From a virus (taxonomy: Duplodnaviria > Caudoviricetes): DNA of 51,987 nt. The stretch's first letter is position 1. Each line of letters starts with the position of its first letter. Position numbers and translations under genes: made by a program. The stretch lies in the IMG/VR virus record IMGVR_UViG_3300037070_002091, positions 1-51,987 of that record. The stretch is one strand, 5' to 3'. A model generated the notes under the pieces. That model was not told where the DNA came from and made no database searches. It saw nothing but the letters and a program-made list of their open reading frames with translations. This document shows, piece after piece, positions 1 to 51,987 of the stretch.

Positions 1-57
1 AGGGAGCCGCCCGCGCCGCCCGCGCCGCCCGCCGCGGAGGAGCCGGGTGATGGCTGA
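1..57 (+). CDS. 3' end of the small Pro-rich protein that begins at 51819 (spans the contig junction)
   Basis: Frame 1 reads REPPAPPAPPAAEEPGDG* (TGA 55-57), has the same PPA repeat as the contig end, and overlaps the next ATG at 50. Confidence 0.7.
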   Translation, partial: REPPAPPAPPAAEEPGDG

Positions 58-862
58 GCCGACCGGCTACAGCGTCAGCTACTCTTTCGCCGGCTGGCAG
101 GCGACAAACCCGGCTGACCCGTTGCCGGCGGCGCCGGTCGACACCGAGTTCGAGAATATCGAGACGTCAATCGCCTCGATCGTAGCGGCGCTCAACGAGG
201 TTCGGCGCTCGGACGGGTTCCTGATGAACGGTATCGTCGGGCTCGATCAGCTCGACGAGCAGCTCGCGGCGTTGGTCGGCGGCGACCCACGTATCCTCGT
301 CTCTGATCTCAACCCAGCCAGCTTCGCGACGCAGACGCAGGCCGAGGTCGGCGCGGCCAACGACCGGCTGATGACGCCGCTGCGGACGAAACAGGCGATC
401 GACGCCCAGCGCGCATATGCCTCCCAGGCTGAGGCCGAGGCCGGGGTAGAGGCCACGCACGTTATGACGCCGGCGACGGTGGCGCAGGCGCTTGGTACGC
501 TCCGGGCCTACGCCTCCAAAGCCGAAGCCGAGGCTGGGGAGGAGAACACCAAGGTCATGACGGCACTGCGTGTCCTTCAGGCCATCGCTGCGCAGCGCAC
601 GGTCTACAGTGCGACGCAGTCGATCACCTGGGGCACGATCGGCACGCTGGCCGCGTCGACGCAGTCGGTCAACGTCGCCGGCGCCGCGGTTGGCGATAAG
701 GTTGTTGTCGGCTACCCCGCCGCCGGGCTCAACGACGGGCTGCGCGTCCGGGCGTGGGTGTCCTCGGCCGACACTGTTTCCATCCGGGCCTACAACACGA
801 CAGGCAGCGGAATAACGCCGACCGCGGCGCAAAGCTACAAAGTTACTGTCCTGCATTTTTGA
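50..862 (+). CDS. Short tail fibre / virion structural protein
   Basis: GGAGGAG RBS at 36-42. N-terminal anchor (…RSDG.L.NG.VG..QL) resembles that of 50113..51822. Three A[TS]QxEAExG…[VL]MT[PA]…QA[IL] fibre-type repeats. Confidence 0.7.
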   Translation: MAEPTGYSVSYSFAGWQATNPADPLPAAPVDTEFENIETSIASIVAALNEVRRSDGFLMNGIVGLDQLDEQLAALVGGDPRILVSDLNPASFATQTQAEVGAANDRLMTPLRTKQAIDAQRAYASQAEAEAGVEATHVMTPATVAQALGTLRAYASKAEAEAGEENTKVMTALRVLQAIAAQRTVYSATQSITWGTIGTLAASTQSVNVAGAAVGDKVVVGYPAAGLNDGLRVRAWVSSADTVSIRAYNTTGSGITPTAAQSYKVTVLHF

Positions 863-871
863 GAAGAGAAT

Positions 872-1222
872 GTGGAGTTGGCCGTTCCGGAACCACCTAA
901 AGATCAGGAACCGCCGGGCTACCTTAGACGTTACTCGCAAGAGGATAGTGAAAGGCATTTTCAGTTCTACCTGGAGGTTATGAGTAGGTGGATTACCCCT
1001 GCGCAGCTCGATCGGCTATTGCGGCTGATTGGTACGCCGGAGCAAGCGGAGGAGATGCTTCGTCTGCTCAAGGACCGAGAATTGCGGTGGCGGTGGAATC
1101 GCGAGTTCTGGGCCAACGTGAAGACCGTCCTGTTGTGGCTTGGATACGGGGGTGGGGCGCTCGGCTTTGTGATCGCGGTGCGCGTTCTCTGGCTGGCGTT
1201 CGCCGGAGAGTTAAGGCAATGA
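872..1222 (+). CDS. Membrane protein with C-terminal hydrophobic helix (possible holin or accessory)
   Basis: Hydrophobic segment VLLWLGYGGGALGFVIAVRVLWLAFAG; stop overlaps next ATG (ATGA). Confidence 0.55.
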   Translation: MELAVPEPPKDQEPPGYLRRYSQEDSERHFQFYLEVMSRWITPAQLDRLLRLIGTPEQAEEMLRLLKDRELRWRWNREFWANVKTVLLWLGYGGGALGFVIAVRVLWLAFAGELRQ

Positions 1223-1728
1223 CACGCGCGTCGTGGTTCGCCGCGATATTTTCGGTCGTCGTTTGGTCGACGATAACGGTGAACCTGGACCCAATCGCGA
1301 GTAGGCTCATCCCGCACAGCTGGTGGTACGACTTACGCGCGGCGCAAGTCCGCAGCGTGACGAATGGGGGCTCGCCGCTAGTGATCTTTGACCGCAACAT
1401 CGCCCGGGACATAGACGGCGTTCGCATTCGCAGCGTGCTCTACCCCGTAGCCGGGGAGGACTACCGGGCTTGCGAGCGAGTGAGGGCGCTCCGGCCGAAG
1501 ACGAAAGGCGAGGCGTTCGCCTCCCAGGGGTCGGTCACGCTGGCCGAGATTCAGGATTCGCCGCCGAACCCGCCGTGCATCTTCGAGGACGGCGGTGACT
1601 ACCGCGTAGATTTCACGCCCGAGGCCAAGAATGTGTTCTGGTGGCTCCCGGGGGTGACGCTTTCGTACACGGTGCCGTCGAACATCTTCAACTGGCGTGA
1701 CGACACCCCTGATCGCGAGCACGACTAG
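1219..1728 (+). CDS. Hypothetical N-terminally membrane-anchored protein
   Basis: ATG at 1219 coupled to upstream stop; MTRASWFAAIFSVVVWS hydrophobic N-terminus; two Cys in the soluble part. Confidence 0.6.
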   Translation: MTRASWFAAIFSVVVWSTITVNLDPIASRLIPHSWWYDLRAAQVRSVTNGGSPLVIFDRNIARDIDGVRIRSVLYPVAGEDYRACERVRALRPKTKGEAFASQGSVTLAEIQDSPPNPPCIFEDGGDYRVDFTPEAKNVFWWLPGVTLSYTVPSNIFNWRDDTPDREHD

Positions 1729-3355
1729 CTTGGCCCGGCCCCCGTTCCCCAAGCCGGCGCGCCAGGCCGCGGCCGAGTACGCTGACGTCGAGAAGGGCGT
1801 CCAAAACCTGCTGCGGCAGAAGAAGACCCACGCCGCGACGCAGAACCTCCTCGACTATATCCAGTTCACGATGCCCGATCCGGAGGACATTAACGACGTC
1901 ACGAAGAGCGCCTATGTCGTCGGCCGCCCGCACAAGGCCATCTGCGACGGGGTGCAGAAGTTCGTCGAGGGAGGCTTCCCCGGGTACTCGATCCTGATTC
2001 TCGAGGCGCCGCCGCGCCACGGCAAGAGCGAGATCGTCTCCAAGCGCCTCCCGGCCTGGTACGCGGGGAAGTTCCCCCGGCAGAACATCGTCGTCGGCAC
2101 CTACAACGACGAGTTCGCCAACGACATCGGCGCCGATGTGCGCAGGGTCATCCACAGTCCCCAGCACAAGGCTGTTTTCCCCGGGCACCAGCTCATCCGC
2201 GGCGGCACGGCCAAGGATCGCCTGCAGACGACTCAAGGGGGCCTCACTGTATTCGTGGGCCGCGGCGGCGCGCTGACCGGCCGGGGCGCGCATCTCCTGA
2301 TCCTCGACGACCTCATCAAGGGCAGCGAGGAGGCCCGGTCCAAGGCGATCCGCGACCAGATATGGGATTGGTTCGTCAAGGTCGCGATGACGCGCCGCAT
2401 GGGGCGGAAGCTCGTCATCATCATGTTCACGCGCTGGCACGAGGACGATTTGATAGGCCGGCTGACGAACCCCGAGAATGAGTTCTACAAGCTCGAGATC
2501 GCGCAGAAGATCAAGGTCATCACCTTACCGGCGATCGCCGAAGAGGGCGACGATCTGGGCCGGGAGCCTGGCGAGGCTCTTTGGCCCGATGGCCCCGACA
2601 CCTTTAACGAGGCGTTCCTGCAGGAGCAGCGGGCGCTTGATCCGGTCGCTTTCAACGCGCTCTACCAGCAGCGGCCGACGGTCGAAGACGGTATCCTCTT
2701 CCGGCGCGAGACGATCGAGGCCGGCTTCTACCGGCCTGACGAGCTCCCGGGCGAGCTTCGCTATTACTGCGCCTCGGATCATGCGGTCTCGACGGCGCAG
2801 CGGGCCGACCTGACGTGCATGGGCAAGGTCGGTGTCGACCAGAACGGGCACATCTGGCTCCTCGACGAGATTTTCTGGAAGAAGGCACGGTCTGAGGAGG
2901 CCGTCGAAGCGATGCTCGCGATGGGCGGAGGCGCTCGGGCGCCCCTGATCTGGTGGGCGGAGAAGGGGCACATTTCGAAGTCGATCGGGCCGTTCCTGCA
3001 TCGCCGCATGGCGGAGACCGGTCACTATTTCAACATGGTCGAGGTGACGCCTATCGGCGACAAAGAGCAGCGCGCCCAGGCGATAAGCGCCCGGGTTGCG
3101 ATGGGCCACGTCCACTTCCCCGCGGCCGCCAGTTGGCTGATGAAGGCGGTCGACCAGATGCTCGGCTTCCCCAACGGGCAGCATGACGATTTCGTGGACT
3201 TCATGTCGCTCTTGGGCCTCGGACTGCGGACGCTGGTCTCGGCTTCTGCGCCAGTGGTACGGAAGGCAGAACCGAAGTATGGTTCGTTCGCGTGGCTTCG
3301 TGCGCAGCAGCGCCGCGGTGAGCAGCGTGAGACCGGCCGGAACGGAGGCTTCTAG
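1697..3355 (+). CDS. terL: Terminase large subunit
   Basis: Walker A APPRHGKS, Walker B LLILDD, TRWHEDD motif, C-terminal nuclease FPNGQHDDFVD. Confidence 0.95.
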   Translation: MTTPLIASTTSLARPPFPKPARQAAAEYADVEKGVQNLLRQKKTHAATQNLLDYIQFTMPDPEDINDVTKSAYVVGRPHKAICDGVQKFVEGGFPGYSILILEAPPRHGKSEIVSKRLPAWYAGKFPRQNIVVGTYNDEFANDIGADVRRVIHSPQHKAVFPGHQLIRGGTAKDRLQTTQGGLTVFVGRGGALTGRGAHLLILDDLIKGSEEARSKAIRDQIWDWFVKVAMTRRMGRKLVIIMFTRWHEDDLIGRLTNPENEFYKLEIAQKIKVITLPAIAEEGDDLGREPGEALWPDGPDTFNEAFLQEQRALDPVAFNALYQQRPTVEDGILFRRETIEAGFYRPDELPGELRYYCASDHAVSTAQRADLTCMGKVGVDQNGHIWLLDEIFWKKARSEEAVEAMLAMGGGARAPLIWWAEKGHISKSIGPFLHRRMAETGHYFNMVEVTPIGDKEQRAQAISARVAMGHVHFPAAASWLMKAVDQMLGFPNGQHDDFVDFMSLLGLGLRTLVSASAPVVRKAEPKYGSFAWLRAQQRRGEQRETGRNGGF

Positions 3356-5521
3356 ATGGATGACTTTGCGGGCGACTACGACACGCTCTCGGCCAACGCT
3401 CCGGACAGCGGCGAAGAGAAGGTCGGGAACCCGGTCGTCACGCCGGATGAGGAGAAGCTCGTCAAGAAAGTCCTCGGCCGGATCAAGGCCGACCGGGTAC
3501 ACTACGGCTCTGCCTACACGCGGATGAAGCGGGACCAGATCGTCGCTCGCCGCGGCGCCGATCCGGCATGGTCCGAGAAAGACTACGTCGCCAATCTTGT
3601 CGGTCGCCACATTCGCCAGTCGGTCAGCGCGCTTTACGCCAAGAACCCCAAGGCCGTCGCGCGCCGCCGGCCGCGCCTCGACTTCCAGATCTGGGATGAG
3701 AACGAGCAGACGCTCCTCGCCGCGATCCAGCTGACGCAGCAGTTCCAGATGCAGGCCGCCCCGATGGCCCAGGCGTCGGCGATGGGGCTGGCGCCGCCGG
3801 TCATGGTGCCTCCCGAGGTGCAGCAGGCGCAGGCGCTCATCGAGGACTTTCAGCTCGGCATGCAGGAGCGCGGGCTCGTCGACAAGCTGGGTAAAACACT
3901 GGAAGTGTTGTTTGACTACTACATGAAGGAGCAGAAGCCCCTCGACTTCAAGACGGGCATGAAGCAGCTTGTGCGGCGCGCGAAGACCACGGGCTGCGCC
4001 TTCGTCGAGATCGCGTTCCAGCGCGAGGTGGGGCAGGACGACGCGATCGTCAGCCAGATCGCTGACGCCCGCGCGCAGTTGAACCACATCAAGGCGCTGC
4101 AGCGCGAGGCTGCGGATGAGACTGGCACCGAGGACGACCGGGCCAAGGCCTACGAGCTCGAAGTGTCAATGGCCGCGCTGATGAAGCAGCAGTACGTCTT
4201 GCTGCGCGAAGGCATCGTCTACGACTTTCCCGAGTCCACCCGCGTCATCCCCGACAAGCGATGCCGCAATCTGACCGGGTTCCTCGGCTCGCGCTGGCTG
4301 ACCCTCCAGTACCTTTACACGCCGCAGGAGGTGCTCGGGACGTTCGGGATCGACCTGGACCGGGGCTATACCCCCTATTCGGTTGACGGTGTCGCTCGGT
4401 CAGACGGACCGGACCTGAGCCCTGACGTCGACGAGAACGGCAACACCCCCGACCATTTGGTTTGTGTTTATAAGCACTTCGACAAGGCCGCGGGCAACGT
4501 CTACTACGTCGCCGACGGCTACAAGGGGCTGCTGCGCCCCGCGGGGCCGCCGGAAGTCTACGTCGAGGATTTCTGGCCGGTCTGGGCGTTCACGATCAAC
4601 GAGTGCGACGACCCGGGGCAGGTTTTCCCCAACTCCGACGTCACCCTGATCCTCGACATGCAGACCGAGTACAACCGCTCCCGGCAAGGGAAGAGGGAGC
4701 ATAGGCAGGCCGCGCGCCCGCGCTTCTGGTCCCGTAAGGGTGCGCTGGACGACGCGGACAAGGAGCGGTTGCAGGACTCGAAGCCATTCAGTGTCACCGA
4801 GGTCAACCCCATCGGGGAGGCCGACCTGGACAAGCTGGTCGCTGCGATCCCGATGCCCGGTGTCGATCCGAACCTCTATGACACGAACGAAATCCAGATG
4901 GACATCAACTTGGTGGTCGGGGCGACGGCGAGCTCGGTTGGCGCTGAGGCAAACGGCGACACCGCGACCGGCGAGGCCATTGCGCAGGATAGCAGAGCGC
5001 TCTCCGGCGGGTCGGAGGTCGACGATCTCGACGCCTTCCTCACCGTCATCGCCCGGGCCTCGGGGCAGGTCATGCTCGCGAACCTCTCGCAGGAGACGGT
5101 GCAGAAGATCGCCGGGCGCGGCGCCGTATGGCCGCAGCTCTCGCTCGAGGACTTGGCCGGCGAGGTCTACCTGGAGACGGAGGCGGGTTCCTCTGGCAAG
5201 CCCAACGCGGCGCAGGAGATCAACAACTGGAAGATGATGCTGCCCTTCCTGATCCAGATGCCCGGTATCCGGCCGGAGTGGTTGGCGCGGGAGAGCCTCA
5301 AGCGCCTCGACGACAAGCTGGACCTGACCGACGCGCTGGCCGACGGGCTGCCGAGCATCGTACAGATGAACAGCATGTCGCAGCCCGGCGCCGAGGATCC
5401 TGGGGACACCCCAAGTGAGCAGGGTGGCGCAGGCGCGGCGAACGGCGCCCCTGCACCGACCGAACTCCCGGTTGGGGGTCCGCCCGGGATGGGCAGCAAT
5501 AATGGCATCGGCGCGATGTAG
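3356..5521 (+). CDS. Portal protein (podovirus-type)
   Basis: 721 aa directly after TerL; TATGEAI motif, helical content and low-complexity C-terminal tail typical of podoviral portals. Confidence 0.85.
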   Translation: MDDFAGDYDTLSANAPDSGEEKVGNPVVTPDEEKLVKKVLGRIKADRVHYGSAYTRMKRDQIVARRGADPAWSEKDYVANLVGRHIRQSVSALYAKNPKAVARRRPRLDFQIWDENEQTLLAAIQLTQQFQMQAAPMAQASAMGLAPPVMVPPEVQQAQALIEDFQLGMQERGLVDKLGKTLEVLFDYYMKEQKPLDFKTGMKQLVRRAKTTGCAFVEIAFQREVGQDDAIVSQIADARAQLNHIKALQREAADETGTEDDRAKAYELEVSMAALMKQQYVLLREGIVYDFPESTRVIPDKRCRNLTGFLGSRWLTLQYLYTPQEVLGTFGIDLDRGYTPYSVDGVARSDGPDLSPDVDENGNTPDHLVCVYKHFDKAAGNVYYVADGYKGLLRPAGPPEVYVEDFWPVWAFTINECDDPGQVFPNSDVTLILDMQTEYNRSRQGKREHRQAARPRFWSRKGALDDADKERLQDSKPFSVTEVNPIGEADLDKLVAAIPMPGVDPNLYDTNEIQMDINLVVGATASSVGAEANGDTATGEAIAQDSRALSGGSEVDDLDAFLTVIARASGQVMLANLSQETVQKIAGRGAVWPQLSLEDLAGEVYLETEAGSSGKPNAAQEINNWKMMLPFLIQMPGIRPEWLARESLKRLDDKLDLTDALADGLPSIVQMNSMSQPGAEDPGDTPSEQGGAGAANGAPAPTELPVGGPPGMGSNNGIGAM

Positions 5522-5522
5522 C

Positions 5523-5553
5523 TTGCGACAGTGACATACGCCGTGCTACAAAT
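5523..5553 (+). promoter_or_regulatory. Putative promoter for head genes carrying a GTGACATAC box
   Basis: TTGCGA…GCTACAAAT in the portal-scaffold gap; GTGACATAC at 5531-5539 matches the box in other promoters. Confidence 0.45.
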
Positions 5554-5579
5554 TCCGCAATTCGATCTTCGGAGGTCAA

Positions 5580-6587
5580 ATGGCCGACTTGAATGAGGCT
5601 GCGGCATCGGCCGACGCAGCCACCGACGAGACCCTGGACGACGTCACCGTCGAGTCTACGGCACCGACCGTAGTCACTGACGAGGACAGCGCGGCATCGT
5701 CCCCCGCGGCGCAGGCAACGGATGCAAAGCCGGAGAGCATTCTCAGCGTCGTTCGCGACGCGGTGAAGCCGAAGGAGTCGGGGCCATCCACCGACGCGAA
5801 CCGCGATCACCCGACCGCGGCGGCGACTGCCCCGGAAGCGGACAACGAGGACTTCAAGGACGTCCCCTTCCACAAGCATCCACGGTTCCAGGATCTCGTG
5901 AGAGAGCGGAACACCCTTCGCGAGCCGGCCAAGCGGCATCAGCAACTCACCTCGTTCCTGGATGAGAATGCGATGTCCGGCGAGGACGCGGCGACCGCGC
6001 TGAACCTGTTCGCGCTGATGAAGCGCGATCCGGAAGCAGCCTGGGCAGAGATGAAGCCGCGTGTGCAGGAACTTCTCCTGCAAATCGGCGAAATCCTCCC
6101 GGCGGACCTCCGGCAGCAGGTCACGGCCGGCACCATGACGCCCGACGTGGCGAAAATGGTGGCGAAGGAGCGGGCCAAGGCGAACGTGCTCCAAGGCAAA
6201 CAGACCTTCGAGCAGTCACGCGCGGCCCGGCTGCAGCAGAACTCGGCGGCGCAGGCCGCCGCTGATCTGCAGGAGAGCATCGTTTCGACGGTGCGAGCCT
6301 GGGCAACGGCGCAGCGAGGCAAGGACATTGACTTCGCGAAGAAGGACGAGGACCTCCAGAAGGAAATCCTCTTCCAGCGACGTCAGACGGGGCAAGTGCC
6401 CAAGACGCCTGCGGAGGCGACGGCTGAATTGGACGCGGCCCTTAAGGCCGTGAACCAGCGCATCCGCTCCCAGCGTCCGGCGCTCCGCGAGGTCCGACCC
6501 GTGGTGGGTGGTGGCACGGCGACACCGTCGCGCGCCAAGCCCGAGAGCCTGCTGGACGTTGTTCGGCAGGCAGGCCAGCGCGCCTGA
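5580..6587 (+). CDS. Capsid scaffolding protein
   Basis: Between portal and capsid; acidic disordered N-terminus, PFHKHPRF motif, coiled-coil body; KPES[IL]L.VVR occurs near both ends. Confidence 0.8.
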   Translation: MADLNEAAASADAATDETLDDVTVESTAPTVVTDEDSAASSPAAQATDAKPESILSVVRDAVKPKESGPSTDANRDHPTAAATAPEADNEDFKDVPFHKHPRFQDLVRERNTLREPAKRHQQLTSFLDENAMSGEDAATALNLFALMKRDPEAAWAEMKPRVQELLLQIGEILPADLRQQVTAGTMTPDVAKMVAKERAKANVLQGKQTFEQSRAARLQQNSAAQAAADLQESIVSTVRAWATAQRGKDIDFAKKDEDLQKEILFQRRQTGQVPKTPAEATAELDAALKAVNQRIRSQRPALREVRPVVGGGTATPSRAKPESLLDVVRQAGQRA

Positions 6588-6604
6588 TCCAGGGTTAGAA
6601 GGAC

Positions 6605-7696
6605 ATGGCCTACACGGCTGCAGAGCTTGCCAACATCCAGAACTCCGCACTCGATTTCTACATCGACAAGGGGAAGCTGGGCATCCAGAACGTCCAGGAT
6701 ATGCCGATGAGCGCCGCGTTCGACGCGGCCGCCGGCAGCTTCTCGGGCGGCAAGGAAGTCAGCGTCGGCGTGAAGACCGGCCAGGGCGGCGGGACGATCG
6801 TTGGCTACGAGGGTGACGATCAGGTCACTTACTACAACCCGACGCCGGCGAAGCGCGCGCACTACCCGTGGAAGGAGCAGTTCCTCGGGATCGGCTGCAC
6901 CATCTCCGAGCTCAAGGTTGACGGTATCACCGTCAACGAGTCGGGCGCCGACCAGACGACCTCGGCGAAGGACGGCCGCGAAGAGCACGCCCTCGCGAAC
7001 ATCCTCGACGAGAAGCTCGAGGTCTTCGCCCAGGACTGGAAGGAAGGCTGGGATGGCCTGATCCACGGTGACGGCACCACCGACACCAAGGCCATCGCGG
7101 GTGTCCGTGCATTCATCCTCGCCGACCCGGCTCTCGGTTCGACCGGGGGCATCAACCGCACCACGAATACCTGGTGGCGGAACCGGGCGGCGACCGCTGC
7201 CGCCAACAGCGCCGGCACCGGTAACAACGTCATCACCTCGGCCGTGGCCGACGGTGGCGCGCTGCTGACCTTCCTGCAGAAGGAGCGCCGCCAGCTTCGC
7301 CGGTACTCGAAGGGCGCGGGCGTCAAGCACCGCTGCTTCGCTGGCTCCGACTTCATGGCCGCGATGGAGAAGGAAATCCGGGCCAACGGCAACTACAGCC
7401 AGTCCGGCTTCCGCGACCGCTCGACGAACGACGGCTCCCAGGCGACCGACGAGGGCATCCCGTTTGGGAATTGGAACATCGTCTACGACCCGGTCATGGA
7501 CGATCTCAGCCTGCAGAAGCGGCTGTACGTCATCGACATGAACGGCATCAAGTTGCTGTACATGCAGGACGAGAAGATGAAGAAGAGCAACCCGGCGCGG
7601 CCCTACGACCGCTTCGTGATGTACCAGGGCCTCACGTCGACCGCCGTTATGGTCGCCAAGAAGCTCCGGACCTCCGGCGTCTACGACATCGCCTGA
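6605..7696 (+). CDS. Major capsid protein
   Basis: 363 aa after scaffold, strong codon bias, GGINR…WWRN motif seen in HK97-fold capsids of this class. Confidence 0.9.
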   Translation: MAYTAAELANIQNSALDFYIDKGKLGIQNVQDMPMSAAFDAAAGSFSGGKEVSVGVKTGQGGGTIVGYEGDDQVTYYNPTPAKRAHYPWKEQFLGIGCTISELKVDGITVNESGADQTTSAKDGREEHALANILDEKLEVFAQDWKEGWDGLIHGDGTTDTKAIAGVRAFILADPALGSTGGINRTTNTWWRNRAATAAANSAGTGNNVITSAVADGGALLTFLQKERRQLRRYSKGAGVKHRCFAGSDFMAAMEKEIRANGNYSQSGFRDRSTNDGSQATDEGIPFGNWNIVYDPVMDDLSLQKRLYVIDMNGIKLLYMQDEKMKKSNPARPYDRFVMYQGLTSTAVMVAKKLRTSGVYDIA

Positions 7697-7721
7697 GATC
7701 AGAGCGAAGGGAGATCAAATC

Positions 7722-8495
7722 ATGGGCTTCAAGATCATCGAAATCACTCTCGGGTCGGCAATCGCCGATGACGGGACGCTGACCGGGATCGCCTACCCGA
7801 GCGGGACCAACCAGGCCTACTTCACGGGCGGGGCGCTCTCGAACACCGGCAAGGCGATCATCAACTACAACGACGTCTACAATCAGGCCGATCCCGGCAT
7901 CGGGATCACCTATGGGGCGTCGACGATCACGCTGACGAACCTATCGGGCGTCACTTGGCCGGCGACGTCGCATGTGACCTTGCAGCTCGGCTACGCGGCC
8001 GGGCTCACGGTGTCGGACTTGTCGGGCCTCACCGCCACCGTGGCAGAGATGAACCGCGTGGCCGATGTCTCGACGCGGGTGGTCTCAATCACCGCTACCG
8101 GGTCGATCACCGAGGCGGCGAACGAGGGCAAGCGGAACCTCCTGAACGCCTCGGCGCTGGTGACGCTCACCATGCCGGCCTCGACGGGCAGTGGCGCGCG
8201 CTACCGATTCATCGTCGGGACGGTGAACACCTCGAACTACGTCATCCAGAAGGCGGGTTCGGACGTGTTCTCGGGCCAGGTGCAGATCTGGGATCGGGAC
8301 GCGGCCACCAGCGTCAGCTTCTTCGACGCGGCCGGCTCCTCGTCCTCGGACGTGTTCACGCTGAACGGGACCACGACCGGCGGCTCGCGGGTCGGCGATT
8401 GGGTCGAATTTGCCGATGACGCCGCGGGTATCTGGACCGTGACGGGCGTTTTGTCGTGCCCGACCAGCTCGAACCCGGCGACGCCGTTCGCCTGA
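7722..8495 (+). CDS. Virion structural protein (head decoration / fibre-like)
   Basis: Follows capsid gene; Thr/Gly/Ser-rich; N-terminus similar to 42959..43846. Confidence 0.65.
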   Translation: MGFKIIEITLGSAIADDGTLTGIAYPSGTNQAYFTGGALSNTGKAIINYNDVYNQADPGIGITYGASTITLTNLSGVTWPATSHVTLQLGYAAGLTVSDLSGLTATVAEMNRVADVSTRVVSITATGSITEAANEGKRNLLNASALVTLTMPASTGSGARYRFIVGTVNTSNYVIQKAGSDVFSGQVQIWDRDAATSVSFFDAAGSSSSDVFTLNGTTTGGSRVGDWVEFADDAAGIWTVTGVLSCPTSSNPATPFA

Positions 8496-8504
8496 GCCTA
8501 GCAG

Positions 8505-8530
8505 GCGCGGCGGGCTTCGGCTCGCCGCGC
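8505..8530 (+). terminator. GC hairpin with cUUCGg tetraloop and no U-tract (weak terminator or mRNA-stabilising element)
   Basis: GCGCGGCGGGC-TTCG-GCTCGCCGCGC immediately after the head genes. Confidence 0.55.
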
Positions 8531-8550
8531 ATCACCCCAAGGAGAAGCCA

Positions 8551-8967
8551 ATGCAGCGCATCGACTGCCTCGTTGCCCTCGGAAGCGACAACCGGAACAC
8601 GGTGCCCAAGATGGGGATCACGGTGGCCGAAGCGCACGCGCTGCGGGCGATTCACGGGGCCGAGGCGCTCCTCGACGTCCAGCCCCTCGAAGGTGACGAG
8701 CCCGTCAGCTTGCGCGGCGAGATCACGCGGCTGCGGGAGAAGTACCAGGGCAAGGACGAGGACGGCCGCCCCATCATCGAGGCGCTCTTCGCCGGCGGCG
8801 GGTCAAGCGTCCCCGAGACGGTCGACGACCTGCAGCTCCCCGAGCAGTGCTTCCGGACGCTGACCCGCGTGACCGCGGCGCCGCGGCCCGAGGGACGTCA
8901 GCTCAAGTCCATCGCGCCGGTCTCCGGCGAGGATGACGGCGGGACGGTCGACCATCTCTTCGACTGA
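8551..8967 (+). CDS. Hypothetical morphogenesis protein
   Basis: AAGGAG RBS; lies between head and neck genes; ends DHLFD. Confidence 0.75.
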   Translation: MQRIDCLVALGSDNRNTVPKMGITVAEAHALRAIHGAEALLDVQPLEGDEPVSLRGEITRLREKYQGKDEDGRPIIEALFAGGGSSVPETVDDLQLPEQCFRTLTRVTAAPRPEGRQLKSIAPVSGEDDGGTVDHLFD

Positions 8968-8991
8968 GCCCGTTCGCGGGTAGGAGGACCA

Positions 8992-11601
8992 ATGCGGAAC
9001 CAGGCGCTCTCCTCGGTCCTCCGAAAGTACCGGCAGGAAATCCACGTTTCCGACAACCCGGCGCACAACGCCTCGGTTCGCGACAGCCAGGTCTACGAAT
9101 TGCAGACCGAGCAGGAGCGGCTCTGGAAAAAGCATTCGTGGCCCTTTCTGCGTGTCGAAAGGTACATCGACCTCCAGGCAGGCCAGCGGTTCTACGACAC
9201 GCGCGGCGCCAAGCTCTACGACGGCACCCCGAAGAGCGACCTAGGCATCGAACGCCTCGAGAAGGTCGAACTACGCTGGGGGCCGGGCTGGTACGAGCTG
9301 CGCCCGGACATCGGCCCCGGGGAGTATCAGAGGGTCGATAGCGAGCTAGGCACCCGCGGGTGGCCGTGCGAGGCGTGGCGAGTCTACGAGGACGAGCAGT
9401 TCGAGATCTGGCCCATCCCGTCGGAAAACGCCGATCCGGTCAGCATCGACGGCCGGCTCCGACTGACCGGGATCCGCGACCTCCGCCCCTTCATAGCCGA
9501 CGATGACCGCTGCGACCTCGACGACAACATGGTCATCAAGTTCGCGGCGGCCCGGTACAAGGCGGGCTCCGGCGGGAAGGACGCGCAGATCGTCCTCGAC
9601 GAGGGTAAGGGCCTCGAAACCGACCTGACCGGCAACTTCGTGAAAGCGAAGGTGTTTAGTCTAGGCGGGAGCGAGCTTACGGCGTTCCGCGGGCGGCGCG
9701 GCCCCCAAGGGCCGCTCGGCGGGGGTGCGGGCGTGTCCGCTCCCTCGGGGTCTTCGTCGAGCGGGGGCGGCTCGGGTAGCAGCAGCGCCCCCAGCGTCAC
9801 CAACGTCACGAATATCTACCAGGTCTCCGCCGACAGCGAGGTCATCCGGCCGGAGGACTATACCCTCGGAGCTGATGACCTGAACATCGCACAGGCGTTC
9901 ACGGATGGCATGCTGACCGGCCGCCCGGTCCGCCTCGATGGCAGCTACGCGCTCTCAGGGTCGCTCTCGACCGTCGCCATGACGACCGAGCACCTGACGA
10001 TTCTTGGCTCCGGCCTGATAACCTACACCGCCAACGTGGGCGTCGGGATGTCTTTCCACGCCACCTACCCGGCCGCGGTTGCGGTTTCAGCGGTAACGCA
10101 GACGACGCGCTCGTTCCCGGGTACTGGTACGACGGCCTGCGAATGCACCCAGATCGCCGCGGCGGGCCACGGCTGCACCGTTGGCGACATCATCAAGATC
10201 GTCTCGGACGACCAGATCGTCCCGCAGGCAGCAGTGAACCACCGCCAGGGCGAGTTCTGCTACGTCGCCGATGTAGATGGGAATGACCTCTACGTCGCCG
10301 GCTACCTGCACGACACCTACACGACAACCGTGCGGATCGTTCGGGTGCGGACCGAGGCGAAGCTGGCCATAGAAGGGCTACGTTTCGCCGCGACGCCGGA
10401 TCAAATGAGCTGGTCGCTGACGATGCTCAAGGTGACGGGTTTTGCCTTCCCACGCATCCGGACAAGTTGCGTGTCCGGCTACAGCCAGGGGCTCTATCTG
10501 TCATCCTGTTTCATGGCTGACGTCGATATCGACGGCACCGAAATGCTCAATCGCATCGGGAGCGGGAGCAGCAACGGATATCTGCTCCTCGACAGCACGT
10601 CGGCCTACACGTTGGCCAAAGTTAAGGCGGTCGATGCGCGGCACGCCTACACGACAAGCACCCCAGCCTCGAGCACGAGCGATGAAGCGTACCTCTACGG
10701 TCGCACCTATGGTGCGGAGGTTACTGGAACGGCGCACGGCTGCTCCTCGGCGGCTTTCGACACTCATTCCGAGGCTGTGGACGTCACCTTCCGGGGCATC
10801 TCGACCGGCGGCGCCCGGAACGGCGAGGAGGCTTCCGGCATTGGCGCGCAGCTCCGTGGCACGGGAACCCAGCTCATCGGTGGCCGCGACTTCATGTCCA
10901 CCTACGGGGCCAACGTCCATGTCCAGGTCGAGGGGGACTGTGTCGATAACGAGATCATCGACTGGAACTTCACCGGCCTTGGGGACGGCGTTCGGATAAA
11001 CTTCCCCAGCGCCGCCTTCCCCGCGGTCCGCCCGATAGTGCGTGGCGGGAAATTCCGCTCCAACTTCACGAGATGCGCCGCGCTCTGGCTTTGCTCCGGT
11101 GCGATCATCGAGAACCTATACCTCGCTCCCTACGGCTCCACGGCCAACATGGAAGGCATCTACATCGGCAATGACGTCGAGGTGCTGGTCCGTAACCTGA
11201 CCGTCGATCTCTCGGGTTACAGCGGCTCAACGTTCCGTGTTTTCGGCATCCACGCCGCCGGCAGCACCCTCGTTGTCGATGGTGCCAGGGTCATCGGGGC
11301 GTCCGGCAAGCTCCAGGCCTGGATCACCGGCGGGAGCAATGCGGGGACTTACCGGCGGTCTAGGCTAGTCACTGACGCGGCGCCGAGTAGCGGCGAGATC
11401 ATCAACGGCGGCTCGCTCACCACCCAGCTACTCGGGGCGATGAAGCCGGAGGCTTTCGCGATCGCCAGTCTGCCGTCCGCGGCGGCCGAGGGTGCCGGGA
11501 CGATCGTCTGGACGACCAACGGCTACGCCGGCGCGGCCGGCATGGCGTATTCGAACGGGACAGATTGGAAGCGATTTGATACCGGCGCGACGGTCTCGTA
11601 A
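8992..11601 (+). CDS. Head-tail adaptor-like domain fused to a beta-helix tailspike/depolymerase-like domain
   Basis: First ~230 aa carry an adaptor-like W.WPFL motif at the adaptor gene position, then a Gly/Ser linker, then ~600 aa of beta-helix-like sequence ending AYSNGTDWKR. Confidence 0.65.
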   Translation: MRNQALSSVLRKYRQEIHVSDNPAHNASVRDSQVYELQTEQERLWKKHSWPFLRVERYIDLQAGQRFYDTRGAKLYDGTPKSDLGIERLEKVELRWGPGWYELRPDIGPGEYQRVDSELGTRGWPCEAWRVYEDEQFEIWPIPSENADPVSIDGRLRLTGIRDLRPFIADDDRCDLDDNMVIKFAAARYKAGSGGKDAQIVLDEGKGLETDLTGNFVKAKVFSLGGSELTAFRGRRGPQGPLGGGAGVSAPSGSSSSGGGSGSSSAPSVTNVTNIYQVSADSEVIRPEDYTLGADDLNIAQAFTDGMLTGRPVRLDGSYALSGSLSTVAMTTEHLTILGSGLITYTANVGVGMSFHATYPAAVAVSAVTQTTRSFPGTGTTACECTQIAAAGHGCTVGDIIKIVSDDQIVPQAAVNHRQGEFCYVADVDGNDLYVAGYLHDTYTTTVRIVRVRTEAKLAIEGLRFAATPDQMSWSLTMLKVTGFAFPRIRTSCVSGYSQGLYLSSCFMADVDIDGTEMLNRIGSGSSNGYLLLDSTSAYTLAKVKAVDARHAYTTSTPASSTSDEAYLYGRTYGAEVTGTAHGCSSAAFDTHSEAVDVTFRGISTGGARNGEEASGIGAQLRGTGTQLIGGRDFMSTYGANVHVQVEGDCVDNEIIDWNFTGLGDGVRINFPSAAFPAVRPIVRGGKFRSNFTRCAALWLCSGAIIENLYLAPYGSTANMEGIYIGNDVEVLVRNLTVDLSGYSGSTFRVFGIHAAGSTLVVDGARVIGASGKLQAWITGGSNAGTYRRSRLVTDAAPSSGEIINGGSLTTQLLGAMKPEAFAIASLPSAAAEGAGTIVWTTNGYAGAAGMAYSNGTDWKRFDTGATVS

Positions 11602-13010
11602 TGGGCACCATCTGGATCAAGGAGTTCAAGGGCGGCCTCGACACCCGGCGGCTCCCCGAGACGACGTCCGGCGGGACGCTGATCCGCTGCTACGATGGCC
11701 ACCTCACGCAAGGCGGCGAGATCGAGCAGCGCGCGATCTTCGAGCTCGTCTGGGCCTCGCCGCAGGGCTCGTCGAAGGGGCTGGCGTCGACGCCCGAGAG
11801 CCTCGTGATCTTCGGCCACGCCTCGGAGCCAGCCGGGCTCCCGGCCAACTTCATCTACCAGCAGCTCGCCCACCCGAGCGGGGAGGCCCTGGTCGCGGTA
11901 CCCGGCTGGGACAACTTCGGTGGCGAGATCGTCGCGGCGGCGCGCTTCGCCGACAACTCGCGCTACCTCTTCGTCGACGGCACGCTCGTCACTGACGGCG
12001 GCGTGCCTGAGGAGCCGACTAGCGTTTTGACCGCCAACTCGAAGATCAACGTCGGCTCGGGAACGTCGGTTGTCTTCTCCAAGATCCGGGATGCGACCGA
12101 CTTCACCGGCACGGGCTATGGCTTCATAGATATGGCCTTCGAGATCGGCGATGACGCCTCGGTTATAGCCATCGCCGAGTACGACACCGAGGTTGCGGTC
12201 TTCTTCCCCCGCAACATCATGATCTGGCATTTCGACACCGATCCGGACAACACGGCGCCGGTCCAGCGTCTCAACGCGGCGGGAACGTTCGGCGCCCGGG
12301 CCGTGGTGCCGTTCAGCGACAGTGACCTGATCTTCTACGACCAGACCGGGCTCCGCTCGCTCCGCGCCCGTGATTCGTCCAGGGCCGCCATGACGGTCGA
12401 CATCGGCAGCGCGATCGACGCGCTCACGGTCGCCGCCTACGCAGCCGCGAGCGACTTGCAGCGCGAGCTCACCGTCGGCGTCGTCGACCCCGCGACCGGG
12501 CGGCTCTGGATGGCGATTGGCGACACGATCTTCATTCTCTCGAGCTATCAGGCGACGAAGGTCACGGCCTGGTCGATCTACCGGCCCGGGTTTAGCGTCG
12601 ATGCTATGGTGGCCTGGAACGACCATATCTACCTGCGATCCGGCGACGATTTCTACGTCTACGGCGGCGAGGGCGAGCCGGCGTACAGCGACACCGTCGA
12701 GACTGAGGTTTGGCTGCCCTATCTCGACGCCAACGTGCCAGCGCAGGCGAAGACGCTGCACGGCGTCGACGTCGCCTGTCGCGGCGTGTGGGAAGTCCGC
12801 GTTGGTTTCGACCCGAGGAACCTCAACGCCTCCGACCTTCTGGGCCGGGTGAACGGGACGACTTACGGGATTCGACCGGTCAGCGTGACCGGGCGTGGGA
12901 CGCACATCGGCCTGCGCTTCCGCGTCCTTGGCCCCGTCAGCGCCACGGAGCCGGCCGTGCTTGCCGCCGCGGCCATCCACCACGACCTCGACGACCAGAC
13001 GGACAGCTGA
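11601..13010 (+). CDS. Tail nozzle / DNA-stabilisation protein
   Basis: N-terminal FKGGLD motif, beta-rich, positioned after adaptor and before ejection genes. Confidence 0.75.
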   Translation: MGTIWIKEFKGGLDTRRLPETTSGGTLIRCYDGHLTQGGEIEQRAIFELVWASPQGSSKGLASTPESLVIFGHASEPAGLPANFIYQQLAHPSGEALVAVPGWDNFGGEIVAAARFADNSRYLFVDGTLVTDGGVPEEPTSVLTANSKINVGSGTSVVFSKIRDATDFTGTGYGFIDMAFEIGDDASVIAIAEYDTEVAVFFPRNIMIWHFDTDPDNTAPVQRLNAAGTFGARAVVPFSDSDLIFYDQTGLRSLRARDSSRAAMTVDIGSAIDALTVAAYAAASDLQRELTVGVVDPATGRLWMAIGDTIFILSSYQATKVTAWSIYRPGFSVDAMVAWNDHIYLRSGDDFYVYGGEGEPAYSDTVETEVWLPYLDANVPAQAKTLHGVDVACRGVWEVRVGFDPRNLNASDLLGRVNGTTYGIRPVSVTGRGTHIGLRFRVLGPVSATEPAVLAAAAIHHDLDDQTDS

Positions 13011-13456
13011 TGTTCGTGCGTCTCTTGATGCCCCACGACCGCGAGGCGGTGCGGGCGCTGGTGCGGGCTGGTATCGAGGAGAGCGCGCCGGACCTGGGCT
13101 TCGACGAAGAGGTGTTCAACCGCACCTTCGACGCCAGTGTCACGACTGGCCACCCGACGTGTTTCGTCGTCGTTGACCCCCCGGCCGGGGTAGTCGGGGT
13201 GCTTTTGTGCGTGATCGAGGGCTTCTACTTCCACGCTGGCCTTTCAACAGCGGTGCATGTAATCTACGTCGCGCCCGCCAAGCGCGGCACTCGGGCTCCC
13301 GCACTCCTGATGCAAGCCTTCCTCGCATGGAGTGAACAAGTGGGCGCCCGGCGAAAGCACCTCGGAATCGGCAACTCCCTCCACCCCGATCGCACCGCTC
13401 GGTTCTTCGAGCGTTTCGGCGCGCGGCGTGTAGGCTATGAGCTCGTGATCGAATGA
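13010..13456 (+). CDS. GNAT-family acetyltransferase
   Basis: ATG overlaps upstream TGA; motif A IYVAPAKRGT and RFFERFG. Confidence 0.85.
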   Translation: MFVRLLMPHDREAVRALVRAGIEESAPDLGFDEEVFNRTFDASVTTGHPTCFVVVDPPAGVVGVLLCVIEGFYFHAGLSTAVHVIYVAPAKRGTRAPALLMQAFLAWSEQVGARRKHLGIGNSLHPDRTARFFERFGARRVGYELVIE

Positions 13457-14064
13457 ACGGTGGAAGCGCCAGCAAGGAAGCGAAGCAGGCTCGACGGGCG
13501 GAGGACGAGCGCCAGTCCGAGATCCGCAGCGGCACGAACAAGACGAACTACATCTTCGACAAGCAGTTCGATCCTGCATTTTTTGCCAAGCAGTCGAAGG
13601 CGTACACCGACTATGCGACGCCGCAGCTGGAAGACCAGTACAAGGACACCGGCGAGGCCCTGACCTACGACCTCGCCCGGCGCGGGCTGACCGACAGCAG
13701 CGTGCGCGGTGAGAAGACGGCGGACCTGACGAAGCTCTACACGCTGTCGAAGCAGGACATCACCGGCAAGGCGCGCGAGTTCAGCACCGATGCGAAGAAC
13801 AGGGTCGAGGACGCCCGCGCCGATGTGATCGGCCAGCTCCAGGCCACCGGCGACGCCAAGGGCGCCGCCTCGTCCGCGCTCGCCCGCGCCGATGCGCTAT
13901 CGAAGCCCCCGGCCTATTCGCCGCTGGAGAATCTCTTCGTCGACTTCACCGACGCCCTCGGCACGCAGGCCGGGCTCGAGCGGGCCTACGCCGCCGGCTC
14001 GCCGATGCGCCCGCGGTACAACCTCGGGCTCTACGACAACAACCGATCGGTGCGGGTGAGCTGA
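13453..14064 (+). CDS. Internal virion (ejection) protein
   Basis: MNGGS start, helical, LARRGL..SS motif, located in ejection cluster. Confidence 0.65.
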   Translation: MNGGSASKEAKQARRAEDERQSEIRSGTNKTNYIFDKQFDPAFFAKQSKAYTDYATPQLEDQYKDTGEALTYDLARRGLTDSSVRGEKTADLTKLYTLSKQDITGKAREFSTDAKNRVEDARADVIGQLQATGDAKGAASSALARADALSKPPAYSPLENLFVDFTDALGTQAGLERAYAAGSPMRPRYNLGLYDNNRSVRVS

Positions 14065-14065
14065 C

Positions 14066-14740
14066 ATGGACCCGATTACCCTAGCCCTCCTCGCGGCCGC
14101 CCTCACGGCGGGCGGCGTCGGGGCCAACTACGTCGGAGCGCAGCGGGCGCAGGACGCGCAGGCTGGCACCATGCGGCGAGAGCGCGCTCGCGAGAGCAAG
14201 CTCGACGCGCAGGCCTTCGACGTCAACAAGCGGACGCAGAGCCGCTACAAAGACTTCGGAGACGACCAGGCAGCACGGGAGCAGGCGCTCACCGCCCTCT
14301 ACCAGGAGCCGGGCGCCAACGCGCCGGAGTTTGGCCCCGCGCCCTCGGACAGCAACATCACCGTGCAGCATGAGGCCGGCGAGAAGGCCAAGGCCAAGGG
14401 GTACACCGACCAGCAGGGCGCAGCGAAGGCCAAGCTCCTGTCTTTCGGTGATCTGACCGGCGACATCAGCCGCGGCCAGAGCCGCGACGCGACGCAGCTG
14501 CATGGGATCGAGGGCTTCCGGCGCGGGTCGCAGGGCGTGCTCCCGGTGGAGCTCGATGCGGCGCAGGGCCAGGGAGCGGGCTGGCGGCTCGGCGGCGACA
14601 TCCTGACTGGCCTGGGGTCCGTCGCGACGATGGGCGCGCTCTCGGGTGCCACGCTGCCCGGCGCGTCGGGCATCTTGTCGAAGCTGGGTCTGGGCGCGAA
14701 GAAGGCCGTTCCTGCGTCGAATCTCCTCGGGCTCTACTGA
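14066..14740 (+). CDS. Internal virion (ejection) protein
   Basis: MDPIT plus hydrophobic Ala/Gly N-terminus, coiled middle, Gly-rich hydrophobic C-terminal part. Confidence 0.7.
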   Translation: MDPITLALLAAALTAGGVGANYVGAQRAQDAQAGTMRRERARESKLDAQAFDVNKRTQSRYKDFGDDQAAREQALTALYQEPGANAPEFGPAPSDSNITVQHEAGEKAKAKGYTDQQGAAKAKLLSFGDLTGDISRGQSRDATQLHGIEGFRRGSQGVLPVELDAAQGQGAGWRLGGDILTGLGSVATMGALSGATLPGASGILSKLGLGAKKAVPASNLLGLY

Positions 14741-16224
14741 TGGGAACCCGTTTGAACCGCTACTATAACGACCCGAACATCGGTGCGGCGTTCCAAAACC
14801 TGTCGTCGATCTTCGCGCCACAGGCCCCGGCTGACATCCTCGCCTACGCGCAGGCCGCGAAGGTACAGCGCGAGACGCAAGGCCTCGATACGCTATACGG
14901 TCTCGACCCGGCCGCCGATCCGAACGCATATGACCGCGCGGCCATCGCCGCGGGCCGGTACTCGCCGACGCAGAGCTACAAGGCCCTCGGCATGGGCGAC
15001 GCCACCGATCGACGCGGGCAGGATGTCGCGGCCGGGGCCTCGCGCTACGGTTCCGATCGAGGCTACGCGGCGTCGACCGAGAACAACGTGCGCGACAACA
15101 AGACCAACCTCGCCAAGACGGTGTTTGGCAACCTAGGCCAGGGGGACACGCGGCCCGACATTACCGCCGAGTGGGCCGGTGCCCTCGGCGTGCCGACCCT
15201 AGGCGCGACGGCAGGCACTCCGAAGCCCTTGAGCCAGGACGAGGTGGAGGCGCAGCTTCTTACTGACGCGATCGGTAAGGGTATGGTCGGACCGCAGGAC
15301 GCGGCGACCGCGATGAAGAGCGACATCCCGGTTGAGCAGATCGTCAGCGCGGTCAGCGGTCAGCCGGAGATCGTCAACCGTGCTGACGCTGTCGGCCAGA
15401 AGCCCTACGCTACGCCGGGCTCGCTGCCGGCGAAGGTGCTGAAAACCTACACTATTCGCGACGCGGCCGGGAACGTCATCCGCAACGGTTCGGCGGTCTT
15501 CGATCCCGGCTCGGGCACGATGACCGACGAGGCCACCGGCCAGCGGCTTCCCGAAGGAACGACGATCGGTGACATCCAGGACACGCAGGCCGGGATGACG
15601 ACCACGACGAACTCCAACGTCCAGAATCAGGGCTTGGCCTCGGTAGACGCCATCAAGACGATCGACCGGCTTACGTCGCTCATCTCGCTCCACCCTGGAT
15701 CGCAGGGCCTCGCCGGGCAGCTGCGGGGCACGGTGCAGGACGTCATCGCTACAATGGGCGACGTGGGCCAGCAGTTCGGTGGCGAAGTCGAAGCGATGCA
15801 GCGCGCCGTCGCCGCCGACCCGAGTCTGCGGGCGGTGATGGGCGACGACGTCTTTGACCCGAGCATCCCCGCGATCGAGATGCAGGCCAACATCCTCGCG
15901 TGGCAGGTCGCGAAGGTAATGGCTGGTGGCGACCGCGTCTCAAACCAGCAGTTGATCGAGGCCAAGAATCAGGTCGGCGCGAGTGGCATCTTCGCCCCGA
16001 ACACATCGAACACCCCGGCTCGACTGGCTGAACTCCGGCAGCACATGATCGACATGGCCGACACACGTGAAGGCATCCAGGCCAGCCCGATCCAGCGGCA
16101 GATCGACGCGCTGCGCACGCCGCCAGGGACGCCCCCGGCCGCCGCGCCGCTCAACACGCCGACCGCGACCGGCCCGAACGGCGAGAAGCTCAAGCTGGTG
16201 AACGGCCAATGGGTTCCGCAGTAG
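14740..16224 (+). CDS. Internal virion (ejection) protein
   Basis: 494 aa Ala/Gln-rich; ends ATGPNGEKLKLVNGQWVPQ, a pattern typical of podoviral ejection proteins. Confidence 0.65.
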   Translation: MGTRLNRYYNDPNIGAAFQNLSSIFAPQAPADILAYAQAAKVQRETQGLDTLYGLDPAADPNAYDRAAIAAGRYSPTQSYKALGMGDATDRRGQDVAAGASRYGSDRGYAASTENNVRDNKTNLAKTVFGNLGQGDTRPDITAEWAGALGVPTLGATAGTPKPLSQDEVEAQLLTDAIGKGMVGPQDAATAMKSDIPVEQIVSAVSGQPEIVNRADAVGQKPYATPGSLPAKVLKTYTIRDAAGNVIRNGSAVFDPGSGTMTDEATGQRLPEGTTIGDIQDTQAGMTTTTNSNVQNQGLASVDAIKTIDRLTSLISLHPGSQGLAGQLRGTVQDVIATMGDVGQQFGGEVEAMQRAVAADPSLRAVMGDDVFDPSIPAIEMQANILAWQVAKVMAGGDRVSNQQLIEAKNQVGASGIFAPNTSNTPARLAELRQHMIDMADTREGIQASPIQRQIDALRTPPGTPPAAAPLNTPTATGPNGEKLKLVNGQWVPQ

Positions 16225-19109
16225 CCCTTCCGCCCCTGCCGCCGGGGTTCACGCTCGACGCACAGCCGGGCGCCATCCCGCCGCTGCCGCCCGGGTTCAC
16301 GATGGACCCGCCGCCCACCGTGGCCGGAGTCGCGGGCGACGTCGCGGGGCAGGCCGAGACTGGTGCCGACGAGCTGATGGGCTACCTGGGTGACACGATG
16401 TTCCCTGACAACGGGGGGACTGACGCGCCGACGCCGCTCTGGAAGCGCGCGGCGGCCACGGCGCTGTCCATCCCGACGTCGCTCGCCGCCGGCGCCAACC
16501 GTGGGCTCGCGGGCCTCGCCGGCGCCCCTGTCGACCTCGTCAACGCCTCGCCGATGCTGCTAAACCTGCTTCCGGGTACGCAGGGCTTCGCGCCGATCTC
16601 GCCGCACCCCTTTGGCGGCTCGGCGGATGTGCAGGCAGTCATGGACGCCCCGGCGCAGGCCGTGGGCGAGACGAGCTTCCCCGAGCCCGAGAATATGGTG
16701 GAGCGGTTCGCCCAGCGCATCGGTATGGAAATCGGCGCGACGGTTCCGTTTCTCGGCGCCGGGGCGAAGCTCGCTTCCACCGGCCGCGCGCTTGAGGAGA
16801 TGAACCCCGTCGCGCGCCACCTCGCGGCGCCGATGCGGGCGAACCCCGAGGGCGCGGTCCAGCGCGAGCTCTCGTTCGGCACGGCCGCGGGCACCGGCGC
16901 GCAGATAGCCAACGAGGCCACCACCGAGGACAATCGCGGCACTCTCGCCAGTGACGTCGGCGGCTCGATCGCGGGGGCCGCGAGCTACGGCGGCGCCTCG
17001 GGCATCCTGGGCCTGTTCCGCAATCTCCTCGCCGGCGCGACCAACAACCCGAGATGGATGGACAATCTCGCCGGCCAGGCCGTCACCGACCAGATCATCG
17101 ACAACTCGACCGAGATGGGCCGACAGGCCGAGCCCTTCATGCTGCGGGGGGAAGCCCCAAAGCTTGATACGGCGCCGCTGGCCGAGGCCCTGCGCACCCC
17201 GGCCGAGGTGGAGCGGCTGGTGCCCGGGTACACCGCCGACATCGGTACGCGGTCGCAGGATCCTAAGCTGCAGACCTTCGCCTCGGACGCCAACTCGCGC
17301 AGCGCCGGCGCGGGTAACGCGGCGCGCACAAGGAACACGGCCGCCGTCAACACCGAGGTCGGACGGCTGGCGCCGCAGGGCGACCCCGCGGAGTTCCGCC
17401 TCGCCTTGCAGCAGGGCGTCGACGAGCAGATTCGCAGCTTGTTTGAAACCGAGCAGCAGGCCCAGGCCGCCGCAGCGCAGTCGGGGGCCGCCGTCACGCC
17501 GCACCTCCCGCACGAGACCGCCCGTGGTTCCATCATGCGCACGGGGCTGCAGGGCTCCTACGACGAGGCCCTCGACCAGGTCGCTCAGATGTACCAGGCG
17601 ATCGAGGGCGGTACGATCGACCCCCAGGCCCTCGCCGCCCGCTTCGCGGAGATGGGCGACACGCTGCCAGTCGAGGCGCCGCGGCCGGCGGCGGCCGGCG
17701 GACCGGCGCGGGTGCTGGAGGCGCGCGGCGAGGCCCCCGTGCCCTTCTCCGAGGCGCAAGCCATCCGGTCGAACCTCTCCGACGAGCAGCGGGCCGCGCG
17801 TGCCGGCAGCGAGCCTTACAGAGCCAGCATCGCCGGACAGTACCGCGACACCCTTGACGAGTATCTCAACGAGTCGATGGACCCCGAGGCGTCGGCGCAG
17901 TACCGCGACGCCAACCGGGCGCGCTTCGACGTGGGGCAGCGGTTCGAGGAGGGCAACACGGCCATCGCGCAGTCGCTCCGGCGCACCGAGCGCGGCGGCT
18001 ACCAGCTTGACGCGAGCGCGCTGCCGCGCAAGTTCATCCAGCCTGACACCGGCAAGATCGGCGACTACGGCATGCTGATGAAGGAAGCGGGCGGTGATGT
18101 GAACGTGCGCGATGCCATCGCCGACCAGATTCTCGCCGACGCCCAGCCTGCCATCAGGCAGGGGGACGCGGCCGTGCGCCAGTTCTTGAACGAGCACAAC
18201 GTCATTCTCTCCGACTTCCCCGAGGTCCGCGGTCGCCTCGAGGAAGCCGGCGTGTCCATGAGTACCATGCGCGACGCTGAGGAGGCGCGTCGGACCGGCG
18301 AGGCGCGTCTCACCACTCCGGGTCGCTCTCCCGAGGCCGACTACCTCAACAAGGCGCCGGGGCAACCCTTTGGTAACGACGAGAGCCGCCGCAGCGTGGC
18401 GCGCATCATCAACGCGGCCGACCCGCGCGCCGCGACGCGCCAGCTGCTCGAGACGGCGGGGAGTGACCCCGAGGCCGCGGTGAACCTGCGCTCCGCTTTC
18501 TGGGAAGAGGTCAGCGGGCGGGGGCACAACAGCGCGACCGACATGGGCGGCCAGGACGTGTGGAACGCGCGCAAGGTGCGCGACATGCTGAACGATCCGA
18601 AGACTTCGGCGGTGGCCGAAGAGTTGTGGAGGGACAACCCTGACGATCTGCAGGCCATTCGCGACGTGTTTACCGCACTGGAAGCGGCGACCCCGGGCAA
18701 AGCTCGGGCGCCGGGCTCCTCCGGTACGGCGCAGTCGATCCAGGGAAAGCTTGACCCCTCCCTCACGACTACCAGCATCGCCAGTCGCGCCCGAAGCGTG
18801 AAGCGCGGGCAGATGTCGCTCCCGATCGCCACCATCGACATCTTGTCGACCTGGATGCGAAACAAGAGCACACAGGTCCAGGCTCGGGCCATCGACACGC
18901 TGGCCGCGCAGGTCGTGAACAACCCCGGCCTCGCCGCCGACCTGCTCGACAAGTTCAACCCGGCCACCTACGCGGCGAGCCGGCAGATGCTCGTGCAGAA
19001 ATACGGCGTGCGCGTCACGAGCCTATTGAAACTGCTCGACGAAGTGAACGGCGGCGAAGAGGATCCGGACGCGGAGATGAAAGGAGCGATCGGCGATGGC
19101 TCTGACTGA
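16209..19109 (+). CDS. Large internal virion (DNA-ejection) protein
   Basis: 966 aa, duplicated N-terminal PPLPPGFT[LM]D, Ala-rich and helical. Confidence 0.7.
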   Translation: MGSAVALPPLPPGFTLDAQPGAIPPLPPGFTMDPPPTVAGVAGDVAGQAETGADELMGYLGDTMFPDNGGTDAPTPLWKRAAATALSIPTSLAAGANRGLAGLAGAPVDLVNASPMLLNLLPGTQGFAPISPHPFGGSADVQAVMDAPAQAVGETSFPEPENMVERFAQRIGMEIGATVPFLGAGAKLASTGRALEEMNPVARHLAAPMRANPEGAVQRELSFGTAAGTGAQIANEATTEDNRGTLASDVGGSIAGAASYGGASGILGLFRNLLAGATNNPRWMDNLAGQAVTDQIIDNSTEMGRQAEPFMLRGEAPKLDTAPLAEALRTPAEVERLVPGYTADIGTRSQDPKLQTFASDANSRSAGAGNAARTRNTAAVNTEVGRLAPQGDPAEFRLALQQGVDEQIRSLFETEQQAQAAAAQSGAAVTPHLPHETARGSIMRTGLQGSYDEALDQVAQMYQAIEGGTIDPQALAARFAEMGDTLPVEAPRPAAAGGPARVLEARGEAPVPFSEAQAIRSNLSDEQRAARAGSEPYRASIAGQYRDTLDEYLNESMDPEASAQYRDANRARFDVGQRFEEGNTAIAQSLRRTERGGYQLDASALPRKFIQPDTGKIGDYGMLMKEAGGDVNVRDAIADQILADAQPAIRQGDAAVRQFLNEHNVILSDFPEVRGRLEEAGVSMSTMRDAEEARRTGEARLTTPGRSPEADYLNKAPGQPFGNDESRRSVARIINAADPRAATRQLLETAGSDPEAAVNLRSAFWEEVSGRGHNSATDMGGQDVWNARKVRDMLNDPKTSAVAEELWRDNPDDLQAIRDVFTALEAATPGKARAPGSSGTAQSIQGKLDPSLTTTSIASRARSVKRGQMSLPIATIDILSTWMRNKSTQVQARAIDTLAAQVVNNPGLAADLLDKFNPATYAASRQMLVQKYGVRVTSLLKLLDEVNGGEEDPDAEMKGAIGDGSD

Positions 19110-19680
19110 TCTCTACGCCTCGCCGGTGGCCGCGGCTTCGTCGATGGTAGGCGCCAATGAGCGTGACGCGGCCGTGGCCGACTTCCTCCGGACCGGCGGC
19201 GCCAATCTCGACCCAGCGACGCAGGCCTGGTGCGCCGCTTTCGTCAATGCGAGCCTCGGCCACGCGGGAGTGCAGGGCACCGGCGCCATGAACGCGCGAT
19301 CGTTCCTCGATTGGGGGCAGCCGGTCGACCAGCCGCAGCCTGGTGACGTCGCGGTCTTCTCCCGCGGCGACCCGGGCGGCTGGCAGGGTCACGTCGGCTT
19401 CTTCGAGGGCTTCGGCCCCGGCGGGCAGATCAACGTCCTCGGGGGCAACCAGGGCGACAGCGTCAGCGTCGCTGGCTTCGACCCGAGCTCGCTGCTAGGC
19501 TTCCGCCGTGCGCCGGGCGACCCCAGCGCGGCGCGCCAGAGTGGCGGCCTCGACGATCTCTACCTGCCGCCACAGCAAGCCCAGGCCGCGCAGGAGCCCA
19601 ACGAGCAGACGGCGCGCGCTGAAGCGGAGAAGCTCAAGCGCAAGGCGTTGTTCGATACGCTGCCGGGCTTGTATGGTTAG
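19096..19680 (+). CDS. TIGR02594-type NlpC/P60/CHAP-like peptidoglycan hydrolase
   Basis: AWCAAFV, ARSFL.WG, GHVGFF and LGGNQ motifs. Confidence 0.88.
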   Translation: MALTDLYASPVAAASSMVGANERDAAVADFLRTGGANLDPATQAWCAAFVNASLGHAGVQGTGAMNARSFLDWGQPVDQPQPGDVAVFSRGDPGGWQGHVGFFEGFGPGGQINVLGGNQGDSVSVAGFDPSSLLGFRRAPGDPSAARQSGGLDDLYLPPQQAQAAQEPNEQTARAEAEKLKRKALFDTLPGLYG

Positions 19681-19690
19681 GAGATAGACA

Positions 19691-20917
19691 ATGGCCGTCG
19701 CTGCCGCAACACCCATCACCCTGTCGGCCTCGTGGACGCTGCTCAGCGACGCGGGCGACACCTGGATCATCGACGTTCTCCAGGGTGACGCTCTCGTCGC
19801 CTTCTCATCGGGCACGCCGGGGGCCACCGTGCAAGGCCACGCAGTCGTGTCAGGCGAGACACTGGCCCCCGACACCGGCCTCGCCATCTACGCCCGGTCG
19901 AACGGCGGGACGGCGATCGTCAGCATGTCGCAGGTATCCGATGGGGGCGGAGGCGTAGGGGGCGGCGGGGACGCCTCGGCCGCGAATCAGACGACGATGA
20001 TCGCTTCGCTCAGCGTCATGGATGATTGGGACGAGACTGACCGAGCGAAGGTCAACCCGATCGTCGGTCAGGCCGGCGTAGCCGCGGGCGCGGGCCCGGT
20101 CAGCGCGACGGTTCAGCGGCATACTCTCGCCTCAGACGACCCGGCGGTGACGGTGCTCGGAGCGCAGGCGGACGCTGCATCGGCCTCGACGTCGATCAAG
20201 GGTGCGCTTCGCGGTATCGCGACGGCGCTGGGCATCACCGCTCTGGACTTGGGCGCCGGCACGGGCGGCACGCGCACGATCCGGACTATGCTCGACTCGG
20301 CGTCGACACTCGTCCTCGCGGCGGGCACCGCTCTCGTCGGTAAATTCGGCATCGACCAGACCACCCCAGGCACCACCAACGCCGTCGCGCCGATCAGCGG
20401 GCAGGCGGGCGTGGCCGGGGGTGCTGGCGCGATCACTGCCCTGACCCAGCGCGTCGTTCCGGCGTCGGACACGACGTTCGGCTATACCAGCACGGCGTCG
20501 TTCACCCCAGCGGCGGCCTCGCACGTGGGCAACGACGTCGTCGGTGGAGCGCAGAGCTTCGCGTCGATCGGCCCGAGTGCCGGGCTGATTAGGATCATCG
20601 GCGCGACGCTGGAGATCGACAACTCCAGCGCCGAGGCAACGGCGTGGCGGCTGCATCTCTACAACGTGACGCCGACTTCGGCCATCGCCGACGATGGTGC
20701 CTGGAACTACGCCGACACCGACCGGTCGCAGTACCTCGGCTACGTCGATTTGCCGTCGACCGCTACCGATCTCGGTTCGAATCAGTGGGCGGAGGCCGAT
20801 CCTGGCAAAACTATCAGGCTCTCGGGGACGGGTGTCTGGGGCTACCTCACGAACCTGACCACGCTGACACCCGGCGCCGTCGTGCATAAAGTCACTCTTC
20901 ACGCGGTCTCTATCTGA
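19691..20917 (+). CDS. Virion structural / fibre-like protein
   Basis: Ala/Gly/Thr-rich; GGDASAANQ and a twice-repeated PI.GQAGVA.GAG…QR segment. Confidence 0.6.
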   Translation: MAVAAATPITLSASWTLLSDAGDTWIIDVLQGDALVAFSSGTPGATVQGHAVVSGETLAPDTGLAIYARSNGGTAIVSMSQVSDGGGGVGGGGDASAANQTTMIASLSVMDDWDETDRAKVNPIVGQAGVAAGAGPVSATVQRHTLASDDPAVTVLGAQADAASASTSIKGALRGIATALGITALDLGAGTGGTRTIRTMLDSASTLVLAAGTALVGKFGIDQTTPGTTNAVAPISGQAGVAGGAGAITALTQRVVPASDTTFGYTSTASFTPAAASHVGNDVVGGAQSFASIGPSAGLIRIIGATLEIDNSSAEATAWRLHLYNVTPTSAIADDGAWNYADTDRSQYLGYVDLPSTATDLGSNQWAEADPGKTIRLSGTGVWGYLTNLTTLTPGAVVHKVTLHAVSI

Positions 20918-21588
20918 TGATCTCCTCTCTTCGCCCGGGGGTGTCCTACGCGCTCCGCTACCCACCGGTCCCTTCGCGCGTCCCGATCTTCAAGACCACG
21001 CTGACCGACACGACGGATGCAGACACCTCGACGTTCACCGAGGTCGACATCGGCGTGCCGCACCCGCGGCGGGTCGTGATCCTGGCGACGATGCACGGGG
21101 TCATCGCCAACGTCACGGCGACGGTGCAGGGCAGCCTCGGCAGGGTGTCGTCTGCCTCGCAGAGCAGCCGCTACACGTCGATCATGTCCTACCGGGTGCC
21201 AAAGGGGTTCACGACGGAGATTGTCGTCACCTCAGCCGCTTCGTTGCGCAAGGCAGTCGGGGTCTTCGTTGCCTACCCGCTATCCCACCTGATCGAATCC
21301 AGCGACGACACTACCCAGGCCACCACGACAGATGCGGTTCTGACAGTTAACGGGATGGCCGATGGGTTCGTCATCTACTCCGGCGCGCAGCTCAACATCC
21401 TCGGCGCCTTCGGTGCGACCTGGAGCGGAACGGATGCCGCAGTCGAGAGTGTCGACGCGCAGCTCGAAGCCACGAGCTCCTACTCCTTCGGCTATGTGCC
21501 GCTGACCCAGACCCTAGTCGGGGCTACCCTGACCATTGCCGAAACCACTTCGGGTACGAAGCACGCGACCGCCGCTGCGTTCCACTAG
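20917..21588 (+). CDS. Hypothetical beta-rich structural protein
   Basis: Coupled start, Thr/Ser-rich; last gene of the structural operon. Confidence 0.65.
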   Translation: MISSLRPGVSYALRYPPVPSRVPIFKTTLTDTTDADTSTFTEVDIGVPHPRRVVILATMHGVIANVTATVQGSLGRVSSASQSSRYTSIMSYRVPKGFTTEIVVTSAASLRKAVGVFVAYPLSHLIESSDDTTQATTTDAVLTVNGMADGFVIYSGAQLNILGAFGATWSGTDAAVESVDAQLEATSSYSFGYVPLTQTLVGATLTIAETTSGTKHATAAAFH

Positions 21589-21802
21589 CCCGGTTCTGCC
21601 ACCACGGATTTTCGGCGCGGTTGATGCCGCCGTAGCTCACCGTGAACAGGGGGAGCCGGAACCCCCGGCGTCGCCGCCAGCGACCCTTGCGGGTCTGCTT
21701 CCACTGTATCGCGGCGATCACCGCCCCGCAGCCCTCTTCGTCGACCCGCTCCTGGGCCTCGGATACCCGTATGAGTATCTCTCCGGTTCCGAGTACGAAC
21801 AT
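21524..21802 (-). CDS. Small basic hypothetical protein, divergently transcribed
   Basis: GGAGGAAAGG RBS and a leftward promoter copy at 21840-21868; overlaps the convergent gene by 65 nt. Confidence 0.45.
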   Translation of the reverse strand: MFVLGTGEILIRVSEAQERVDEEGCGAVIAAIQWKQTRKGRWRRRRGFRLPLFTVSYGGINRAENPWWQNRASGTQRRSRASYPKWFRQWSG

Positions 21803-21839
21803 CAGCCTTTCCTCCCCTGCCAGGCCATCACGTCTCCTG

Positions 21840-21868
21840 TATGTATGTCAGTCGTATATCACCGTCTC
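21840..21868 (-). promoter_or_regulatory. Leftward promoter, GACATAC family (weak -35)
   Basis: Minus strand GAGACG-GTGATATACGACTGACA(17)-TACATA, nearly identical to 41732-41760. Confidence 0.6.
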
Positions 21869-21887
21869 CCTCGGTCGGCAACCCCCG

Positions 21888-21917
21888 TTGACAGATTGTC
21901 CGGACAGGTTGTAGGTT
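21888..21917 (+). promoter_or_regulatory. Rightward sigma70-type promoter with tandem GGAC-N5-GTCC-like operators
   Basis: TTGACA-18-TAGGTT; ATG follows 5 nt after the -10, suggesting a leaderless mRNA. Confidence 0.65.
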
Positions 21918-21922
21918 GGCTC

Positions 21923-22216
21923 ATGCTCTCCTTCGATGCAGCCCGGTTCCTCACCCACCACTTTCGCGACAGTTCTGACATCCAGGACGCGGTGCGCGAG
22001 TGTGACGTCGAGCCTCCGTCGCTGGAGCAGATCCGAAAGTGGCGGGAGCGCAACAGCATCCCCGCCGACTGGTTGACTATTTTGGCTTTTATTCTTGAAG
22101 CAAGGACGGGACGCCCCGTATCTTTATCCTATTTCATGGTGGTACCATGTCCAACAAGCCCACAACCGAGCAGCAAGTCCGCAGTTACTGGCGAACGTGC
22201 CACGATCTTCGACTAG
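21923..22216 (+). CDS. Cro/CI-like small DNA-binding protein
   Basis: First gene after the promoter; PSLEQIRKWRERNSIP resembles a Cro-type recognition helix. Confidence 0.6.
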   Translation: MLSFDAARFLTHHFRDSSDIQDAVRECDVEPPSLEQIRKWRERNSIPADWLTILAFILEARTGRPVSLSYFMVVPCPTSPQPSSKSAVTGERATIFD

Positions 22217-22341
22217 CGCGAAACACGAAGATGGACGATACTCTCGAACTTGATGAATTGTCCTACCTCGCGCGGTTCACCAACCTCCCAAGGTTACGCG
22301 CGGCCTGCCTCTCGCACCTCCACTGCACGGTCACAGCATGA
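22147..22341 (+). CDS. Hypothetical protein
   Basis: 64 aa; stop coupled to next ATG. Confidence 0.5.
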   Translation: MSNKPTTEQQVRSYWRTCHDLRLARNTKMDDTLELDELSYLARFTNLPRLRAACLSHLHCTVTA

Positions 22342-22577
22342 AAGACGACAGTTGGAAAGGCGAGCACCTGATTCGCAGCGTTCCGCGCGCCGCCCATAAT
22401 CCGTTGGGCGGAATCCAGCGGGACGCGCAAGGCAAGCGCCGCAACGCACCTTACAAGATATGCGCCGTGCCTAACTGCGGGCGCCGGCTGTCGCAAGCGA
22501 ACCATTCGGACGTCTGCCGGCGCCACAACCACGCCGTCGGCTACTGCCACTGCACTGAATGCCGGATGCGACGGTGA
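22338..22577 (+). CDS. Small Cys/His-rich putative Zn-binding protein
   Basis: CAVPNC…CRRH…CHCTEC. Confidence 0.6.
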   Translation: MKDDSWKGEHLIRSVPRAAHNPLGGIQRDAQGKRRNAPYKICAVPNCGRRLSQANHSDVCRRHNHAVGYCHCTECRMRR

Positions 22578-23065
22578 AAGTCCTCGGCGTCGACCCGGGG
22601 GCGACCGGGGCCTTCGTGATGCTCAGCGAAACCGGGCTGGTCGTGCTCGACATGCCCACGTTTCTCATCACGCGCGGCCGGTCCGAGAAGGCCGAGGTCG
22701 ACGTGCGCCACCTCGCCGAATGGCTTGCAAGCTTGAGGCCCGACGTTTGCTACTTCGAACAGGTCGGCGGAATGAAGGGGCAAGCGGCGGGCGCCGCGTT
22801 CAACTTTGGCCGCAGCACGGGCCTGGCCGAGGCCGCCGTCAAGCTCTCGGGCGCCCGGTTCGTTGCGGTTCCACCCGCCACCTGGAAGCGGCGCATGGGG
22901 TTGCTCGGCGCCGGCAAGGACGCGGCGCGGCAAATGGCGGCCAACCAGTTCCCCGACGCCGCGGCGTTCTTTCGCCGTGCCAAGGACGATGGCCGAGCCG
23001 AGGCGGCGCTGCTCGCAGAGTACGGTCGCCGCATCGAGGCCCCCAAAGAGGACATCTTCGCATGA
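22559..23065 (+). CDS. RuvC-like Holliday junction resolvase
   Basis: VLGVDPG, YFEQV, AFNFG, P..WK and DGRAEA motifs. Confidence 0.9.
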   Translation: MPDATVKVLGVDPGATGAFVMLSETGLVVLDMPTFLITRGRSEKAEVDVRHLAEWLASLRPDVCYFEQVGGMKGQAAGAAFNFGRSTGLAEAAVKLSGARFVAVPPATWKRRMGLLGAGKDAARQMAANQFPDAAAFFRRAKDDGRAEAALLAEYGRRIEAPKEDIFA

Positions 23066-23259
23066 ACGAACCCTACGACGGCCCGAGCCGCCTCACCGGC
23101 GAGATCGCTACCGCCAAGTACGCTGAGACGGCGGTGCTCAAGCTGCCTGCGACCGGGCAGTCCGTGCGCGGCCTGGTCCTGCAGCGACACGAGCTTGGAC
23201 AGGTCACGATCGAGTGGGCGGGGATGCGGATCACCGGCTTTCCGGAGCCGACAGCGTGA
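23062..23259 (+). CDS. Hypothetical protein
   Basis: ATGA overlap with RuvC, GAGGA RBS, 65 aa. Confidence 0.6.
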   Translation: MNEPYDGPSRLTGEIATAKYAETAVLKLPATGQSVRGLVLQRHELGQVTIEWAGMRITGFPEPTA

Positions 23260-23588
23260 CTCGCACGCCACTCCCCGCCCGTCGCATCAGTCGCCTCGTC
23301 GATATCCAGTTCGACGGGCGTAGTTACACGATCTGCGTGGGCTACGACGAGGCAGGGCAGCCGCGTGAGGCCTTCGTCGACGGAGCCAAAGAGGGCTCAG
23401 GCATGCGCGCCATGCTCTCAGACGCCTGTATCCTCGCGTCGATCGCGCTCCAGTATGGCGCCAAGCCTTTCGAGCTCCGCCACTCTCTCGGCATGGTCCC
23501 CGCCTTCCACGATGGCCGGGAGACGCAGATCCGCGCCTCGCTGATTGGCGTGCTCATCGACGCCCTGGTGCCCATCACCGAATTTTAA
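23256..23588 (+). CDS. Stand-alone TSCPD-like domain (C-terminal domain of class II ribonucleotide reductase)
   Basis: R..LP.RR start, VGYDEAGQPREAF, K.GS and ASIALQYG motifs. Confidence 0.75.
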   Translation: MTRTPLPARRISRLVDIQFDGRSYTICVGYDEAGQPREAFVDGAKEGSGMRAMLSDACILASIALQYGAKPFELRHSLGMVPAFHDGRETQIRASLIGVLIDALVPITEF

Positions 23589-23597
23589 TTGTATGTC

Positions 23598-23626
23598 TTG
23601 ACGGACGACTTGTCCGGGCGTACACC
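23598..23626 (+). promoter_or_regulatory. Promoter of replication genes with operator palindrome
   Basis: TTGACG-17-TACACC; CGGAC-GACTT-GTCCG across the -35 and spacer; GTATGTC box at 23591-23597. Confidence 0.65.
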
Positions 23627-23651
23627 CAGCAACGACCGACACGGACCGCAC

Positions 23652-24065
23652 ATGACCCTGACCCTGACCCTCCACGGTGAAACGCTTGGCAATGTCATCG
23701 ACCAGATGCGTTTCCTGCTGGACACCGTCGAAACAGACGAGGGTCGGGCTCTCCTGGCGGCGATGCACGGAGAAATGCCCGCAGCGCAGCGCAGAGCGCC
23801 GCTGGAGCACTTCATCAGCCCCGAGGCTATCGAGGCCAGCGCAGATGGACAGGCGTCCGAGTGCAGTTCTGACGACGTCCGCGCGGCGCTGAAAGAGTAC
23901 GTGTCGCGCTTCGGCGAGGACGCCGCGGTCAAGCACATCCCCACGATCATCGGCTGGAACCGGATCTCCGAAGTCCCGCCCGAAAAGCTCTGGCGCGCCA
24001 GAGCCGCAATTCACGTCGCCATCCAGTCCGGCAAGCCTGCCGGTCGCAACCCCAGAAGAGGATAA
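23652..24065 (+). CDS. Hypothetical replication-module protein
   Basis: MTLTLTL start; C-terminal VRAALKEYVSRFG similar to the next gene. Confidence 0.65.
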   Translation: MTLTLTLHGETLGNVIDQMRFLLDTVETDEGRALLAAMHGEMPAAQRRAPLEHFISPEAIEASADGQASECSSDDVRAALKEYVSRFGEDAAVKHIPTIIGWNRISEVPPEKLWRARAAIHVAIQSGKPAGRNPRRG

Positions 24066-24069
24066 TCGC

Positions 24070-24591
24070 ATGGGTATCACTGTCACGATCGAAGCCATCA
24101 GCGCGGATGAGGCGCGCTCCGAAATGCAGCGTCTCCTTGGCGGCACGTCGACCGGCCTCGCGAGCGCCACGGACCGCTTCGATGTCTCGGGCAACGAAGT
24201 CGTCGCGCCCGCGGTTGTCGTCACCGCCCCGGCCGTCGAAGCCCCGAAGCGCGGCCGCGGTCGTCCCGCCGCCGCGACGAAGGCCCCCGAGCCCGAGAAG
24301 ACCCCGGAGCCTGCCGCCGCGCCTGCTGGCAACCTCTTCGACGAAGATGAAGACAAAGACAAAGACGAAACCGCGGAGCCCGATGACCTGATTGGCGGCT
24401 TCGTCATCACCCCCGAAGGCGTCAAGGCGGCGATGACGCGCTATAGCGAGGTCTTCGGCATCGAGAAGTCCCGCGAGAACCTCCCCGGCATGCTCGGCTT
24501 CCCGAAGTGGTCGTCGCTCCGGGACGAGGCGACGCCGGAGCAGGTAGCGGAGGCTCTCAAAGCCATCACCACGGCCCTCGCGGCGGCTTGA
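24070..24591 (+). CDS. Hypothetical replication-module protein
   Basis: GAGGA RBS; Pro/Ala linker, AT-hook-like KRGRGRP, acidic patch; precedes DUF2800. Confidence 0.75.
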   Translation: MGITVTIEAISADEARSEMQRLLGGTSTGLASATDRFDVSGNEVVAPAVVVTAPAVEAPKRGRGRPAAATKAPEPEKTPEPAAAPAGNLFDEDEDKDKDETAEPDDLIGGFVITPEGVKAAMTRYSEVFGIEKSRENLPGMLGFPKWSSLRDEATPEQVAEALKAITTALAAA

Positions 24592-24593
24592 CC

Positions 24594-25931
24594 ATGTCAA
24601 CGCACGGGGCACGCGAGCACGCACGCTGGAGCGCATCATCGAGCGCGCGGAACTTCGCGTGTCCCGGGGCGCTGGCGCTCATCGAGAAGATGGGCTTCGT
24701 CGACAAGGAGAGCCGTGCCGCGGCATGGGGCACGGTCTGCCACCAGGTTGCAGAGATATGCCTCCACGACGGCAAGGACGCTGCGGACTTCGTCGGCTCG
24801 ACCGTCACGGCGAAGGACTTCTCCTTCGAGTTCGACGACGAGATGGCCGAGACGACGCAGGTCTTCCTCGACTACGTGCGCGGCCGGATGGAGGAGTACG
24901 AGCAGACCGCTCGCGACGACGCGAACCCGCACGAGACCAGCCCCGCCACCCTGCTCATCGAGCAGAAGTTCGACCTCGCCCCCCTCAACCCGCCCTTCGA
25001 GGCCGGCGGCACGGGCGACGCCGTCATGCTCTTCCCGGCGTGGGGGCTCATCGAGGTCGTCGACCTCAAGACGGGCCGGGGCTGGGTAGACGCCGTCGGC
25101 AACCCGCAGACCCGCACCTACGCCCTCGGCGCCGCCCTCGCCAACCCCGGCGCGTGGAGCGCTGTGAAGTCGACGATCGTGCAGCCCCGCGCCAGCGGCG
25201 ACCCCATCCGCAGTGAGACGATCGACGTTATCGACTTGATGGACTGGACGACCGACCTCATCGCTGCGATGAACGATTGCGGGGAGGCGATGGCGATGCT
25301 TGAGTGCGTCGGCGGCGTTGTCTTCGGCTCCCTCGATACGGAGGAGGAATGGGCCGCGGGATATCTGCGCCCCGGCGACCACTGCCACGACACCTATTGC
25401 CCCGCAGCGAAGGCCTGCCCGGCCCTAGAGGCCCGCGCGCTGGCCGCCGCCCGCACGCTCTTGCAGCCGATCGCCGACGGTGAGTTCGCCGTCCCGACGC
25501 CGCCGGAGCCGCGCACGCTGCCCATTGAGAAGATCGTCGCCGTCCTCGACGCCGCAGACATGATCGAGGGCTGGCTCAACAGCGTCCGCGCCTACGCTCG
25601 TGAACTCGTCGAGGGGGGCGTGCCAGTGGGCAACTACATCCTCGTCGACAAGCAGGCGCGACGGAAGTGGAAGGACGCTGACGCCCCGGCGAATGTCGCA
25701 GCGGAAATCTCCAAGACGACGCACATCTCGACGAGCGCCTGCTTCACCGAACCAGTGCTCAAGAGCCCCGCGCAGATTGACGCCCTTGTTGGGAAAACCG
25801 GGGCGAAGCTCATCACCGACCTGTGGACCAAAGAGAGCAGCGGCACGAACCTCGTGCGCTCCGACAAGACGACGCGCCCGGCCGCGCTGCCGGCCTCGCA
25901 GAAATTCTTCCAACCCATCAACGAGGAGTAA
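24594..25931 (+). CDS. DUF2800 Cas4-like PD-(D/E)XK exonuclease
   Basis: HARWSAS…CPG, GT..H, GTGD, VDLKTG, NPQ..YALG, HC…CPA…CPA. Confidence 0.9.
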   Translation: MSTHGAREHARWSASSSARNFACPGALALIEKMGFVDKESRAAAWGTVCHQVAEICLHDGKDAADFVGSTVTAKDFSFEFDDEMAETTQVFLDYVRGRMEEYEQTARDDANPHETSPATLLIEQKFDLAPLNPPFEAGGTGDAVMLFPAWGLIEVVDLKTGRGWVDAVGNPQTRTYALGAALANPGAWSAVKSTIVQPRASGDPIRSETIDVIDLMDWTTDLIAAMNDCGEAMAMLECVGGVVFGSLDTEEEWAAGYLRPGDHCHDTYCPAAKACPALEARALAAARTLLQPIADGEFAVPTPPEPRTLPIEKIVAVLDAADMIEGWLNSVRAYARELVEGGVPVGNYILVDKQARRKWKDADAPANVAAEISKTTHISTSACFTEPVLKSPAQIDALVGKTGAKLITDLWTKESSGTNLVRSDKTTRPAALPASQKFFQPINEE

Positions 25932-25936
25932 CCCCT

Positions 25937-26575
25937 ATGGCTGCATCCAAGATGTACCGCACCGAGCACTTCCGGGGTCCGCTGATGCGGGTCTCCTACG
26001 CCTGGCAGCTGTTCAAGCTGCGCGAGGACGAAGGCTACCGCCCAAGCTACGGCTGCACCCTGATTGCGCCGAACGACGGCTTCGGCCCGATCATCGAGAG
26101 GGTCAAGGAAGTCGTCGTCGGCCAGTGGGGCGAGACCAAGGGGCCGGAGAAGTGGAAGGCAGGGCTCATCAAGAACCCTATCCTCCCGGGTGACGGCAAG
26201 GAGGCGCGGGCCAAGGATACGGGTGAGCTTCACCCCGGCATGGGGGAGGACGTGAAGTTCATCCGCGTCACCAGCGGCGCCGAGCGCAAGCCACTGATCT
26301 TCGCCAAGGACGCCGTGACGCGCATCGACGACCCCGAGGATCTGCCCTCCGGCTCCTGGGTCTATCCTGTGCTCAACTGCTTCGCATGGCACAACGACAA
26401 AAACGGCGACGGCGTCGGCATCGGGCTCGAGATGATCCAGCTCGCCAAGATCGCCACTGGCGATGAAATCCTCGGCGGTAGCGGTCGGTCCGATCCGTCG
26501 AAGTTCTTCGAAGCGATCAAGGACGACTCGGGCGGCGAGAGCAAGCCCGCGTCGGCCGCCGACCTCTTCGGCTAG
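25937..26575 (+). CDS. DUF2815 single-stranded DNA-binding protein
   Basis: RVSY, NPI..GD, SG.W, GVG.GL..IQ motifs; lies between DUF2800 and PolA. Confidence 0.85.
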   Translation: MAASKMYRTEHFRGPLMRVSYAWQLFKLREDEGYRPSYGCTLIAPNDGFGPIIERVKEVVVGQWGETKGPEKWKAGLIKNPILPGDGKEARAKDTGELHPGMGEDVKFIRVTSGAERKPLIFAKDAVTRIDDPEDLPSGSWVYPVLNCFAWHNDKNGDGVGIGLEMIQLAKIATGDEILGGSGRSDPSKFFEAIKDDSGGESKPASAADLFG

Positions 26576-26651
26576 AAACCCGCAGAAAGGAGAACTTGCA
26601 TGGAGCCTTGGCGGCCGACACCGGCCGCCACCCCTTCCCCGGAGAAACCCC

Positions 26652-26891
26652 ATGACCCTCCACGACATCGCCAAGAGTTTCATCGGCATGGACGCGGCCA
26701 TGCTCTCGTTCTCCTACGTCAACGGGCGCTGGCAGGCCAACCTCCGGCTCGCGCGCAGCAGCGGGTGGAAGATCGCCACCGAGGACACGATCGAGGCGGC
26801 CATCGCCGCTGTGCTCGTGCTTGGGCGCGCTGAGGCTGACGCCTACGCGCGACCCGCGCCGCCCGTCGAGGAAGAGGACATCTTCGGATGA
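26652..26891 (+). CDS. Hypothetical protein
   Basis: GGAG RBS; 79 aa ending EEEDIFG. Confidence 0.7.
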   Translation: MTLHDIAKSFIGMDAAMLSFSYVNGRWQANLRLARSSGWKIATEDTIEAAIAAVLVLGRAEADAYARPAPPVEEEDIFG

Positions 26892-27277
26892 CCGGGGAAG
26901 AGACGATGCGGCATATCCGCGAGGACACGCCGCTCAACAAACTCCGGGCGCTTTTCTCCTCGGAGTGCGGGCGGATAGAACAAGCCGGGATGCAACGGAC
27001 CCCGCTAGGCCCCGTCGAAATGCGCGCGATGGAGTTCGACGCGATAGCTCGCATCATGCGCGCGGCGGGGATGACCCTTGACGAGTTCGGCGCCCTGCTG
27101 CGCGAGCACGAGGTCGAAGCCTTCACGCTGCGCGTCGAACGCGGCTGCTGGGTAGCCAGCGTGCGCCGCGGGCATGCCGTCACCTGCGGGCGCCTCTCGG
27201 CTTCGGCCGAGGCCGCGATCCTCGATGCCTTGCATTTCGACCAGACCCCCGTGCCGAACGAGGACGTCTTCGGGTGA
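26888..27277 (+). CDS. Hypothetical protein
   Basis: Coupled at both ends; ends NEDVFG. Confidence 0.7.
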   Translation: MTGEETMRHIREDTPLNKLRALFSSECGRIEQAGMQRTPLGPVEMRAMEFDAIARIMRAAGMTLDEFGALLREHEVEAFTLRVERGCWVASVRRGHAVTCGRLSASAEAAILDALHFDQTPVPNEDVFG

Positions 27278-29343
27278 TCTTCCTCGACTACGAAACGCGC
27301 TCCACCGTCGATCTCAAAAAAGCCGGCGCGCACCGCTACGCCGAGGACCCGACGACCGACATCTGGTGCGCCTGCTACGCCCTCGATGACGGCCCCGTGA
27401 AGACCTGGGTGCCGGGCGATCCCTGCCCTGACGAAATATTCGACGCCGTGCTCGCTGGCGACACTATCAGCGGGTGGAACGTCGCTTTCGAGAAGGCGAT
27501 CTGGCGGGCGATCTCAGGCCCTCGCTACGACTGGCCCGTCCCGCTCCCCGAGCAGTTCGATGACACGGCTGCGGCGGCCGCCGCAATGGGCCTGCCGCGT
27601 AACCTCGGCGACGCCACGAAGGCAATGGGCAGCGTCCACGAGAAGGACGACGCCGGGCACCGCCTGATGATGCAGATGGCTAGACCGCGGCGCGGCGGCG
27701 AGGGCCTGCGCTGGTGGGATGACGACGAGCGCAAGGGCAGGCTCTTCGATTACTGCGCCGATGACGTGCATGCCGAGCGCGAGATGCGCCGGCTACTCGT
27801 CCCCCTGCCCCCTGAGGAACGCGAGACGTGGCTTTTTGACCAGCGGATGAACGATCGCGGCGTCGCCCTGGACCTCCCCCTCATCCACGCGCTCCTGCGC
27901 ATCGTCGACCAGGAGAAAAAACGCCTCGACGACCTGATGGCAGACGTCACGAACGGCGCGGTGACAGCCTGCACCCAGGTCGCCCGGCTGTCCGCGTGGC
28001 TGCGCGAGCAAGGCGTTCCAGCTGAAAGCTTGGCCAAGGCTGCGATCGAAGACCTGCTGCTCGACGTGTGGATGCCGGAGCGAGCACGCGAGGCCATCCT
28101 CCTGCGCAAGGAGGCGGCCAAGTCCTCGACGGCCAAGCTGCAGGCCATGCTCAACTGCGTCTGCGCCGACGGCCGCGCCCGAGGCCTCCACCTCTACCAC
28201 GGCGCGGGGACCGGCAGATGGAGCGGCAGGCTCATCCAGCCGCAAAACATGCCGCGGGGCACTGGCACCGTCGACGACCCCGAGGCCGCCGCAGAGGACT
28301 TTCTGCACGGCGACGCGGGCTGGATCAGGCTCCTCTATGGCAACCCCATGTCGGCTGTCTCCGACATGCTGCGCGCCTGCTTGGTAGGGAAGCGCCTCCT
28401 TGCCGCCGACTTCTCCGCGATCGAGGGCCGCGTCACGGCCTGGCTCGCCGGCGAGGCGTGGAAGATCGAGGCCTTCGAAGCGGCTGACGCCGGGACTGGC
28501 CCCGGTATCTACGAGCTCACGGCTGCGGGGATTCTCTCGAAGGACATCACCGCCGTCACGAAGGCCGAGAGGCAGGCCTACGGGAAGGTGCCTGAGCTGG
28601 CGCTCGGCTTCCAGGGCGGCGTCAGCGCCTTTGACTCAATGGCCCGTGTCTACGCCGTCGACATGGCCGACGCCTACGAGCCCCTGATGCGCACGACGGA
28701 TGACGAGGTTTGGACGCGGGCGGAGAAACGCTACGCCGAGTGCCTCGAGCGCCTGGACACCGGCACCGACACGATGACGCGCGAGGCCTGGATCGCCTCT
28801 GAGGTGACGAAGGTGCTCTGGCGCAAGAAGCACCCGGCGACGGTGGCGCTGTGGAAGGGGCTAGAGGAAGCGGCCTTCGATGCCGTGCTCGCCCCTGGCA
28901 ACGTCATCAGCTTCCGCGGCATCGGCTTCGTCGTGAAGCGCGGGTTCCTCTGGTGCAAGCTGCCGAGCAGCCGGTGCCTGGCCTACGGCTCGCCCAAGAT
29001 CCAGGATCGGAAGCAGCCTTGGGGCGCGGTCAAGGCCGTCGTGACCGCGCTGGGCGTCGACAGCACCACGAAGCGGTGGCTGAGGTTCGCGCTCTACGGC
29101 GGGCTCATCACGGAGAACTGCGTCCAGGCCATCGCCCGCGACGTCATGCGCGACGGGATGCTCGCTGTCGAGGCAGCAGGATACCCCGTCGTCCTCACGG
29201 TGCATGACGAGGCCGTGGCCGAGGTAGACGAGGGCTTCGGCGGCGTGGAGGACTTCGAGCGCCTTCTCGCCACGACAGCGCCGTGGGCTGCCGGGCTGCC
29301 CGTCGTCGCAAGCGGATTCGAGGCAAAGAGGTACAGGAAGTGA
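27274..29343 (+). CDS. polA: Family A DNA polymerase with 3'-5' exonuclease (APSE-type)
   Basis: ExoI LDYETRS, TGRWSG, motif A DFSAIEGR, motif B GKVPELALGF, motif C VHDE. Confidence 0.96.
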   Translation: MIFLDYETRSTVDLKKAGAHRYAEDPTTDIWCACYALDDGPVKTWVPGDPCPDEIFDAVLAGDTISGWNVAFEKAIWRAISGPRYDWPVPLPEQFDDTAAAAAAMGLPRNLGDATKAMGSVHEKDDAGHRLMMQMARPRRGGEGLRWWDDDERKGRLFDYCADDVHAEREMRRLLVPLPPEERETWLFDQRMNDRGVALDLPLIHALLRIVDQEKKRLDDLMADVTNGAVTACTQVARLSAWLREQGVPAESLAKAAIEDLLLDVWMPERAREAILLRKEAAKSSTAKLQAMLNCVCADGRARGLHLYHGAGTGRWSGRLIQPQNMPRGTGTVDDPEAAAEDFLHGDAGWIRLLYGNPMSAVSDMLRACLVGKRLLAADFSAIEGRVTAWLAGEAWKIEAFEAADAGTGPGIYELTAAGILSKDITAVTKAERQAYGKVPELALGFQGGVSAFDSMARVYAVDMADAYEPLMRTTDDEVWTRAEKRYAECLERLDTGTDTMTREAWIASEVTKVLWRKKHPATVALWKGLEEAAFDAVLAPGNVISFRGIGFVVKRGFLWCKLPSSRCLAYGSPKIQDRKQPWGAVKAVVTALGVDSTTKRWLRFALYGGLITENCVQAIARDVMRDGMLAVEAAGYPVVLTVHDEAVAEVDEGFGGVEDFERLLATTAPWAAGLPVVASGFEAKRYRK

Positions 29344-30077
29344 ACCAGCTCCTCGTCGGGGATTGTCGCGAGGTGCTCGCCACACTGCCCGCTGCCTCGA
29401 TCGACTGCATCATTGCCGATCCGCCCTACCAGCAGACCAGCCTCGAATGGGATCGTTGGCCTGCTGGGTGGCCCGCCGCCTGCCGCCGCGTGCTCAAGCC
29501 GTCGGGCAGCATGTGGGTCTTCGGCTCGCTGCGCATGTTCACGGAGCGGTGGCCGGAGTTCGCCGGCTGGCGCTTCGCCCAAGACATCGTCTGGGAGAAG
29601 CACAACGGCAGCGGCTTTCATGCCGACCGCTTCCGCCGCGTACACGAGCAGGCAGCGCAGTTTTACCGCGATGACGCTCCTTGGTCTGGGGTCTACAAGG
29701 CCCCGGTCACGACGCCAGACGCAGTTGCGAAGTCGGTCAAGCGCAGGACCAGCCGCAGCCCCGCCCATATGGGGCGCATCGGAGACGGGGTCTACGATTC
29801 CGAAGACGGCGGTCCCCGGCTTATGCGCAGCGTCGTCTACTGTCGCTCAGAGCACAGGCGGGCGATCCACCCTACCCAGAAACCAACGGGCATCGTCGAG
29901 CCGCTGATCCTGAACGCCTGCCCGCCGGGGGGCGTGATCCTCGACCCCTTCTTCGGTTCGGGAACCACCGGCGAGGTGGCAGCTGCCTTCGGCCGGGGGT
30001 GCATCGGCATCGAGGCCCGGGAGGACTACGCAGCCCTCGCGCGCGCCCGCCTCGGCATCGAGGACGTCTTCGCCTGA
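29340..30077 (+). CDS. Beta-class amino (N6A/N4C) DNA methyltransferase
   Basis: DPPY before HPTQKP and DPFFGSGTT. Confidence 0.95.
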   Translation: MNQLLVGDCREVLATLPAASIDCIIADPPYQQTSLEWDRWPAGWPAACRRVLKPSGSMWVFGSLRMFTERWPEFAGWRFAQDIVWEKHNGSGFHADRFRRVHEQAAQFYRDDAPWSGVYKAPVTTPDAVAKSVKRRTSRSPAHMGRIGDGVYDSEDGGPRLMRSVVYCRSEHRRAIHPTQKPTGIVEPLILNACPPGGVILDPFFGSGTTGEVAAAFGRGCIGIEAREDYAALARARLGIEDVFA

Positions 30078-30115
30078 TTGACACTGACATACGCCTGACA
30101 TACATTAAGACATAC
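30078..30115 (+). promoter_or_regulatory. Sigma70-type promoter with three GACATAC direct repeats
   Basis: TTGACA-CTGACATACGCCTGACA(17)-TACATT then AAGACATAC. Confidence 0.8.
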
Positions 30116-30143
30116 ACAACGAATCATCAGGAGACCTCGCCCC

Positions 30144-30437
30144 GTGTCCTCCCCCCTCTACATCCTCACTGCCTTGACGCTCGCAACCCCGGTGCTCGCC
30201 GCCGACGCGACCTTCAAGATGGACTGCGCGCTAGGCGCCGTTCCCCGCCCCCCTATCATCGTGTTGGGAGAGGACGGCGGCGCGTCGCGCTGGGCGGTCA
30301 CGGTGGACGAGGACGGTCGCTGGGTGCTCCTCGCGCTGCCCACGCAGGACACGGTCTGCCGCGTCGACAGTGGAACCTTCCTCGGGCTCGACATCGAGAA
30401 CTTTAGCCTTCGGAGCAAGAAGGAGCCGTCACTGTAA
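30144..30437 (+). CDS. Small exported hypothetical protein
   Basis: Signal-peptide-like LYILTALTLATPVLA; two Cys. Confidence 0.6.
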   Translation: MSSPLYILTALTLATPVLAADATFKMDCALGAVPRPPIIVLGEDGGASRWAVTVDEDGRWVLLALPTQDTVCRVDSGTFLGLDIENFSLRSKKEPSL

Positions 30438-30640
30438 TGCCCATCTTCCCTGGTTCCCGAGCCTGGTGGGTTGCCCGGCGGAAGCGCGACGTCGCAGACC
30501 GCGCCGAACTCATCGCGGCGGTCGAGGCGCTGTTGGCTGACGTCGGCATGGCGACGGAGCCCGGGCTCGCCGAACGGTTTTCCGACGCCTTGATCGAAGC
30601 CGACTGGTTCAAATTCCACGAGGAAGACGAGAATGCCTAG
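30437..30640 (+). CDS. Hypothetical protein
   Basis: AAGGAG RBS; TAATG coupling. Confidence 0.6.
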   Translation: MPIFPGSRAWWVARRKRDVADRAELIAAVEALLADVGMATEPGLAERFSDALIEADWFKFHEEDENA

Positions 30641-30842
30641 ACCCCGCCAGCAGACCACCATGCGCCTCGCGCCCGACCTGCTCGCGGCGCTCCGGCAGGC
30701 CGCTCACCGCCGCGGCGTGACGCGCTCGCGCCTCGTCGAACTCGTGCTCATCGACTTCGTGAACGGCACCCGGCGGAGCAAGCCGCAGCTCAACGCCAGC
30801 GGCCAGACCCCGACCCTTGACGATGAAGGAGTGTTCCAGTGA
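30633..30842 (+). CDS. Ribbon-helix-helix (Arc/CopG-like) regulator
   Basis: QTTMRL strand, then LLAALRQAAHRRGVTRSRLVE. Confidence 0.8.
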   Translation: MPRPRQQTTMRLAPDLLAALRQAAHRRGVTRSRLVELVLIDFVNGTRRSKPQLNASGQTPTLDDEGVFQ

Positions 30843-31063
30843 CCCGCATCCTGCCCCGCCTGACCGACCTTCGCCTCTCGGTGCTCGGCATCGAATTTGG
30901 CCTCGACGACAACGATAAGCAGGCCATTCGCGACATGCGCCAAATCGTCATCGGCAAGGGACCGATCCGGAAGTGCGACCTGTTCATCGACACGACCTGT
31001 GTCCGTCCGAGCGAGGCCCGCGCGCTCTACAAGGTGCTGCGCAAGAAGGGTCTGGGCGCATGA
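30839..31063 (+). CDS. Hypothetical protein
   Basis: GTGA coupling, AAGGAG RBS. Confidence 0.6.
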   Translation: MTRILPRLTDLRLSVLGIEFGLDDNDKQAIRDMRQIVIGKGPIRKCDLFIDTTCVRPSEARALYKVLRKKGLGA

Positions 31064-31254
31064 GGCATCCCGAGCGCCTGCGCGACCGCGACTGGATGGC
31101 CAAGGCCTACGCCAAGGGCAGCACCAACTCGATCGCCGCGGAGACCGGCTACACCCCGACCCAGGTCCGCAAATGGCTCCACAAGCATCGCATCCCGGTG
31201 CGGCCGTCGACCGGCAACAGCCTACTGTCTTACAGCTTACGGGCTCGCGCATGA
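31060..31254 (+). CDS. Small helix-turn-helix protein
   Basis: STNSIAAETGYTPTQVRKWLHKHRI HTH pattern. Confidence 0.7.
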   Translation: MRHPERLRDRDWMAKAYAKGSTNSIAAETGYTPTQVRKWLHKHRIPVRPSTGNSLLSYSLRARA

Positions 31255-31454
31255 CTTTCGACGACCTCCGCGCCGCGCATCCTGACCTGGGCTTCGCACT
31301 CTACGCCTACTCGGCAGGCGAGCCCGTGACGCTCGAGGTCATCGACGCCGACAAGAGCTACACTTTCACCGGCTGGTCGGCCTCAGCCGCCATAGCCGCC
31401 GCCTTCCCTGAACCCGAGCCCGCAGTCCAAGAAGAAGAGGACATTTTCTCATGA
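31251..31454 (+). CDS. Hypothetical protein
   Basis: MTFDDLRAAHPDLGFALYAY…; ends EEEDIFS. Confidence 0.7.
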   Translation: MTFDDLRAAHPDLGFALYAYSAGEPVTLEVIDADKSYTFTGWSASAAIAAAFPEPEPAVQEEEDIFS

Positions 31455-31531
31455 TGCTCATCTACGCCCTCGGCTTCACCTGCATCGTCATGGCGCCGCT
31501 TTTCATCATGGCCTTCTACAACTTCGGGTGA
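31451..31531 (+). CDS. 26-aa single-pass membrane peptide (absent from ORF track)
   Basis: MMLIYALGFTCIVMAPLFIMAFYNFG*; ATGA and GTGA coupling at both ends. Confidence 0.55.
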   Translation: MMLIYALGFTCIVMAPLFIMAFYNFG

Positions 31532-31824
31532 CAATCATGCCCTACATCTACTACCTCGGCAGCCCCCTCGAAGTCTTCCCCAGCGTGCTCCACCGGTACA
31601 AGCTCGAACCCGGTGCGCGCATCGAGGATCCCAAGGTCTACGCCCGCCTCGTTAGAGACCAAGCCATCGCCCAGCGCACGGCTTGGGGACTGCACCACTC
31701 TCATCACTGGAGCCCCGACATGCGCGACGAAAACGACGACGGCAACTTCTTCCAAGGCCTGCTCATCGCCTTCCTGCTCTCGCTGCCTGTCTGGCTTCCC
31801 TTGCTGTTCTGGCTGTTTGGTTAG
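31528..31824 (+). CDS. Membrane protein with C-terminal TM helix
   Basis: FFQGLLIAFLLSLPVWLPLLFWLFG. Confidence 0.6.
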   Translation: MTIMPYIYYLGSPLEVFPSVLHRYKLEPGARIEDPKVYARLVRDQAIAQRTAWGLHHSHHWSPDMRDENDDGNFFQGLLIAFLLSLPVWLPLLFWLFG

Positions 31825-31833
31825 GAGCCCGAC

Positions 31834-32043
31834 ATGACTCGCCTTCCCCGGACGCACCCTGACCCCGGCACGCGTGTCCAGTTCCTCGAGGCCACGATAA
31901 CCCGGGCCGCGCGGACCCTGAACACCTGGTACGCCCTGAGCGTTCTCGGAAGCGCGCCCACGGCCCTACAACTCTATGACCTCTCACTGGAGCTCCGAGG
32001 CGCAGCCGATGCCCCTGCTCCCGCCCTGGACAGCGCGCCATGA
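31834..32043 (+). CDS. Hypothetical protein
   Basis: AGGAG RBS; coupled downstream. Confidence 0.6.
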   Translation: MTRLPRTHPDPGTRVQFLEATITRAARTLNTWYALSVLGSAPTALQLYDLSLELRGAADAPAPALDSAP

Positions 32044-32222
32044 GAAACACCGACGAGGTGTGGAACGAGGCGATCGAGGCCGCGGCCCAGGAGGTCAATC
32101 TGAGTTGCGGGGGGCTGGATCACCTACTTGTTGAGCGCATCCGCGCCCTGAAAAAGCCCGCCCCGACACCACGGAGACTGCCGCCGGCGGCCTACCGCGA
32201 AATTGACCCCTTCGAGCCATGA
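32040..32222 (+). CDS. Hypothetical protein
   Basis: WNEAIEAAA…IRALK motif common in small phage proteins. Confidence 0.65.
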   Translation: MRNTDEVWNEAIEAAAQEVNLSCGGLDHLLVERIRALKKPAPTPRRLPPAAYREIDPFEP

Positions 32223-32530
32223 ACCCCTTCCGCGGCACCTTCACCGTCAAGCCGCACCACTGGCGGCGCTGGGCGGAGATCCGCGCCGCGGCCACCCCAG
32301 GCCACTCGTGCGGGGTGCCAGCATTCCTCGACGCCCTCATCGGCCTGGAGCGCGTCAACTGGGTTGAATGGAAGGACGGCGCGGGCGGCGAGTGGGGGTT
32401 CTACTGGCCGATAGGCGCCAAGCCGCCCCGCAGCATGCCCGAGCATCTTTACGCCACTTGGCTCGCCACCGAAATCGAGCGCGCCGTAGCCCAGCGCGCG
32501 TCCCTTTCCCCCGATCTCAGGAGACACTGA
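32219..32530 (+). CDS. Hypothetical Trp-rich protein
   Basis: ATGA coupling; 103 aa. Confidence 0.6.
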   Translation: MNPFRGTFTVKPHHWRRWAEIRAAATPGHSCGVPAFLDALIGLERVNWVEWKDGAGGEWGFYWPIGAKPPRSMPEHLYATWLATEIERAVAQRASLSPDLRRH

Positions 32531-32626
32531 CAGATGATTGCACCACCGCACCACGACGGCGAACCTCGCAGGGTGAATCCTCTCGCCCGTGATACTGCAT
32601 CCTTTTAACCTCGAGGAGATACGATA

Positions 32627-33208
32627 ATGCCGACTACTGTTACCCTATCCTCTGACGTCAACCTCTTCCCCGAGGGACCACTGATCCCCCTCGCTCTCGT
32701 CCGCACGATCTACGCGGGCGCTCCCGGCCTCGCCGTGTGGCGAGACGCCGGCCGGCCGATCATCACCAACGCTACGGAGATGGTCGCCAACACAGGCGTC
32801 CACGCATCATTCGGCCGGGAGACGTTGAAGCTCGATCCAACCGCTCTTTTCTGGAACAGCAATGACGTCCGCGAGGGGGCCATGCGTTTTCGCACCGATG
32901 GGCAGCAGCACAATCGCGACCTCGACCACGACGGCAAGGACGCGGACACCTTCGTGTTCCGGTTCGCCGACATTGAGGACATCGCGAAAGACCGCAGCGG
33001 TGCGGTCGGTCACGGGACCGATCTCTGGTTCAACGGCGAGCGCTTGCACTTCGATCATCAGGCCAACGGCACTGTCAACATCGTCGAGGTCCGCACGGAC
33101 GCCGACTTTATCACCCTGCGCTGGGACACCGGCCACGACGACGCCGCTGATGGTTTCTGCTTCCAGCCGCCCTGCATTTCAGCGGTCAACCTGCCTGATC
33201 TGCTCTGA
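32627..33208 (+). CDS. Hypothetical acidic beta-rich protein
   Basis: GAGGAG RBS; DADTFVF motif; directly upstream of the sulfatase. Confidence 0.7.
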   Translation: MPTTVTLSSDVNLFPEGPLIPLALVRTIYAGAPGLAVWRDAGRPIITNATEMVANTGVHASFGRETLKLDPTALFWNSNDVREGAMRFRTDGQQHNRDLDHDGKDADTFVFRFADIEDIAKDRSGAVGHGTDLWFNGERLHFDHQANGTVNIVEVRTDADFITLRWDTGHDDAADGFCFQPPCISAVNLPDLL

Positions 33209-33223
33209 AAAGGTAGTACGAGT

Positions 33224-34678
33224 ATGCTTTGCCTAATTGCCTGCGCATTACTGCTCTTCTCCTCCCCGCCGGCCCAAGCCGCCAATAACGTGCTGATGAT
33301 TATCGTTGACGATCTCAACGACATGGTCGGCTACATGAACGGCGAGCCTGGCGGCGGGCCGCCGTCACAGGCAGCAAACAAGACGCCCAACATCGACGCG
33401 CTCGCAGCAACAGGCGTAGCCTTCACCCGGGCCTACACCGCTGCCCCGGTCTGCACGCCATCCAGGGCGGCCTTCCTCGGAGGTCGTAGACCGGGGTTCA
33501 CTGGTGTCTACGACCTCGCCCACGACTACAAGACTGCCTGGAGCAACCTAGGCATCGTGCCGCTGACCAAGCAGTTCAAGGCCAATGGCTACGACGTCTT
33601 CGGGATGGGCAAGGTCTACCATCCGTCAGACAGCCCTGTGGCGGCCTACAGCGACGCGCAGCTCTTCACCACCTACACCTTTGGCCCAGGCAAGGGCGGC
33701 ACCGGCTGGACCGGACAGTTCTGGGGCACGCCTACCAACTCGGACACCGACCAGGAGATGAAGGACTATACCATCGCTACGGCCGCGATAGACAAGATCA
33801 ACCAGGCGCATCCGCGGCCATTCTTCATTACGGTCGGCTTCAACAAGCCGCACGTCCCATGGTATGTGCCGCGCAAATACTTCGACAAGTTCACGCTCAA
33901 CAACAACCTACGGCCGCCGGTGATCGCGAACGACTTGGCAGACGTGCCGCCAACGGGCGTATTCTTGGCGCATGATGCCTACAGGGACGGCCGGCACCTC
34001 GAGCACTCCGTCTTAAACTCGGCGGAGGACAACAAGTGGAACAACGCAGCCCGGGCCTACCTCGCTGCTGTCAACTTCGTCGATGGACAGGTCGGCCGCG
34101 TCATGGCGGCGCTGAACGCCAGCCCCTACAAGAACAGCACCATCGTTGTCCTAGTCGGCGACCACGGCTTCCACCTCGGCGAGAAGGAGCATTGGGCCAA
34201 GGCTGCGCTGTGGGAACGGACACTCCGGGTCCCGCTGATCTTCCGCGGCCCGGGGATCGCCACAGGCCGGTCGTCGAGGCCCGTCGACCTGATGGACCTC
34301 TACCCGACGCTGCTCGCGCTCACGGGCGTGCCAGCGCCCTCCTCGGGCTTGGATGGCGTGTCGATCAAGCCGCTGCTACGGAACCCCGCCGCGGCCGCGC
34401 CACGCCCCTACGCCCTCAGCACCTACTGGAACGGCGTGCAGGGCGCCGGGGGCAAGGCGGTGCACTCGGTTCGAACCGCACGCTACCGCTATATCCGGTA
34501 TGCGGACGGAACCGAGGAGTTCTATGACGAGCTGGCCGACCCGAACGAGTGGGTGAACCAGGCGGCGAATCCAGCCTTTGCGGCTGCCAAGGCAGAGGTG
34601 AAAGCGTTCATCCCGACTGCGGCAAACCGCAACAAGCCGCCGGCACCCTGTTACCCCACATGCAGCGCAGGAGAGTAA
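33224..34678 (+). CDS. Secreted formylglycine-dependent (S1) sulfatase, iduronate-2/choline-sulfatase-like
   Basis: Signal peptide; NVLMIIVDDL, CTPSR, GKVYH, KPHVP and GDHGFHLGEK motifs. Confidence 0.95.
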   Translation: MLCLIACALLLFSSPPAQAANNVLMIIVDDLNDMVGYMNGEPGGGPPSQAANKTPNIDALAATGVAFTRAYTAAPVCTPSRAAFLGGRRPGFTGVYDLAHDYKTAWSNLGIVPLTKQFKANGYDVFGMGKVYHPSDSPVAAYSDAQLFTTYTFGPGKGGTGWTGQFWGTPTNSDTDQEMKDYTIATAAIDKINQAHPRPFFITVGFNKPHVPWYVPRKYFDKFTLNNNLRPPVIANDLADVPPTGVFLAHDAYRDGRHLEHSVLNSAEDNKWNNAARAYLAAVNFVDGQVGRVMAALNASPYKNSTIVVLVGDHGFHLGEKEHWAKAALWERTLRVPLIFRGPGIATGRSSRPVDLMDLYPTLLALTGVPAPSSGLDGVSIKPLLRNPAAAAPRPYALSTYWNGVQGAGGKAVHSVRTARYRYIRYADGTEEFYDELADPNEWVNQAANPAFAAAKAEVKAFIPTAANRNKPPAPCYPTCSAGE

Positions 34679-34681
34679 GCC

Positions 34682-34999
34682 ATGATCGACGTTAACCCCC
34701 CGGAGCGGGACGATCTGCTGGCGAGGCTAGAGGCGGTTAGCGGTATAAACTATGGTCCAGTCCTGCGTAAAGCCGCCATCGCCGAAATCCGCTCCCTCCG
34801 CGCGCAACTCGCCCAAGTGACCGCGGAGAGGGAAGCGATGCGGGTCGCGCTTGGCGACTTGCTCCACGCCGTCTGCGGAGAAACAGGGTTCGCCAAGTGC
34901 GTGCGCAGGGACAGCGGCACAGCGTACCCGTGGCCGGCGCTGGACATTGCAGAAGAGAAAGCCATCCGAGCCCTCGCATCCAAGGGAGCCCACAAATGA
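34682..34999 (+). CDS. Hypothetical protein
   Basis: AGGAG RBS; coiled-coil segment. Confidence 0.65.
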   Translation: MIDVNPPERDDLLARLEAVSGINYGPVLRKAAIAEIRSLRAQLAQVTAEREAMRVALGDLLHAVCGETGFAKCVRRDSGTAYPWPALDIAEEKAIRALASKGAHK

Positions 35000-35196
35000 G
35001 TCATGCCATCGAACGTACAAGCCCGAAGGGTCCAGGCCAGAAATTCATCGGCCGCTGCGTCAAATGCGGTCGAGATGGTCTCGGTATTGGAGACGGGTTG
35101 AAGGATTGCCCAGCCGATGCCGTCATGAGTGACGAAGCCGCTCTCTTGTCGCTGATCGAACCGCCAGCCTCCAAGGGAGACCGCAACGATGACTGA
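34996..35196 (+). CDS. Small Cys-containing hypothetical protein
   Basis: MSHAIERTSPKG…GRCVKCG…C; GGGAG RBS. Confidence 0.65.
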   Translation: MSHAIERTSPKGPGQKFIGRCVKCGRDGLGIGDGLKDCPADAVMSDEAALLSLIEPPASKGDRNDD

Positions 35197-35446
35197 CAAG
35201 CTGATCGAGGCGATAGCCGAGTTCGTGGAGGGTATCTCGGAGACTACAGGGTTCGGTCGCCAGATAGCCGCCGAACTACTCCAAGTCATGCGCACGGAGC
35301 CGGTGCTGGGGGAGATGGTGGAGCGTGCGGTCGCCGCCTACAACGCTGAAGGATGCGATATTGGTATAGCTCAACTCATCCTCTCCGCCCTGACCCCAGA
35401 CGAACAAGACACCGGAGGACTGAACGATGGTCACGGTCGGCGATAG
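35189..35446 (+). CDS. Hypothetical protein
   Basis: GGGAG RBS; 85 aa, acidic and helical. Confidence 0.6.
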   Translation: MTDKLIEAIAEFVEGISETTGFGRQIAAELLQVMRTEPVLGEMVERAVAAYNAEGCDIGIAQLILSALTPDEQDTGGLNDGHGRR

Positions 35447-36290
35447 CTTGGACCTGAGCGGCTACAGACAGGTATTCTTCGATCCCTGCAAAACGTTCTC
35501 GCCTTACGATCCGGTGAGCAACCCGGATGGGCATTGGGCGACTGCCGGTGTGCGAGCATTCGACGGCACGCTGGGCGCCAGGACTCTGGCGGAGATCGAC
35601 GCGGACGAAGACCTCTGCGTCCGCCATCGCTGCCCGGGCTGGGCCGGCGAGATCGCCATGTTCACCGACGCCACGATGGGGCCGGAGTTCGCGACCACCA
35701 CCGCAAGAGGTGGCAACCTGCGCCTGGTCGCACGTCCAATCCCGGACGCTCTCAGGGCTCGGGCATTCGGCCGTGAATACATGGCGCCTCGCATCTGGCT
35801 CACCGACCACGGCGCGCCGCGCACGTTCCGCTATGGCTACTTCGAAGCCACCATGACGATCAACACCGGCAACTCTTCGCACGCGGCTTTCTGGCTGATG
35901 TCGGTCGGGGGGTGGACGCTCGAGATCGACATCATGGAGTACCTCGGCCACTGGTCGATCAAGGGTCCCGATCGTGACCAATACCACACCAGCATCCACT
36001 TGGAGTGGAACGCGCAAAAGTTCGGGGAGATGATCGTCGGGCACCCGATCAACGGTCAGCAGCGCCGCTTCGGACTGCTCTGGACGAAGGACGAGATCAG
36101 CTTTTTCCTGGACCGGAAGGCGGTCAGAACCTTGCCCAACCCCGGCGCGCACGAGCCGCTCTACCCGATCATCAATCTCGCCATCGGCTCACCGTGGGCG
36201 CTCCAGAGATACCGCGGTGGCGGTGGGCCACCTAACCCGGCAGATTTCCCGATGGGCCTGATCGTGAACCACGTGATCATTTCGCAGTGA
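35427..36290 (+). CDS. Glycoside hydrolase family 16
   Basis: FRYGYFEA, AFWL, catalytic EIDIME, FGLLW…I.FFLD and IINLAIG motifs. Confidence 0.92.
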   Translation: MVTVGDSLDLSGYRQVFFDPCKTFSPYDPVSNPDGHWATAGVRAFDGTLGARTLAEIDADEDLCVRHRCPGWAGEIAMFTDATMGPEFATTTARGGNLRLVARPIPDALRARAFGREYMAPRIWLTDHGAPRTFRYGYFEATMTINTGNSSHAAFWLMSVGGWTLEIDIMEYLGHWSIKGPDRDQYHTSIHLEWNAQKFGEMIVGHPINGQQRRFGLLWTKDEISFFLDRKAVRTLPNPGAHEPLYPIINLAIGSPWALQRYRGGGGPPNPADFPMGLIVNHVIISQ

Positions 36291-36317
36291 AGGGCCCGCC
36301 GTCCCTGGGAGGCACCG

Positions 36318-36542
36318 ATGGCAACTAAGCAACAGGTCATCAGTCTGCACGCGCGCGACCCTAGCCTTACCTCAACCGAGATAGCGGCGCTACTCGGCTG
36401 CGAGCCTGAGTACGTGCGGGCAACGTTCTACCGCAACGGCCTGAAACTGCCGGGCAGGCAGGTGACGCCGAGCCTGCTCCGCTTGCGCGCCCGGAAGCTT
36501 ATCGCAATGGCAGAGGAGCTAGAGGGAGGCACCGATGGCTAG
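36318..36542 (+). CDS. Small HTH DNA-binding protein
   Basis: GGAGG RBS; LTSTEIAALLGCEPEYVR. Confidence 0.7.
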   Translation: MATKQQVISLHARDPSLTSTEIAALLGCEPEYVRATFYRNGLKLPGRQVTPSLLRLRARKLIAMAEELEGGTDG

Positions 36543-36649
36543 CTTTGCGGGCGACAGCAGCGTAGCCTGACAGATGTTCGCCCCACAAGGAAGAGGGGCG
36601 ACCCCTACCCCTAAGGATCGCCCCTCCATGACCAGACCCACCCCAGCCG

Positions 36650-38791
36650 ATGAGTGACATTGTATCCGATCTCGCCACCGCAGGCAACCTATTCAGTTTC
36701 ATGTTCGCACGCGGCTACCACCGCTTGTGTCCCGTCATTCCCCCAGGCGCAGAGATAGACCCAACCTCGCGCATCGCGAGCAGGATCAACGGCCCCGCCG
36801 ACCCCCGGGGCAAGGCCCCCGGAATCAGGCAGCCAACGGGCCTGTGGAACGGTATCCGTTTCACGACGATGCCCGAGGCGACGGAGGAAGACCTCAAGCG
36901 CTGGTTTCGCATGGGCGCAAACGTCGGCGTCCGGACGGGCCGGGGCCTCGTGGCCATCGACATCGACGTAACGAACCGAGAGCTCGCGGTCATCCTCACC
37001 CAGCTCACATGGGACCTGCTAGGCCACGCGCCCGTCCGCTTCGGCCGCCAACCCAAGTCCCTTCTCATCTACCGCATCACCGGCGACGTCCCTTACTCCA
37101 AGGTCAGCTTCTCAACCCCGACCGAGGCCAAGGCCGCGGTAGAAATCCTCTACGAAGGCCGCCAGTTCGTCGCGAAGGGCATCCACCCAGGCACGGGCCG
37201 CCCCTACGAGTGGCGAGGCCTCGTGCATCGCGACGCGCTCCCTGAGATCACGCCCGAGCAGCTCGAGACCTACCTCGAAGCCGTGGCCACGCGGACCAAG
37301 GGCGTCGCGCATCATGCCTCGGGCGAGGAAGGCAGCTGGTCCGAGCAGTGGAAGCTCCGGGGCGACCCCGCGCTCGTCCGCGACGCCGTGGCCCACCTTC
37401 CCAACCGCCAGGACGACTATCCTACGCGCGATGCCTACATCTCGACGGGCTACGCGATCAAGTCGGCGATGGGGCCTGACCTCGTCGACGAAGCCCTCGA
37501 CCTCTACCTGCAATGGTGCGGCCGCTGGGATGGCGGGGACAACAACGTAGAGGACACGATCGAGGAATGGGAGCGCATGCACCCGCCCTTCCGTGTAGGC
37601 GCCCAGACCCTCTACCTCGCCGCGGAGAAGCTGGGCAACTGGACAGGCCGGGCGCGCCTCTACCTCGAGCCGGTGCTCGGGCCTGTAGACATCCCCGACG
37701 CCATCGCAGGACCCCAGCGCATGAGCGCGCAGCCCAACGAGCCCTTGCACGCTGACGGCAAGAAACGCTTCGAGCTCCTGTCCGTCACAGACATCCTCGC
37801 CCTCCCCGACCCCAAGTTCCTCGTCGATCGCCACATCCCTGAGATAGGCCTCGGGTTCCTCTATGGCCGGCCAGGCTGCGGCAAGAGCTTCATGTGCCTC
37901 GACCTCGCCCTCCACGCTGCCTATGGGCTTCCCAGCTGGCACCAGGACGCGCTCAACCTCCGCCCCGAAGCCCACGTGCTCTATCTCGCTAGAGAGGGCA
38001 GCTCAGGCTTCAAGGCGCGCATCAAGGCGTGGCAAGGGATGCACGCGGAGCAAATATCCGGGCGAAATTTCGCTCCGAGATTCAGCCTTATTCGCCAAAC
38101 CATCAACTTCATGCAGCCAGACGACATAGGCGCGATCGTGCGCACGGTCCGCGAGGCGGAACTTGGGCCTATGGACCTCATCGTCGTCGACACGGTGAGC
38201 CGGGTCCTCCCGGGCGCAGACGAAAACCTGCAGAAGGAGATGACGATCTTCGTCCAGGCCTGCGACGCGCTCAACGACGCCTTTGGGGGCATCGTCCTGG
38301 GCGTCCACCATGCAGGTAAGAACGGCGACATGCGCGGGAGCAGCGTGCTGCGTGGCGCCGGCGACTTCGTGTTCAGGCTTGATCGCGAGCCAGGGAGCAG
38401 CGTCGCGCAGCTCTGGTGCGAGAAGCAGAAGGACGCGCAAGACGGTTGGTGCGACCGCTACCGCATGCTCGAGAGCCTGGGCAGCCTAGTACCGTTCAGG
38501 GTCAGCGCGGAAGAAGACGACGCCCTGGACGCCGGTGCGGAGGCCAAGGTTCTAGCGGCCATAGGAGAGGCGTGGGAGGCGGGGAAGCCCTGGTCCCGCG
38601 AGCCGCACACGGCGACGGCAAAGGGCGGGCGCACGCCCCGCTACGGGCCGCTGCTGGCCTCCCGCATCCTGGAAATATCGGCGGCTGCGTGCGAAACGCT
38701 CATCGAGGATCTCCATCGCCGAGGCCTGCTGGAGCATGCGCACTTCGATCGAAAGACGTCTGGGTGGCGGGTTAAAGACGTCTTCAATTAA
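36650..38791 (+). CDS. Primase-polymerase / PriCT-like / RepA-type AAA helicase fusion
   Basis: ANVGVRTG…AIDID prim-pol motif, central G.AIK…WC domain, Walker A GRPGCGKS, Walker B IVVDT, HHAGK…RGSS. Confidence 0.92.
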   Translation: MSDIVSDLATAGNLFSFMFARGYHRLCPVIPPGAEIDPTSRIASRINGPADPRGKAPGIRQPTGLWNGIRFTTMPEATEEDLKRWFRMGANVGVRTGRGLVAIDIDVTNRELAVILTQLTWDLLGHAPVRFGRQPKSLLIYRITGDVPYSKVSFSTPTEAKAAVEILYEGRQFVAKGIHPGTGRPYEWRGLVHRDALPEITPEQLETYLEAVATRTKGVAHHASGEEGSWSEQWKLRGDPALVRDAVAHLPNRQDDYPTRDAYISTGYAIKSAMGPDLVDEALDLYLQWCGRWDGGDNNVEDTIEEWERMHPPFRVGAQTLYLAAEKLGNWTGRARLYLEPVLGPVDIPDAIAGPQRMSAQPNEPLHADGKKRFELLSVTDILALPDPKFLVDRHIPEIGLGFLYGRPGCGKSFMCLDLALHAAYGLPSWHQDALNLRPEAHVLYLAREGSSGFKARIKAWQGMHAEQISGRNFAPRFSLIRQTINFMQPDDIGAIVRTVREAELGPMDLIVVDTVSRVLPGADENLQKEMTIFVQACDALNDAFGGIVLGVHHAGKNGDMRGSSVLRGAGDFVFRLDREPGSSVAQLWCEKQKDAQDGWCDRYRMLESLGSLVPFRVSAEEDDALDAGAEAKVLAAIGEAWEAGKPWSREPHTATAKGGRTPRYGPLLASRILEISAAACETLIEDLHRRGLLEHAHFDRKTSGWRVKDVFN

Positions 38792-39140
38792 TCCGGAATT
38801 AGGGGGTGGGGTAATTCAAAAATTGCCCCATTCTTTTTTGGAATATGATCTGAATCTAACGATATCAAGGGCTTCTAGAGGCTTCGGCGCTTTCGGCGGG
38901 GGTATATTAGGAAAATTACCCCAATCATTTTTGGGCCGGACAGTCTGGGGATCAACATCAATGGGTTACGGGGTATCCCGGCGTTTCGGCGGTCATTGGG
39001 CATTTAGGTGCTTTTTGAACGTTTTCAAGGGGTTCTAGAGGGTCCCGGCGTTTCGCTAGGCAGATAGTCCCTCCGAAACCGCCTAGACATACGTATAAGC
39101 CATTGATAAAGCACAAAGCGCCGAAACGCCGAAACCCCTC
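38792..39140. other. Putative replication origin (AT-rich, iterated motifs, IHF-like sites)
   Basis: Follows the primase; two AAAATT[GA]CCCCA…TTTTT copies, CGGCG(C)TTTCG iterons in both orientations, WATCAANNNNTTR matches. Confidence 0.55.
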
Positions 39141-39223
39141 CCTACTACGTAGGGTCTAGCCGCCCGCTCTGCGGCGGCGGCATAGCCTCCTATCTGCGTA
39201 GCAGTAGCACCTGGACGCAATTA

Positions 39224-39248
39224 CGCCCCGGACAGATCGTCCGGGGCG
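39224..39248. terminator. Inverted repeat closing the minus-strand operon (also an operator-like site)
   Basis: CGCCCCGGAC-AGATC-GTCCGGGGCG, 6 nt beyond the last stop codon. Confidence 0.6.
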
Positions 39249-39254
39249 CAAGGC

Positions 39255-39464
39255 TTACAGGCCTAGGCTGCGGATTAAATCAAGCTCGGCTTGCGCAGCT
39301 GCATCGCGATCGGGGAACGTCGGCGGGTCTGGTCGCGGGTCACAAGCGATGCACCATTTGTGCTCTGCGATTTTGGCGACGCACCCGACGGCGCCGGAAG
39401 CATACCGCACGTTGTCGACGTACCATCCGCCATGGCGCCAAGGGGAATATTGAAACGCGGTCAC
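39255..39464 (-). CDS. Hypothetical early protein
   Basis: GTG start with AAAGGA RBS; TAFQYSPWRHGGWYV…. Confidence 0.65.
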   Translation of the reverse strand: MTAFQYSPWRHGGWYVDNVRYASGAVGCVAKIAEHKWCIACDPRPDPPTFPDRDAAAQAELDLIRSLGL

Positions 39465-39610
39465 TTCGGGGATCCTTTCTGAGAATGGCCGCAGACGCGC
39501 CACAGGGCACCGCAGAGGCGCAAGAGGCCTCCCGCGGCTATCCCGGCTGCTGCGGCGGGAAGAACGGCACACACGGTCAGCACAACGGCTATGGCGAGGA
39601 GCTTTAGCAT
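39461..39610 (-). CDS. 49-aa hydrophobic peptide (absent from ORF track)
   Basis: MLKLLAIAVVLTVCAVLPAAAAGIAAGG…; coupled at both ends. Confidence 0.55.
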   Translation of the reverse strand: MLKLLAIAVVLTVCAVLPAAAAGIAAGGLLRLCGALWRVCGHSQKGSPK

Positions 39611-39840
39611 CAGCGAACGATCCCCGCATAAGCTTGCGCGTCATTCGAGAGGGCGACGATGCCATGACCGTCATGCGACTCGACTTCGCCCGTCACGTCG
39701 ACTAGGTCGCCATTGCGCTTATCGAATGTGAACGACATCGCGCGGCGCGGGCCAAAACATGGCCACCGACTCGCGAACGTCTCGACTTCGCGTCGGGAGA
39801 CGGTGACGCGCACGAAGCAGCCTTCATCATGTTTCCGCAT
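39610..39840 (-). CDS. Hypothetical early protein
   Basis: MRKHDEGCFVRV…; GGAG/AGGA upstream. Confidence 0.65.
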   Translation of the reverse strand: MRKHDEGCFVRVTVSRREVETFASRWPCFGPRRAMSFTFDKRNGDLVDVTGEVESHDGHGIVALSNDAQAYAGIVR

Positions 39841-39844
39841 GGTC

Positions 39845-40246
39845 CTAGCTCCCAACGTAGAAATAGATTTGACCGTTGTCGCCACGGTACATCCGCCCGC
39901 CGCAGGTTCCCGCTTCCGACAGGCGTTCGTATTCCTCCCAATCGTCGCCACACAGAGATTCCATTTCGCGGATATCCCCCGAGATGAGCTGTATCAGGAG
40001 TGCTTCGATCTCGGCGTTGGACCATGCAGCAATTTCCTCCTCCTCCCAGGCGCCAAATTCAGCGAACCAATCGCGCAAGGCCTCGTATTCGCTTTCGTGG
40101 TTTAGAAGGGGCCACTCGCGCGTTGTCGCCGCTTCGAGCGCGCTCGCCCAGGTTTCCGGGCCAGCGTTGGCGCCACGTTCGAACATGCTTGCAGAGTATT
40201 CGAAGGGCTCAGCTTCGTCGAAAAACTTAGTAATGTTGATTTCCAC
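39845..40246 (-). CDS. Highly acidic early protein
   Basis: AAGGAGG RBS; Glu/Asp- and Trp-rich. Confidence 0.8.
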   Translation of the reverse strand: MEINITKFFDEAEPFEYSASMFERGANAGPETWASALEAATTREWPLLNHESEYEALRDWFAEFGAWEEEEIAAWSNAEIEALLIQLISGDIREMESLCGDDWEEYERLSEAGTCGGRMYRGDNGQIYFYVGS

Positions 40247-40259
40247 GGTTTGTCCTCCT

Positions 40260-40454
40260 TTATATTTTCCGTGAGCCTCGGGTGTCGTGGAGAAGTAGAA
40301 GTATGTCCTTCATCTCGTCTCTAGTATAGCCAATGTCCACGACTAGAGCTAACGCATAGTACGCGCCTTTATCCGCAGAAATGTCGACTAGCATCTCTGC
40401 GGTTCTGCGGTATTCGGCTTTTTTAGTGCCATATTCGGATTTTTGGTAAGCCAT
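40260..40454 (-). CDS. Hypothetical early protein (AT-richer)
   Basis: MAYQKSEYG…; GAGG upstream. Confidence 0.6.
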   Translation of the reverse strand: MAYQKSEYGTKKAEYRRTAEMLVDISADKGAYYALALVVDIGYTRDEMKDILLLLHDTRGSRKI

Positions 40455-40467
40455 AGCCTGTTCCCTC

Positions 40468-40830
40468 TTAGACCGCTTGCCAGATTTCAAAGCCCGCTTT
40501 GCGCAGACGCGAATCCCAGGTTTCCCCGTCGTCCGGCGTCAATGCGTCGCGGAAGCTCGCCCAGGGTTCGGGGTTTGCGTCTGGCGTGTCGGGCGGAGTG
40601 AGCTTGTGCGCTGCGTTCGAGCACGCTGCAGACCGCTTGTCATAGCCATAGCCATAGGCGAAACCTCGTACCATTGGCTCACCTAGCCAATGGACATAGG
40701 CATAAAGTCGACCTACGCCATCGCGGGGAAATTTAAACGCGATGGTCGCAACGCGTTTGCCTTTGAGTGCAACCACGAAAGCCGAGACGTTCGAAAACGT
40801 CTTGTCGTGCTGTTCATAGATCGTTGTCAT
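40468..40830 (-). CDS. Hypothetical early protein
   Basis: AGGAG RBS; G.A.GYGYDK.SAA motif seen in early proteins of phages and plasmids. Confidence 0.75.
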   Translation of the reverse strand: MTTIYEQHDKTFSNVSAFVVALKGKRVATIAFKFPRDGVGRLYAYVHWLGEPMVRGFAYGYGYDKRSAACSNAAHKLTPPDTPDANPEPWASFRDALTPDDGETWDSRLRKAGFEIWQAV

Positions 40831-41177
40831 AGGTTTTGCTCCTGCGCTTCGAGGTATTCGTCGCGCGTTATCGGATTGACTTGGATCCCGAACGCGTCAT
40901 TGGTTCCATAGGGTAAGACGGTTGACAGGTAGGAATCGCGGTCTGTTGGGCGCCGGCGCCAGAGTGCAGCCGCTACGCTGGCAATGTCGCGGTCAGAATG
41001 GCGATAGAGCTGGCTAGCGGCGCGGCATTCCTCGCGCGTCATGTCGTTATCCGTCATGCGATCCGACTCGTCGCGAAGAATAGCCTTCAGCGCGCGTCTA
41101 GTGCTGACCGCGACTGAATAGCTATCGTCGGGCATGTAGCAGCCGCGCAAGCCTGTCATTATACAGAAATACCTCAT
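40827..41177 (-). CDS. Hypothetical early protein
   Basis: GLRGCYMPD motif; ATGA coupling. Confidence 0.7.
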   Translation of the reverse strand: MRYFCIMTGLRGCYMPDDSYSVAVSTRRALKAILRDESDRMTDNDMTREECRAASQLYRHSDRDIASVAAALWRRRPTDRDSYLSTVLPYGTNDAFGIQVNPITRDEYLEAQEQNL

Positions 41178-41545
41178 AGTGCGTCCTCCTCATCTTCGAA
41201 GTGAACCGGACCTTCCCAATCGTCGCGCCGCATGTCTGCGATGCTCGGGAACATGGCCAAGGGAAAGTCGCGAACATGGCGCGAGGCGCCGTTGCGCCGT
41301 TCGATCGTTAGCCAGCCATCGGCTAGATCGCAGCCGCGGAAGTCGCCACCTTCGTGCGTCACGAGTGCGTCGACGTGCTCCCGCAACGTGAGCCGCACAG
41401 GCTCGTCAGGGTAGCGTGAGTCGACGCAACGCGCTTCATAGGCGGTCGCGTCCCAGCGGACCTCGCGCCACGCTTCGGTGCATGGCATCCAGATGTCCCC
41501 GACTAGAAAGCCGGTGATTGTGATTTGAGTGGTTGCGTATGACAT
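41174..41545 (-). CDS. Hypothetical early protein
   Basis: AAAGGAGAATCAC RBS before MSYATT…. Confidence 0.7.
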   Translation of the reverse strand: MSYATTQITITGFLVGDIWMPCTEAWREVRWDATAYEARCVDSRYPDEPVRLTLREHVDALVTHEGGDFRGCDLADGWLTIERRNGASRHVRDFPLAMFPSIADMRRDDWEGPVHFEDEEDAL

Positions 41546-41559
41546 CGGTGATTCTCCTT

Positions 41560-41691
41560 TCACTGCATCATCCTCCGCGTGCGGAGCGCAGCTTCGAGAC
41601 GATCTACCGCCTGCTTGCGTGTGGCGCCGAACTTGAACAGGCCGCGGGCGCAGGCAAGCCACGTGCCGTTGTCCATTTGCCTTACAGTCAT
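41560..41691 (-). CDS. 43-aa first gene of the early operon (absent from ORF track)
   Basis: MTVRQMDNGTWLACARGLFKFGATRKQAVDRLEAALRTRRMMQ*; same AAAGGAGAATCAC RBS. Confidence 0.65.
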   Translation of the reverse strand: MTVRQMDNGTWLACARGLFKFGATRKQAVDRLEAALRTRRMMQ

Positions 41692-41731
41692 CTCGTGATT
41701 CTCCTTTGCGGTTCAACGAGGATATGCCCGA

Positions 41732-41760
41732 AATGTATGTCAGGTGTATGTCACCGTCAA
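41732..41760 (-). promoter_or_regulatory. Sigma70-type early promoter with two TGACATAC repeats
   Basis: Minus strand TTGACG-GTGACATACACCTGACA(17)-TACATT. Confidence 0.8.
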
Positions 41761-41868
41761 GGGGGATTATCGCGTGAAATATGTTGCTGCAAGATGTTGC
41801 AGTTTGCGTAAGTAACTGATTGGTGATAAGCGTCTGGCGTGTCCGGACAAAGTGGAGGAGCGCAAAAC

Positions 41869-42336
41869 GTGCCGCTAAAGAATGGACGGCTGACCACGCA
41901 AGAGTATGATTTTGCTAAGGTTTTAGCCGTTACGGGTGATCGTGACTATGCGATGTATCGAGCTGGGTACAAGTCATCAGCCTCGACGATGAAGGCGAGC
42001 GATCCGGCGATTCAGGCTGTAATCCGTGCCGAGCGTCGGGCGAAGCTCACGCTCCTTGATGAGCGTGCGTTTGTCGTTATCGAGGAGTGCATGCGCGACG
42101 GTGTGGCCAATGGAACGCGTCTGGAAGCGGTCAAAACCCTGTGGAGGGAGCTGCGGGAGGAGCGCGCAGACCAAGCTGCAGCTAATCCTGACGTGGATCC
42201 TGCTCAGCTGGACGCTGGCCAGCTAGATGAGCATGTTAAGCGAGGCCTAGAACTCATGGCGACGCTGCGGGAGCGCATGGCCCAGGAAGGCACGATTGAG
42301 GGCGAGCTCGTCGACGATGAGGACGTCTTCGGCTGA
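41869..42336 (+). CDS. terS: Probable terminase small subunit
   Basis: GGAGGAG RBS before GTG 41869; LTTQEYDFA…TGD…A.YRAGY TerS-type HTH; RLEA.K motif. Confidence 0.75.
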   Translation: MPLKNGRLTTQEYDFAKVLAVTGDRDYAMYRAGYKSSASTMKASDPAIQAVIRAERRAKLTLLDERAFVVIEECMRDGVANGTRLEAVKTLWRELREERADQAAANPDVDPAQLDAGQLDEHVKRGLELMATLRERMAQEGTIEGELVDDEDVFG

Positions 42337-42538
42337 ACAAGGGTGGATATAGAGGGGGGACGCCAGCTCCGACGCTCCGATACCTGCTAGCGATATCAAT
42401 GGGTTAGGGGCTTAGTTCGGTGCTTAGTACATGCACCGAACAAGCACCTGGGCGCCGGCAATCGCCATTCCGGCGCCATCGTCGACGTCGACCGGCCCCC
42501 CGGGTGACGGCCCGCCGCGCGACCAGAAGCCGGTGCCC

Positions 42539-42720
42539 GATGCGCCCACAAAAATGCGCCTCCCCGCGACCTCCGGACAATGTGTCCTAGCTTCGCCTCA
42601 GCCTAGATGCGCCCACAAAAATGCGCCTCCCCGCAACCTCCGGACAATGTGTCCTAGCTTATCCTCAACCTAGACGCGTACAAAAATGCCGCCCCTCCAC
42701 AACTTCCGGACAAGTTGTCC
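42539..42720. repeat. Three tandem ~67-bp repeats
   Basis: Units start at 42539, 42606 and 42673 (third is diverged); each has CAAAAATGC and CCGGAC-N5-GTCC. Confidence 0.9.
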
Positions 42721-42825
42721 CAGACCGATACAACCATCGCGTTAAAAAAAATCTCGCCCCGTAACCCCCGCACCGGCCGCGCGATGCCGCTTGACGATTC
42801 GAGTTTCTGGGCAGACAGTGCCCGA

Positions 42826-42899
42826 CACTGCATCTCGCAACGGTTTCCTCCCGAAACCAAAACTAGGCCCCCGTAGCTCCCCCGCTGCGGGGGCTTTTT
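42826..42899 (+). ncRNA. Candidate ~75-nt sRNA with CUCCC anti-SD loops
   Basis: TTGACG-17-GACAGT promoter (42791-42819), hairpin GGTTTC-CTCCC-GAAACC, then a terminator whose loop is TCCCCC. Confidence 0.55.
42867..42899 (+). terminator. Rho-independent terminator
   Basis: GCCCCCGTAGC-TCCCCC-GCTGCGGGGGC-TTTTT. Confidence 0.85.
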
Positions 42900-42958
42900 C
42901 GTTGCCTGTTGCGCATTAGGAGCTTGTCGGGTAGTCTCCCCCCGAAATCGGAGGAAGC

Positions 42959-43846
42959 ATGGCCTACGTTCCGCTTGGGCTCCAGACGCTCACCACGGCC
43001 GTCGCGAACAACGGAACCCTCACGTTTCCCTATCCTGTCGGCCTGGTACAGGCTGATTTTACTGGCGATTTTGCCCTGGAGCGGGGCAGCGTCGCGATCA
43101 ACAGCAACGAGGTCTATGAGGAGTTTGACGAGGAGGTGCTCTTCACCTACGGAGCCTCGCTCGTCACGGTCCAGAACCTCTCGGGGGTGGCCTGGGTTGC
43201 GGGATCGCTGATCGCGGCCGTCGGCTCGCGGCTCACCGAAGCGGCGTCGAGCGGTGGCGGCGGGGGTGGTTCCGACGGCATCGACGATGGGGACTATGGC
43301 GATTTCGCAGTCGAGGACGACATCGCGACCATCGACAGGACGGAGCGCACCCTCGCCGAGGTTCTGGGCGTCACCGCCGGCGGGGTAGTCGGCACGGCAA
43401 CGGCCAACGCCGTCGTCGAGACGCCGGGGACATGGTGGCACCAGGGCGTCGGCGGCGCCGAGGGCAAGACGGACGCTGAGGCGCAGGCCCTCATCATCCC
43501 GATCAACACCCTAACGGCCCGGGCCACGGGCGCGACTGACAGCGTGGTTCCGGACACCGACTGCAAGGTTATCGTCGCCGCCTTCGCCACCGATGCGAAC
43601 GACTGGATCGTGCTGCCGACGCCGACGCCCGGGCGCGAAATCCGGGGGTATTCGGCAGTAGCGCACGAGATACGCACGGTCGCTTCGTCGAACGTCAAGA
43701 TCAACAACGTCGACGGCGACGGGACGCAGGAAGCAGCGATACCAGCCACGACTTTCTGGGTCGCGAACTGCACCTCGGCGACGACATGGATACTTCGTGC
43801 GTGGAACAACCTCGCGGCACCAATCACCGCCATCATTCCGGACTGA
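42959..43846 (+). CDS. Virion structural protein, paralogue of 7722..8495
   Basis: GGAGG RBS; L.TAVANNGTLT.PYP.G N-terminus; poly-Gly linker. Confidence 0.7.
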   Translation: MAYVPLGLQTLTTAVANNGTLTFPYPVGLVQADFTGDFALERGSVAINSNEVYEEFDEEVLFTYGASLVTVQNLSGVAWVAGSLIAAVGSRLTEAASSGGGGGGSDGIDDGDYGDFAVEDDIATIDRTERTLAEVLGVTAGGVVGTATANAVVETPGTWWHQGVGGAEGKTDAEAQALIIPINTLTARATGATDSVVPDTDCKVIVAAFATDANDWIVLPTPTPGREIRGYSAVAHEIRTVASSNVKINNVDGDGTQEAAIPATTFWVANCTSATTWILRAWNNLAAPITAIIPD

Positions 43847-43850
43847 GCTA

Positions 43851-46800
43851 TTGGGCGTCTCAGCTTACTACGACGACGAAGGCAGCCTGGTCTTTCAGAC
43901 GACACCCGTTCCGACGCGGTTCTTCGCTGATCGCGAGGAGTTCACCCGCCTGACGCTGCCGGTGCTGGACGGGTCGACGGAGTCCGAAGAGGGGGTCGTC
44001 TATGTCCAGGTCGGAGATACGATTTCCGTTGACCCCGCCGGCACCTACTCGGACGACGCGACTCTGGTCTACACGTTGCGTCGGTACGATACGGAGGGCG
44101 TGGAGCAGGGCAGCGACGTAGGCACGAGCTGGGTCGTCCCCGATCATGTGGGGCAGACGCTCGTGATTGAGGAGAAGGCGACGGACGCCCTTGGGCGCAT
44201 CCTGTTCGTCTCCACCAGCTCCGTTGTCATCCTTCCCGTCGACCTCGATGCCATTCCGCCTGTCGTCGCCCAAGCGCCGACGATCGCCGGCCTGGCCGCC
44301 GTCGGGGAGACGCTCTCCGTGGTGAGCTCGGGCGTCTGGCTGGGCGAGCCCGCGCCCACCATCGCCACCAACTGGCAGCGGGACGGGGTCGACATCGGCG
44401 GCGCGACGAGTAGCACCTACGTCCTACAAGTCGCTGACGATCACACCGATATCCGCCTGCGAGCCACGGCTACGAATGCCTCTGGCAGCGCTACGGCGTA
44501 CAGCGACGCCATCCCGATCACGACTCCCACGATCATCGCGACGCAGGGGCGCTCGGGCGCGACGTTGACCCCGTTCGACAACGCCGCGGCCGGGGCCGAG
44601 GCGGGGCACATGATCGTGCTCGCGGCCTTCGTCCACAACTCGACGACGCCCCCGCCGCTTGTCGATGACGAGACCTGGGTTTCGCCGCCCAACGGCACCT
44701 CGGCATCGAGCAACTCGGCCGCCCGGCTATCCTACCATATCGTGCAGGAGAGCGACGCCGACGCCACATGGACGGTGCTGGGCGCCACGCGAGCAGTCGC
44801 GGCCTACGTCAAGGACTTCTACCCGGGCGACCCCCTTTCCTTCTCGGGCTGGGTTGCCAGTGGGGACTCAACCCCAGACTGGCCCGCGTTCGACGTCGAC
44901 CTGGCCGGGCTGATGATGGCTTTCCGCTGCATTCGCGGCAGCAACAAGCCCGTGCGAGTTTATCCTGGGATGCAGACCCTGGTGGACACGAACAACTCGC
45001 AGATGCAGCTCCAGGCCGCCGTCACGGGGGATAGCGCGCCCTATGTGACCGTGCCAACCGGCGATCTCGCTGCCTACTCCGAAGTCGATCTTGGCAGCGC
45101 CTCGCAGCAGGCTCACACCGGGCTCGTGCTCATCAACGACTGGTCGAGCAACGTCGTCGCCCCCATCAACTACCAGCTGCCCACCTTCGCCGGCGTGCCG
45201 ACAGTCGGGCAGACCCTCACCAAGCTCCACGACGGCCTTTGGTTTGGTCTGCCGGTGCCCACCTACGCCTACCAGTGGCGGCGCGACGGCGCGAGCATCG
45301 GCGGGGCCACCAGCACCTCCTACGTCCTGCAGGCGGCCGACGCCGGCACGCAGGTCAGCCTCCAGGTGACGGCGACGAACAGCCAAGGCAGTGCGCAGGC
45401 TGCCGCGAACTCGGTTTCCGTGGCGGCCGCGCTGGTTTCGCCGGTCAACACCGCGATTCCGACGATCACCGGAACCCCGGCGGTCGGGCAGACTCTCACC
45501 GCGGCCAGCGACGGCACCTGGACGGGCACGCCGGCCCCGACGCTCACGCGCAAATGGCAGCGAGACGGCGTCGACATCGCCAGCGCCACGGCTTCGACCT
45601 ACCTCCTGGTGACGGCGGACGCCGGGCACAACGTCAGCGTGCTGGTGACGGGCACAAACGCCTCGGGGAGCTCGAGCGCCAGCAGCAACCCGGTCGCCAT
45701 CCCCGCGGTCACGGTGGCCCCGGTCAACACCGTCCTCCCGACGATCAGCGGCACCCCGACCGAGGGCCAGACCCTTACGGCGGCCGACGGCACCTGGACG
45801 GGGACCCCCTCTCCGACGCTCACGCGGAAGTGGCAGCGCGATGGCGTCGACATCGGCGGCGCCACCGGCACGACCTACGTGCTGGTGACTGCGGATGTCG
45901 GAACCGAGGTAAGGGTGCTGGTCACGGGGACCAACACGGCAGGAAGTTCCGCTGCGGCCAGCAGTCCGGTCACGGTGGCTCCGATCTCGGTCGCGCCGTC
46001 GAATACGGCAGTACCGACCATCTCGGGCACGCCGACCGTAGGGCAGACGCTCACCGCAACCAGTGATGGCACATGGACCGGTACGCCGACGCCGACGCTC
46101 GCGCGCAACTGGCAACGGGATGGAGTGGACATCGGTGGCGCCACCGGCACGACCTACGTGCTCCAGGCCGGGGACGCGACGCATCAGATAAGTGTTCTGG
46201 TAACAGCGACCAATACGGCGGGCAGCGCCACCGCGAGCAGCACATCCCTGACGATCGACCCGGCGGCCCAGGCCCCCGTTAACACGGTCGCTCCGACGAT
46301 TTCCGGCACCGGCACCGTCGGGCTGACGCTCACGCGCGTCAGCGACGGCACATGGACCGGGACGCCAACTCCGACGCTCGCCCGCAACTGGCAGCGCGGA
46401 GGCGTCGACATCGCTGGGGCTACGGGCACAACCTACGTGCTGCAAGCGGCGGATAGTGGGCAGCAGATTCGCCTGCGGGTCACGGGAACGAACTCGCAGG
46501 GCTCATCGAACGGGTTCAGCATCGCAACCTCTGTCACCGCCCTTACTGCCCCGGTCAACACAGTCGCTCCGACGATCTCGGGGACAGGCACGATCGGCAA
46601 TACTCTCTCGCAAGTCAGTGCCGGCACCTGGACGGGCAACCCCACGCCGACTCTCACGCGCAACTGGCAGCGGAACGGCGTCGACATCGCCGGCGCGACC
46701 GCGACGACCTACGTCCTACAGGCGGCCGACGGCGGCCAGAACATCCGCCTACGGGTCACGGGAACGAACAGCCAAGGCGTCGCCTCCGGGTTTAGCATCG

Positions 46801-48695
46801 CAACCGCCGTGGCCGCGGCCGTGGCCCCGGCCAACGTCTCGCTTCCCGCGATCTCGGGCACGGGGGCGGTCGGGCAGACGCTCACGATGGAGGATGCCGG
46901 CGGCTGGACCGGCACGGATCCTATCACCTACGCACGCAACTGGCAGCGGTCTGGCGTCGACATCGTCGGCGCGACCGGGACGACCTATGTCCTGCAGGCG
47001 GCCGATGCCGGCCTCAACGTCCGCCTGAGCGTCACCGCCACCAACATCGCCGGATCGGCGACGGCGCGCAGCGCGGTAGTCAACGTCGCCGCCACGGATG
47101 TCCCGGTCAACACGGTGCTGCCTGACATCACTGGCTCCGCGGTTGTCGGATCGACGCTCAATGGCACCCTAGGCACGTGGACGGGCTCGACCCCCATCAC
47201 CTACGCCCGCCAGTGGCAGCGCGACGGCGTGAATATCTCCGGGGAGACCTCGAGCGCCTATACGCTGGTCGCCGCCGACGCGGGGCACAACGTTCGCGTA
47301 CGGGTGGTGGCGACGAACAGCGCCGGATCGACGACGGCGTTCAGCGCGGCCGAGCTGATCGAGAGCGGTGCCTCCGGCGATTGGGCCGTCGTCAACGTCA
47401 CCCCGAGCAACTATCTGACGCAGTTTCGGGCTGCGCGGACCAAGAAGACCAGCTATAGGCTCGCGGCGGGAATCTACGACGATTTCCTGTGGCCGACCAA
47501 TATCACCGACTTTGAGATCGAGATCGTTCCGCAGGACCGGAATAATCCACCGACTATGCGCGCAGTTGCGTTCGGGGCAAATGCTGACCGGGGAAAACGG
47601 CGCAACTTCGCGCACATCACCTACTCGTTCGGCAGCAATTTCACCAAGAAGGTCACGTTTGACGGTATTGATTTCATCGGGGAGCGGTGGACTAGCTGCG
47701 AGAGTGTTTTGGGCGGAACGCAGAGCTTCACGAACGCCGCGCAGGGCGGCATGCCGGACAGCGGAACACCTACTGATAGCCCCTTCCTGGCGGGCAACGA
47801 GGGCGGCATTGCCTGGCGTATCTACGGCACAACGCATCCGGCGTGGAAGTCGGGATTTCTCGGGAAAAAGGAAAGTGCCGGATATATCGGTCTTGACGTT
47901 AACTCAAGCGTCGTCATGGAGGTGAAGAACTGCCTGTTTAACGGTTACTCCATCCAGTTCAACTTTAGCGGCAACGGGTCGATAAACTGCCATCACAATA
48001 CATTCGAGGATGTCTGCGAAGACGGGATGAAACCTACTAGTAACAACGTCTGGTTTCATCACAACGAATGCAGGTATTCGAGGGTGCCGACGGAGGAGAT
48101 CGCGAACGCCTCGGGTGGGCCGGGGAGACCGCATCCTGACTTCTGGCAGCAGCCATCCGGTGCCGTTAGCGACCTGGTCTTCGAGAAGAACGTGTTCATC
48201 GACTTCGAGAATGGCGCGGCACGCCCGGGCCAGATGCACGGCGCTCTCATTCGCAACGGCTCGAGCACCGGCCGCGCCGAGCGCGTCGTGGTCAGGTGGA
48301 ACGAATGGCGCATCTGCAGTGACAGCGGCGTGCTTCTCAGCGACGTGCAGCATGATGGCGGTAGCGGCATCAACGGCAGCAATCTGGACCTGATCATTGA
48401 GGGAAATAAAGTGTGGACCGGCGGGAAGCCGGGATCAGAGAACAGTGGCGGTCCTCAGTTCCCATTCTACAAAGACTTCGACGCTTCGGTTGCCGCTGGT
48501 GGAACGCGTATTCGCTGCACGAACAACGTCTCTATTCCGAACCGCGGGGCTTACCACGGCATCGGGACCAACAATCGCGAAAGCAATTCCGCTACCGTAT
48601 GGCCCGATAATTGGGTGGAGATCGCCCGGGATCGTGTTGGCCCGGGTCAGCCCTTCTCCGGCCGGTATGGCGCGACCGCCGGCGTGCCGGCATGA
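43851..48695 (+). CDS. Giant Ig-like-repeat fibre/adhesin with C-terminal beta-helix domain
   Basis: Nine ~93-aa repeats P.N…P.ISG…VG.TL…G.W.G…WQR.G..I.GAT..TY.L…D; C-terminal ~430 aa with EDG.K and HPDFWQ. Start is uncertain (TTG 43851; frame open from 43797). Confidence 0.8.
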   Translation: MGVSAYYDDEGSLVFQTTPVPTRFFADREEFTRLTLPVLDGSTESEEGVVYVQVGDTISVDPAGTYSDDATLVYTLRRYDTEGVEQGSDVGTSWVVPDHVGQTLVIEEKATDALGRILFVSTSSVVILPVDLDAIPPVVAQAPTIAGLAAVGETLSVVSSGVWLGEPAPTIATNWQRDGVDIGGATSSTYVLQVADDHTDIRLRATATNASGSATAYSDAIPITTPTIIATQGRSGATLTPFDNAAAGAEAGHMIVLAAFVHNSTTPPPLVDDETWVSPPNGTSASSNSAARLSYHIVQESDADATWTVLGATRAVAAYVKDFYPGDPLSFSGWVASGDSTPDWPAFDVDLAGLMMAFRCIRGSNKPVRVYPGMQTLVDTNNSQMQLQAAVTGDSAPYVTVPTGDLAAYSEVDLGSASQQAHTGLVLINDWSSNVVAPINYQLPTFAGVPTVGQTLTKLHDGLWFGLPVPTYAYQWRRDGASIGGATSTSYVLQAADAGTQVSLQVTATNSQGSAQAAANSVSVAAALVSPVNTAIPTITGTPAVGQTLTAASDGTWTGTPAPTLTRKWQRDGVDIASATASTYLLVTADAGHNVSVLVTGTNASGSSSASSNPVAIPAVTVAPVNTVLPTISGTPTEGQTLTAADGTWTGTPSPTLTRKWQRDGVDIGGATGTTYVLVTADVGTEVRVLVTGTNTAGSSAAASSPVTVAPISVAPSNTAVPTISGTPTVGQTLTATSDGTWTGTPTPTLARNWQRDGVDIGGATGTTYVLQAGDATHQISVLVTATNTAGSATASSTSLTIDPAAQAPVNTVAPTISGTGTVGLTLTRVSDGTWTGTPTPTLARNWQRGGVDIAGATGTTYVLQAADSGQQIRLRVTGTNSQGSSNGFSIATSVTALTAPVNTVAPTISGTGTIGNTLSQVSAGTWTGNPTPTLTRNWQRNGVDIAGATATTYVLQAADGGQNIRLRVTGTNSQGVASGFSIATAVAAAVAPANVSLPAISGTGAVGQTLTMEDAGGWTGTDPITYARNWQRSGVDIVGATGTTYVLQAADAGLNVRLSVTATNIAGSATARSAVVNVAATDVPVNTVLPDITGSAVVGSTLNGTLGTWTGSTPITYARQWQRDGVNISGETSSAYTLVAADAGHNVRVRVVATNSAGSTTAFSAAELIESGASGDWAVVNVTPSNYLTQFRAARTKKTSYRLAAGIYDDFLWPTNITDFEIEIVPQDRNNPPTMRAVAFGANADRGKRRNFAHITYSFGSNFTKKVTFDGIDFIGERWTSCESVLGGTQSFTNAAQGGMPDSGTPTDSPFLAGNEGGIAWRIYGTTHPAWKSGFLGKKESAGYIGLDVNSSVVMEVKNCLFNGYSIQFNFSGNGSINCHHNTFEDVCEDGMKPTSNNVWFHHNECRYSRVPTEEIANASGGPGRPHPDFWQQPSGAVSDLVFEKNVFIDFENGAARPGQMHGALIRNGSSTGRAERVVVRWNEWRICSDSGVLLSDVQHDGGSGINGSNLDLIIEGNKVWTGGKPGSENSGGPQFPFYKDFDASVAAGGTRIRCTNNVSIPNRGAYHGIGTNNRESNSATVWPDNWVEIARDRVGPGQPFSGRYGATAGVPA
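45160..47350 (+). repeat. Eight tandem ~280-bp coding repeats (Ig-like domains)
   Basis: Recurrent GGCACCTGGAC, TGGCAGCG…GGCGTCGACATCG and ACCTACGT[GC]CT motifs; boundaries approximate. Confidence 0.85.
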
Positions 48696-49378
48696 TCGCA
48701 GACGCCAGCGCCTTCTTCACGAAGTGGAGGGACGGCTTCGGCCCGATCTCGCAGAAAGAGGTCGACGGGCTGAACGCGCTCTTCGCCGAGATGGAGGGGC
48801 GCGGTTGGACCGACAGGCGGTGGTGGGCCTACGTGCTCGCGACGGCCTGGCACGAGACGGCGTCCACGATGCAGCCGCTCGCCGAGTACGGCAGGGGCAA
48901 GGGCCGCCCCTACGGTCAGCCCGACGCCACCACCGGCAAGACCTACTATGGCCGCGGCTTCGTGCAGCTGACGTGGAAGGAGAATTACGCCAAGCTCGGC
49001 GCCCTTCTCGGGATCGACTTGGTCGGCAATCCCGATCTTGCGTTGCAGCCCGAGCCGGCCGCCGAGATCATGGCGCTCGGGATGGAGAAGGGGCTTTTCA
49101 CCGGCAAGGCGCTTGGCGACTACTTCGATGCGGACACCGACGACCCGATCAACGCCCGGCGCATCGTCAACGGCACCGACAAGGCCAGTCTGATCGCCGG
49201 CTACTACGCCAAGGCTCTCGCCGCGGTCGACACCGGGTGGGGTGCGCCTGTTCCAAAAGATCGTATGACCGAAATCGAGGCGGATTTCGCCGCCCAGGCC
49301 GATCGTCTCGCCGCGCTGGAAACATGGGCCGCCTCCGTCAACGCAGCCCTGGACCGACTGGAGACCCGCCGTGCTTGA
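48692..49378 (+). CDS. Endolysin, GH19 (chitinase/lysozyme-like)
   Basis: AYVLATAWHET, YYGRGFVQLTWKENY and ARRIVNG motifs. Confidence 0.92.
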   Translation: MIADASAFFTKWRDGFGPISQKEVDGLNALFAEMEGRGWTDRRWWAYVLATAWHETASTMQPLAEYGRGKGRPYGQPDATTGKTYYGRGFVQLTWKENYAKLGALLGIDLVGNPDLALQPEPAAEIMALGMEKGLFTGKALGDYFDADTDDPINARRIVNGTDKASLIAGYYAKALAAVDTGWGAPVPKDRMTEIEADFAAQADRLAALETWAASVNAALDRLETRRA

Positions 49379-49706
49379 ACCCCGCACCGCGCCTTCCGAG
49401 GTCTCCGCTCCCGCCGCTGTAGCGGTACAGGTCGGTCCTCAGCCGACCAACAAGGTCTCGGCCGCGGCCAATGCCGGCGGGGGCATCGGCGGCATCATCG
49501 CCGGCGCCATGACGCTCTACGGTGATGACGCCCTTCGCGAGGTTCTGGCGATGACCGCGCTAGGGCCAAAGATGACCGACCTCGTGTGCCTGATAGTCGT
49601 CTCGGCCGCGGTCTATCTGGGCACCAAGTACGGCGCGCAGGCTGCCGCATACAACGTGCTCGACAAACCTAACGTCCCCCTAGCTCCGGTGGAGAATACG
49701 CCATGA
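49371..49706 (+). CDS. Putative holin
   Basis: Follows endolysin; PTNKV start motif and two hydrophobic segments. Confidence 0.6.
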   Translation: MLEPRTAPSEVSAPAAVAVQVGPQPTNKVSAAANAGGGIGGIIAGAMTLYGDDALREVLAMTALGPKMTDLVCLIVVSAAVYLGTKYGAQAAAYNVLDKPNVPLAPVENTP

Positions 49707-49930
49707 AACGTGCCTTTATGCTTCCGCTGCTCCTTCTCCCGCTCGGCGCCTGCGCCGGTGGCGGCGCGCCCACCGCCGACGAGTGTGCGACCGCTCGCGC
49801 CGGCCTCGCCGCCGCGCAGGCCTTGGCTGTCGGTGTCGATTTCACCCCCGAGCACCAGGCCACCGCCGACGAGGCGGCCGCCGCCGCTGCCGCTCTCGTC
49901 GGAGCTCTCTGCCCGGCGCCCGCGGCCTGA
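49703..49930 (+). CDS. Small lipoprotein (possible spanin component)
   Basis: MKR + hydrophobic stretch + LGAC lipobox; Ala-rich with two further Cys. Confidence 0.7.
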   Translation: MKRAFMLPLLLLPLGACAGGGAPTADECATARAGLAAAQALAVGVDFTPEHQATADEAAAAAAALVGALCPAPAA

Positions 49931-49932
49931 CG

Positions 49933-50067
49933 ATGATCGGGGAGGAGCTTGGTCTCCCCGAGGAATTGCAGCGGGACCCTGACAGCGCCCCACCGCGGCG
50001 CCCCTGGCGCCTATGGCTCGCTCTCGGGATCGCGTTGGCGCTTCTCGTCGCCGTCATTGCCTTGTAG
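49933..50067 (+). CDS. Small C-terminally anchored membrane peptide
   Basis: 44 aa ending WRLWLALGIALALLVAVIAL. Confidence 0.5.
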   Translation: MIGEELGLPEELQRDPDSAPPRRPWRLWLALGIALALLVAVIAL

Positions 50068-50112
50068 GCCGCAGTCCAGTATCGTCTGGCAGTCTCATCC
50101 GCAGGATCCGAC

Positions 50113-51822
50113 ATGACCTACCCTGTCGCGCCGACGATCGCCACGAGCTACACGGCGTTTCAGCAGGCGCAGGGCGATAATTCGTTTCCTGGGGCGCAGC
50201 TCGACGCCGATCTTCGGAACCTGCGAGACGCGATCACCGCCGTCAACAACGCGCTCAAGCTGATCCAGCGTTCCGACGGCGAGGTGGCCAACGGCACGAT
50301 CGGGAACGAGCAGCTGGCCGCGGGACTGGTCCTCGGGATCGAGCCGCCGACGGGGTGGATCACGGGCACGGTTTACGCCTACGCCGCTACGGTGTTCGCT
50401 GAGAACGGCTACTACGTCTGCATGACCGGCCACACCGCGGGCGACTTCTCCTCCGATCTCTCCGCCGGCTACTGGCTGCTGCTCATCAACTTCGAACCCT
50501 ACATCCAGGAGTCGGTCGACGACGCGATCGGCGATACTATCGACGAGGCGGCCGGCGATGCCGTGGACGCCTCGATTGCCGCGTCAAACCTGGTGCCGCA
50601 GACCGCATCGACCACGGCGCTCATTGGCACCGCCGCGACGGCAAACCGCGGGGTCCGGCTCACGGACTCGATCCGCGACGCGACGTTCCTCTGGGACGCC
50701 GCCATCACCCCGGCGGAGTACGCCCTTGACCCGGAGGGGCTGGTCTACGTCGTTCCTGTTGACGGTGAGAACGGCGCGTGGGTCAACCCGCTCGCCGACC
50801 GGCGCCGCGGCCTCTGGACGGATAGCGCCATCCCGGGTCGGAGGCTCCGCGTCACCTCCGGGCTCTTCGCCGGCAAGAACGCCGTCACGTACCTTGGCGC
50901 CACCGAAGGTAACAACGGAGATTCCGAGTTCTGGGTTCACGACGACGATGACGACCATTGGTGGGTAGCCAATGCGGGGAATTTGCTTGAGCGAGACGGG
51001 GGCAGCATCAACACCGCCATCGTGTCGCGCGGCCCGGTGACGGGCTCCGGTTACACGGTCGGGCTCCTGATCGGCACCGTCGGCCGGAACACTGGCGTCG
51101 GGGCCAACACCAGCCATTGCGTCTACTTTGAGAGCGTCGCTTCGGCGACCCACGCCTCGAACGCCGGTGTGGGCGAGTTCGAGATCATCAACCAGCGCGG
51201 CGCGAGCTCGGTTTCCGACGGCGAGAAGCCCTACATCGCTGCGACCAGCCTGACCTACCTCTTGGGCCTGGGCGCCGGCGGCGGGCGCGGGGTGAACGCC
51301 GGCGACAACGTCGATCACCTCTTCCGCGTCGTCGGCAACGGCGCGAAGTTCAAGGCGGGCATCACGTTCAAGAACGGCGCGCTCGTCGCTGATGGGAATA
51401 CCGAGCATCGGGCGATGCAGCTCTACACGGGCAACAGCTTCGTTTGGTATCGCTCGGGCGACACCGAGTCGGCGCGCATCGTTTGTAACTCAACTACCGG
51501 CGATATGTGGCGGATGGCCTTTGGCGACAGCCTGTTCGCCATCAGTCGTGGCGGCGACCTGGGCATCGTTTTCGAGCCTGTGGCGGACGCGACCCGCTAC
51601 CTCAAGATCACCAGCGCCGCGGGTACGGACCCGGTGAAGGTCGAGGCCGTTGGCGGCAACGCCGACTTGATGCTCAAGCCGGCCGGCTCCGGTGTGGTTC
51701 GGTTCGGCAACACCCGTCAGGCAGCCTCGAACGCGGCCAATTTCACCGCCACTGGCTACCTCGAGATCAAGGATTCGTCGGGCACCAGTTACTACGTCCC
51801 TGCACGAGGAGCGACTTGGTGA
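50113..51822 (+). CDS. Tail fibre / tailspike
   Basis: N-terminal anchor shared with 50..862; CBM-like W.TGT.Y…Y.C..GHT…F..DL.AGYW module; Gly/Asn-rich beta body. Confidence 0.8.
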   Translation: MTYPVAPTIATSYTAFQQAQGDNSFPGAQLDADLRNLRDAITAVNNALKLIQRSDGEVANGTIGNEQLAAGLVLGIEPPTGWITGTVYAYAATVFAENGYYVCMTGHTAGDFSSDLSAGYWLLLINFEPYIQESVDDAIGDTIDEAAGDAVDASIAASNLVPQTASTTALIGTAATANRGVRLTDSIRDATFLWDAAITPAEYALDPEGLVYVVPVDGENGAWVNPLADRRRGLWTDSAIPGRRLRVTSGLFAGKNAVTYLGATEGNNGDSEFWVHDDDDDHWWVANAGNLLERDGGSINTAIVSRGPVTGSGYTVGLLIGTVGRNTGVGANTSHCVYFESVASATHASNAGVGEFEIINQRGASSVSDGEKPYIAATSLTYLLGLGAGGGRGVNAGDNVDHLFRVVGNGAKFKAGITFKNGALVADGNTEHRAMQLYTGNSFVWYRSGDTESARIVCNSTTGDMWRMAFGDSLFAISRGGDLGIVFEPVADATRYLKITSAAGTDPVKVEAVGGNADLMLKPAGSGVVRFGNTRQAASNAANFTATGYLEIKDSSGTSYYVPARGATW

Positions 51823-51987
51823 ACCCTAGCACCGATACCGTCGTCACGCCCAAGGGATTGCTGCCGGCGATCCATCGCTACCTGGGGACGCAGCCGTTCG
51901 CCCAGGTGCGCCTGTTCGTTGAGGGGCTCGAGGCCTGCGTGATCCAGCCGCCCGCGCCGCCCGCGCCGCCCGCGCCGCCCGCGCCGC
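51819..51987 (+). CDS. Small protein (possible fibre chaperone), runs off the contig end
   Basis: GAGGA RBS, GTGA coupling; …IHRYLGTQPFAQVRLFVEGLEACVIQ(PPA)n. Confidence 0.7.
   Translation, partial: MNPSTDTVVTPKGLLPAIHRYLGTQPFAQVRLFVEGLEACVIQPPAPPAPPAPPAP
51948..51987 (+). repeat. CCGCCCGCG 9-bp microsatellite (also at 7-30)
   Basis: About 4.4 copies at the end and about 2.7 copies at the start. Confidence 0.95.

Follow-up and report, generated by a model that had tools for sequence, protein, structure and literature searches.

A short aliphatic-phenylalanine C-terminal tail shared by unrelated DNA-handling proteins of a ~52-kb Caudoviricetes phage

A C-terminal peptide common to DNA-handling proteins

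The stretch of DNA analysed here (the window; IMG/VR record IMGVR_UViG_3300037070_002091, positions 1-51,987, from a Caudoviricetes phage of ~52 kb) raises the question of why proteins of different kinds should end in the same few residues, an aliphatic residue, Phe and one further residue ([ILV]-F-x). The original prediction had named eleven such C-termini, and all eleven exist as written; the positions attached to them are stops for most, those at 8551, 26652, 26888 and 31251 being starts. Nine or more unrelated DNA-handling proteins share this one tiny C-terminal peptide. The bearers are as follows.

22559..23065, + strand: RuvC-like Holliday junction resolvase, 168 aa (phrog_1770, E 5.8e-29); tail …APKEDIFA
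25937..26575, + strand: gp2.5/Enc34-type ssDNA-binding protein (SSB), 212 aa (PF10991 E 1.5e-12, phrog_112); tail …SAADLFG
26652..26891, + strand: 79-aa protein, no family match in Pfam and PHROG searches; tail …PVEEEDIFG, stop overlapping the next ATG
26888..27277, + strand: 129-aa protein, no family match in Pfam and PHROG; tail …VPNEDVFG; directly upstream of the family A DNA polymerase (PolA) gene, whose GTG start its stop overlaps
29340..30077, + strand: N6/N4 DNA methyltransferase, 245 aa (PF01555 E 1.2e-39, match stopping at residue 234); tail …LGIEDVFA; no overlap with the downstream gene
30633..30842, + strand: possible ribbon-helix-helix (RHH) protein, 69 aa (CopG/RHH_3 below Pfam cut-offs); tail …LDDEGVFQ
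31251..31454, + strand: 67-aa protein; a Pro-rich linker, variable in length, precedes its tail …VQEEEDIFS
36650..38791, + strand: Prim-Pol/AAA_25 primase-helicase, 713 aa (PF13481, PF09250); tail …WRVKDVFN; followed by >600 bases without a called gene
41869..42336, + strand: 155-aa protein, no family match (Pfam, PHROG); tail …VDDEDVFG; no gene for the next ~620 bases
8551..8967, + strand: doubtful, 138-aa ORF in the virion module, no family match (Pfam, PHROG); tail …VDHLFD
21845..22216, + strand: doubtful, ORF of uncertain start (21536, 21845 or 21923); tail …ATIFD
31537..31824, + strand: doubtful, 95-aa protein with a hydrophobic end, …LLFWLFG; the twelfth [ILV]Fx case

The last three entries are the doubtful bearers. 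The tail of the ORF at 8551 carries His at a position that is G, D or S in 89% of tags. The region 21845..22216 has a weak coding signal, with frame scores near zero or negative, and the 21536-22216 ORF was excluded from the curated set of 60 genes for this reason and for its overlap with other ORFs. The tail of 31537..31824 is probably a chance match.

Among the 60 curated genes, 11 ended in [ILV]-F-x against 0.32 expected from the 83 internal matches at 15,723 positions of the curated proteins (binomial P 2.4e-14). When the last 30 residues of each protein were shuffled, the mean was 0.43 and the maximum 5 in 20,000 shuffles, bearing out the predicted enrichment over shuffled background. The strict form [GDS][ILV]Fx was found in 9 genes, with 0.057 expected. 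As a six-frame control, 16 of 1911 stop-to-stop stretches ended in [ILV]Fx, and 12 of these were plus-strand ORFs (the 11 named ones and 31537-31824). The tag was concentrated in the early/replication block at 21.5-42.4 kb (10/36 genes versus 1/24 elsewhere; Fisher P 0.037) and was not seen in virion, lysis, integrase or repressor proteins. The earlier observation that the carriers are DNA-transaction proteins and that virion proteins lack the tag is supported. Some of the names given to carriers fared less well: "Cro-like" found no family match, "RHH" rests on Pfam matches that all lie below cut-offs, and "TerS" (41869..42336) has no Pfam or PHROG match, only the N-terminus of a homologue weakly matching a TerS PHROG (E 1.5e-4); TerL lies at 1697-3355.

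Retention in relatives and selection on the peptide

The tail is widespread in related phages. Of the 1609 genes called across 80 related viral loci, 238 were tagged versus 12.2 expected, with at least one tag in 69 loci and at least three in 40. Independent gene calls were available for two phages, Rhizobium phage RHph_N65 (14/69 GenBank CDS tagged, 0.59 expected; its primase/helicase ends in …EGIFD) and EBPR siphovirus 2 (10/45 CDS in the fetched part of the genome). Orthologue families kept the tag while their linkers varied: it was present in 58/66 GapR-like proteins, 17/19 N6/N4 and 12/17 C5 methyltransferases, 13/16 RuvC, 22/50 RusA and 9/13 members of the 67-aa family. An alignment of the latter 13 orthologues showed an invariant penultimate Phe, preceded by I/V in nine and by A or P in the other four. 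A weak homologue of the 26652..26891 protein in L030/L031 ends in …VDLFG, and a homologue of the 41869..42336 protein in L088 in …EHDVFA. Other shared tails, D[DE]FA, DFL and DME[DS], were found in more distant relatives.

SSB was the most constant carrier, with the tail in nearly all of its homologues. Of 120 homologues, 103 had a penultimate Phe after L (48), M (47), F (6) or I (2), and 17 carried 1-8 extra residues after L/M-F, so that the claim of an always penultimate Phe holds for the tags of the window but not for all SSBs. In three homologues …GLFG is followed by D-D/E-IPF, both motifs standing in one protein. The assignment of the window protein to the Enc34/gp2.5 type agrees with its OB-fold domain match (PF10991, 48 bits versus a curated cut-off of 26) and its unstructured C-terminal segment: in the AlphaFold model the OB fold has pLDDT >90 and tail residues 181-212 have pLDDT 59-70. 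The linker that bears the tail is flexible.

Selection acts on this tag at the protein level, as had been proposed: orthologues keep the peptide, its codons vary, and it is not tied to overlapping starts. Of 253 tagged proteins, 224 had G, D or S at position -4, which lies outside the criterion used to select tags, and relatives used 12 different codons for the aliphatic residue. A reading at the DNA or translation level would make the 13-mer GAGGACRTCTTCG a Shine-Dalgarno/coupling element, a protein-binding site or a recombination joint, with the peptide as a by-product. The 13-mer does occur in five exact copies in identical register before the stop, and in 14 matches with up to two mismatches (3.9 expected); it is, however, the product of preferred codons, since the codon preferences of the window are those of the tag (GAG 0.76, GAC 0.77, ATC 0.83, GTC 0.55, TTC 0.85). 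Four tagged genes overlap the next start (23062, 26888, 27274 and 30839), with GAGGA at Shine-Dalgarno distance, rather than the five originally counted; the ATG that overlaps the 31454 stop starts no reading frame of at least 40 aa. In the other seven of the 11 no start overlaps the stop, and overlap is no more frequent among tagged genes (4/11) than among untagged ones (21/43). Furthermore, relatives keep the peptide with other codons and without GAGGA, and same-residue tag pairs within a genome shared a codon at a frequency of 0.366, no excess over the 0.452 predicted by codon usage. This reading is already largely refuted, and we regard it as extremely improbable.

The probable reader of the tail

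Unrelated tagged proteins of one genome agreed on I, V or L at a frequency of 0.712, versus 0.386 after shuffling, a value reached in 0 of 5000 shuffles. Such agreement without codon sharing points to one reader per phage, in line with the earlier suggestion of a single hub, and the tail very probably acts at the protein level as a docking motif recognised by a single receptor. We infer the docking itself, and with it the identity of the receptor. Three untagged genes are listed here, PolA being a candidate receptor on the T7-type reading discussed below.

27274..29343, + strand: PolA, 689 aa, ending …KRYRK (phrog_17 E 6.9e-85)
24594..25931, + strand: DUF2800 / PD-(D/E)XK exonuclease (PF10926 E 7.6e-54)
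24070..24591, + strand: member of a conserved family (f7) without functional assignment, linked to it by weak BLAST matches

None of 48 PolA orthologues was tagged and no conserved clamp-type motif was found in PolA; 2/81 exonuclease orthologues and 0/41 f7 members were tagged, and the SNF2 helicase and integrase also lack the tag. An f7 paralogue lies at 23652-24065. The f7 model consists of one helix, a disordered segment and a four-helix domain, and a fold comparison with the PDB gave no match with E of 0.001 or lower. The I/V/L type changed six times on each tree of 21 genomes, whether built from PolA, the exonuclease, SSB or SNF2, no better than shuffled labels in this low-power comparison, which would fit a determinant outside these phage genes, the test being a weak one. 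In genomes of the all-V or all-I type the SSB tail nevertheless has L or M, suggesting that SSB and the other carriers may be read differently, a point against the clamp reading given below.

One candidate function is that of a C-terminal degron, or of a tag recognised by a host protease, by a chaperone or by some other factor outside the replisome, which would limit the lifetime of early proteins or set their location. Non-polar C-terminal tails are known protease signals, and many early proteins bear the tag at their very C-terminus, with virion, lysis, integrase and repressor proteins spared. However, the carriers are specifically DNA enzymes, the most constant of them is SSB, a stoichiometric protein needed in large amounts, and the 17 SSBs with 1-8 added residues, a DDDIPF tip included, argue that a free Phe-x end is not required. 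The protease control once proposed is thus quite unlikely.

For a docking motif, our best guess at the receptor is the host beta sliding clamp, the main rival being a phage-encoded receptor of the T7 type. The tail would be a C-terminal short linear motif, composed of G/D/S, Val/Ile/Leu, Phe and one small or acidic end residue and borne on a flexible linker, by which phage DNA-transaction proteins (SSB, primase-helicase, Holliday junction resolvase, DNA methyltransferase, the 69-aa RHH candidate and a number of small proteins) are held to a single common receptor on phage DNA as it replicates. On the clamp, the tags would act as a tool-belt, in the manner of T4 (gp43, gp33, gp55 and ligase on gp45) and of phage Mu with the host clamp, and the Val/Ile/Leu-Phe pair would enter hydrophobic subsite 1. 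This statement as a whole, docking and clamp together, we hold tentatively, at slightly below an even chance.

In favour of the clamp, proteins of the same kinds as the tag carriers travel on clamps in other systems, and [G/D/S]-[L/M/I/V]-F lines up with the last three residues (3-5) of QL[S/D]LF, the clamp motif, as in the Pol II QLGLF (PMC3716654). The canonical form is given as Q-phi-x-[L/M]-[F/L] in PMC11139829, and Mu Mor, in which just DLF of the consensus is present, acts via the host clamp according to PMC12867686. The analogy drawn earlier with QL[SD]LF fits in the last three positions only. Against the clamp, the Gln and the aliphatic residue of positions 1-2 are missing: the nine solid window tags have E, K, N, I, A or D there, with Gln at position 1 in none (0/9) and E, A, K or D, no aliphatic, at position 2, and the 253 tagged proteins have mostly A, E, D or T at position 1 and G (42), L (42), E (41) or A (26) at position 2. 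Ile/Val at position 4 also speaks against it: known clamp motifs have L or M there, whereas 8/9 solid window tags have a beta-branched Ile or Val and the 253 proteins have V (96), L (80) or I (69), SSBs excepted, Phe at position 5 being set by the criterion used to pick the tags. So does the untagged PolA, as the polymerase is the first clamp client in T4 and bacteria.

The window record gave no match to clamp domains PF02767, PF02768 or PF09116 with E values of up to 1, nor to PF00712 with E up to 0.001; PF00712 was also not found in five relatives (CheckV 93-100% complete) by a profile search that may miss a very divergent clamp. Neither the phage nor these near-complete relatives yielded a gene for a clamp or its loader, so that host machinery would have to load clamps on phage DNA. 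Moreover, a private receptor that co-evolves with the tags would account more easily than a conserved clamp pocket for the other tails of more distant lineages and for the I/V/L switching.

A private network of the T7 type would have a phage-encoded receptor (the family A polymerase, the SSB groove, the exonuclease or f7) on which the SSB and primase-helicase tails dock as T7 gp2.5 and gp4 do on gp5, methyltransferases, resolvases and small proteins having taken the same tail to ride the phage replisome. We consider this network, with all its parts, possible but doubtful. Tagging of the gp2.5/Enc34-type SSB and the primase-helicase but never of PolA is the T7 arrangement, and tails that vary between lineages and agree within a genome are expected of a co-evolving private pair. 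PMC12339929 locates the binding site of the T7 SSB tail in a basic patch of the polymerase, titles in its reference list call the C-terminal Phe of T7 SSB essential, and part of PMC5686142 describes an Enc34 SSB crystal with the C-terminal tail on the concave sheet of a neighbouring SSB. However, the tails of T7 and Enc34 are long, with a strong acidic character (16/29 residues acidic in Enc34, from the same paper), whereas those here are short and mildly acidic: the last 25 residues have a net charge of -2 in SSB, and SSB linkers in relatives are Gly/Ala-rich. The primase-helicase has a net charge of +3 over its last 25 residues, and in neither protein does the C-terminus form a long, highly acidic stretch whose last residue is aromatic. 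The I/V/L type also failed to follow the PolA, exonuclease and SSB trees better than shuffled labels, at low power. To our knowledge, docking of a methyltransferase or resolvase on a family A polymerase has no precedent, which counts against the network.

More generally, the tail may be a private docking code that is independent of any clamp, its reader being the family A polymerase or an unrecognised phage or host protein; we rate this as a minority possibility. Such a code would be a tunable tool-belt without a ring, spanning a large group of phages of roughly 45-60 kb that have PolA and a gp2.5-type SSB and in many cases also encode an integrase and a repressor, and in which 10-20% of proteins are tagged and all tags of a genome would retune together (all-Val, all-Ile or all-Leu; DFL, DFA or DME[DS] in distant lineages).

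Comparison with known docking systems

Of the analogues first proposed, the bacterial SSB tip DDDIPF is a poor fit; T4 gp43 (…DFLFG) and the T7 gp2.5/gp4 tails should be added. Both DDDIPF and the tail here give SSB an acidic/hydrophobic end, but DDDIPF recruits partners to SSB and the polarity is reversed here, where many proteins carry the peptide. The three SSBs that have both …GLFG and D-D/E-IPF suggest two distinct signals.

T7 has homologous or analogous components (gp2.5 SSB, gp4 helicase-primase, gp5 family A polymerase) and likewise bears a Phe-containing tail on SSB and primase-helicase and not on the polymerase. Its tails are long, highly acidic and end in Phe, whereas those here are short, with one residue after Phe, on Gly/Ala/Pro-rich linkers, and are shared, unlike in T7, by many non-replisome enzymes.

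The bacterial clamp motif resembles the tail in being short and linear, with an aliphatic-Phe pair at its end, often C-terminal, a small or acidic residue before the pair, and acidic flanks or a free carboxyl end. It has L/M at position 4, as do the SSB tails here (48 L, 47 M), and the C-terminal clamp motif of Pol III alpha is followed by a single Asp, comparable to the one residue after Phe. In T4, gp43 ends in …SLDFLFG, placing aliphatic-Phe-Gly at the carboxyl end as in the tail here, and the T4/RB69 motif on gp43, gp33, gp55 and DNA ligase is read by gp45. T4 encodes its clamp and loader and its polymerase carries the motif, whereas here no clamp was found and the polymerase is untagged; the carriers here are also more numerous (9-11 of 60 genes) and include SSB, primase-helicase, methyltransferase and resolvase. 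Phage Mu, which is clamp-less, uses the host clamp, as the phage described here would on the clamp reading.

Enrichment of the tail and gene content of the window

The C-termini that the original prediction had singled out for a shared aliphatic-Phe-x tail ([ILV]-F-x) were all present in the window sequence, and the tail proved enriched over background: it ended 11 of 60 curated proteins, compared with 0.32 expected from the internal frequency of the same tripeptide (83/15,723 positions; binomial P 2.4e-14). When the 30 C-terminal residues of every protein were shuffled (20,000 times), the mean was 0.43 tags and the maximum 5. In a six-frame control, 16 of 1911 stop-to-stop stretches ended in [ILV]-F-x, and 12 of these 16 were the plus-strand ORFs in question. 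Tagged genes made up 10 of 36 in the early block and 1 of 24 elsewhere. The strict tag, in which G, D or S precedes the aliphatic residue, was found on nine proteins versus 0.057 expected, namely RuvC, SSB, the 79-aa and 129-aa proteins 5' of PolA, the methyltransferase, a possible RHH protein (30633-30842), a 67-aa protein (31251-31454), the primase-helicase and a 155-aa protein (41869-42336). The label 'RHH' drew Pfam matches, but below the cut-offs, and no family support was found for two other labels of the original prediction, 'TerS' for the 155-aa protein and 'Cro-like' for the ORF ending at 22216. Three non-strict cases are doubtful members of the set.

Doubtful tags
8551-8967, ending DHLFD
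ORF ending at 22216, ending ATIFD, where coding signal is nearly absent
31537-31824, ending FWLFG, a hydrophobic end

Gene calling relied on a codon log-odds model, for which the 13 window ORFs that exceed 1,200 bases and have a third-position G+C above 0.8 served as the training set; the calls were then curated to the 60 genes. The CheckV completeness estimate of the record is 100% (51,987 bp, G+C about 65%), and no near-identical record was found in the phage collection. Neither an integrase nor a repressor was found in the window, though many related phages encode them.

Modules and genes of the window
about 50-21,600 and 42,900-51,900, virion and packaging module
1697-3355, TerL
6605-7696, major head protein
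13010-13456, acetyltransferase-like gene within the virion module (phrog_1249, E 2.5e-14)
48692-49378, endolysin
about 21.5-42.4 kb, early/replication block with RuvC-like resolvase, DUF2800 exonuclease, gp2.5/Enc34-type SSB, family A DNA polymerase, N6/N4 methyltransferase and Prim-Pol/AAA_25 primase-helicase
33296-34678, sulfatase in the early region (PF00884, E 3.5e-41)
35427-36290, GH16 glycoside hydrolase in the early region (PF00722, E 1.5e-13)

The sulfatase and GH16 glycosidase of the early/replication block are unusual auxiliary genes. The 1614-aa protein at 43851-48695 has repeats of the kind Q[VI]S[LV]xVTATN[ST] (three matches) and is probably a fibre or surface protein rich in repeats. 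G+C falls to 56-61% within 38800-42000, which includes a gap without called genes 3' of the primase-helicase and a minus-strand gene cluster (39845-41545), one member of which ends …HFEDEEDAL.

Spread of the tail among related phages and protein families

A search with PolA led to nine viral loci (33-45% identity), where only 1 of 171 called genes was tagged and several proteins per genome shared other acidic-hydrophobic ends.

Alternative shared tails among the PolA-found loci
L009, D[DE]FA, three times
L003, L004 and L005, DFL
L007, DMED, DMES and GMED

The impression that the tag is confined to the window phage, which these loci gave, was overturned by an SSB-based survey. Among the best 120 SSB homologues, 103 had a penultimate Phe (preceded by L in 48, M in 47, F in 6 and I in 2), and 117 had an aliphatic/aromatic-Phe pair no more than 8 residues from the end. 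The other three had the pair followed by a bacterial-type D-D/E-IPF tip; the homologues P0063, P0090 and P0104 show …GLFG or …ALFG with such a tip appended, that is, two docking signals in series. Scanning viral contigs with the SSB alignment and calling genes with our caller yielded 80 loci, in which 238 of 1609 genes ended in the survey form [ILVMF]-F-x versus 12.2 expected (239/1611 before proteins containing X were dropped). The tag is present in related phages: 69 loci had one or more, 40 three or more and 21 five or more. Two GenBank records, whose gene calls are independent of our caller, carried it as well. In Rhizobium phage RHph_N65, 14 of 69 annotated CDS were tagged versus 0.59 expected, including RusA, SSB, an HNH protein, an endodeoxyribonuclease, a PAPS-reductase-like protein and a primase/helicase; in EBPR siphovirus 2, 10 of 45 CDS in the fetched region were tagged, among them two methylases, a resolvase and an exonuclease.

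The proteins of the window, of the 80 loci and of the 9 earlier loci, 1841 in all, were then grouped into families by clustering (BLASTP E <1e-8, alignment covering at least 60% of the longer protein), and representatives were named via Pfam.

Tagged members per family
GapR-like small protein after SSB, 58/66
N6/N4 methyltransferase, 17/19
C5 methyltransferase, 12/17
RuvC, 13/16
RusA, 22/50
67-aa family of the window, 9/13
SSB, strictly penultimate Phe, 39/76
SSB, pair within the last 8 residues, 65/76
PolA, 0/48
SNF2 helicase, 0/71
f7, a conserved family of unassigned function (window member 24070-24591), 0/41
integrase, 0/38
HTH repressor, 0/32
DUF2800 exonuclease, 2/81

Orthologues of the methyltransferases, RuvC and the 67-aa family mostly keep the tail. 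In the alignment of the 67-aa family the penultimate Phe is invariant and the Pro-rich linker differs in both length and sequence, as is characteristic of a short linear motif. The SSB structure model had a confident OB fold and low confidence for the last 30 residues. In the related locus L030 (5980-6622, minus strand), two adjacent proteins (78 aa and 142 aa) beside the integrase both end …DEIPD, resembling the bacterial SSB tip but without the final Phe; the 142-aa protein belongs to the HTH repressor family.

Codon usage and the level of selection

Five tags share an exact 13-mer, GAGGACRTCTTCG, in identical register, and the preferred codons of the phage yield just this sequence (GAG 0.76, GAC 0.77, ATC 0.83, GTC 0.55 and TTC 0.85). 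The last tag codon is free to vary, and its third base suits an overlapping ATG or GTG start where one is present. Overlap with the next start was no commoner in tagged genes (4/11) than in untagged plus-strand genes (21/43; Fisher P 0.52). In the closest PolA-found relative, L010 (52% identity), several plus-strand ORFs end in AGIFG, DEGVFG, KALFG, DKGVFG, AGVFD, DGVFA or PSVFD, with the Val codons GTT, GTA and GTG and without GAGGA. Across 253 tagged proteins from the window and related loci, 12 codons were in use for the aliphatic residue, and position -4, which played no part in tag selection, was G in 137, D in 62 and S in 25. Tag pairs of one genome with the same residue shared the codon at a frequency of 0.366, compared with 0.452 expected from codon usage.

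We therefore rejected the readings of the tag as a Shine-Dalgarno sequence or as a protein-binding site in DNA, given the codon preference, the lack of overlap excess and the varied codons of relatives, and also gene conversion between tails, since shared codons are not in excess. A DNA-level signal as the explanation of the tail is very improbable. Selection at the protein level, as originally proposed, was borne out, the peptide being kept with varied codons.

Candidate receptors and comparison with known systems

Tails within one genome tend to agree. In 35 de-duplicated loci, each with three or more tags, 71% of within-genome pairs of non-SSB tags had the same aliphatic residue versus 39% when shuffled, and 0 of 5000 shuffles reached the observed value, a count that overstates significance because related loci are not independent. 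This concordance across unrelated proteins is plain and is not carried by shared codons, and it suggests a single reader in each genome; all-Val, all-Ile and all-Leu phages exist. SSB is the exception, having Leu or Met before Phe even where every other tag has Val or Ile, perhaps owing to an affinity hierarchy or to a second reader.

No clamp domain was found in the window phage or in five related records (93-100% complete). The host beta clamp is the leading candidate reader of the tail, at somewhat short of an even chance. In its favor, [G/D/S]-[L/M/I/V]-F corresponds to positions 3-5 of the clamp motif QL[S/D]LF, as in Pol II QLGLF (PMC3716654). PMC2988020 and PMC7892883 describe interchangeable tails of this kind on four T4 proteins, and we also count for the clamp the C-termini of T4 gp43 (…DFLFG) and gp55 (…SLDFLYEAND). 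Phage Mu, without a clamp gene, depends on the clamp of its host for both MuC and Mor; of the clamp consensus, Mor shows only DLF (PMC12867686).

Against the clamp, the tags do not match motif positions 1-2, have Ile or Val instead of Leu or Met outside the SSBs, and never occur on the polymerase, which is also without a conserved clamp motif (a canonical one in 1 of 47 PolA orthologues); no replication protein of the window contains a canonical clamp motif. Lineage-specific tail flavors also suggest a private receptor. A complex prediction of two copies of E. coli DnaN, as a stand-in host clamp, with the 67-aa tagged protein, entered as its family alignment, scored 0.10 and 0.05 against a mark of 0.32, which speaks in neither direction about binding.

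A receptor encoded by the phage is a possible but rather unlikely reader. On the trees of PolA, exonuclease, SSB and SNF2 (21 genomes), the I/V/L type changed six times each, no better than shuffled labels at low power, which weakly favors a determinant outside these four genes and to that extent the host clamp. The f7 family was considered as a hidden clamp or hub; its model has a short helix, a disordered stretch and a small four-helix domain, for which a PDB fold search gave no match at E 0.001 (best E 2.8). The main rival is an arrangement of the T7 type, with a family A polymerase, itself tailless, as the docking site. The tail of the T7 helicase-primase gp4 docks on the family A polymerase. 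The T7 SSB tail likewise docks on this untagged polymerase (PMC12339929 and PMC5686142). Another host reader, or a degron, is improbable, and a part of the probability is assigned to none of these readings.

Hints to the host are limited to one SSB homologue named Thauera sp. and to GapR and GcrA genes in relatives. A GapR-like DNA binder (PF10073) lies directly 3' of SSB in many related phages (e.g. L040 11011-11292, L033 11564-12067 and relatives), and some encode a GcrA-like regulator (PF07750); both families are typical of Alphaproteobacteria. The best genome matches of the sulfatase, at no more than 40% identity, were scattered over several phyla and so identify no host, and no relative turned up when genome contigs were scanned with PolA.

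Should one receptor bind all the tails, a single three-residue hook would let a 50-kb phage that has no clamp gene organize a dozen DNA enzymes (SSB, primase-helicase, resolvases, N6 and C5 methyltransferases, nucleases and the GapR-like DNA binder), and methylation, recombination and replication would be coupled on new phage DNA. The tail would then be a cheap sequence marker of 'acts on replicating DNA' for small phage proteins without assigned function, and the concerted Ile/Val/Leu switching a natural experiment on a motif network co-evolving with its reader. RHph_N65, on Rhizobium phaseoli, is a cultured member, making the question directly testable.

The literature searched did not describe the tail in these phages. 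Shared clamp-docking tails are textbook knowledge for T4. In contrast to T4, the phages described here form a group of about 45-60 kb without a detectable clamp, many with integrase and repressor; their polymerase is untagged, SSB and primase-helicase are among the carriers, 10-20% of all genes are tagged, and the tags of a genome change their aliphatic residue together.
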